Positions 1 to 64,000 of a stretch of DNA of 64,000 nt are shown here, one piece after another; the first letter of the stretch is position 1; each line of letters begins with the position of its first letter. A program made the position numbers and the translations under genes. This stretch comes from Centroscyllium fabricii. Lineage: Eukaryota. The notes below the pieces were generated by a model. The model made no database searches. It had not been told where the DNA came from and saw only the letters and a list, made by a program, of their open reading frames with translations. The stretch covers positions 2,604,001-2,668,000 of the forward strand of contig JBNRSN020000089.1 of assembly GCA_051313645.2 (NCBI GenBank), in the 5' to 3' direction.

Positions 1-693
1 AGACTGTAGTGTACGGTCCTCATTTTCAAGCCCTATTCGGACAGTCGTGAGTAATAACTTCTGAGAAAAGGGCTTGGGGAACAAGGTGTAAGGGTGCTAA
101 AGTGGATGCCTTGCCATTGTAAATTGCTGATTGAAATGTGTTCTGTAAGGGTGCTAAAGCGAATGCCTTGCCATTGTAAATTGCTGATTGAAATGTGTTC
201 TGTAAGGGTGCTAAAGCGAGTGCCTTGCCATTGTAAATTGCTGATTGAAATGTGTTCTGTAAGGGTGCTAAAGCGAGTGCCTTGCCAGTGTAAATTGCTG
301 ATTGAAATGTGTTCTGGAAGGGTGCTAGAGCGAGTGCCTTGCCATTATAAAGTTCTGATTGAAGTGTGTTCTTGGGAGTGGTTGTGAGCTGAATGAATGT
401 GTAAATGATTTGTTGTATGACATTAATGCTGCTTTCTATTTGTGTATGCAGTTGCTAGTTGTTTAACACTGTTTGTATTTAAACTCTATCTCCCATCACT
501 GTTATTAAAGTTTGTAAATAATAAATTTTGTCTCTGATTCATCTCTCTCAAGTTAAAAGGGTTACATTTGGGTGGAGGTCACAGAATTCTACACGTGGGG
601 TACGTTCAGAACCTACGGGGTAATTGGTATTAACCTAACCCCCCCATTCTCAGTAAAGGAGAGGGGGGGGGGGCAATCGTAAAAAGGGTTACA
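1..693 (+). repeat. 5' LTR, 3' portion (truncated by window edge)
   Basis: Near-identical to 1958..2647. Ends in AAAAGGGTTACA directly before the PBS. AATAAA at 520..525. Confidence 0.85.
87..371 (+). repeat. 57-bp tandem repeat x5 inside 5' LTR
   Basis: Unit TGTAAGGGTGCTAAAGCGAGTGCCTTGCCATTGTAAATTGCTGATTGAAATGTGTTC starting at 87, 144, 201, 258 and 315. Confidence 0.95.
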
Positions 694-695
694 TT

Positions 696-715
696 TGGGG
701 GCTCGTTTCCGGGAT
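696..715 (+). promoter_or_regulatory. Primer-binding site, tRNA-Pro type
   Basis: TGGGGGCTCGTTTCCGGGAT, 2 nt after the LTR-terminal CA. Equals the canonical tRNA-Pro PBS TGGGGGCTCGTCCGGGAT with a 2-nt TT insertion. Confidence 0.85.
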
Positions 716-826
716 ACTGTGACTTCCAGTTTCATACCCTAGTGGAGTGAACCCATTGTTGCCGAGAGAGAGATGGACGTGAGCACGGTTACTTAGTGGT
801 GTAGTCATGAGGACATGACTAGGTTT

Positions 827-839
827 GGTAAGGGGGGAG
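827..839 (+). promoter_or_regulatory. Polypurine tract
   Basis: GGTAAGGGGGGAG directly upstream of TGTAACC (840). Preceded by the 8-bp hairpin TAGTCATG-agga-CATGACTA (802..821). Confidence 0.8.
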
Positions 840-1289
840 TGTAACCTGGGTCTGAAACCCAGAGTCAGGGAGAATCTCCCTAAAGGGTTAAAAATCTAGG
901 GATCCAGTGGTCTGAGGTCAGGTGACCTCTTCGGTGCCAGTTTGTCTGGAAGTTTGATCACAAGGGGGTTGTTGACCAGGTGTGAGTATGGACAATGTTT
1001 CAGACAGGCTGGGCTGCCATGGAAACCAGCACTCGGCTCCGGCCAGTCTGGAAAAACAAGGGGTCTTGCAGGTGGGGGCTGTGTGATTGCTTTGCGATAG
1101 GCTGGCTAAAAGTGGGGTGAGTTACTGGAGGGTGGAGCCAGGACAGGATAAAAGGCTAGACACGCCTAGAGACAGGATTATTAAGATTGAGCTGGAGGAA
1201 GATAGAGCGCAGGAGGAAGAGAGAAGATTGAGCAGGAGGTTAGATGGAGAGAAGATCCGGGAAAGATCCAGAGAAGCCACGAGAGAGGC

Positions 1290-2037
1290 AGTTCCAAGAG
1301 CCGTCGTTATCTCCCTGGGGATGAGGAGGCTGTAGTGTACGGTCCTCATTGTCGAGCCCTGTTTGGACAGTCGTGAGTAGTGACTACTGAGAGAAGGGCT
1401 TGGGGAAGACGAGGTTGCAGGAAGCACAGGGTGGAGAAGTGTGTTTGATGCCCACTGCTGGAAGATGCTGGAGGCTTTCGTGTTAAAAGGACTGAGAGAC
1501 AGTCCCAAGAACCGTCGTTGTTTCCCTTGGGATGAGTAGGCTGTAGTGTACGGTACTCATTGCCGAGCCCTATTCGGACAGTCGTGAGTAGCACTTACTG
1601 AGAGAAGGGCTTGGGGAAGACGAGGTTGCAGGAAGCAGAGGGTGGAGAAGTGTGTGCGACGCCCACTGCTGGAGGATGCTGGAGGCTTTCGTGTTAAAAG
1701 GACTGAGAGACAGTCCCAAGAGCCGTCGTTGTTTCCCTTGGGATGAGTAGGCTGTAGTGTACGGTACTCATTGTCAAGCCCTGTTCGGACAGTCGTGAGT
1801 GGCGGCTACTGAGAGAAGGGCTTGGGGAAGACGAGGTTGCAGGAAACAGAGGGTGGAGAGCTGTGTGCGACGCCCACTGCTGGAAGATGCTGGAAGCTTT
1901 CGTGTTAAAAGGACAGAGGCAGATCCAAGAGCCGTCGTTGTCTCCCTTGAGATGAGGAGACTGTAGTGTACGGTCCTCATTGTCAAGCCCTATTCGGACA
2001 GTCGTGAGTAATAACTTCTGAGAAAAGGGCTTGGGGA
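1290..2037 (+). repeat. ~211-bp tandem repeat x3.5 inside 3' LTR
   Basis: Unit CCAAGAGCCGTCGTT...CTGTAGTGTACGGT...GGGCTTGGGGAAGACGAGG...GTTAAAAGGAC recurring near 1293, 1505, 1716 and 1925. Confidence 0.9.
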
Positions 2038-2043
2038 ACAAGG

Positions 2044-2328
2044 TGTAAGGGTGCTAAAGAGGATGCCTTGCCATTGTAAATTGCTGATTGAAATGTGTTC
2101 TGTAAGGGTGCTAAAGCGAATGCCTTGCCATTGTAAATTGCTGATTGAAATGTGTTCTGTAAGGGTGCTAAAGCGAGTGCCTTGCCATTGTAAATTGCTG
2201 ATTGAAATGTGTTCTGTAAGGGTGCTAAAGCGAGTGCCTTGCCATTGTAAATTGCTGATTGAAATGTGTTCTGGAAGGGTGCTAGAGCGAGTGCCTTGCC
2301 ATTATAAAGTTCTGATTGAAGTGTGTTC
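2044..2328 (+). repeat. 57-bp tandem repeat x5 inside 3' LTR
   Basis: Same array as 87..371 at offset 1957. Confidence 0.95.
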
Positions 2329-2647
2329 TTGGGAGTGGTTGTGAGCTGAATGAATGTGTAAATGATTTGTTGTATGACATTAATGCTGCTTTCTATTTGT
2401 GTATGCAGTTGCTAGTTGTTTAACACTCTTTGTATTTAAACTCTATCTCCCATCCCTGTTATTAAAGTTTGTAAATAATAAATTTTGTCTCTGATTCATC
2501 TCTCTCAAGTTAAAAGGGTTACATTTGGGTGGAGGTCACAGAATTCTACACGTGGGGTACGTTCAGAACCTACGGGGTAATTGGTATTAACCTAACCCCC
2601 CCATTCTCAGTAAAGGAGAGGGGGGGCCAATCGTAAAAAGGGTTACA

Positions 2648-3064
2648 TGTACAATACATCAGACAATTTCCATCTGTGTACAATACATCAGACATTATCC
2701 ATCTGTGTACACTACATCAGACAATGTCCATCTGTGATCAATAAATCAGACAATATCCATCTGTGAACAATACATCAGACAATGTCCATCTGTGTACAAT
2801 ACATCAGACAATATCCATCTGTGTACAATACATCAGACAATATCTATCTGTGTACAGTATATCAGACAATGACCATCTGTGAACAATAATTCAGACAATG
2901 TCCATCTGTGTACAATACATCAGAAAATGTCCATCTGTGTACAGTACATCAGACAATGTCCATCTGTGTACACTACATCAGACAATGTCCTTCTGTGTAC
3001 AATAGATCAGACAATGTCCATCTGTGTACAATACTTCAGACAATGTCCATCTGTGTACAATACA
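2648..3064. repeat. 29-bp satellite, segment 1 (~14 monomers)
   Basis: Tandem CATCAGACAAT(G/A)TCCATCTGTG(T/A)ACAATA between the LTR end and the CR1 start. Confidence 0.97.
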
Positions 3065-3065
3065 A

Positions 3066-4384
3066 GCGTTGCTTTCAGGGAAACTGAGCCAGCGCGGGCT
3101 TTTTAAAAAGCCGTCAGCAGAGGAGGGGGGGGGGGGGGGGTGGCGGGACAAGTCTCTGCAAGTCTCGTGGGACTTTCTGTGTGCTGAGAAACGGTAAGTT
3201 CAAAGAAACTTTCCTTCCAGGGGAGCTGAGCTAACGCTGCTTCAGGGAGCTGAGCCAGGAGAGAAGGACAGGTAAATTCCTTTCCTTACCTTCCAGGGGA
3301 ACTGCGTTGATTTCAGGGAAACGGAGACAGGAGGGCTGAGCCAGCGCGGGCTTTTTAAAAAGCCGTCAGCAGAGGAGCGGGGGGCGGGACAAGTCTCTGC
3401 AAGTCTCGTGGGGCTTTCTGTGTGCTGAGAAACGGTAAGTTCAAAGAAACTTTCCTTCCAGGGGAGCTGAGCTAACGCTGCTTCAGGGAGCTGAGCCAGG
3501 AGAGAAGGACCGGTCAATTCCTTTCCTTTCCTTCCAGGGGAGCTGCGTTGCTTTCAGGGAAACGGAGACAGGAGGGCTGAGCCAGCGCGGGCTTTTTAAA
3601 AAGCCGTTAGCAGAGGAGCGGGGGGCGGGACAAGTCTCTGCAAGTCTCGTGGGACTTTCTGTGTGCTGAGAAACGGTAAGTTCAAAGAAACTTTCCTTCC
3701 AGGGGAGCTGAGCTAACGCTGCTTCAGGGAGCTGAGCCAGGAGAGAAGGACAGGTAAATTCCTTTCCTTTCCTTCCAGGGGAGATGCGTTGCTTTCAGGG
3801 AAACGGAGACAGGAGGGCTGAGCCAGCGTGGGCTTTTTAAAAAGCCGTCAGCAGAGGAGGGTGGGGCGGGACAAGTCTCTGCAAGTCTCGTGGGACTTTC
3901 TGTGTGCTGACAAACGGTAAGTTCAAAGAAACTTTCCTTCCAGGGGAGCTGAGCTAACGCTGCTTCAGGGAGCTGAGCCAGGAGAGAAGGACAGGTAAAT
4001 TCCTTTCCTTTCCTTCCAGGGGAGCTGCGTTGCTTTCAGGGAAACGGAGACAGGAGGGCTGAGCCAGCGCAGGCTTTTTAAAAAGCCGTCAGCAGAGGAG
4101 CGGGGGGCGGGACAAGTCTCTGCAAGTCTCGTGGGACTTTCTGTGTGCTGAGAAACGGTAAGTTCAAAGAAACTTTCCTTCCAGGGGAGCTGAGCTAACG
4201 CTGCTTCAGGGAGCTGAGCCAGGAGAGAAGGACAGGTAAATTCCTTTCCTTTCCTTCCAGGGGAGCTGCATTGCTTTCAGGGAAATGGAGACAGGAGGGC
4301 TGAGCCAGCGCGGGCTTTTTAAAAAGCCATCAGCAGAGGAGCGTGGGGCGGGACAATTCTCTGCAAGTCTTGTGGGACTTTCTT
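3066..4384 (+). repeat. 241-bp tandem monomers (x5.5) in CR1 5' UTR, putative internal promoter array
   Basis: GCGTTGCTTTCAGGGAAAC... starts at 3066, 3304, 3545, 3786, 4027 and 4268. GC/CpG-rich with GGGGCGGG boxes. The first monomer has a short deletion and a G16 run. The repeat is seen directly; promoter function is inferred. Confidence 0.9.
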
Positions 4385-4725
4385 TGCAGTACAAAAGGGG
4401 AGCTGTGTGCTAAACCCGAAACAGTACGTGGTAGTGTTTCCCACCCTTCCATCCTCCTCTAACCTTAGGGGGTTAGAGCGATTTTAAAAAAAGGTAAGTT
4501 CAAATTACTTTATTTTCAGGAGCCCAACCTAGGTGGAAAGGGTTCCAGGACAGAGAAAAACCTTCACAACAGGAGGCAAGGGACTGGTGAGTACTTTCCT
4601 CAAACTTTTCTAAAAACTACTAAAAGTAGGGGGATTCAGTAAATCTAAAAAGGAAACGAAGGGTACTTTATAGACCGGTCTAAAGTCAGAATAGATTAAA
4701 TCTACTAAGGGATTTAAGATATAAA

Positions 4726-5685
4726 ATGGTAGACTTGGTAGTGCAGGCCATCGCAGTCATGTGCTCCACCTGTAATATGTGGGAGTTCAGGGGCCCGGAC
4801 GGGGCCCCTGAGGTGCACGTATGCAGGAAATGCATCCATCTGCAGAACTTAGCCGACCGCATGGCGGCACTGGAGCTGCAGATGGATGCATTACGGGGCA
4901 TAGGCAACGATGAGCAGGTCGTGGACAGCACGTCTGAGAGGGTGGTCACACCAAAGACTAGATTAGACCAGATAGAAGGAAATTGGGTGACCACCAAGAA
5001 GAGTGCCAGAGTGAGGAAGGAAGTGCAGGGAACCCCTGTGGCCATCCCCCTGTCCAACAGTTATACCGCTTTGAATACTGTGGAGGGGGAGGACCTACCA
5101 GGGGAGGGAAGCAGCAGCCTACCTCCTGGCACTGGGGGTGCTGGGGCTGCCCAGAATGGGAGGGAAACTAATGTGCCAGCAGTAGTAATAGGGGATTCAA
5201 TCATAAGGGGCACAGAGAGGTGGTTCTGCGGCCACAGACATGACACCAGGATGGTTACTTGCCTCCCTGGTGCCAGGGTCCGGGATGTCACGGATCGGCT
5301 GCAGGACATCTTGAGGGGGGAGGGGAACCAGGTAGAAGTTGTGGTCCACATTGGCACCAACGACATAGGAAAAAAGGGGGACGAGGTCCTGCAAAGAGAA
5401 TTTAGGGAGCTGGGTAAAAAGCTAAAAAGCAGGACCCCAAAGGTTGTAATCTCTGGATTACTCCCAGTGCCACGAGCTAGTGAGTATAGGAACCGTAAGA
5501 TAGAGCAGCTTAATTCGTGGCTAAAAAGTTGGTGTAGGAAGGAGGGTTTCAGCTTTTTGGACAATTGGTCTTGCTTCTGGGGTAAGTGGAACCTGTACAT
5601 GCAGGACGGGTTGCACCTGAACCGGAATGGGACCAATATCCTTGCGGGAAGGTTTGATAGTCGGGTTAGGGTGGGTTTAAACTAA
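4726..5685 (+). CDS. CR1 ORF1p: zinc finger/leucine zipper plus SGNH esterase domain
   Basis: 319 aa, open. CSTC...CRKC followed by a Leu heptad helix (LADRMAALELQMDAL). SGNH blocks VIGDS, CLPGA, HIGTND, DGLH. Confidence 0.93.
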   Translation: MVDLVVQAIAVMCSTCNMWEFRGPDGAPEVHVCRKCIHLQNLADRMAALELQMDALRGIGNDEQVVDSTSERVVTPKTRLDQIEGNWVTTKKSARVRKEVQGTPVAIPLSNSYTALNTVEGEDLPGEGSSSLPPGTGGAGAAQNGRETNVPAVVIGDSIIRGTERWFCGHRHDTRMVTCLPGARVRDVTDRLQDILRGEGNQVEVVVHIGTNDIGKKGDEVLQREFRELGKKLKSRTPKVVISGLLPVPRASEYRNRKIEQLNSWLKSWCRKEGFSFLDNWSCFWGKWNLYMQDGLHLNRNGTNILAGRFDSRVRVGLN

Positions 5686-8597
5686 ATTGGCAGGGGGAGG
5701 GGACCCAGAGTGAAGGCATAAAGGGTAGGGGAATACAACCTAATAAAGGAAAGCAGACTAGACAGCAAAACAAGGTAGTATTAGGTCAGAGAATGAAAGG
5801 TATATATTTTAACGCAAGGAGTCTGACTAACAAGGTGGATGAGTTAAAGGTATTGGTCGACACATGGGAATATGATATAGTAGCTATCACGGAGACGTGG
5901 CTGAAGGAGGGGCAGGAATGGCAGCTAAATATTCCGGGGTATAGAATTTTCAGGCGGGACAGAGACGAGGGAAAAAGGGGAGGGGGGGTAGCGATACTGA
6001 TTAAGGATTCAATCAGAGCCATCAGGCGGGTCGACCTAATGGATGATTCCTCAAACGAGGCACTATGGGTGGAGGTAAAAAATAAAAAGGGGGGGGCACC
6101 TTACTGGGAGTATATTATAGACCACCAAACAGTAAAGGGGAGATGGAGGGTAAGATATGTGAGCAAATCACGAAGATAAGCGAAAATAACAAAGTAATAA
6201 TATTAGGGGACTTTAATTTCCCCAACATCAACTGGGATTGTCAGAGTGTGAGGGGCACGGAAGGTTCAGCATTCTTAAAATGCAGCCAAGAGAGTTTTTT
6301 AAAGCAATATGTTGGGTCACCTACAAGGGGGGGGGGCGGTACTAGACCTAATACTTGGGAACGAAGACGGGCAGATAGAGGAGGTAACAGTGGGGGAGCA
6401 CTTCGGGGAAAGCGACCACAACTCAGTCAGTTTCAAGATTGTAATAGAGAAGGATAAAAATGGACCAGGGGTAAAAGTACTAAACTGGGGGAAGGCGGAT
6501 TTCATTAAAATTAGGCGCGATGTAGCCGCAGTAGACTGGGGCCATCTTCTCAGAGGAAGATCTGCATCAGAGCAGTGGGAGGCCTTCAGAGGGAAGGTCG
6601 GGAAGATACAGGAGGAACATGTTCCTGCAAAAATCAAGGGCGGGGGAGGTAAACAAAGGGAACCTTGGATGTCTAGGGATATATGTAAATTAATGAAGAA
6701 AAAAAGGGGGGCCTTCAATGAATATAAACGGCTAAAAACGGAGGAGGCGCTAGGGGAGTAAAAGAAGTATAGGGCGGAATTAAAGAAGGAGATAAGAAAA
6801 GCCAAGAGGGGTCATGAGATTGCAATGGCCGGCAAAATCAAGGATAACCCTAAGGCATTTTACAGTTATATAAAAAACAAAAGGATCACGAGGGAAAGAG
6901 TGGGGCCCATTAAGGACGATAGCGGAAAGCTGTGCGTCGAGCCCGAGGCAGTGGGGGAGGTACTAAACGAATTTTTCTCTTCAGTATTCACAAGAGAGAG
7001 GGACGGAACCGACATCGTAATCGGACAGAATGTAGGGGGGGTAATCGAGGATATTACCATTACAAGGGAAGAAGTACTAGAAATCTTTGGAAGCTTAAAG
7101 GTAGACAAATCACCAGGGCCGGACGCGATGTTCCCCAGGCTGCTGTTCGAGGCCAGGGAAGAGCTTGCGGGCCCCCTGTCTCAAATCTTCAGGTCCTCTC
7201 TCGCGTCAGGGGAGGTACCCGAGAACTGGAGAATGGCTAATGTAGTACCCCTGTTTAAAAAGGGTAGTAGGTACAAACCGGGTAACTATAGGCCAATCAG
7301 TCTTACATCTGTAGTGGGGAAAGTAATGGAAAAAATTCTGAGGGACAAAATCAGTCTGCATTTGGAAAGGCAGGGTCTGATAAGAGATAGTCAACATGGC
7401 TTCATCAAAGGTAAGTCGTGCCTAACTAATCTCTTGGAATTCTTCAAAGAGGTAACAAAAAGGGTGGATGAAGGGAGTACGGTCGACGTGGTGTATATGG
7501 ACTTCAGCAAGGCTTTTGATAAAGTCCCACACAGGAGACTGATAACAAAGGTAAAAGCACATGGGATACAGGGCAACGTGGCACAGTGGATTCAAAATTG
7601 GCTGGGGGACAGGAGACAAAGGGTAATGGTAGAGGGCTGCTTCTGCGACTGGAAACCAGTAACCAGCGGTGTCCCCCAAGGATCGGTTTTGGGACCCTTA
7701 CTGTTTCTAGTATACATTAATGATTTGGACACGGGAGTAGGGGGAACGATCAGCAAATCTGCTGACGATACGAAAATTGGAAGGGTGGTAAATAACGAAG
7801 AAGATAGTAAAAGGCTCCAGGAAGATATAAATGTAATGGTTAGTTGAGCAGAAAAATGGCAAATGGAGTTCAACCCAGAGAAATGCGAGGTCATACAATT
7901 CGGCAGACCAAATGGGGTAAGGGAATATACCATGAACAAAAAAATGTTAGGTAGGACCGAGGAACAGAGGGACCTTGGGCTACAGGTGCACAGCTCCCTG
8001 AAGTTTGCTGGACACGTAAACAAGGTGGTTAAGAAGGCATACGGAATTCTGGCCTTTATTAACCGGGGCATAGTGTACAAAAGTAGGGAGGTAATGTTAA
8101 ACTTGTATAACACGCTGGTGAGACCTCAGCTGGAGTACTGTGTGCAGTTCTGGTCACCGCACATCAGGAAGGATGTGGTTGCCCTGGAGAGGGTGCAGAG
8201 AAGGTTTACCAGGATGATACCTGGTCTGGGGGACTTATGCTACGAGGAAAGGCTGGACAGGCTGGGGTTGTTTGCCTTGGAGAAGTGAAGATTGAGGGGT
8301 GACATGATCGAGGTATACAGGATCATGAGAGGACACGATAAGGTGGATAAAGGGGCATTGTTCCCCTTGGTGGGAGAGTCAAGTAACAGGGGACATAGAT
8401 TCAAGATTAGGGGGGGGAGGTTTAGGGGGGAGGTAAAGAGAAATGTCTTTACTCAGAGGGTGGTGGAAGTGTGGAACTCCCTGCCTGTAAGGGTGGTGGA
8501 GGCAGAAATTATCGCAACATTTAAAAAATATTTGGACCAGCACATGAAGGACCGTAACATACAGGGTTATGGGCCGGATGCGGGCAAATGGGGTTAG
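5670..8597 (+). pseudogene. CR1 ORF2 (APE endonuclease + reverse transcriptase), disrupted
   Basis: Motifs [58 protein letters not shown] (FADD in copy 2), RPQLEY. Frameshifts at G8 (6089..6096) and G10 (6327..6336). Stops at 6759, 7845 and 8286. Confidence 0.95.
5676..5682 (+). promoter_or_regulatory. Candidate -1 ribosomal frameshift heptamer T_TTA_AAC
   Basis: ORF1 codons GGT TTA AAC TAA. The ORF2 frame is -1 and open from 5670 (after TAG at 5667..5669) through FKLNWQGEG to the endonuclease domain. Confidence 0.55.
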
Positions 8598-8620
8598 TAT
8601 AGTGAGGAGTTTCCTGGGTC

Positions 8621-8689
8621 GGTGCAGACTGGATGGGCCGAATGGCCTTTATCCGCACTGTAAAGTTTCTATGATTCTATGATTCTATG
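8621..8689 (+). other. CR1 3' stem-loop and (ATTCTATG)n tail
   Basis: GGTGCAGA..GGGCC-GAAT-GGCCT..TCCGCACT inverted repeats, then three 8-bp units at 8666..8689. Confidence 0.9.
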
Positions 8690-11600
8690 AATATCCATCT
8701 GCGTACAATACATCAGACAATGTCCATCTGTGAACAATACATCAGACAATGTCCATCTGTGTACAATACATCAGACAATGTCCATCTGTGTACAGTACAT
8801 CAGACAATGTCCATCTGTGCACAGTACATCAGACAATGTCTTTCTGTGTACAGTACATCAGACAATGTCCATCTGTGTACAATATATCAGACAATGTCCA
8901 TCTGTGAACAATACATCAGACAATATCCATCTGTGAACAATACATCAGACAATATCCATCTGTGTACAATACATCAGACAATGTCCATCTGTACAATACA
9001 TCAGACAATATCCATCTGTGTACAATACATCAGACATTATCCATCTGTGTACAATACATAAGTCAATGTCCATCTGTGAACAATAAATCAGACAATATCC
9101 ATCTGTGATCAATATATCAGACAATGTCCATCTGTGTACAATACATCAGACAATATCCATCTGTGTACAATACATCAGACAATATCCATCTGTATACAGT
9201 ATATCAGACAATGACCATCTATTTACAATACATCAGACAATATCCATCTGTGTACAATACATCAGACAATGTCCATCTGTGAACAATACATCAGACAATG
9301 TCCATCTGTGTACAATACATCAGACAATGTCCATTTGTACAATACATCAGACAATGTCCATCTGTGTACAATACATCAGACATTGTCCATCTGTGTACAA
9401 TACATCAGACAATGTCCATCTGTGAACAATACATCAGATAATATCCATCTGTGAACAATACATCAGACAATGTCCATCTGTGTACAATACATCAGACAAT
9501 ATCCATCTGTGAACAATACATCAGACAATATCCATCTGTGTACAGTACATCAGAGAATGTCCATCTGTGTACAGTACATCCGACAATGTCCTTCTGTGTA
9601 CAGTATATCAGACAATGTCCATTTGTGTACAATACATCAGACTCTGTCCATCTGTGTACAATACATCAGAAAATGTCCATCTGAGAACAATACATCAGAC
9701 AATATCCATCTGTGTACAATACATCAGACAATGTCCATCTGTACAATAAATCAGACAATATCCATCTTTGTACAATACATCAGACATTATCCATCTGTGT
9801 ACAATACATCAGACCATGTCCATCTGTGAACAATGCATCAGACAATATCCATCTGTGAACAATACATCAGACAATGTCCATCTGTGTACAATACTTCAGA
9901 AAATATCCATCTGTGTACAATACGTCAGACAATATCCATGTGTGTACAGCACATCAGAAAATGACCATCTGTGTACAATACATCAGACAATATCCATCTG
10001 TGTACAATAGATCAGACAATGTCCAACTGAGAACAATACATAAGACATTATCAATCAGTGTACAATACATCAGACATTATCCATCTGTGTACAATACATC
10101 AGACAATATCCATCTGTGAATAATACATCAGAAAATGTCCATCTGTGTACAATACCTCAGACATTATCCATCTGTGAACAATACGTCAGACAATAACCAT
10201 CTGTGTACAATACATCAGACAATATCCATCTGTGTACAATACATCAGAAAATGTCCATCTGTGTACAATACATCAGACAATATCCATCTGTGTACAATAC
10301 ATCAGATATTATCCATCTGTGAACAATACATCAGACATTATCCATCTGTGTACAATATATCAGACATGGTCCATCTGTGAACAATACATCAGACATTATC
10401 CATCCTTGTACAAGATATCAGACAATATCCATCTGTGTACAATACATCAGACCATGTCCATCTGTGTACAATCCATCAGACAATATCCATCTGTGTACAA
10501 TACATCAGAGAATGTCCATCTGTGTACAATACATCAGAAAATGTTCATCTGTGAACAATACAGCAGACAATATCCATCTGTGAACAATATATCAGACAAT
10601 ATCCATCTGTGTACAATATATCAGAAAATGACCATCTGTACAATACATCAGACAATGTCCATCTGTGTACAATACATCAGACATTATCCATCTGTGTACA
10701 CTACATCAGACAATGTCCATCTGAGAAAAATAAATCAGACAATATCCATCTGTGAACAATATATCAGACAATGTCCATCTGTGTACAATACATCAGACAA
10801 TATCCATCTGTGTACAATACAGCAGACAATATCCATCTGTGTACAGTGTATCAGACAATGTCCATCTGTGAACAATACTTCAGACAATGTCCATCTGTGT
10901 ACAATACATCAGACAATGTCCATCTGTGTACAGTACATCAGACAATGTCCATCTGTGCACAGTACTTCAGACAATATCCTTCTGTATACAGTACATCAGA
11001 CAATGTCCATCTGTGTACAATACATCAGGCAATGTCCATCTGTGTAGAATACGTCAGAAAATGTCCATCTGTGGACAATAGATCAGACAATATCCATTTG
11101 TGTACAGTACATCAGACAATGTCCATCTGTGTACAATACATCAGAAAATGTCCATCTTTGAACAATACATAAGACATTATCATTTGTGTACAATACATCA
11201 GACATTATCCATCTGTGTACAATATATCAGAAAATGTACATCTGTGAACACTAAATAAGACATTATCCATCTGGGTACAATACATCAGACATTATCCATT
11301 TGTATACAATACTTCAGATATTATCCATCTGTGTACAATACATCAGACAATATCCGTCTGTGAACAATTCATCAGACAATGTCCATCTGTGTACAATACA
11401 TCAGACAATGTCCATCTGTGTACAATACATCAGACATTAACCATCTGTGTACAATACATCAGACAATGTCCATCTGTGAACAATAAATCAGACAATATCC
11501 ATCTGTGAACAATACATCAGACAATGTCCATCTGTGTACAATACATCAGACAACATCCATCTGTGTACAATACATCAGACAATATCCATCTGTGTATATT

Positions 11601-14600
11601 ATATCAGACAATGTCCATCTCTGTACAATACATCAGAAAATATCCATCTGTGTTCAATACATCAGACAATGTCCATCTGTGAACAATACATCAGAAAATG
11701 TGCATCTGTGTACAATACATCAGACAATGTCCATCTGTGTATAGTACATCAGAATATGTCCATCTGTGTACAGTACATCAGACAATGTCCTTCTCTGTAC
11801 AGTACATCAGACAATGTCCATCTGTTTACAATACATCAGACAATATCCATCTGTGTGCAATACATCAGACAATGTCCATCTGTGAACAATACATAAGACA
11901 TTATCAATCTGTGTACAATACTTCAGATATTATCCATCTGTGTAGAATACATCAGACAATATCCACCTGTGAATAATACATCAGAAAATGTCCATCTGTG
12001 TACAATACATCAGACATTATCCATCTGTGAATAATACATCAGACAATAACCATCTGTGTACAATACATCAGACAATATCCATCTGTGTACAATACATCAG
12101 AAAATGTCCATCTGTGTACAATACATCAGACAATATCCATCTGTGTACAATACATCAGACATTATCCATCTGTGAACAATACCTCATACATTATCCATCT
12201 GTGTACAATTCATCAGACATGGTCCATTTGTGAACAATACATCAGACATTATCCATCCTTGTACAACACATCAGACAATATCCATCTGTGTACAATACAT
12301 CAGACCATGTCCATCTGTGTACAATCAATCAGACAATATCCATCTGTGTACAATACATCAGAGAATGTCCATCTGTGTACAATACATCAGACAATTTCCA
12401 TCTGTGAACAATGCATCAGACAATATCCGTCTGTGAACAATATATCAGACAATATCCATCTGTGTACAATACATCAGAAAATGTCCATCTGTACAATATA
12501 TCAGACAATGTCCATCTGTGTACAATACATCAGACATTATCCATCTGTGTACACTGCATCAGACAATGTCCATCTGTGAACAATAAATCAGACAATATCC
12601 ATCTGTGAACAATACATCAGACAATGTCCATCTGTGTACAATACATCAGACAATATCCATCTGTGTACAATACATCAGAAAATATCCATCTGTGTACAGT
12701 ATATCAGACAATGTCCATCTGTGAACAATACTTCAGACAATGTCCATCTTTGTACAATACATCAGACAATGTCCATCTGTGTACAGTACATCAGACAATG
12801 TCCATCTGTGTACAGTACATCAGACAATGTCCTTCTGTATACAGTACATCAGACAATGTCCATCTGTGTACAATACATCAGACAATGTCCATCTGTGTAC
12901 AATACGTCAGAAAATGTCCATCTGTGAACAATACATCAGACAATATCCATCTGTGTACAGTACATCAGACAATGTCCATCTGTGTACAATATATCAGAAA
13001 ATGTCCATCTGTGAACAATACATAAGACATTATATATCTGTGTACAATACATCAGACATTATCAATCTGTGTACAATATATCAGAAAATGTACATCTGTT
13101 AAAACGACATAAGACATTATCCATGTGTGTAGAATACATCAGACGTTATCCATCTGTATACAATACATCAGATATTATCCATCTGTTTACAATACATCAG
13201 AAAATATCCGTCTGTGAACAATTCATCAGACAATGTCCATCTGTGTACCATACATCAGAAAATGTCCATCTGTGTACAATACATAACACAATGTCCATCT
13301 TGTGTACAATACATCAGACAATGTCCATCTGTGTACAATACATCAGACAATGTCCATCTGTGAACAATATATCAGACAATATCCATCTGTGAACAATACA
13401 TCAGACGATATCCATCTGTGTACAATACATCAGACAATGTCCATCTGTACAAAATATCAGACAATGTCCGTCTGTGTACAATACATCAGACATTAACCAT
13501 CTGTGTACAATACATCAGACAATGTCCATCTGTGAACAATAAACCAGACAATATCCATCAGTGAACAATACATCAGACAGTGTCCATCTGTGTACAATAC
13601 ATCAGACAATGTCCATCTGTACAATACATCAGACAATGTCCATCTGTGTACAATATATCAGACATTATCCATCTGTGTACACTACATCAGACAATGTCCA
13701 TCTGTGAACAATAAATCAGACAATATCCATATGTGAACAATACATCAGACAATGTCCATCTGTGTACAATACATCAGACAATATCCATCTGTGTACAATA
13801 CATCAGACAATGTCCATCTGTACAAAATATCTGACAATGTCCATCTGTGTACAATACATCAGACATTAACCATCTGTGTACAATACATCAGACAATGTCC
13901 ATCTGTGAACAATAAACCAGACAATATCCATCAGTGAACAATACATCAGACAGTGTCCATCTGTGTACAATACATCAGACAATGTCCATCTGTACAATAC
14001 GTCAGACAATGTCCATCTGTGTACAATATATCAGACATTATCCATCTGTGTACACTACATCAGACAATGTCCATCTGTGAACAATAAATCAGACAATATC
14101 CATATGTGAACAATACATCAGACAATGTCCATCTGTGTACAATACATCAGACAATATCCATCTGTGTACAATACATCAGACAATATCCATCTGTGTACAG
14201 TGTATCAGACAATGTCCATCTGTGAACAATACTTCAGACAATGTCCATCTGTTTACAATACATCAGACAATGTCCATCTGTGTACAGTACATCAGACAAT
14301 GTCCATCTGTGTACAGTACCTCAGACAATATCCTTCTGTATACAGTACATCAGACAATGCCCATCTGTGTACAATACATCAGACAATGTCCATCTGCGTA
14401 GAATACGTCAGAAAATGTCCATCTGTGAACAATACATCAGACATTATCCATCTGTGTACAATATATCAGAAAAAGTAGTTCTGTGAATACTACATAAGAC
14501 ATTATCCATCTGTGCACAATACCATCAGACATTATCCATCTGTATACAATACCATCAGATATTATCCATCTGTGTACAATACATCAGACAATATCCGTTT

Positions 14601-17193
14601 GTGAACAATTCATCAGACAATGTCCATCTGTGTACAATACATCAGACAATGTCCATCTGTGTACAATATATAACACAATGTCCATCTTGTGTACAATACA
14701 TCAGACAATGTCCATCTGTGTACAATACATCAGACAATGTCCATCTGTGAACAATATATCAGACAATATCCATCTGTGAACAATACATCAGAAGATATCC
14801 ATCTGTGTACAATACATCAGACAATGTCCATCTGTACAATACATCAGACAATGTCCATCTGTGTACAATACATCAGACATTAACCATCTGTGTACAATAC
14901 ATCAGACAATGTCCATCTGTGAACAATAAATCAGACAATATCCATTTTTGAACAATACATCAGACAATGTCCATCTGTGTACAATACATCAGACAACATC
15001 CATCTGTGTACAATACATCAGACTATCCATCTGTGTATATTATATCAGACAATGTCCATCTCTGTACAATACATCAGACAATATCCATCTGTGTACAATA
15101 CATCAGACAATGTCCATCTGTGAACAATTCATCAGAAAATGTCCATCTTTGTACAATACATCAGACATTATCCATCTGTGAATAATATATCAGACAATAA
15201 CCATCTGTTTACATTACATCAGACAATATCCATCTGTGTACAATATATCAGAAAATGTCCATCTGTGTACAATACATCAGACAATATCCATCTGTGTACA
15301 ATACATCAGACATTATCCATCTGTGAACAATACATCAGACATTATCCATCTGTGTACAATACATCAGACATGGTCCATCTGTGAACAATACATCAGACAT
15401 TATCCATCCTTGTACAACACATCAGACAATATCCATCTGTGTACAATACATCAGACCATGTCCTTCTGTGTACAATCCATCAGATAATAACCATCTGTGT
15501 ACAATACATCAGAGAATGTCCATCTGTGTACAATACATCAGACAATGTCCATCTGTGAACAATACATCAGACAATATCCATCTGTGAACAATAAATCAGA
15601 TATTATCCATCTGTGAACAATACATCAGACAATGTCCATCTGTGTACAATTCATCAGGCAATATCCATCTGTGTACAATACATCAGACAATATCCATCTG
15701 TGTACAGTATATCAGACAATGTCGAACTGCGAACAATATTTCAGACAATATCCAGCTGTGTACAATACATCAGACAAAGTCCATCTGTGTACAGTACATC
15801 AGACAATGTCCATCTGTGTACAGTACATCAGACAATGTCCTTCTGTATACAATACATCAGACAATGTCCATCTGTGTACAATACATCAGACAATGTCCAT
15901 CTGTGTACAATACGTCAGAAAATGTCCATCTGTGAACAATACCTCAGACAATCTCCATCTGTGTACAGTACATCAAACAATGTCCATCTGTGTACAATAC
16001 ATCAGAAAATGTCCATCTGTAAACAATACATATGACATTATACATCTGTGTACAATACATCAGACATTATCCATCTGTGTACAATATATCTGAAAATGTA
16101 CATCTGTGAAAACGACATAAGACATTATCCATCTGTGTACAATACATCAGACATTATCCATCTGTATACAATACATCAGATATTATCCATCTGTGTACAA
16201 TACATCAGACAATATCCGTCTGTGAACAGTTCATCAGACAATGTCCATCTGTGTACAATACCTCAGACAATGTCCATCTGTGTACAATACATAACACAAT
16301 GTCCATCTTGTGTACAATACATCAGACAATGTCCATCTGTGTACAATACATCAGACAATGTCCATCTGTGAACAATATATCAGACAATATCCATCAGTGA
16401 ACAATACATCAGACGATATCAATCTGTGTACAATACATCAGACAATGTCCATCTGTACAAAACATCAGACAATGTCCATCTGTCTACAATACATCAGACA
16501 TTAACCATCTGTGTACATTACATCAGACAATGTCCATCTGTGAACAATAAATCAGACAAAATCCATCTGTGAACAATACATCAGACAATGTCCATCTGTG
16601 TACAATACATCAGACAATGTCCATCTGTACAATACATCAGACAATGTCCATCTGTGTACAATACATCAGACATTATCCATCTGTGAACACTACATCAGAC
16701 AATGTCCATCTGTGAACAATAAATCAGACAATATCCATCTGTGAACAATACATCAGACAATGTCCATCTGTGTACAATACATCAGACAATATCCATCTGT
16801 TTACAATACATCAGACAATATCCATCTGTGTACAGTGTATCAGACAATGTCCATCTGTGAACAATACTTCAGACAATGTCCATTTGTGTACAATACATCA
16901 GACAATGTCCATCTGTGTACAGTACATCAGACAATGTCCATCTGTGTACAGTACATCAGACAATATCCTTCTTTATACAGTACATCAGACAATGCCCATC
17001 TGTGTACAAAACATCTGACAATGTCCATCTGTGTAGAATACGTCAGAAAATGTACATCTGTGAACAATACATCAGACAATATCCATCTGTGTACAGTACA
17101 TCAGACAATGTCCATCTGTGTACTATACATCAGAAAATGTCCACCTGTGAACAATACATAAGACATTATACATCTGTGTACAATACATCAAAC
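8690..17193. repeat. 29-bp satellite, segment 2
   Basis: Uninterrupted tandem monomers with periodic 27-bp variants (CATCTGTACAAT). Confidence 0.98.
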
Positions 17194-17204
17194 ATGTATT
17201 GTAC

Positions 17205-18623
17205 GGGATATATCCAAGGATTCTCTGGGAGGTGAGGAAGGAAATTGCAGAGCCACTGACCTCTATCTTTAGATCATCGCTATCCTCGGGGATAGTCCCT
17301 GAGGACTGGAGAGAGGCGAATGTGGCTCCCATATTTAAAAAGGGGAAAAGGGATGTGCCAGGGAACTACAGACTAATCAGCCTCACCTCAGTGGTTGTAA
17401 AGATGATGGAAAGGGTCCTGAGGGACAAGATCTACGAACATCTAGAAAGGGGCAAATTAACCAGAAGCAGTCAGCACGGTTTTGTTAAGGGTAAATCGTG
17501 TCTGACCAACCTGATAGAATTCTTTGAAGAGGTGACCAGGAGTGTGGACGAGGGAAAGGCGGTTGATGTCATATATATGGACTTCAGCAAGGCGTTCGAC
17601 AAGGTCCCGCACGGTCGGCTCATGAAGAAAGTAAGGAGTTGCGGGGTAAGCAGCTAAGTGGTGGGATGGATGGAGAACTGGCTGGCTCAGAGGAAGCAGA
17701 GGGTAGTGGTAGAAGGCCAATACTCGAGCTGGAGACCGGTCACCAGCGGGGTACCACAGGGGTCGGGGTTGGGGCCACTACTGTTTGTAATCTACATCAA
17801 TGACTTGGAGGAGGGGGCTGAGGGGTGGGTCAGCAAATTTGCAGATGACACAAAGATTGGGGGAGTAGTGGATGAGGAGGAAGGGAGTAGAACGATTCAG
17901 AGGGATATAGACAGGATGCAGAGCTGGGCTGAAGAATGGCAAATGGAGTTCAACACGGGGAAATGCGAGGTGATGCACTTCGGCAGGGCAAATAGGAAGA
18001 GGGAATACAGGGTCAACGGCAGGATCCTGAGTGAAGCAGAGGAGCAAAGGGATCTGGGAGTATATGTACACAGATCACTGAAGGCTGCCACCCAGGTGGA
18101 CAAAGCAGTAAAAAAGGCCTATGGTGTATTGGCCTTCATCAACAGGGGAATAGAGTTTAAGAATCGGGAGGTCATGCTGCAGTTGTACAGGTCACTGGTG
18201 AGACCACACGTGGAGTACTGTGTGCAGTTCTGGGCACCGTACTACAGGAGGGATGTGGAGGCACTGGAAAGAGTGCAGAGGAGATTCACCAGGATGCTGC
18301 CGGGAATGGGGGGAAAGTCATATGAGGAATGGTTAAGGGAACTGGGACTCTTCTCCCTGGAACGAAGAAGGAGGAGGGGGGACCTGATAGAGATGTATAA
18401 AATGATGAAGGGGATCGACAGAGTAAATGTGCAAAGACTGTTTCCCCGGGCGGGAAGAACGACAACAAGAGGACACGAGCACAAGATTCAAGGAGGAAGA
18501 TTCAGACGGGATGGCAGGGGCAAGTTCTTCACACAAAGAGTGGTCGGGGAATGGAATAGGCTACCATCTGAAATAGTGGATGCGGACAGTCTGGGTGCTT
18601 TTAAAAGGATGATAGACAGGTAA
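17205..18623 (+). pseudogene. CR1 ORF2 RT fragment with one in-frame stop
   Basis: GIYPRIL, NYRLISLTS, DFSKAFD, GVPQGS, FADD, RPHVEY. TAA at 17655..17657, with both halves in the same frame. Confidence 0.95.
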
Positions 18624-18738
18624 ATGGAAGGGAAGGAACAGTAGGGGGGACAGGAAAAATCAGAGACGGAATAAGGGTGGCACTACATTGAGGGCCCAAG
18701 TGCCTGTACAGTGCTGTATCTTCTATGTTCTATGTTCT
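17205..18738 (+). mobile_element. 5'-truncated CR1 LINE (copy 2, distinct subfamily)
   Basis: RT and C-terminal region, a different 3' UTR and a 7-bp (TTCTATG)n tail at 18721..18740. Confidence 0.95.
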
Positions 18739-21700
18739 ATTATCCATCTGTGTACAATATTTCAGAAAATGTAGTTCTGTGAACACTACATAAGACATTA
18801 TCCATCTGTGTACAGTACATCAGACATTATCCATCTGTATAAAATAGCATCAGATATTATCCATCTGTGTACAATACATCAGACAATATTAGTCTGTGAA
18901 CAATTCATCAGACAATGTCCATCTGTGTACAATACATCAGACAATGTCCATCTGTGTACAATACATAACACAATGTCCATCTTGTGTACAATACATCAGA
19001 CAATGTCCATCTGTGTACAATACATCAGACAATGTCCATATGTGAACAAAATATCAGACAATATCCATCTGTGAACAATACATCAGAAGATATCCATCTG
19101 TGTACAATACATCAGACAATGTCCATCTGTACAATACATTAGACAATATCCATCTGTGTACAATACATCAGACATTAACCATCTGTGTACAATACATCAG
19201 ACAATGTCCATCTGTGAACAATAAATCAGACAATATCCATCTGTGAACAATACATCAGACAATGTCCATCTGTGTACAATACATCAGACAACATCCATCT
19301 GTGTACAATACATCAGACAATATCCATATGTGTATATTATATCAGACAATGTCCATCTCTGTACAATACATCAGACAATATCCATCTGTGTACAATACAT
19401 CAGACAATGTCCATCTGTGAACAATACATCAGACAATGTCCATCTTTGTACAATACATCAGACAATGTCCATCTGTGTACAGTACATCTGACAATGTCCA
19501 TCTGCGTACAGTACATCAGACAATGTCCTTCTGTGTACAGTACATCAGACAATGTCCATCTGTGTACAATACATCAGACAATATCCATCTCTGTACAATA
19601 CATCAGACAATATCCATCTGTGAATAATACATCAGAAAATGTCCATCTGTGTACAATACATCAGACATTATCCATCTGTGAATAATACATCAGACAATAA
19701 CCATCTGTGTACAATACATCAGACAATATCCATCTGTGCACAATACATCAGAAAATGTCCATCTGTATACAATACATCAGACAATATCCATATGTGTACA
19801 ATACATCAGACATTATCCATCTTTGAACAATACATCAGACATTATCCATCTGTGTACAATACATCAGACATGGTCCATCTGTGAACAATACATCAGACAT
19901 TATCCATCCTTGTACAACACATCAGACAATATCCATCTGTGTACAATACATCAGACCATGTCCATCTGTGTACAATCCATCAGACAATAACCATCTGTGT
20001 ACAATACATCAGAGAATGTCCATCTGTGTACAATACATCAGACAATGTCCATCTGTGAACAATACATCAGACAATATCCATCTGTGAACAATATATCAGA
20101 CAATATCCATCTGTTTACAATACATCAGACAATGTCCATCTGTACAATACATCAGACAATGTCCATCTGTGTACAATACATCAGACATTATCCATCTGGG
20201 TACAGTGCATCAGACAATGTCCATCTGTGAACAATAAATCAGACAATATCCATCTGTGAACAATACATCAGACAATGTCCATCTGTGTACAATACATCAG
20301 ACAATATCCATCTGTGTACAATACATCAGACAATATCCATCTGTGTACAGTATATCAGACAATGTCCATCTGTGAACAATACTTCAGACAATGTCCACCT
20401 GTGTACAATACATCAGACAATGTCCATCTGTGTACAGTACATCAGACAATGTCCATCTGTATACAGTACATCAGACAATGTCCTTCTGTATACAATACAT
20501 CAGACAATGTCTGTCTGTGTACAATACGTCAGACAATGTCCATCTGTGTACAATACGTCAGAAAATGTCCATCTCTGAACAATACATCAGACAATATCCA
20601 TCTGTGTACAGTACATCAGACAATGTCCATCTGTGTACAATACATCAGAAAATTTCCATCTGTGAACAATACATAAGACATTATACATCTGTGTACAATA
20701 CATCAGACATTATCCATCTGTGTACAATATACCAGAAAATGTACATCTGTGAACACGACATAAGACATTATCCATCTGTGTGCAATACATCAGACATTAT
20801 CCATCTGTATACAATACATCAGATATTATCCATCTGTGTACAATACATCAGACAATATCCTTCTGTGAACAATTCTTCAGACAATGTCCATCTGTGTACA
20901 ATACATCAGACAATGTCCATCTGTGTACAATACATAACACAACGTCCATCTTTTGTACAATAAATCAGACAATGTCCATCTGTGTACAATACATCAGACA
21001 ATGTCCATCTGTGAACAATATATCAGACAATATCCATCTGTGAACAATACATCGGACGATATCCATCTGTGTACAATACATCAGACAATGTCCATCTGTA
21101 CAATACATCAGGCAATGTCCATCTGTGTACAATACATCAGACATTAACCATCTGTGTACAATACATCAGACAATGTCCATCTGTGAACAATAAATCAGAC
21201 AATATCCATCTGTGAACAATACACCAGACAATGTCCATCTGTGTACAATATATCAGACAATATCCATCTGTGTACAATACATCAGACAATATCCATCTGT
21301 GTACATTATATCAGACAATATCCATCTCTGTACAATACATCAGACAATATCCATCTGTGTACAATACATCAGACAATGTCCATCTGTGAACAATACATCA
21401 GACAATGTCCATCTGTGTACAATACATCAGACAATGTCCATCTGTGTACAGTACATCAGACAATGTCCATCTGTGTACAGTACATCAGACAATGCCCTTC
21501 TGTGTACAGTACATCAGACAATGTCCATCTGTGTACAATACATCAGACACTGTCGATCTGTGTACAATACATCAGAAAATGTCCATCTGTGAACAATACA
21601 TCAGACAATATCTATCTGTGTACAATACATCAGAGAATGTCCATCTGTACAATACATCAGACAATGTCCATCTGTGTACAATACATCAGACATTATCCAT

Positions 21701-24700
21701 CTGTGTACAATACATCAGACAATGTCCCTCTGACAACAATACATCAGACAATACCAATCCGTGAACAATACATCAGACAATGTCCATCTGTGTACAATAC
21801 ATCAGACAATATCCATCTGTGTACAATACATCAGACAATATCCATCTTTGTACAGTACATCAGACAATGTCCATCTGTGTACAATACATCAGACAATATC
21901 CATCTGTGTACAATACATCAGACAATGCCCATCAGTGAAGAAAACATCAGACAATGTCCATCTGAGTACAATACATCAGATAATGTCCATCTGTGTTCAG
22001 TACATCAGACAATGTCCATCTGTGTACAGTACATCAGACAATGTCCATCTTTGAACAGTACATCAGACAATGTCCATCTGTGTACAATACATCAGACACT
22101 GTCCATCTGTGTACAATACATCAGAAAATGTCGACCTGTGAAAAGTACATAGTAAAATATCCATCTGTATACAGTACTTCAGACAATGTGCACCAGTGCA
22201 CAATACATCAGAAAATGTCCATCTGTGAACAACACAGAATACATTATCCATCTGTGTACAATACATCAGACATTATCCACCTGTGAACAATACATCAGAC
22301 AATATCCATCTGTGTACAATATATCAGACAAATGTCCATCTGTGTACAATACATCAGACAATGTCCATCTGTGTAAAATACATCAGACAATATCCATCTG
22401 TGAACAACATATCAGAAAATGTCCATCTGTGCACAGTACATAAGAGAATATCAATCTGTGTACAATACATCAGACATTATCTATCTGTGTACAATACATC
22501 AGACAATATCCATCTATGAATAATACATCAGAAAATGTCAATCTGTGTACAATACATCAGACATTATCCATCTGTTAACAACACATCAGACAATAACCAT
22601 CTGTGTACAATACATCAGACAATATACATCTGTTTACAATATATCAGAAAATGTCCAACTGTGTACAATACATCTGACAATATCCATCTGTGTGCAATAC
22701 ATCAGACAATGTCCATCTGTGAACAATACTTCAGACAATGTCCATCTGTGTACAATACATCAGACAATGTCCATCTGTGTACAGTACATCAGACAATGTC
22801 CATCTGTGCACAGTATATCAGACAATGACTTTCTGAGTAGAGTACATCAGACAATGTCCATCTGTGTACAATACATCAGACACTGTCCATCTGTGTACAA
22901 TACATCAGAAAATGTCCATCTGTAAACAATACATCAGACAATATCCATTTGTGTACAATACATCAGACAATGTCCATCTGTACAATACATCAGACAATGT
23001 CCATCTGTGTACAATACATCAGACATTATCCATCTGTGTACAATACATCAGACAATGTCCATCTGTGAACAATACATTAGATAATATCCATCTGTGAACA
23101 ATACATCAGACAATGTCCATCTGTGAACAATACATCAGACAATATCCATCTGTGTACAATACATCTGACAATATCCATCTGTGTACAGTACATCAGACAA
23201 TGTCCATCTTTGTACAGTACATCAGACAATGTCCTTCTGTGTACAGTATATCAGACAATGTCCATCTGTGTACAATACATCAGACTCTGTCCATCTGTGT
23301 ACAATACATCAGAAAATGTCCATCTGTGAACAATACATCAGACAATATCCATCTGTGTACAATACATCAGACAATGTCCATCTGTGCAATACATCAGACA
23401 ATGACCATTTGTGTACAATACATCAGACATTATCCATCTGTGTACAATACATCAGAGGATGTCCATCTGTGAACAATACATCAGACAATATCCATCTGTG
23501 AACAATACATCAGACAATGTCGATCTGTGTACAATACATCAGAAAATATCCATCTGTGTACAATTCATCAGACAATATCCATGTGTGTACAGTACATCAG
23601 ACAATGTCCATCTGTGTACAATACATCAGACAATATCCATCTGTGTACAATACATCAGACAATGTCCATCTGTGAACAATATATAAGAAATTATCAATCT
23701 GTGTACAATACATCAGACATTATCCATCTGTGTACAATACATCAGAGAATATCCATCTGTGAATAATACATCAGAAAATGTCCATCTGTGTACAATACAT
23801 CAGACATTATCCATCTGTGAACAATAGATCAGACAATAACCATCTGTGTACAATACATCAGACAATATCCATCTGTGTACAATACATCAGAAAATGTCCA
23901 TTTGTGTACAATACATCAGACAATATCCATCTGTGTACAATACATCAGACATTATCCATCTGTGTACAATACATCAGAGAATATACATCTGTGAATAATA
24001 CATCAGAAAATGACCATCTGTGTACAATACATCAGACATTATCCATCTGTGAACAATAGATCAGACAATAACCATCTGTGTACAATACATCAGACAATAT
24101 CCATCTGTGTACAATACATCAGAAAATGTCCATTTGTGTACAATACATCAGACAATATCCATCTGTGTACAATATATCAGACATTATCCATCTGTGAACA
24201 ATACTTCAGACTTTATCCATCTGTGTACAATACATCAGACATGGTCCATCTGTGAACAATACATCAGACATTATCCATCCTTGTACAACACATCAGATAA
24301 TATCCATCTGTGTACAATACATCAGACCATGTCCATCTGTGTACAATCCATCAGACAATATCCATCTGTTTACAATACATCAGAGAATGTCCATCTGTGT
24401 ACAATACATCAGACAATGTCCACCTGTGAACAATACAACAGACAATATCCATCTGTGATCAATATATCAGACAATATCCATCTGTGTACAATACATCAGA
24501 CAATGTCCATCTGTACAATACATCAGACAATGTCCATCTGTGTACAATATATCAGACATTATCCATCTGTGTACACTACATCAGACAATGTCCATCTGTG
24601 AAGAATAAATCAGACAATATCCGTCTGTGAACAATACATCAAACAAAGTCATTTGTGTACAATACATCAGACAATATCCATCTGTGAACAATACATCGGA

Positions 24701-26318
24701 CAATATCCATCTTTGTGCAGTATATCAGACAATGTCCATCTGTGAAAAATACATCAGACAATGTCTATCTGTGTACAGTACATCAGACAATGTCTATCTG
24801 TGTACAATACATCAGACAATGTCCATCTGTGTACAGTACATCAGACAATGTCCTTCTGTATACAGTACATCAGACAATGTCCATCTGTGTACAATACATC
24901 AGACAATGTCCATCTGTGTACAATGCGTCAGAAAATTTCCATCTGTGAACAATACATCAGATAATATCCATCTGTGTACAGTACATCAGACAATGTCCAT
25001 CTTTGTACAATACATCAGAAAATGTCCATCTGTGAACAATACATAAGACATTATACATCTGTGTACAATACATCAGACATTATCCATCTGTGCAATATAT
25101 CAGAAAATTTCCATCTGTGAACACTACATAAGACATTATCCATCAGTGTACAATACATCAGACATTAACCATCTGTATACAATACATCAGTTATTATCCA
25201 TCTGTTTACAATACATCAGAAAATGTCCAACTGTGTACAATACATCAGACAATATCAATCTGTACAATACATCAGGCAATGTCTATCTGTGAACAATACA
25301 TCAGACAATACCCATCTGTGAACAATACATCAGACAATGTCCATCTGTGTACAATACATCAGACAATATCCATCTGTGTACAAATCATCAGAAAATATCC
25401 ATCTTTGTACAGTACATCAGACAATGTCCATCTGTGTACAATACATCAGACAATATCCATCTGTGTACAATACATCAGACAATGCCCATCTGTGAACAAA
25501 ACATCAGACAATATCCATCTGTGTACAATACATCAGATAATGTCCATCTGTGTTCAGTACATCAGACAATGTCCATCTGTGTACAGTACATCAGACAATG
25601 TCCATCTTTGAACAGTACATCAGACAATGTCCATCTGTGTACAATACATCAGACACTGTCCATCTGTGTACAATACATCAGAAAATGTCCATCTGTGAAC
25701 AACACAGAATACATTATCCATCTGTGTACAATACATCAGACATTATCCACCTGTGAACAATACATCAAACAATATCCATCTGTGTACAATATATCAGACA
25801 AATGTCCATCTGTGTACAATACATCAGACAATATCCATCTGTGTACAATACATCAGACAATGTCCATCTGTGTACAATACATCAGACAATATACATCTGT
25901 GAACAATATATCAGAAAATGTCCACCTGTGCACAATACATACGCGAATATCAATCTGTGTACAATACATCAGAGATTATCTATCTGTGTACAATACATCA
26001 GACAATATCCATCTATGAATAATACATCAGAAAATGTCCATCTGTGTACAATACATCAGACATTATCCATCTGTGAACAATACATCAGACAATAACCATC
26101 TGTGTACAATATATCAGACAATATCCATCTGTTTACAATATATCAGAAAATATCCATCTGTGTAAAATACGTCAGAAAATTTCCATCTGTGAACAATACA
26201 TCAGACAATGTCCATCTGTGTACAATACATCAGACAATGTCCATCTGTGTACAGTACATCAGACAATGTCCATCTGTGCACAGTATATCTGACAATGTCT
26301 TTCTGTGTACAGTACATC

Positions 26319-29300
26319 AGACAATGTCCATCTGTGTACAATACATCAGACACTGTCCATCGGTGTACAACAGATCAGAAAATGTCCATCTGTGAACAAT
26401 ATATCAGACAATATCCATTTGTGTACAATACATCAGACAATGTCCATCTGTACAATACATCAGACAATTTCCATCTGTGTACAATACATCAGACATTATC
26501 CATCTGTGTACAATACATCAGACAATGTCCATCTGTGAACAATACATCAGATAATATCCATCTGTGAACAATACATCAGACAATGTCCATCTGTGTACAA
26601 TACATCAGACAATATCCATCTGTGTACAATACATCTGACAATATCCTTCTGAATTCAGTACATCAGACAATGTCCATCTGTGTAGAGTACATCAGACAAT
26701 GTCCTTCTGTGTACAGTATATCAGACAATTTCCATCTGTGTACAATACATCAGACTCTGTCCATCTGTGTACAATACATCAGAAAATGTCCATCCGTGAA
26801 CAATACATCAGACAATATCCATCTGTGTACAATACTTCAGATAATGTCCATCTGTACAATACATCAGACAATGTCCATCTGTGTACAATACATCAGACAT
26901 TATCCATCTGTGTACAATACATCAGACCATGTCCATCTGTGAACAATACATCAGACAATATCCATCTGTGAACAATACATCAGACAATGTCCATCTATGT
27001 ACAATACATCAGACAATATCCATCTGTGTACAGTACATCAGACAATGTCCATTTGTGAACAATACATAAGACATTATCAATCTGTGTACAATATATCAGA
27101 CATTATCCATCTGTGTACAATACATCAGACAATATCCATCTGTGAATAATACATCAGAAAATGTCCATCTGTGTACAATACATCAGACATTATCCATCTG
27201 TGTACAGTACATCAGACAATGTCCATTTGTGAACAATACATAAGACATTATCAATCTGTGAACAATAGATCAGACAATAACCATTTGTGTACAATACATC
27301 AGACAATATCCATCTGTGTACAATACATCAGAAAATGTCCATCTGTGTACAATACATCAGACAATATCCATCTGTGTACAATACATCAGACATTATCCAT
27401 CTGTGAACAATACTTCAGATATTATCCATCTGTGTACAATACATCAGACATGGTCCATCTGTGAACAATACATCAGAAATTATCCATCCTTGTACAAAAC
27501 ATCTGAGAATGTCCATCTGTGTACAATACATCAGACAATGTCCACCTATGAAAAATACATCAGATAATATCCATCTGTGAACAATATATCAGACAATATC
27601 CATCTGTGTACAATACATCAGACAATGTCCATCTGTACAATACATCAGACAATGTCCATCTGTGTACAATACATCAGACATTAACCATCTGTGTACACTA
27701 CATCAGACAATGTCCATATGTGAACAATATATCAGACAATATCCCTCTGTGAACAATACATCAGACATTGTCATTTGTGTACAATATATGAGACAATATC
27801 CATCTGTGTCCAATACATCAGGCAATATCCATCTGTGTGCAGTATATCAGACAATGTCCATCTGTGAACAATAATTCAGACAATGTCCATCTGTGTACAA
27901 TACATCAGACAATGTCCAACTGTGTACAGTACATCAGACAATGTCCATCTGTGTACAGTACATCAGACAATGTCCTTCTGTATACAGTATATCAGACAAT
28001 ATCCATCTGTGTACAATACATCAGACAATGTCCATCTGTGTACAATACGTCAGAAAATGTCCATCTGTGAACAATACATCAGACAATATCCATCTGTGTA
28101 CAATACATCAGACAATGTCCATCTGTGTACAATACATCAGAAAATGTCCATCTGTGAACAATACATAAGACATTATACATCTGTGTACAATACATCAGAC
28201 ACTGTCCATCTGTGTACAATACATCAGAAAATGTCCATCTGTGTACAATACATAAGACATTATACATCTGTGTACAATACATCAGACACTGTCCATCTGT
28301 GGACAATACATCAGAAAATGTCCATCTGTGTACAATACATCAGAAAATATCCATCTGTGTACAATACATCAGACAATGTCCATCTGTGTACAATACATCA
28401 GACAATATCCATCTGTGAACAATACATCAGACAATATCCATCTATGTACAGTACATCAGACAATGTCCATCTGTGTACAGTACATCAGACAATGTCCTTC
28501 TGTGTACAGTATATCAGACAATGTCCATCTGTGTACAATACATCAGACTCTGTCCATCAGTGTACAATACATCAGAAAATGTCCATCTGAGAACAATACC
28601 TCAGACAATATCCATCTGTGTACAATACATCAGACAATGTCCATCTGTACAATACATCAGACAATGTCCATCTGTGTAAAATACATCAGATATTATCCAT
28701 CTGTGTACAATACATCAGACCATGTCCATCTGTGAACAATACATCAGACAATATCCATCTGTGAACAATACATCAGACAATGTCCATCTGTGTACAATAC
28801 ATCAGAAAATATCCATCTGTCTACAATACATCAGACAATATCCATGTGTGTACAGCACATCAGACAATGACCATCTGTGTACAGTAAATCACACAATATC
28901 CATCTGTGTACAATACATCAGACAATGTCCAACTGTGAAGAATACATAAGACATTATCAATCAGTGTACAATACATCAGACATTATCCATCTGTGTACAA
29001 TACATCAGACAATATCCGTCTGTGAATAATACATCAGAAAATGTCCATCTGTGTACAATACATCAGACATTATCCATCTGTGAACAATACATCAGACAAT
29101 ATCCATCTGTGTATAATACATCAGACAATATCCATCTGTGTACAATACATCAGAAAATGTCCATCTGTGTACAATACATTAGACAATATCCATCTGTGTA
29201 CAATACTTCAGACATTATCCATCTGTGAGCAATACATCAGACAATATCCATCTGTGTACAATACATCAGACATGGTCCATCTGTGAACAATACATCAGAC

Positions 29301-32300
29301 ATTATCCATCATTGTACAACACAAAAGACAATATCCATCTGTGTACAATACATCAGACCATGTCCATCTGTGTACAATCCATCAGACAATATCCATCTGT
29401 GTACAATACATCAGAGAATGTCCATCTGTGTACAATATATCAGACAATGTCCATCTGTGTACACTACCTCAGACAATGTCCATCTGTGAACAATAAATCA
29501 GACAATATCCATTTGTGAACAATATATCAGACAATGTCCATCTGTGTACAATGCATCAGACAATATCCATCTGTGAACAATTCATCAGACAATGTCCATC
29601 TGTGTACAATACATCAGAAAATGTCCATCTGTGTACAATACATCAGACATTATCCATCTGTGTACAACATATCAGAAAATGTACATCTGTGAACACTACA
29701 TAAGACATTATCCATCTGTGTTCAATAAATCAGACATTTTCAATCTGTATACAATACATCAGATATTATCCATCTGTGTACAATACATCAGACAATATCC
29801 GTGTCTGTGAACAATTCATCAGACAATGTCCATCTGTGTACAATACATCAGACAATGTCCATCTGTGTACAATACATAACACAATGTCCAGCTTGTGTAC
29901 AATACATCAGGCAATGTCCATCTGTGTACAATACATCAGACAATATCCATCTGTGAACAATATATCAGACAATATCCATCTGTGAACAATACATCAGACG
30001 ATATCCATCTGTGTACAATACATCAGACAATGTCCATCTGTACAAAACATCAGACAATGTCCATCTGTGTACAATACATCAGACATTAACCATCTGTGTA
30101 CAATACATCAGACAATGTCCATCTTTGTACAATAAATCAGACAATATCCATCTGTGAACAATACATCAGACAATGTCCATCTGTGTACAATACATCAGAC
30201 AATGTCCATCTGTACAATACATCAGAAAATGTCCATCTGTGTACAATACATCAGACATTATCCATCTGTGTACACTATATCAGACAATGTCCATCTGTGA
30301 ACAATAAATCAGACAATATCCATCTGTGAACAATACATCAGACAATGTCCATCTGTGTACAATACATCAGACAATATCCATCTGTGTACAATACATCAGA
30401 CAATATCCATCTGTGTACAGTGTATCAGACAATGTCCATCTGTGAACAATACTTCAGAAAATGTCCATCTGTGTACAATACATCAGACAATGTCCATCTG
30501 TGTACAGTACATCAGACAATGTCCATCTGTGTACAGTACATCAGACAATATCCTTCTGTATACAGTACATCAGACAATGTCCATCTGTGTACAATACATC
30601 AGACAATGTCCATCTGTGTAGAATACGTAAGAAAATATCCATCTGTGTACAATACATCAGACATTATCCATCTGTGTACAATTTATCAGAAAATGTACAT
30701 CTGTGAACACTGCATAAGACATTATCCATCTGTATACAATACATCAGACATTATCCATCTGTATACAATACATCAGATATTATCCATCTGTGTACAATAC
30801 ATCAGACAATATCCATCTGTGAACAATTCATCAGACAATGTCCATCTGTGTACAATACATCAGACAATGTCCATCTGGGTACAACATATCAGACAATATC
30901 CAACTGTGTACAATACATCAGACAATGTCCATCTGTGTACAATCCATCAGACAATATCCATCTGTGTACAATACATCAGACAATATCCATCTGTGTACAA
31001 TACATCAGAAAATGTCCATCTGTACAATACATTAGACAATGTCCATCTGTGTACAATACATCAGACACTGTCCATCGGTGTACAACAGATCAGAAAATGT
31101 CCATCTGTGAACAATATATCAGACAATATCCATTTGTGTACAATACATCAGACAATGTCCATCTGTACAATACATCAGACAATTTCCATCTGTGTACAAT
31201 ACATCAGACATTATCCATCTGTGTACAATACATCAGACAATGTCCATCTGTGAACAATACATCAGATAATATCCATCTGTGAACAATACATCAGACAATG
31301 TCCATCTGTATACAATACATCAGACAATATCCATCTGTGTACAATACATCTGACAATATCCTTCTGAATTCAGTACATCAGACAATGTCCATCTGTGTAG
31401 AGTACATCAGACAATGTCCTTCTGTGTACAGTATATCAGACAATTTCCATCTGTGTACAATACATCAGACTCTGTCCATCTGTGTACAATACATCAGAAA
31501 ATGTCCATCCGTGAACAATACATCAGACAATATCCATCTGTGTACAATACTTCAGATAATGTCCATCTGTACAATACATCAGACAATGTCCATCTGTGTA
31601 CAATACATCAGACATTATCCATCTGTGTACAATACATCAGACCATGTCCATCTGTGAACAATACATCAGACAATATCCATCTGTGAACAATACATCAGAC
31701 AATGTCCATCTATGTACAATACATCAGACAATATCCATCTGTGTACAGTACATCAGACAATGTCCATTTGTGAACAATACATAAGACATTATCAATCTGT
31801 GTACAATATATCAGACATTATCCATCTGTGTACAATACATCAGACAATATCCATCTGTGAATAATACATCAGAAAATGTCCATCTGTGTACAATACATCA
31901 GACATTATCCATCTGTGTACAGTACATCAGACAATGTCCATTTGTGAACAATACATAAGACATTATCAATCTGTGAACAATAGATCAGACAATAACCATT
32001 TGTGTACAATACATCAGACAATATCCATCTGTGTACAATACATCAGAAAATGTCCATCTGTGTACAATACATCAGACAATATCCATCTGTGTACAATACA
32101 TCAGACATTATCCATCTGTGAACAATACTTCAGATATTATCCATCTGTGTACAATACATCAGACATGGTCCATCTGTGAACAATACATCAGAAATTATCC
32201 ATCCTTGTACAAAACATCTGAGAATGTCCATCTGTGTACAATACATCAGACAATGTCCAGCTATGAAAAATACATCAGATAATATCCATCTGTGAACAAT

Positions 32301-35300
32301 ATATCAGACAATATCCATCTGTGTACAATACATCAGACAATGTCCATCTGTACAATACATCAGACAATGTCCATCTGTGTACAATACATCAGACATTAAC
32401 CATCTGTGTACACTACATCAGACAATGTCCATATGTGAACAATATATCAGACAATATCCCTCTGTGAACAATACATCAGACATTGTCATTTGTGTACAAT
32501 ATATGAGACAATATCCATCTGTGTCCAATACATCAGGCAATATCCATCTGTGTGCAGTATATCAGACAATGTCCATCTGTGAACAATACTTCAGACAATG
32601 TCCATCTGTGTACAATACATCAGACAATGTCCAACTGTGTACAGTACATCAGACAATGTCCATCTGTGTACAGTACATCAGACAATGTCCTTCTGTATAC
32701 AGTATATCAGACAATATCCATCTGTGTACAATACATCAGACAATGTCCATCTGTGTACAATACGTCAGAAAATGTCCATCTGTGAACAATACATCAGACA
32801 ATATCCATCTGTGTACAATACATCAGACAATGTCCATCTGTGTACAATACATCAGAAAATGTCCATCTGTGAACAATACATAAGACATTATACATCTGTG
32901 TACAATACATCAGACACTGTCCATCTGTGTACAATACATCAGAAAATGTCCATCTGTGTACAATACATAAGACATTATACATCTGTGTACAATACATCAG
33001 ACACTGTCCATCTGTGGACAATACATCAGAAAATGTCCATCTGTGTACAATACATCAGAAAATATCCATCTGTGTACAATACATCAGACAATGTCCATCT
33101 GTGTACAATACATCAGACAATATCCATCTGTGAACAATACATCAGACAATATCCATCTATGTACAGTACATCAGACAATGTCCATCTGTGTACAGTACAT
33201 CAGACAATGTCCTTCTGTGTACAGTATATCAGACAATGTCCATCTGTGTACAATACATCAGACTCTGTCCATCAGTGTACAATACATCAGAAAATGTCCA
33301 TCTGAGAACAATACCTCAGACAATATCCATCTGTGTACAATACATCAGACAATGTCCATCTGTACAATACATCAGACAATGTCCATCTGTGTAAAATACA
33401 TCAGATATTATCCATCTGTGTACAATACATCAGACCATGTCCATCTGTGAACAATACATCAGACAATATCCATCTGTGAACAATACATCAGACAATGTCC
33501 ATCTGTGTACAATACATCAGAAAATATCCATCTGTCTACAATACATCAGACAATATCCATGTGTGTACAGCACATCAGACAATGACCATCTGTGTACAGT
33601 AAATCACACAATATCCATCTGTGTACAATACATCAGACAATGTCCAACTGTGAAGAATACATAAGACATTATCAATCAGTGTACAATACATCAGACATTA
33701 TCCATCTGTGTACAATACATCAGACAATATCCGTCTGTGAATAATACATCAGAAAATGTCCATCTGTGTACAATACATCAGACATTATCCATCTGTGAAC
33801 AATACATCAGACAATATCCATCTGTGTATAATACATCAGACAATATCCATCTGTGTACAATACATCAGAAAATGTCCATCTGTGTACAATACATTAGACA
33901 ATATCCATCTGTGTACAATACTTCAGACATTATCCATCTGTGAGCAATACATCAGACAATATCCATCTGTGTACAATACATCAGACATGGTCCATCTGTG
34001 AACAATACATCAGACATTATCCATCATTGTACAACACAAAAGACAATATCCATCTGTGTACAATACATCAGACCATGTCCATCTGTGTACAATCCATCAG
34101 ACAATATCCATCTGTGTACAATACATCAGAGAATGTCCATCTGTGTACAATATATCAGACAATGTCCATCTGTGTACACTACCTCAGACAATGTCCATCT
34201 GTGAACAATAAATCAGACAATATCCATCTGTGAACAATATATCAGACAATGTCCATCTGTGTACAATGCATCAGACAATATCCATCTGTGAACAATTCAT
34301 CAGACAATGTCCATCTGTGTACAATACATCAGAAAATGTCCATCTGTGTACAATACATCAGACATTATCCATCTGTGTACAACATATCAGAAAATGTACA
34401 TCTGTGAACACTACATAAGACATTATCCATCTGTGTTCAATAAATCAGACATTTTCAATCTGTATACAATACATCAGATATTATCCATCTGTGTACAATA
34501 CATCAGACAATATCCGTGTCTGTGAACAATTCATCAGACAATGTCCATCTGTGTACAATACATCAGACAATGTCCATCTGTGTACAATACATAACACAAT
34601 GTCCAGCTTGTGTACAATACATCAGGCAATGTCCATCTGTGTACAATACATCAGACAATATCCATCTGTGAACAATATATCAGACAATATCCATCTGTGA
34701 ACAATACATCAGACGATATCCATCTGTGTACAATACATCAGACAATGTCCATCTGTACAAAACATCAGACAATGTCCATCTGTGTACAATACATCAGACA
34801 TTAACCATCTGTGTACAATACATCAGACAATGTCCATCTTTGTACAATAAATCAGACAATATCCATCTGTGAACAATACATCAGACAATGTCCATCTGTG
34901 TACAATACATCAGACAATGTCCATCTGTACAATACATCAGAAAATGTCCATCTGTGTACAATACATCAGACATTATCCATCTGTGTACACTATATCAGAC
35001 AATGTCCATCTGTGAACAATAAATCAGACAATATCCATCTGTGAACAATACATCAGACAATGTCCATCTGTGTACAATACATCAGACAATATCCATCTGT
35101 GTACAATACATCAGACAATATCCATCTGTGTACAGTGTATCAGACAATGTCCATCTGTGAACAATACTTCAGAAAATGTCCATCTGTGTACAATACATCA
35201 GACAATGTCCATCTGTGTACAGTACATCAGACAATGTCCATCTGTGTACAGTACATCAGACAATATCCTCTGTATACAGTACATCAGACAATGTCCATCT

Positions 35301-35780
35301 GTGTACAATACATCAGACAATGTCCATCTGTGTAGAATACGTAAGAAAATATCCATCTGTGTACAATACATCAGACATTATCCATCTGTGTACAATTTAT
35401 CAGAAAATGTACATCTGTGAACACTGCATAAGACATTATCCATCTGTATACAATACATCAGACATTATCCATCTGTATACAATACATCAGATATTATCCA
35501 TCTGTGTACAATACATCAGACAATATCCATCTGTGAACAATTCATCAGACAATGTCCATCTGTGTACAATACATCAGACAATGTCCATCTGGGTACAACA
35601 TATCAGACAATATCCAACTGTGTACAATACATCAGACAATGTCCATCTGTGTACAATCCATCAGACAATATCCATCTGTGTACAATACATCAGACAATAT
35701 CCATCTGTGTACAATACATCAGAAAATGTCCATCTGTACAATACATTAGACAATGTCCATCTGTGTACAATACATCAGAC
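26319..35780. repeat. 4715-bp near-perfect tandem duplication within the satellite
   Basis: Rare variants (CCATCGGTGTACAACAGATC, CTTCTGAATTCAG, ACACAAAAGAC, ATCCGTGTCTG) and the ORF track recur at a constant offset of 4715 (4714 after a 1-bp deletion). Confidence 0.92.
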
Positions 35781-36863
35781 ATTATCCATCTGTGTACAAT
35801 ACATCAGACAATGTGCATCTGTGAACAATAAATCAGACAATATCCATCTGTGAACAATACATCAGACAATGTCCATCTATGTACAATACATCAGACAATA
35901 TCCATCTGTGTACAATACATCAGACAATATCCATCTGTGTATGCTATATATCAGACAATGTCCATCTGTGTACAATACATCAGACAATATCCATCTGTGT
36001 ACAATACATCAGACAATGTCCATCTGTGAACAATACATCAGACAATATCCATCTGTGTACAATACATTAGACATTATCCATCTGTGTACAATACATGAGA
36101 GAATGTACATCTGTGTACAATACATCAGACATTATCCATCTGTGTACAATACATCAGACATGGTCCATCTGTGAACAATATATCAGTGATTATCCATCTG
36201 TGTACAGCACATCAGACAATATCCATCTGTGTACAATACATCAGACAATGTCCATCTGTGTACAATCCATCAGACAATATCCATCTGTGTACAATACATC
36301 AGAGAATGTCCATCTGTGTACAATACATCAGACAATGTCCATCTTTGAACAATACATCAGAAAATATCCATCTGTGAACAATATATCAGACAATATCCAT
36401 CTGTGTACAATACATCAGACAATGTCCATCTGTACAATACATCAAACAATGTCCATCTGTGTAGAATACATCAGACATTATCCATCTGTGTACAATACAT
36501 CAGAAAATGTCCATCTGTGAACAATAAATCAGACAATATCCATCTTTGAACAATACATCAGGCAATACCCATCTGTGTACAATACATCAGACATTATCCA
36601 TCTGTATACAATACATCAGACATGGTCCATCTGTGAATAATACATCAGAGATTATCCATCTGGGTACAACACATCAGACAATATCCAACTGTGTACAATA
36701 CATCAGACAATGTCCATCTGTGTACAATCCATCAGACAATATCCATCTGTGTACAATACATCAGAGAATGTCCATCTGTGTACAATACGTCAGACAATGT
36801 CCATCTTTGAACAATACATCAGACAATATCCATCTGTGAACAATATATCAGACAATATCCAAC

Positions 36864-38795
36864 TGTGTACAATACATCAGACAATGTCCATCTATGAACA
36901 ATACATCAGACAATATCCTTCTGTGAACAATACATCAGACAATATCCATCTGTGTACAATACATCAGACAATGTCCATCTATACAATACATCAGACTATG
37001 TCCATCTGTGTACAATACATTAGACGTTATCCATCTGTGTACAATACATAAGAAAATGTCCATCTGTGAACAATAAATCAGACAATATCCATCTGTGAAC
37101 AATACATCAGACAATGTCCATCTGTGTACAATACATCAGACAATATCCATCTGTGTACAATACATCAGAGAATATCCATCTGTGTACAATACATCAGACA
37201 TTGTCCATCTGTACAATACATCAGACAATGTCCATCTGTGTACAATATATTAGACGTTATCCATCTGTGTACAATACATAAGAAAATGTCCATCTGTGAA
37301 CAATAAATCAGACAATATTCATCTGTGAACAATACATCAGACAATGTCCATCTGTGTACAATATATCAGACAATATCCATCTGTGTACAATACATCAGAC
37401 AATATCCATCTGTATACATTATATCAGACAATGTCCATCTGTGTACAATACATCAGACAATATCCATCTGTGTACAATAAATCAGACAATGTCCATCGGT
37501 GAACAATATATCAGACAATGTACATCTGTGTACAATACATCAGACAATGTCCATCTGTGTACAGTACATCAGACAATGTCCATCTGTGCACAGTACATCA
37601 GACAATGTCTTTCTGTGTACAGTACATCAGACAATGTCCATCTGTGTACAATACATCAGACACTGTCCATCTGTGTACAATACATCAGAAAATGTCCATC
37701 TGTGAACAACACATCAGACAATATCCATTTGTGTACAATACATCAGACAATGTCCATCTCTACAATACATCAGACAATGTCCATCTGTGTTGAATACATC
37801 AGACATTATCCATGTGTGTACAATACATCAGACAATGTCCATCTATGAACAATACATCAGACAATATCCTTCTGTGAACAATACATCAGACAATATCCAT
37901 CTGTGTACAATACATCAGACAATGTCCATCTATACAATACATCAGACTATGTCCATCTGTGTACAATACATTAGACGTTATCCATCTGTGTACAATACAT
38001 AAGAAAATGTCCATCTGTGAACAATAAATCAGACAATATCCATCTGTGAACAATACATCAGACAATGTCCATCTGTGTACAATACATCAGACAATATCCA
38101 TCTGTGTACAATACATCAGAGAATATCCATCTGTGTACAATACATCAGACATTGTCCATCTGTACAATACATCAGACAATGTCCATCTGTGTACAATATA
38201 TTAGACGTTATCCATCTGTGTACAATACATAAGAAAATGTCCATCTGTGAACAATAAATCAGACAATATTCATCTGTGAACAATACATCAGACAATGTCC
38301 ATCTGTGTACAATATATCAGACAATATCCATCTGTGTACAATACATCAGACAATATCCATCTGTATACATTATATCAGACAATGTCCATCTGTGTACAAT
38401 ACATCAGACAATATCCATCTGTGTACAATAAATCAGACAATGTCCATCGGTGAACAATATATCAGACAATGTACATCTGTGTACAATACATCAGACAATG
38501 TCCATCTGTGTACAGTACATCAGACAATGTCCATCTGTGCACAGTACATCAGACAATGTCTTTCTGTGTACAGTACATCAGACAATGTCCATCTGTGTAC
38601 AATACATCAGACACTGTCCATCTGTGTACAATACATCAGAAAATGTCCATCTGTGAACAACACATCAGACAATATCCATTTGTGTACAATACATCAGACA
38701 ATGTCCATCTCTACAATACATCAGACAATGTCCATCTGTGTTGAATACATCAGACATTATCCATGTGTGTACAATACATCAGACAATGTCCATCT
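36864..38795. repeat. 951-bp tandem duplication within the satellite
   Basis: Identical translated tracks at 37124/38075, 37354/38305 and 37518/38469. Shared rare variants TTAGACGTTAT and GTGTTGAATAC. Confidence 0.9.
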
Positions 38796-41700
38796 GTGAA
38801 CAATACTTCAGATAATATCCATCTGTGAACAATACATCAGACAATGTCCATCTGTGTACAATACATCAGACAATATCCATCTGTGTGCAACACGTCAGAC
38901 AATATCCATCTGTGTACAGTACATCAGACAATGTCCATCTGTGTACAATACATCAGACAATATCCATCTGTATACAATACATCAGACAATGTCCATCTGT
39001 GAACAATACTTAAGACATTATCAATCTGTGTACAATACATCAGACGTTATCCATCTGTGTACAATACATCAGACAATATCCATCTGTGAATAATACATCA
39101 GAAATTGTCCATCTGTGTACAATACATCAGACATTATCCATCTGTGAACAATACATCAGACCATAACCATCTGTGTACAATATATCAGACAATATCAATC
39201 TGTGTACAATACATCAGACAATGTCCATCTGTGTACAATACATCAGACAATATCCATCTGTATACAATACATCAGACAATGTCCATCTGTGAACAATACA
39301 TAAGACATTATCAATCTGTGTACAATACATCAGACGTTATCCATCTGTGTACAATACATCAGACAATATCCATCTGTGAATAATACATCAGAAATTGTCC
39401 ATCTGTGTACAATACATCAGACATTATCCATCTGTGAACAATACATCAGACCATAACCATCTGTGTACAATATATCAGACAATATCAATCTGTGTACAAT
39501 ACATCAGACAATATCCATCTGTGTACAATACATTAGACATTATCCAACAGTGCACAATAAATCAGACAATGTCCAGCTGTGTACAATCCATCAGACAATA
39601 TCCATCTGGGTACAATACATCAGACATGGTCCATCTGTGAACAATATATCAGAGATTATCCCTCTGTGAACAACACATCAGACAATATCCAACTGTGTAC
39701 AATAAATCAGACAATGTCCATCTGTGTACAATCCATCAGACAATATCCATCTGTGTACAATACATCAGAGAATGTCCATCTGTGTACAATACATCAGACA
39801 ATGTCCATCTTTGTACAAGACATCAGACAATATCCATCTGTGAACAATATATCAGACAATATCCATCTTTGTACAATACATCAGACAATGTCCATCTGTA
39901 CAATACATCAGACAATGTCCATCTGTGTACAATACATCAGACATTATCCATCTGTGTACAATACATCAGACAATGTCCATCTGTGAACAATAAATCAGAC
40001 AATATCCATCTGTGAACAATACATCAGACATCATCCATCTGTGTACAATACATCAGACATTATCCATGTGTGTACAATACATCAGACATGGTCCATCTGT
40101 GAACAATACATCAGAGATTATCCATCTGGGTACAACAAATCAGACAATATCCAAATGTGTACAATACATCAGACAATGTCCATCTGTGTACAATTCATCA
40201 GACAATATCCATCTGTGTACAAAAGATCAGAGAATGTCCATCTGTGTACTATACATCAAACAATGTCCAACTTTGAACAATACATCAGACATATCCATCT
40301 GTGAACAATATATCAGACAATATCCATCTGTGTACAATACATCAGACAATGTCCCTCTGTACAATACATCAGACAATGTCCATCTGTGTACAATAAATCA
40401 GACATTATCCATCTGTGTACAATACATCAGACAATGTCCATCTGTGAACAATAAATCAGACAATATCCATCTGTGAACAATACATCAGACAATGTCCATC
40501 TATGTTCAATAAATCAGACAATATCCATCTGTGTACAATACATCAGACAATATCCATCTGTGTACGGTATATCAGACAATGTCCATTTGTGTACAATACA
40601 TCAGATAATATCCATTTGTGTACAATACATCAGACAATGTCCATCTGTGAACAATACATCAGGCAATGTCCATCTGTGTACAATACATCAGACAATGTCC
40701 ATCTGCGTACAGTACATCAGACAATGTCCATCTGTGTACAATACATCAGACAATGTCCTTCTGTGTACTGTTCATCAGACAATGTCCATCTGTGTACAAT
40801 ACATCAGACACTGTCCATCTGTGTACAATACATCAGAAAATGTCCATCTGTGAACAATACATCAGACAATATCCATCTGTGTACAATACATCAGACAATG
40901 TCCATCTGTGAACAATACATCAGACAATATCCATCTGTGAACAATACATCAGACAATGTCCACCTGTGTACAATACATCAGACAATATCCATCTGTGTAC
41001 AATACATCAGACAATATCCATCTGTGTACAGTACATCAGACAATGTCCATCTGTATACAATACTTCAGACAATATCCTTCTGTGTACAATACATCAGACA
41101 ATGTCCATCTGTGAACAATACATCAGACAATGTCCATCTGTGTACAATACATCAGACATTGGCCATCTGTGTACTGTACATCAGACAATGTCCATCTGTG
41201 TACAGTACATCAGACAATCTCCTTCTTTGAACAGTACACCAGGCAATGTCCATCTGTGTACAATACATCAGACATTTTCCATCTGTGTAACATACATCAG
41301 AAAATGTCCATCTGTGAACAATACATAAGGAAATATCCATCCGTGTACAGTACATCAGACAATGTCCATCTGTGTACAATACATCAGAAAATATCCATCT
41401 GTGAAGAATACATATGACATTATCAATCTGTGTACAATACATCAGATATTATCCATCTGTGAACAATACATCTGACATTATCCATCAGTGTACAATACAT
41501 CAGACATTATCCACCTGTGAACAATATAACAGACAAAGGTCCATCTGTGTACAATACATCAGACAATATCCATCTGTGTACAATACATCAGACAATGTCC
41601 ATCTGTGTACAATAGATCAGACAAAATCCATCTGTGAATAATACATCAGAAAATGTCCATCTGTGTACAATACATCAGACATTATCCATCTGTGAACAAT

Positions 41701-44700
41701 ACATTAGACAATAACCATCTGTGCGCAATACATTAGACAATATCCATCTGTGTATAATACATGAGAAAATGTCCATCTGTGTACAATACATCAGACAATA
41801 TCCATCTGTGTACAATACATCAGACATTATCCATCTGTGAACACTACATCAGACATTACCCATCTGTGTACAATACATCAGACATGGTCCATCTTTGAAC
41901 AATACACCAGACATTATCCGTCTTTGTACAACATATCAGACAATATCCATCTGTGTACAATACATCAGACAATGTCCATCTGTGTACAATCCTTCAGACA
42001 ATATCCATCTGTGTACAATAAATCAGAGAATGTCCATCTGCGTACAGTACATCAGACAATATCTATCTGTGAACAATACATCAGACAATGTCCATCTGTG
42101 TACAATACATCAGACAATATCCATCTGTGTACAATATATCAGACAATTTCCATCTGTGAACAATACATCAGACAACGTCCATCTGTGTGCAATACATCAG
42201 AAAATGTCCATCTGTGTACAATACATCAGACAATATGCATCTGTGTACAATACATCAGACAATGTCCATGTGTGTACTATACATCAGACAATGTCCATCT
42301 GTGAACAATACATCAGACAATATCCATCTATGAACAATACATCAGACAATGTCCATCTGTGTACAATACATCAGACAATATCTATCTGTGAACAATATAT
42401 CAGACAATATCCATCTGTGAAAAGGACATCAGACAATGTCCATCTGTGTTCAATACATCAGACAATATCCATCTGTGTACAATACATCAGACAATGTCCA
42501 TCTGTGAACAATACATCAGACAATGTCCATCTGTGTTCAGTACATCAGACAATGTCCTTCTTTGAACTGTACATCAGACAATATCCATCTGTGTACAATA
42601 CATCAGACACTGTCCATCTGTGTACAATATATCAGAAAATGTCCATCTGTGAACAATACATAAGAAAATATCCATCTGTGTACAGTACATCAGACAATGT
42701 CCATCTGTATACAATACATCCGAAAATGTCCAACTGTGAACAATACATATGACATTATCAATCTGTGTACAATACATCAGATATTATCCATCTGTGTACA
42801 ATACATCAGAAAATGTCCATTTGTGAACAATACATAAGACATTATCCATCATTGTACAACACAACATACAATATCCACCTGTGAACAATACATCAGACAA
42901 TATCCATCTGTGTACAATATATCAGACAAATGTCCATCTGTGTACAATATATCAGACAATATCCATCTGTGTACAATATATCAGACAATATCCATCTGTG
43001 TACAGTACATCAGACAATATCCATCTGTGAACAATACATCAGAAAATGTCCATCTGTGTATAATACATAAGATAATATCAATCTGTGTACAATACATCAG
43101 ACATTATCCATCTGTGTACAATACATCAGACAATATCCATCTGTGAACAATACATCATACAATAACCATCTGTGTACAATAAATCAGGCAATATCCATCT
43201 GTGTACAATACATCAGAAAATGTCCATCTGTGTACAATACATCAGGCAATATCCATCTGTGTACAATACATCAGACATTATCCATCTGTGAACAATACAT
43301 CAGACATTATCCATCTGCGTACAATACATCAGACATGGTTCATCTGTGAACAATACATCAGACATTATCCGTCTGTGTACAACACATCAGACAATATCCA
43401 TCTGTTTACAATACATCAGACAATACCCATCTGTGTTCAAAACATCCGACATTGTCCATCTTTGTACAATACATCAGACAATGACCATCTGTGAACTATA
43501 CATCAGAAAATGCCCATCTGTGAACAATACATCAGACAGTGTACATCTGTGTACAATACATCAGACAATGTCCATCTGTGTACAGTACATCAGACAATGT
43601 CCATATGTGTAAAGTGCATCAGACAATGTCGGTCTTTGAACAGTTTATCAGATAATGTCCATCTGTGTACAATACATAAGAAAATATCCATCTGTGTACA
43701 GTACATCAGACAATGTCCATCTGTGTACAATACATCAGAAAATGACCATCTGTGCACAATATATCAGACATTATCCATCTGTGTACATTACATCAGATAT
43801 GGTCCATCTGTGTACAGTAAAACAGAAAATATCCATCTGTGAACAATACATAAGAAAATATCCATCTGTGTACAGTACATCTGACAATTGTCATCTGTGT
43901 AAAATACATCAGAAAATGTCCAACTGTGAACAATGCATAAGATATTATCCATCTGTATACAATACATCAGACATTATCCATCTGTGTACAATACATCAGA
44001 AAATAACCATCTGTGAACAATACATAAGACATTATCCATCAGTGTACAATACATCAGATATTATCCACCTGTGAACAATACATCAGACAATATCCATCTG
44101 TGAAAATACATCAGACAATGTCCATCTGTGTACAATATATCAGACAATATCCATCTGTGAACAATACATCAGAAAATGACCATCTGTGCACAATATATCA
44201 GACATTATCCATCTGTGTACATTACATCAGATATGGTCCATCTGTGTACAATATATCAGACATTATCCATCTGTGAACAATACATCAGACATTATCCATG
44301 TGTGCACAATACATCAGACATGCTCCATCTGTGAACAATACATCAGACATTATCCATCTGTGTACTACACATCAGGCAATATACTTCTGTGTACAATAAA
44401 TCAGACAATGTCCATCTGCGTACAATCCATCAGACAATATCCATCTGTGTACAATTCATCAGAGAATGTCCATCTGTGTACAGTACATCAGACAATATCT
44501 CTCTGTGAACAGTACATCAGACAATGTCCATCTTTGTACAATACATCAGACAATATCCATCTGTGTACAATATATCAGACAATGTCCATCTGTGAACAAT
44601 ACATCAGACAATGTCCATCTGTGTACAATACATCAGACAATGTCCATCTCTGTACAATACATCGGACAATGTCCAGCTGTGTACAATACATCAGACAATG

Positions 44701-47700
44701 TCCCTCTGTGTACAATAAATCAGACAATGTCCATCTGTGTACAATAAATCCGAAAATATCCATCTGTGAACAATACTTCAGACAAAGTCCATCTATGAAC
44801 AATACATCAGACAATGTCCATCTGTGTATCATACATCAGACAATATCCATCTGTGAACAATACATCAGACAATATCCATCTGTGTACAAAACATCAGACA
44901 TTGTCCATCTGTGTACAATATATCAGACAATGTCCATCTGTGAACAAATCATCAGACATTGTCCATCTGTGTACAGTACATCAGACAATGTCCATCTGTG
45001 TACAGTACATCAGAGAATGTCCTTCTTTGAACAGTACATCAGACAATTTCCATCTGTGTACAATACATCAGACACTGTCCATCTGTGTACAATACATCAG
45101 AAAATGTCCAGCTGTGATCTATAGATAAGAAAATATCCATCTGTGTACAGTACATCAGACAATGTCCATCCGTGTACAATACATCAGAAAATGTCCATCT
45201 GTGAACAATACATATGACATTATCAATCTGTGTACAATACATCAGATATTATCCATCTGTTTACAATATATCAGAAAATGTCCATCTGTGAACAATACAT
45301 AAGACATTATCCATCAGTGTTCAGTACATCAGACATTATCCACCTGTGAACAATACATCAGACAATATCCATCTGTGTACAGTACATCAGACAAATATCC
45401 ACCTGTGTACAATACATCAGACAATATCCATCTGTGTACAATACATCAGACAATGTTCATCTGTGTACAATAAATCAGACAATATACATCTGTGAACAAT
45501 ATTTCAGAAAATGTCCATCTGTGCAAAATACATAAGACATTATCAATCTGTGTACAATACATCAGACATTATCCATCTGTGTACAATACATCAGACAATA
45601 TCCATCTGTGAATAATACATCAGAAAATGTCCATCTGTGTACAATACATTAGACATTATCCATCTGTGAACAATACATCAGACAATAACCATCTGTGTAC
45701 AATACATCAGACAATATCCATCTGTGTACAATACATCAGAAAATGTCCATCTGTGTATAATACATCAGACAATATCCATCTGTGTACAATATATCAGACA
45801 TTATCATTCTGTGAACAATACATCATACAATAACCATCTGTGTACAATAAATCAGGCAATATCCATCTGTGTACAATACATCAGAAAATGTCCACCTGTG
45901 TACAATACATCAGGCAATATCCATCTGTGTACAATACATCAGACATTATCCATCTGTGAACAATACATCAGACATTATCCATCTGCGTACAATACATCAG
46001 ACATGGTCCATCTGTGAACAATACATCAGACATTATCCGTCTGTGTACAACACATCAGAGAATATCCATCTGTTTACAATACATCAGACAATACCCATCT
46101 GTGTTCAAAACATCAGACATTGTCCATCTTTGTACAATACATCAGACAATGACCATCTGTGAACTATACATCAGAAAATGCCCATCTGTGAACAATACAT
46201 CAGACAGTGTACATCTGTGTACAATACATCAGACAATGTCCATCTGTGTACAGTACATCAGACAATGTCCATATGTGTAAAGTGCATCAGACAATGTCGG
46301 TCTTTGAACAGTTTATCAGATAATGTCCATCTGTGTACAATACATCAGACGCTGTCCATCTGTGTACAGTAAAACAGAAAATATCCATCTGTGAACAATA
46401 CAGAAGAAAATATCCATCTGTGTACATTACATCTGACAATTGTCATCTGTGTACAATACATCAGAAAATGTCCATCTGTGAACAATGCATAAGATATTAT
46501 CCATCTGTATACAATACATCAGACATTATCCATCTGTGTACAATACATCAGAAAATAACCATCTGTGAACAATACATAAGACATTATCCATCAGTGTACA
46601 ATACATCAGATATCATCCACCTGTGAACAATACATCAGACAATATCCATCTGTGAAAATACATCAGACAATGTCCATCTGTGTACAATATATCAGACAAT
46701 ATCCATCTGTGAACAATACATCAGAAAATGTCCATCTGTGCACAATACATCAGACATTATCCATCTGTGTACATTACATCAGATATGGTCCATCTGTGTA
46801 CAATATATCAGACATTATCCATCTGTGAACAATACATCAGACATTATCCCTCTGTGCACAATAGATCAGACATGGTCCATCTGTGAACAATACATCAGAC
46901 ATTATCCACCTGTGTACTACACATCAGGCAATATCCTTCTGTGTACAATAAATCAGACAATGTCCATCTGCGTACAATCCATCAGACAATATCCATCTGT
47001 GTATAATACATCAGAGAATGTCCATCTGTGTACAGTACATCAGACAATATCTCTCTGTGAACAGTACATCAGACAATGTCCATCTTTGTACAATACATCA
47101 GACAATATCCATCTGTGTACAATATATCAGACAATGTCCATCTGTGAACAATACATCAGACAATGTCCATCTGTGTACAATACATCAGACAATGTCCATC
47201 TGTGTACAATACATCAGACAATATGCATCTTTGTACAATACATCAGACAATGTCTATCTGTGTACAATACTTCATACAATTTCCATCTGTGAACAATACA
47301 TCAGACAATATCCATCTGTGTACAATACATCAGACAATGTCCATCTGTGCACAATACATCAGACAATGTCCATCTGTGAACAATACATCAGACAATGTCC
47401 GTCTGTGTACAATACATCAGACATTGTCCATCTGTGAACAATATATCAGACATTATCCATCTGTGTACAATACATCAGAAAATGTCCATCTGTGTACAAT
47501 GCATCAGACAATGTCCATCTCTGAACAATACATCAGACAATATACATCTGTGTACAAAACATCAGACATTGTCCATCTGTGTACAATATATCAGACAATG
47601 TCCATCTGTGAACAAATCATCAGACATTGTCCATCTGTGTACAGTACATCAGACAATGTCCATCTGTGTACAGTACATCAGAGAATGTCCTTCTTTGAAC

Positions 47701-50700
47701 AGTACATCAGACAATTTCCATCTGTGTACAATACATCAGACACTGTCCATCTGTGTACAATACATCAGAAAATGTCCAGCTGTGATCTATACATAAGAAA
47801 ATATCCATCTGTGTACAGTACATCAGACAATGTCCATCCGTGTACAATACATCAGAAAATGTCCATCTGTGAACAATACATATGACATTATCAATCTGTG
47901 TACAATACATCAGATATTATCCATCTGTTTACAATATATCAGAAAATGTCCATCTGTGAACAATACATAAGACATTATCCATCAGTGTTCAGTACATCAG
48001 ACATTATCCACCTTTGAACAATACATCAGACAATATCCATCTGTGTACAGTACATCAGACAAATATCCACCTGTGTACAATACATCAGACAATATCCATC
48101 TGTGTACAATACATCAGACAATGTCCATCTGTGTACAATACATCAGACAATATACATCTGTGAACAATACATCAGAAAATGTCCATCTGTGCAAAATACA
48201 TAAGACATTATCAATCTGTGTACAATACATCAGACATTATCCATCTGTGTACAATAAATCAGACAATATCCATCTGTGAATAATACATCAGAAAATGTCC
48301 ATCTGTGTACAATACATTAGACATTAACCATCTGTGAACAATACATCAGAGAATAACCATCTGTGTACAATACATCAGACAATATCCATCTGTGTACAAT
48401 ACATCAGAAAATGTCCATCTGTGTATAATACATCAGACAATATCCATCTGTGTACAAGATATCAGACATTATCCATCTGTGAACAATACATCAGACATTA
48501 TCCATCTGTGTACAACACATCAGACAATATCCATCTATGTACAATACATCAGGCAATGTCCATGTGTGTACAATCCATCAGAAAATATCCATCTGTGTAC
48601 AAAACATCAGAGAATGTCCGTCTGTGTATAGTACATCAGACAATATCTATCTGTGAACAATACATCAGACAATGTCCATCTGTGTACAGTATATCAGATA
48701 TTGTCCATCTGTGTACAATACATCAGGCAATGTCTTTCTGTGTACAGTACATCAGACAATATGCATCTGTGTAAAATACATCAGACAATGTCCATCTGTG
48801 CACAATACATCAGACAATTTCCATCTGTGAACAATAGATATCCATCTGTGTACAACACATCAGACAATATCCATCTGTGCACAATACATCAGACAATGTC
48901 CATCTGTGAACAATACATCAGGCAATGTCCATCAGTGTACAATACATCAGATATTGTCCATCTGTGTACAATATATCAGACATAATCCATCTGTGTACAA
49001 TACATCAAAAAATGGCCATATGTGTACAATGCATCAGACAATGTCCAACTGTGAACAATTCATCAGACAATATCCATCTGTTTACAATACATCAGACATT
49101 ATCCATCTGTGTACAATACATCAGACATTATCCATCTGTATACAATACATCAGACATTATCCATCTGTGTACCAAACATCAGACATTGTCCATCTGTGTA
49201 CAATACATCAGACAATGTCCATCTGTGAACAAATCATCAGACATTGTCCATTTGTGTACAGTACATCAGACAATGTCCATCTGTGTACAGTGCATCAGAC
49301 AATGTCCTTCTTTGAAGAGTACATCAGACAATTTCCATCTGTGTACAATACATCAGACACTGTCCATCTGTGTACAATACATCAGAAAATGTCCAGCTGT
49401 GATCTATACATAAGAAAATATCCATCTGTGTACAGTACATCAGACAATGTCCATCCGTGTACAATACATCAGAAAATGTCCATCTGTGAACAATACATAA
49501 GAAAATATCCATATGTGTACAGTACCTCAGACAATGTCCAGCTGTGTACAGTACATCAGAAAATGTCCATCTGTGAACAATACATATGACATTATCAATC
49601 TGTGTACAATACATCAGATATTATCCATCTGTGTACAATACATCAGAAAATGTCAATCTGTGAACATTACATAAGACAATATCCATCAGTGTACAATACA
49701 TCAGATATTATCCACCTGTGAACAGTACATCAGACAATATCCATCTGTGTACAATATATCAGACAAATTTCCATCTGTGTACAATACATCAGACAATATC
49801 CATGTGTGTACAATACATCAGACAATGTCCATCTCTGTACAATACATCAGACAATATCGATCTGTGAACAATACATCAGAAAATGTCCATCTGTGCACAA
49901 TACATAAGACATTATCAATCTTTGTACAATACATCAGATATTATCCATCTGTGTACAATGCATCAGACAATATCCATCTGTGAATAATACATCAGAAAAT
50001 GTCCATCTGTGTACAATACATCAGACATTATCTATTTGTGAACAGTACATCAGAAAATATCCATCTGTGAACAATACATCAAACATTATCCATCTGTGTA
50101 CAATACATCAGAAAATGTCCATCTGTGTACAATACATCAGACAATATCCATCTGTGTACAATACATCAGACATTATCCATTTGTGAAAAATACATCAGAC
50201 ATTATCCAGCTGTGTACAACACATCAGACAATATCCATCTGTGTACAATACATCAGACAATGTCCATTTGTGTACAATCCAACAGACAATATCCATCTAT
50301 GTACAATACATCAGAGAAGGTCCATCTTTGTACAGTACATCAGAAAATATTTATCTGTGAACAATACATCAGAAAATATCCATCTGTGTTCAATATATCA
50401 GACAATGTCCATCTGTGAACAATACATCAGACAATGTCCATCTGTGTTCAATACATCAGACAATGTCCATCTGTGTACAATACATCAGACAATATGCATC
50501 TGTGTACAATACATCAGACAATGTCCATCTGTGTGCAATACATCAGACAATTTCCATCTGTGAACAATACATCAGACAATATCCATCTGTGTACAATATA
50601 TCAGATAATGTCCATCTGTGCACAATACATCAGTCAATGTCTATCTATGAACAATACAACAGACAATGTCCATCTTTGTACAATACATCAGATATTGTCC

Positions 50701-53274
50701 ATCTGTGTACAATATATCAGACATTATCCATCTGTGTACAATACATCAGAAAATACCCATCTGTGTACAACGCATCAGACAATGTCCATTTATGAACAAT
50801 ACATCAGATATTGTCCATCTGTGTACAATATATCAGACATAATCCATCTGTGTACAATACATCAAAAAATGTCCATATGTGTACAATGCATCAGACAATG
50901 TCCATCTGTGAACAATACATCAGACAATATCCATCTGTGTACAATACATCAGTCATTATCCATCTGTGTACAATTCATCAGACATTATCCATCTGTATAC
51001 AATACATCAGACATTATCCATCTGTGTAACAAACATCAGACATTGTCCATCTGTGTACAATACATCAGACAATGTCCATCTGTGAACAAATCATCAGACA
51101 TTGTCCATCTGTGTACAGTACATCAGACAATGTCCATCTGTGTACAGTACATCAGACAATGTCCTTCTTTGAACAGTATATCAGACAATTTCCATCTGTG
51201 TACAATACATCAGACACTGTCCATCTGTGTACAATGCATCAGAAAATGTCCAGCTGTGATCTATACATAAGTAAATATCCATCTGTGTACAGTACATCAG
51301 ACAATGTCCATCCGTGTACAATACATCAGAAAATGTCCATCTGTGAACAATACATATGACATTATCCATCTGTGTACAATTCATCAGACAATATCCAGCT
51401 CTGAACAATACGTCAGAAAATGTCCATCTGTGTTCAATATATCAGACATTATCCATCTGTGAACAATAAATCAGACAATATCCATCTGTGTACAATACAT
51501 CAGACACTGTCCATCTGTGTACAATACATCAGAAAATGTCCATCTGTGAACAATACATAAGAAAATATCCATATGTGTAGAGTACATCGGACAATGTCCA
51601 TCTGTTTACAGTACAACAGAAAATGTCCATCTGTGAACAATACATATGACATTATCAATCTGTGTACAATACATCAGATATTATCCATCTGTGTACAATA
51701 CATCAGAAAATGTCAATCTGTGAACAATACATAAGACATTATCCATCAGTGTACAATACATCAGATATTATCCACCTGTGAACAATACATCAGACAATAT
51801 CCATCTGTGTACAATACATCAGACAAATTTCCATTTGTGTACAATACATCAGACAATATCCATGTGTGTACAATACATCAGACAATGTCCATCTGTGTAC
51901 AATACATCAGACAATATCCATCTGTGAACAATACATCAGAAAATGTCCATCTGTGCACAATACATAAGACATTATCAATCTGTGTACAATACATCAGACA
52001 TTATCCATCTGTGTACAATGCATCAGACAATATCCATCTGTGAATAATACATCAGAAAATGTCCACCTGTGTACAATACATCAGACATTATCTATCTGTG
52101 AACAATACATCAGAAAATAACCATCTCTGAACAATACATCAGACATTATCCATCTGTGTACAATACATCAGAAAATGTCCATCTGTGTACAATACATCAG
52201 ACAATATCCATCTGTGTACAATACATCAGACATTATCCATCTGTGAACAATACATCAGACATTTCCAGCTGTGTACAACACATCAGACAATATCCATCTC
52301 TGTACAATACATCAGACAATGTCCATTTTTATACAATACAACAGACAATATCCATCTATGTACAATACATCAGATAATGTCCATCTTTGGACAGTACATC
52401 AGACAATATTTATCTGTGAACATTACATCAGAAAATATCCATCTGTGTTCAATATATCAGACAATGTCCATCTTTGAACAATACATCAGACAATGTCCAT
52501 CTGTGTTCAATACATCAGACAATGTCCATCTGTGTACAATACATCAGACAATATGCATCTGTGTACAATACATCAGACAATGTCCATCTGTGTGCAATAC
52601 ATCAGACAATTTCCATCTGTGAACAATACATCAGACAATATCCATCTGTGTACAATATATCAGACAATGTCCATCTGTGCACAATACATCAGTCAATGTC
52701 CATCTGTGAACAATACAACAGACAATGTCCATCTGTGTACAATACATCAGATATTGTCCATCTGTGTTCAATATATCAGACATTATCCATCTGTGTACAA
52801 TACATCAGAAAATGTCCATCTGTGTACAACGCATCAGACAATGTCCATTTGTGAACAATACATCAGAGAATATCCATTTGTGTACAAAACATCAGACATT
52901 GTCCATCTGTGTACAATACATCAGACAATGTCCATCTGTGAACAATACATCAGACAATGTCCATCTGGGAACAATACATCAGACAATGTCCATCTGTGTA
53001 CAATACATCAGACAATGTCCATCTGTGTACAGTACATCAGACAATGTCCATCTGTGTACAGTACATCAGACAATATTTTTCTTTGAACAGTACATCAGAC
53101 AATGTCCATCTGTGTACAATATATCAGACACTGTCCATCTGTGCACAATACATCAGAAAATGTCCATCTGTGAACAATACATAAGAAAATATCCATCTGT
53201 GTACAGTACATCAGACAATGTCGATCTGTGTACAATACATCAGAAAATGTCCATCTGAGAACAATACATAAGAC

Positions 53275-53416
53275 ATGGTTCCTGCCTCCACCACCCTCAC
53301 AGGCAGGGAGTTCCAGTCTTCCACCACCCTCTGGGTAAAGAAATTTCTCCTTACCTCCCCCCTAAACCTCCCCCCCCTGATCTTGAATCTATGTCCCCTA
53401 GTGCTTGACTCTCCCA
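53275..53416 (-). repeat. 142-bp inverted copy of 53956..54097
   Basis: Reverse complement of TGGGAGAGTCAAG...GGCAGGAACCAT. Both translate to GESSTRGHRFK...VVEAGT. Confidence 0.95.
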
Positions 53417-53420
53417 TATA

Positions 53421-54182
53421 ATGGTTAATTGGGCAGAAAAATGGCAAATGGAGTTCAACCCAGAGAAATGCGAGGTCATTCAATTCGGTAGACCAAATGG
53501 GGTAAGGGAATATACCATGAACAACAAAACGTTAAATAGGACCGAGGAGCAGAGGGACCTGGGGGTACAGGTGCACAGCTCCCTGAAGGTTGCTGGACAC
53601 GTTAACAAGGTGGTTAAGAAGGCATACGGAATTCTCGCCTTTATTAACCAGGGCATAGTATACAAAAGTAGGGAGGTAATGTTAAACCTGTATAACACAC
53701 TGGTGAGACCTCAGCTGGAGTACTGTGTGCAGTTCTGGTCACCGCACTACAGGAAGGATGTGGCTGCCCTGGAGAGGGTGCAGAGAAGGTTTACCAGGAT
53801 GATACCTGGTCTGGCGGACCTATGCTACGAGGAAAGGCTGGACAGGCTGGGGTTGTTTGCCTTGGAGAAAAGAAGGTGGAGGGGTGACATGATTGAGGTG
53901 TACAAGATCATGAGGGGACACGATAGGGTAGACAAAGGGGCATTGTTTCCCCTGGTGGGAGAGTCAAGCACTAGGGGACATAGATTCAAGATCAGGGGGG
54001 GGAGGTTTAGGGGGGAGGTAAGGAGAAATTTCTTTACCCAGAGGGTGGTGGAAGACTGGAACTCCCTGCCTGTGAGGGTGGTGGAGGCAGGAACCATCAC
54101 AACATTTAAAAAATACTTGGACCAGCACATGAAGGACCATAACATACAGGGTTATGGGCCAGGTGCGGGCAACTGGGGTTAG
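53421..54182 (+). pseudogene. CR1 ORF2 C-terminal fragment (open, 253 aa, no catalytic RT core)
   Basis: WAEKWQMEFNPEKC, RDLGV, RPQLEYC, RGHRFK, FTQRVV. Open at both positions where copy 1 has TGA. Confidence 0.93.
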
Positions 54183-54275
54183 AACAGTGAGGAGTTTTTC
54201 TGGGCCGGTGCGGACTGGATGGGCCGAATGGCCCTTATCCGCACTGTAAAATTTCTATGATTCTATGATTCTATG

Positions 54276-57200
54276 ATTATCCATCTGTATACAATACATC
54301 AGACATTATCAATCTGTGTACAATACATCAGAAAATGTCCATCTGTGAACAATACATAAGACATTATCCATCAGTGTACAATACATCAGATATTATCTAC
54401 CTTTGAACAATACATCAGTCAACATCCATCTGTGTACAATACATCAGAAAAATGTCCATCTGTGTACAATACATCAGACAATATCCATCTGCGTAAAATA
54501 CATCAGACAATGTCCATCTGTGTACAATACATCAGACAATATCCATCTGTGAACAATACATCAGAAACTGTCCGTCAGTGTACAATACATAAGACATTAT
54601 CAATCTGTGTACAATACATCAGATTTTATGCATCTGTGTACAATACATCAGACAATATCCATCTCTGAACAATACATCAGAAAATGTCCATCTGTGAACA
54701 ATACATAAGACATTATCCATCAGTGTACAATACATATGATATTATCCACCTGTGAACAATACATCAGACAACATCCATCTGTGTACAATACATCAGACAA
54801 ATGTTCATCTGTGTACAATACATCAGACAATATCCATCTGCGTAAAATACATCAGACAATTTCCATCTGTGTACAATACATCAGACAATATCCATCTGTG
54901 AACAATACATCAGAAATTGTCCGTCTGTGCACAATACATAAGATATTATCAATCTGTGTACAATACATCAGATATTATCCATCTGTGTACAATACATCAG
55001 ACATTATCCATCTGTGAATAATACATCAGAAAATGTCCATCTGTGTACAATGCATCAGACATTATTCATCTGTGTACAATACATCAGACAATATCCATCT
55101 GTGTACAATACATCAGAAAATATCCAGCTACGTACAATACATCAGAAAATATCCATCTGTGTACAATAAATCAGACATTATCCAACTGTGAACAATACAT
55201 GAGACATTATCCATCTGTTTACAATACATCAGACATGGTCCATCTGTGAACAATACATCAGACATTATCCATCTATGTACAGCACATCAGACAATATCCA
55301 TCTGTGTACAATACATCAGACAATTTCCATCTGTGTACAAAACATCAGACATTGTCCATCTTTGTACAATAAATCAGAAAATGTCCATCTGTGAACAATA
55401 TATCAGAAAATGTCCATCTGTGAACAATACATCAGACAATGTACATCTGTGTACAATACATCAGACAATGTCCATCTGTGTACAGTACATCAGACAATGT
55501 CCATCTGTGTACAGTACATCAGACAATATCCTTTTTTGAACAGTACATCAGACAATGTCCATCTGTGTACAATACATCAGACAATGTCCATCTGTGCACA
55601 ATACATCAGAAAATGTCCATCTGTGAACAATACATAAGAAAATATCCATCTGTGTACAGTACATCAGACAATGTCCATCTGCGTACAATACATCAGAAAA
55701 TGTCCATCTGTGAACAATACATAAGACATTATCCATCTGTATACAATACATCAGACATTATCCATCTGTGTACAATACATCAGAAAATGTCCATCTGTGA
55801 ACAATACATAAGACATTATCCATCAGTGTACAATACATCAGATATTATCCACCTGTGAACAATACATCAGCCAATATACATCTGTGTACAATACATCAGA
55901 CAAATGTCCATCTGTGAACAATATATCAGAGAATATCCATCTGCGTAAAATACATCAGACAATGTCCATCTTTGTACAATACATCAGACAATATCCATCT
56001 GTGAACAATACATCAGTAACTGTCAGTCTGTGCACAATACATAAGACATTATCAATCTGTGTACAATACATCAGATATTATGCTTCTGTGTACAATACAT
56101 CAGACAATATCCATCTGTGAACAATACATCAGAAATTGTCCATCTGTGAACAATACATAAGACATTATCCATCAGTGTACAATACATCAGATATTATCCA
56201 CCTGTGAACAATACATCAGACAATATCCATCTGTGTACAATACATCAGACAAATGTCCATCTGTGTACAATACATCAGACAATATCCATCTGCGTAAAAT
56301 ACATCAGACAATGTCCATCTGTGTACAACACATCAGACAATATCAATCTGTGAACAATACATCAGAAATTGTCCGTCTGTGCACAATACATAAGATATTA
56401 TCAATCTGTGTACAATACATCAGACATTATCCATCTGTGTACAATACATCAGACAATATCCATCTGTGAATAATACATCAGAAAATGTCCATCTGTGTAC
56501 AATGCATCAGACATTATCCATCTGTGAACAATACATCAGATATTATCCATCTGTGAACAATACATCAGACATTATCCATCTGTGTACAATACATCAGACA
56601 TTGTCCATCTGTGAACAATACATCAGACAATATCCATCTGTGTACAATGCATCAGATATTATCCAACTGTGAACAATACATCAGACATTATCCAACTGTG
56701 TACAATAAATCAGACATGGTCCATCTGTGAACAATACATCAGACATTATCCATCAGTGTACAACACATCAGACAATATCCATCTGTGTACAATACATCAG
56801 ACAATATCCATTTGTGTACAAAACATCAGACATTGTCCATCTTTGTACAATACATCAGACAATGCCCATCTGTGAACAATACATCAGAAAATGTCCATCT
56901 GTGAACAAAATATCAGACAATGTACATCTGTGTACAATACATCAGACAATGTCCATCTGTGTACAGTACATCAGACAATGTCCATCTGTGTACAGTGCAT
57001 CAGACAATGTCCTTCTTTGAACAGTACATCAGACAATGTCCATCTCTGTACAATACATCAGACACTGTCCATCTGTGTACAATACATCAGAAAATATCCA
57101 TCTGTGAACAATACATAAGAAAATATCCATCTGTGTAGAGTACATCAGACAATGTCCATCTGCGTACAATACATTAGAAAATGTCCATCTGTGAACAATG

Positions 57201-60200
57201 CATAAGACAGTATCCATCTGTATACAATACATCAGTCATTATCCATCTGTGTACAATACATCAGAAAATAACCATCTGCGAACAATACATAAGACATCAT
57301 CCATCAGTGTAGAATACATCAGACATTATCCACCTGTAAACAAAACATCAGACATTATCCATCTGTGTACAATACATCAGACAAATGTCCCTCTGTGTTC
57401 AATACATCAGACAATATCCATCTGTGTAAAATACATCAGACAATGTCCATCTGTGTACAATACATCAGCCAATATCCATCTGTGAACAATACATCAGAAA
57501 ATGTCCATCTGTGCACAATACATCAGACATTATCCATCTGTGTACAATACATCAGACATGGTCCATCCTTGTAAAATACATCAGACATTATCCATCTGTG
57601 AACAATACATCAGACATGGTCCATCTGTGAACAATACATCAGACATTATCCATCTGTGTACAACACATCAGACAATATCCATCTGTGTACAATACATCAG
57701 ACAATGTCCATCTGTGTACAATCCATCAGACAATATCCATCTGTGTACAATACATCAGAGAATGTCCATCTGTGTACAGTACATCAGACAATATCTCTCT
57801 GTGAACAATACATCAGACAATGTCCATCTTTGTACAATACATCAGACAATATCCATCTGTGTACAATACATCAGACAATATCCATCTGTGAACAATACAT
57901 CAGAAAATGTCCATCTGTGCACAATACATAAGACATTATCAATCTGTGTACAATACATCAGACATTATCCATCTGTGTACAATATATCAGACAATATCCA
58001 TCTGTGTACAAAACATCAGACATTGTCCATCTTTGTACAATACATCAGACAATGTCCATCTGTGAACAATACATCAGAAAATGTCCATCTGTGAACAATA
58101 CATCAGACAATGTACATCTGTGTACAATACATCAGACAATGTCCATCTGTGTACAGTACATCAGACAATGTCCATCTGTGTACAGTACATCAGACAATAT
58201 CCTTCTTTGAACAGTACATCAGACAAGGTCCATCTGTGTGCAATACATCAGACACTGTCCATCTGTGCACAATACATCAGAAAATGTCCATCTGTGAACA
58301 ATACATAAGAAAATATCCATCTGTGTACAGTACATCAGACAATGTCCATCTATGTACAATACATCAGAACATTTCCATCTGTGAACAATACATAAGACAT
58401 TATCCATCTGTATACAATACATCAGACATTATCCATCTATGTACAATACATCAGAAAATGTCCATCTGTGAACAATACATAAGACATTATCCATCAGTGT
58501 ACAATACATCAGATATTATCCACCTGTGAACAATACATCAGTCAATATCCATCTGTGCACAATACATCAGACAAATGTCCAACTGTGTAGAATACATCAG
58601 ACAATATCCATCTGCGTAAAATACATCAGAAAATGTCCATCTTTGTACAATACATCAGACAATATCCATCTGTGAACAATACATCAGACATGGTCCATCT
58701 GTGAACAATACATCAGACATTATCCATCTGTTTACAACACATCAAACAATATCCATCTGTGTACAATAAATCAGACAATGTCCATCTGTGTACAATCCAT
58801 CAGACAATATCCATCTGTGTACAATACATCAGAGAATGTCCATCTGTGTACAGTACATCAGACAATATCTCTCTGTGAACAATACATCAGACAATGTCCA
58901 TCTTTGTAAAATACATCAGACAATATCCATCTGTGTACAATACATCAGACAATATCCATCTGTGAAAAATACATCAGAAAATGTCCATCTGTGCACAATA
59001 CATAAGACATTATCAATCTGTGTACAATACATCAGACATTATCCATCTGTGTACAATACATCAGAAAATAACCATCTGCGAACAATACATAAGACATTAT
59101 CCATCAGTGTACAATACATCAGACATTAGCCACCTGTAAACAAAACATCAGACATTATCCATCTGTGTACAATACATCAGACAAATGTCCATCTGTGTAC
59201 AATACATCAGACAATATCCATCTGTGTAAAATACATCAGACAATGTCCATCTGTGTACAATACATCAGCCAATATCCATCTGTGAACAATACATCAGAAA
59301 ATGTCCATCTGTGCACAATACATCAGACATTATCGATCTGTGTACAATACATCAGACATGGTCCATCCTTGTAAAATACACAGACATTATCCATCTGTGA
59401 ACAATACATCAGACATGGTCCATCTGTGAACAATACATCAGACATTATCCATCTGTGTACAACACATCAGACAATATCCATCTGTGTACAATACATCCGA
59501 CAATGTCCATCTGTGTACAATCAATCAGACAATATCCATCTGTGTACAATACATCAGAGAATGTCCATCTGTGTACAGTACATCAGACAATATCTCTCTG
59601 TGAACAATACATCAGACAATGTCCATCTTTGTACAATACATCAGACAATATCCATCTGTGTACAATACATCAGACAATATCCATCTGTGAACAATACATC
59701 AGAAAATGTCCATCTGTGCACAATACATAAGACATTATCAATCTGTGTACAATACATCAGACATTATCCATCTGTGTACAATATATCAGACAATATCCAT
59801 CTGTGTACAAAACATCAGACATTGTCCATCTTTGTACAATACATCAGACAATGTCCATCTGTGAACAATACATCAGAAAATGTCCATCTGTGAACAATAC
59901 ATCAGACAATGTACATCTGTGTACAATACATCCGACAATGTCCATCTGTGTACAGTAAATCAGACAATGTCCATCTGTGTACCGTACATCAGACAATATC
60001 CTTCTTTGAACAGTACATCAGACAAGGTCCATCAGTGTGCAATACATCAGACACCTTCCATCTGTGCACAATACATCAGAAAATGTCCATCTGTGAACAA
60101 TACATAAGAAAATATCCGTCTGTGTACAGTACATCAGACAATGTCCATCTGTGTACAATACATCAGAAAATGTGCATCTGTGAACAATACATAAGACATT

Positions 60201-63200
60201 ATCCATCAGTTTACAATACATCAGACATTATCCATCTGTGAACAATAAATCAGTCAATATCCATCTGTGTACAATACATCAGACAAATGTCCATCTGTGT
60301 ACAATACATCAGACAATATCCATCTGCGTAAAATACATCAGACAATGTCCATCTGTGTACAATAGATCAGACAATATCCATCTGTGAAAAATACATCAGA
60401 AACTGTCAGTCTGTTCACAATACATAAGACATTATCAATCTGTGTACAATACATCAGATATTATGCATCTGTGTACAATATATCAGACAATATCCATCTG
60501 TGAACAATACATCAGAAAATATCCATCTGTGAACAATACATAAGACATTATCCATCAGCGTACAATACATCAGATATTATCCACTTGTGAACAATACATC
60601 AGACAATATCCATCTGTGTACAATACATCAGACAAATGTCCATCTGTGTACAATACATCAGACAATATCCATCTGCGTAAAATACATCAGACAATGTCCA
60701 TCTATGTACAATACATCAGACAATATATCCATCTGTGAACAATATATCAGAAATTGTCCGTATGTGCACAATAAATAAGATATTATCAATCTGTGTACAA
60801 TACATCAGATATTATCCATCTGTGTACAATACATCAGGCAATATCCATCTGTGAATAATACATCAGAAAATGTCCATATGTGTACAATGCATCAGACATT
60901 ATCCATCTGTGAACAATACATCAGACAATAACCATCTGTGTACAATACATCAGACAATATCCATCTGTGTACAATACATCAGAAAATGTCCATCTGTGTA
61001 CAATACATCAGACAATATCCATCTGTGTACAATACATCAGACATTATCCATCTGTGAACAATACATCAGACATTATCCATCTGTGTACAATACATCAGAC
61101 ATGGTCCATCTGTGAACAAAACATCAGACATTATCCATCTGTGTACAGCACATCAGACAATATACGTCTGTGTACAATACATCAGACAATATCCATCTGT
61201 GTACAAAACATCAGACATTTTCCATCTTTGTACAATACATCAGAAAATGTCCATCTGTGAACAATACATCAGACAATGTACATCTGTGTACAATACATCA
61301 GACAATGTCCATCTGTGTACAGTACATCAGACAATGTCCATCTGTGTACAGTGCATCAGACAATGTCCTTCTTTGAACAGTACATCAGACAATTTCCATC
61401 TCTGTACAATACATCAGACACTGTCAATCTGTGTACAATACATCAGAAAATATCCATCTGTGAACAATACATAAGAAAATGTCCATCTGTGTACAGTACA
61501 TCAGACAATGTCCATCTGTGTACAATATATTAGAAAATGTCCATCTGTGAACAATGCATAAGACATTATCAATCTGTATACAATACATCAGACATTATCC
61601 ATCTGTGTACAATACATCAGATAATAAACATCTGTGAACAATACATAAGACATTATCCATCAGTGTACAATACATCAGACATTATCCACCTGTAAACAAT
61701 ACATCAGACAATATCCATCTGTGTACAATACATCAGACAAATTTCGATCTGTGTACAACACATCAGACAATATCCATCTGTGTAAAATACATCAGACAAT
61801 GTCCATCTGTGTACAATACTTCAGACATTATCCATCTGTGTACAATACATCAGACATGGTCCATCTGTGTACAATACATCAGACATTATCCATCTGTGAA
61901 CAATACATCAGACATGGTCCATCTTTGTACAATACATCAGACAATATCCATCTGTGTACAATACATCAGACAATATCCATCTGTGAACAATACATCAGAA
62001 AATGTCCATATGTGCACAATACATAAGACATTTTCAATCTGTGTACAATACATCAGACATTATCCATCTGTGTACAATACATCAGACAATATCCATCTGT
62101 GAATAATACATCAGAAAATGTCCATCTGTGTACAATACATCAGACATTATCCATCTGTGAACAATACATCAGACAATAACCATCTGTGAAAAATATATCA
62201 GACATTATTCATCTGTGTACAATACATCAGAAAATGTCCATCTGTGTACAATACATCAGACAATATCCATCTGTGTACAACACATCAGACATTATCCATC
62301 TGTGAACAATACATCAGATATTATCCATCTATGTACAACACATCAGACAATATCCATCTGTGTACAAAACATCAGACAATGTCCATCTGTGTACAATCCA
62401 ACAGACAGTATCCAGCTGTGTACAATATATCAGAGAATGTCCATCTTTGTACAGTACATCAGACAATATTTATCTGTGAACAATATATCAGAAAATATCC
62501 ATCTGTGTACAATATATCAGACAATATCCATCTGTGAACAATATATCAGACAATGTCCATCTGTGTTGAATACATCTGACAATGTCCACCTGTGTACAAT
62601 ACATCAGAAAATATGCATCTGTGTACAAAACATCAGACAATGTCCATCTGTGAATAATATATCAGACAATTTCCATCTTTGAGCAATACATCAGACAATA
62701 TCCATCTGTGTACAATATATCAGACAATGTCCATCTGTGCACAATACATCAGTCAATGTCCATCTGTGAACAATACAACAGACAATGACCATCTGTGTAT
62801 AAAACATCAGATATTGTCCATCTGTGTACAATATATCAGACATTATCCATCTGTGTACAATACATCAGAAAATGTCCATCTGTGTACAATGCATCAGACA
62901 ATGTCCATCTGTGAACAATACATCAGAGAATATCCATCTGTGTACAAAACATCAGACATTGTCCATCTGTGTACAATACATCAGAAAATGTCCATCTGTG
63001 AACAATACATCAGACAATGTCCATCTGGGAACAATACATCAGACAATGTCCATCTGTGTACAATACATCAGACAATGTCCATCTGTGTACAGTACAACAG
63101 ACAATGTCCATCTGTGTACAGTACATCAGACAATATCCTTCTTTGAACAGTACATCAGACAATGTCCATCTGTGTACAATACATCAGACACTGTCCATCT

Positions 63201-64000
63201 GTGTACAATACATCAGAAAATTTCCATCTGTGAACAATACATAAGAAAATATCCATCTGTGTACAGTACATCAGACAATGTCCATCAGTGTACAATATAT
63301 CAGAAAATGTCCATCTGTGAGCAATACATAAGACATTATCCATCTGTATACAATACATCAGACATTATCCATCTGTGTACAATACATCAGAAAATGTCCA
63401 TCTGTGAACAATAATTAAGACATTATCCATCAGTGTACAATACATCAGATATTATCCACCTGTGATCAATACATCAGACTTAACCATCTGTGTACAATAC
63501 ATCAGACAAATGTCCATCTGTGTACAATACATCAGACAATATCCATCTGCGTAAAATACATCAGACAATGTCCATCTGTGTACAATGCATCAGACAATAT
63601 CCATCTGTGAACAATACATCAGAAAATGTCCGTCTGTGCACAATACATAAGACATTATCAATCTGTGTAGAATACATCAGATATTATGCATCTGTGTACA
63701 ATACATCAGACAATATACATCTGTGAACAATACATCAGAAAATGTCCATCTGTGAACAATACATAATACATTATCCATCTGTATACAATACATCAGACAT
63801 TATCCATCTGTGTACAATACATCAGAAAATGTCCATCTGTGAACAATATATAAGACATTATCCATCAGTGTACAATACATCAGATATTATCCACCTGTGA
63901 ACAATACATCAGACAATATCCATCTGTGTACAATACATCAGACAAATGTCCGTCTGTGTACAATACATCAGACAATATCCATCTGCGTAAAATACATCAG
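54276..64000. repeat. 29-bp satellite, segment 4 (runs off the window)
   Basis: Tandem monomers with recurrent 30-bp variants (AGACAAATGTCC). Confidence 0.98.

Follow-up and report, generated by a model that had tools for sequence, protein, structure and literature searches.

Insertions in the window

The window analyzed here is a stretch of 64 kb (positions 2,604,001 to 2,668,000 of contig C1477, within a 7.2-Gb assembly) in which a 29-bp satellite is interrupted by three CR1 elements (Table 1). As a previous sequence-only reading of this DNA had described, the 3' junctions at 8690, 18739 and 54276 fall at the same base, directly after the AGAC of the monomer, and in the same orientation (+ strand). 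The tail is followed by AATATCC in copy 1 and by ATTATCC in copies 2 and 3, so that within the window all three insertions sit in TATCC-type monomers. The same reading had noticed that copies 2 and 3 are preceded by 5' flanks ending in AAAC-AT and AGAC-AT, which corresponds to a target duplication of 2 bp in each; the flank of copy 1 stops 6 bp before the site, a small target deletion. It was also right in placing copy 2 in another subfamily. This copy is 69% identical to copy 1 and has a 7-bp tail unit (family B), and copy 3 is 92.6% identical to copy 1 (family A). The first ~140 bp of copy 3 repeat its own positions 53956-54093 exactly, in inverted orientation.

Table 1. Satellite, CR1 copies and target sites in the window (window coordinates).
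Feature	Position	Strand	Description
29-bp satellite	2648..3064	+	5' flank of CR1 copy 1, ~14 monomers; stops 6 bp short of nick phase
CR1 copy 1	3065..8689	+	family A, 8-bp tail, near full length
Copy 1, 5' tandem repeats	3084-4383	+	241-bp repeats
Copy 1, ORF1	4684-5685	+	esterase, open
Copy 1, ORF2	5670-8597	+	APE endonuclease + RT, frameshifts and stops
Copy 1, tail	8667-8689	+
Target site 1	8690..8694	+	+1..+5 past inferred nick, AATAT monomer
29-bp satellite array	8690..64000	+	section of 886-kb array
CR1 copy 2	17196..18738	+	family B, 7-bp tail, 5'-truncated, 2-bp target duplication (AT)
Target site 2	18739..18743	+	ATTAT monomer
CR1 copy 3	53277..54275	+	family A, 5'-truncated, 2-bp target duplication
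Target site 3	54276..54280	+	ATTAT monomer

Element identity and activity

The canonical features of CR1 that were tested are present in both families. ORF1 codes for an esterase (SGNH/GDSL, PF13472; E=1.5e-15 in family A and 2.4e-12 in family B), and in ORF2 an APE endonuclease (PF03372) is followed by a reverse transcriptase (PF00078), the only two domains found in Pfam. The 3' ends carry microsatellite tails without poly-A, with a unit of 8 bp in family A and 7 bp in family B (the chicken CR1 tail is ATTCTRTG; PMC2817409), and target duplications are short or absent, with microhomology at the 3' end. In a full-length family B copy in the array, at 2,485,845, both ORF1 (339 aa) and ORF2 (983 aa) are open, and ORFs of at least 800 aa are found in many of 80 long dispersed loci, so that, judging by their reading frames, both families look active. 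The partial texts of PMC13343379 and PMC2817409 give no target motif, and no CR1 endonuclease was found among solved structures.

The whole satellite array

We analyzed the contig region from 2.10 to 3.158 Mb. The satellite spans 2,152,903-3,039,047 (886 kb, ~28,300 monomers), and the 1,273 genome matches of a 42-mer satellite probe are all found within it. There are 37 interruptions of at least 45 bp, corresponding to 11 copies of family A, nine of family B, 10 of a SINE, one CR1 of a third family, three copies of a non-coding LTR element, two of a Gypsy element and one captured piece of 3.1 kb. The junction is carried by all 30 copies of A, B and the SINE. Collapsing them by shared 5' ends and flanks left 14 events: seven of family A, six of family B and one of the SINE (four of its 10 copies were scored directly and the other six were judged from the interruption listing and alignments). 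All 14 events end at AGAC^A[AT]T, always on the same strand; they were contributed by two CR1 families ~68-69% identical to each other and by the SINE. A search of the array for tail patterns in the reverse orientation gave no match. Under a uniform null of 58 sites the chance of this is ~1e-23, or 2e-17 with a slack of +/-1. The coincidence already considered improbable for three insertions is much more so for the array, where the phase and strand of these insertions, which the earlier reading had proposed to check, are anything but uniform.

At the other end of the insertions, 11 of the 13 LINE 5' ends lie 0-7 bp past the junction base and repeat the local monomer variant; the remaining two are 6-bp deletions. 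These duplications of 0-7 bp fit the short-duplication signature of CR1/L2 elements, with its peak at 3-5 bp (PMC4245944). The target monomers were ATTAT in five events, AATAT in four, AATGT in four and AATGA in one. The restriction to TATCC-type monomers thus holds within the window but fails array-wide, where four of the 14 events are in AATGT (TGTCC) and one in AATGA, although TAT-type monomers are mildly favoured (9/14 events versus 37% of monomers, P=0.035). For the same reason, of the landing pad proposed as GGATA(A/T)T^GTCT the phased hotspot stands, while the motif is too narrow. The most variable columns of the monomer, +2 (19%) and +4 (45%), are right at the site.

Other elements used other phases: the third-family CR1 inserted at the other AC^AAT of the monomer, at phase +17, and the LTR element at phases +13 and +17. 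The Gypsy element and the 3.1-kb captured piece interrupt the array a few bases from the CR1 site. Folds at the satellite site (-2.5 to -5.9 kcal/mol) had no hairpin geometry in common. A neighbouring 37-bp satellite has no CR1 tails in 119 kb, a stretch too short to judge.

A uniform junction might also result if array amplification, conversion and 5' deletion had spread a few founder insertions. Amplification does occur, since 30 copies collapsed to 14 events, and the flanks of an old duplicate, 2402434, have decayed to background (0.89), which means that flank identity alone cannot prove independence; besides, the pair 2153246/2607065 has a flank identity of 0.92, above the 95th percentile of random pairs. 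But three unrelated element types are found at the same site, the flanks of young pairs 99.5% alike are at background similarity and their 5' ends differ, and a short duplication of its own at the site, as seen in 11 of the 13 5' ends, is unexpected from random deletion. Founder spread could cut the 14 events to about 11-12, not to one to three, and as the origin of the pattern we consider it highly improbable. The independence of the insertions, previously argued for three copies, is thus supported for 14 events by different 5' ends, background flanks and own duplications.

Dispersal of the families and hotspots in a SINE

Exact 3'-end patterns were searched genome-wide and 29,179 were found (12,372 of family A and 16,807 of family B), evenly on both strands. 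The array holds 15 of them (A 10, B 5), more than 99.9% of the copies being outside the satellite. These 15 ends represent 10 independent events versus 3.6 expected, an enrichment of ~2.8-fold (P=0.004), with six events versus 1.5 expected for family A and four versus 2.1 for family B. The enrichment of these subfamilies in the array, which the earlier reading had proposed to test, is real but concerns a minute share of the copies. Array copies fall in the same subfamilies as the dispersed ones, to which they are up to 99-100% identical.

Among the first 100 matches listed, two junctions of family A and four of family B shared their downstream sequence, which turned out to be the antisense strand of a SINE. 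When a 30-bp segment of this SINE was searched without fixing the phase, 2,255 strings matched, of which 100 were listed. By hand count, 77 junctions were present among the matches listed, 71 at ACAC^ATATCC and six at a site 18 bp upstream. ACAC^ATATCC is used by three tail types (A, B and the third). In 10 of the 12 loci displayed, out of 30 fetched, the other half of the SINE was found at the 5' end of the insertion, 81-1,225 bp away, so that these are separate insertions. With 245,036 SINE anchor copies, we estimated 1,700 insertions at one SINE base. Occupancy per site is ~0.7% at the SINE site versus ~0.05% per satellite monomer (~0.4% versus 0.035% from the A and B listing rates alone), a ratio of ~10x that is rough because SINE copies and array differ in age. 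On the opposite strand of this SINE stretch 331 strings matched, and most of them fell at a single site where the microhomology is longer. A third SINE segment gave 262 strings, and the 90 junctions counted by hand among the matches listed were distributed between G^AATGT (60), G^AAACC (19), G^ACACG (9) and others (2). The junction forms at G^AATGT, the main site of this segment, are the same as those of the satellite.

The sequence-only reading had interpreted the window as a candidate satellite-targeted LINE system. In a system of the R1, Tx1, SART or TRAS type, the families would be adapted to insert in this repeat. Base and strand are indeed fixed in 14 of 14 events, the excess of events in the array is significant (P=0.004) and an intact full-length family B copy lies inside it. 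These data have to be set against the 15 array ends in 29,179, the hotter single-base site that the same families use in the SINE, an ORF2 with only APE and RT domains in Pfam, and array copies that belong to the dispersed subfamilies. Because the families are dispersed genome-wide, the enrichment is modest and the SINE site is hotter, satellite targeting is largely refuted already, and we give it the smallest chance of all the explanations considered.

Target preference

For 67 of 215 junctions, homologous repeat copies allowed the empty site to be inferred, and 49 sites were kept after removing 18 SINE-hotspot, tandem or low-complexity rows. A microhomology of 1-5 nt was found in 42 of these 49 (~13 expected), and equally many, 42 of the 49, offer an A at +1. 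The -1 base was C in 44%, G in 30% and T in 25%, with the nick assigned to the leftmost A, a choice that biases -1 against A. In 116 unselected junctions positions +2 to +5 were A/T-rich. The preference of dispersed copies can be summarized as (C>G)^A-W-rich plus 1-5 nt of tail microhomology, a logo of ~2 bits confined to -1..+5, based on 49-116 sites with ambiguous nick assignment and devoid of a long target consensus.

This logo agrees with the monomer-type bias (predicted shares of ATTAT 0.39, AATAT 0.28 and AATGT 0.19; observed 5, 4 and 4 of 14), and the SINE site comes out on top (59% predicted against 92% observed). Nevertheless, the satellite site actually used receives only 8-36% of the weight (9-25% in one scoring, and 8% with rank four in another), which gives P<1e-6 for 14 of 14. 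The other C^AWW sites of the monomer, at +17 (86% of monomers) and on the reverse strand (52%), took none of the 14 events, and under a simple C^AWW rule with three competing sites P is 2e-7. In the satellite as well as in the SINE, sites are chosen more sharply than the logo would predict. Since the logo underweights a site used in all 14 events, an additional factor is called for, likely DNA shape or protein occupancy.

Pairing between tail and target (A, AT or ATT) after random nicks might by itself set the site; it is known for CR1 (PMC6007223) and frequent in the resolved dispersed sites (42/49). Yet the family B junctions TCTATGT|AATGT have zero microhomology at the boundary base in three events, so here the target and not the tail sets the boundary. 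Moreover, the monomer contains AT and ATT at several further phases and on its opposite strand, all of them unused, and the SINE strand with 4-5 nt of microhomology had ~7-fold fewer raw reverse-strand matches than the strand with 2 nt (136 versus 927, not anchor-normalised). We find it very hard to believe that microhomology alone is the cause.

A short generic C^AWW preference combined with satellite chromatin deserves more attention, if still doubtful. A bound protein or phased structure would mask one strand and the remaining sites, while AGAC^A[AT]T stays accessible. This would be consistent with the logo leaving three near-equal sites of which one alone is used, with the variable columns +2 and +4 at the site, and with the breaks made within a few bases by the Gypsy element and the 3.1-kb piece. 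On the other hand, an equally sharp single-base choice appears in the dispersed SINE, with unrelated chromatin, and the third CR1 family and the LTR element had access to other phases of the satellite.

Several other candidate signals were rejected. A downstream CCA at +6..+8, common to satellite and SINE sites, gave 1,175 matches versus 965 in the reverse-complement control (1.2-fold), too weak. GC skew, as a sign of R-loops, was weak at dispersed sites (-0.10 at -15..-3 and near 0 elsewhere, 90/107 junctions). A direct duplication search and an EM logo on dispersed junctions, from which 17 of 107 junctions were removed as tandem, nested or poorly bounded, barely exceeded the mismatched-pair control, were confounded by the tail, and were not used.

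Proposed mechanism and significance

The best explanation, to which we assign a probability of roughly 0.65, is that these are ordinary active dispersed CR1s whose endonuclease probably nicks only a few favoured steps, one of which the satellite repeats, generating a phased hotspot. An endonuclease or DNA-shape preference, as had been suggested from the window, is the best reading, amplification and tail microhomology alone falling short. Junction position, strand, short duplications, dispersal and SINE hotspots are direct observations; the steps that might connect them are as follows. ORF2 would nick the bottom strand at 5'-(A/T-rich)T^G, equivalent to C^A followed by A/T-rich bases on the top strand. 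Pairing of the RNA's microsatellite tail with 0-5 bases of the newly exposed 3' end would then prime reverse transcription, as in target-primed reverse transcription with tail pairing (PMC6007223), and a second nick would follow 0-7 bp downstream. To choose among look-alike sites, the enzyme probably senses DNA conformation across more than 5-7 bases, in the manner of the L1 endonuclease. The satellite would present one favoured step repeated ~28,000 times; it is a landing pad by sequence chance and not a dedicated target.

More tentatively, vertebrate CR1 endonucleases might be quasi-site-specific. They would recognise an extended DNA conformation that is invisible to a base logo and conserved between families ~68% identical; one base of a satellite or SINE would then take nearly all the local insertions, 100-1,000x the genome average. 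If true, such elements would naturally bridge dispersed LINEs and targeting of the R1/Tx1 type, and a single genome would offer thousands of scored events.

In most vertebrates the dominant retrotransposon is CR1, commonly regarded as a near-indiscriminate inserter. With many open ORF2 copies and defined hot and cold sites, its target rule becomes directly testable. Caution is advisable with retroposon phylogenetic markers, because CR1 insertions in common inside repeats can arise in parallel. Likewise, phased LINEs in a satellite are on their own no proof of centromere or satellite targeting.

Comparison with known systems

The closest known counterparts are canonical vertebrate CR1s such as the HER1/HE1-type LINE-SINE pair of sharks and rays, a likeness drawn from the names in a table of PMC3747384 and not from alignment. 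Common to both are the esterase ORF1, the APE-RT ORF2, the tail without poly-A, short duplications, 3' microhomology and a tRNA-type SINE with the same tail (PMC13343379, PMC4245944, PMC6007223, PMC3747384). Judging by its CR1 load and this SINE-LINE pair, the host is probably a cartilaginous fish. The difference is in the single-base, strand-biased hotspots found here. The literature searched contained no CR1 single-base hotspots or satellite-phased CR1; Ichiyanagi and Okada 2008 and Ichiyanagi et al. 2007, outside its scope, may report CR1 target preferences. What is new is an unexpectedly sharp single-base site choice by dispersed canonical CR1s, such hotspots being known in other elements.

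R1, SART1, TRAS1 and Tx1 also have a fixed base and orientation in a tandem repeat, and are typically confined to their target. In contrast, over 99.9% of the present copies lie elsewhere, and the long target consensus of site-specific LINEs is absent here (~2 bits, -1..+5). On the sequence features tested, our elements are canonical CR1 and fail the defining feature of site-specific LINEs.

In the split insertion signature of the RTE clade (Nishiyama and Ohshima 2018; PMC6007223) the first target base correlates with the microsatellite tail, as it does here, but a distal T-stretch or other split signal was absent from +6..+36 (116 junctions) and -30..-1 (86 junctions), beyond scattered p values of 0.01-0.03.

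Human L1 and Alu, with a relaxed endonuclease (TTTTT/AA) and nested hotspots, are likewise dispersed and use a short motif read via DNA conformation (PMC8565326), and oriented single-nucleotide hotspots inside repeats, some off the canonical motif, are known for human Alu and others (PMC2836564). They belong to another clade; the motif here is C^A-W-rich and not a T-tract, priming involves a microsatellite tail, and the duplications are of 0-7 bp versus about 15 bp in L1/Alu.

Other insertions in the array

The LTR-type element at the start of the window, which we take to be ERV-like, is built of units of 1.7 kb with termini TGTAAC...GTTACA, and carries inside it tandem repeats of 57 and 211 bp and, after the first unit, a stretch resembling a primer-binding site. 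It is accompanied by 4-bp duplications, and two insertion events were found, at satellite phases +13 and +17 counted from the CR1 site. The Gypsy-type element encodes protease, RT, RNase H and integrase; its two copies arose by duplication along with the array, and the insertion shows an ATAT duplication 1 base from the CR1 site. At the right end of the captured piece, CAGAC microhomology adjoins the CR1 site; this piece looks like a product of break repair.

CR1 copies and the SINE hotspot

The third-family CR1 has an open frame of 792 aa; its family matches A and B at 65% and differs from them in its tail. Copy 3 opens (window 53277-53416) with a second, inverted version of a segment that lies further inside it, at 53956-54093 (138/138 match); this is a fold-back duplication, unlike the usual twin-priming inversion. 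Four G-quadruplex-like G-runs are found on the SINE sense strand (e.g. contig positions 2698924-2699244), which is the strand nicked here; they stop 4 bases short of the nick that CR1 uses most. Such a motif is absent from the 29-bp satellite.

Array structure

A 119-kb stretch of the 37-bp satellite held no CR1 tails, but is too short to judge; this satellite is at least 119 kb long. The higher-order repeat is useful to date the array expansion.

Features in and beside the 29-bp array (contig JBNRSN020000089.1)
Feature	Position	Remark
LTR-type element	2602884-2606646 (window 1-2647); further copies at 2887180 and 2889883	non-coding
Gypsy-type LTR retrotransposon	2835929-2840374; 2848783-2853228	4.4 kb
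Family B CR1	2485845-2490932	full-length, within satellite; both ORFs open
Third-family CR1	2291226-2293696	at the monomer's other AC^AAT
Captured DNA	2669079-2672219	3.1 kb; old, repeat-rich, genomic
Higher-order repeat	2696504-2745699	~10 kb; marked by 10 SINE and 4 short CR1 copies
37-bp satellite	3039054-3158000 and beyond	second array, directly adjoins the 29-bp array
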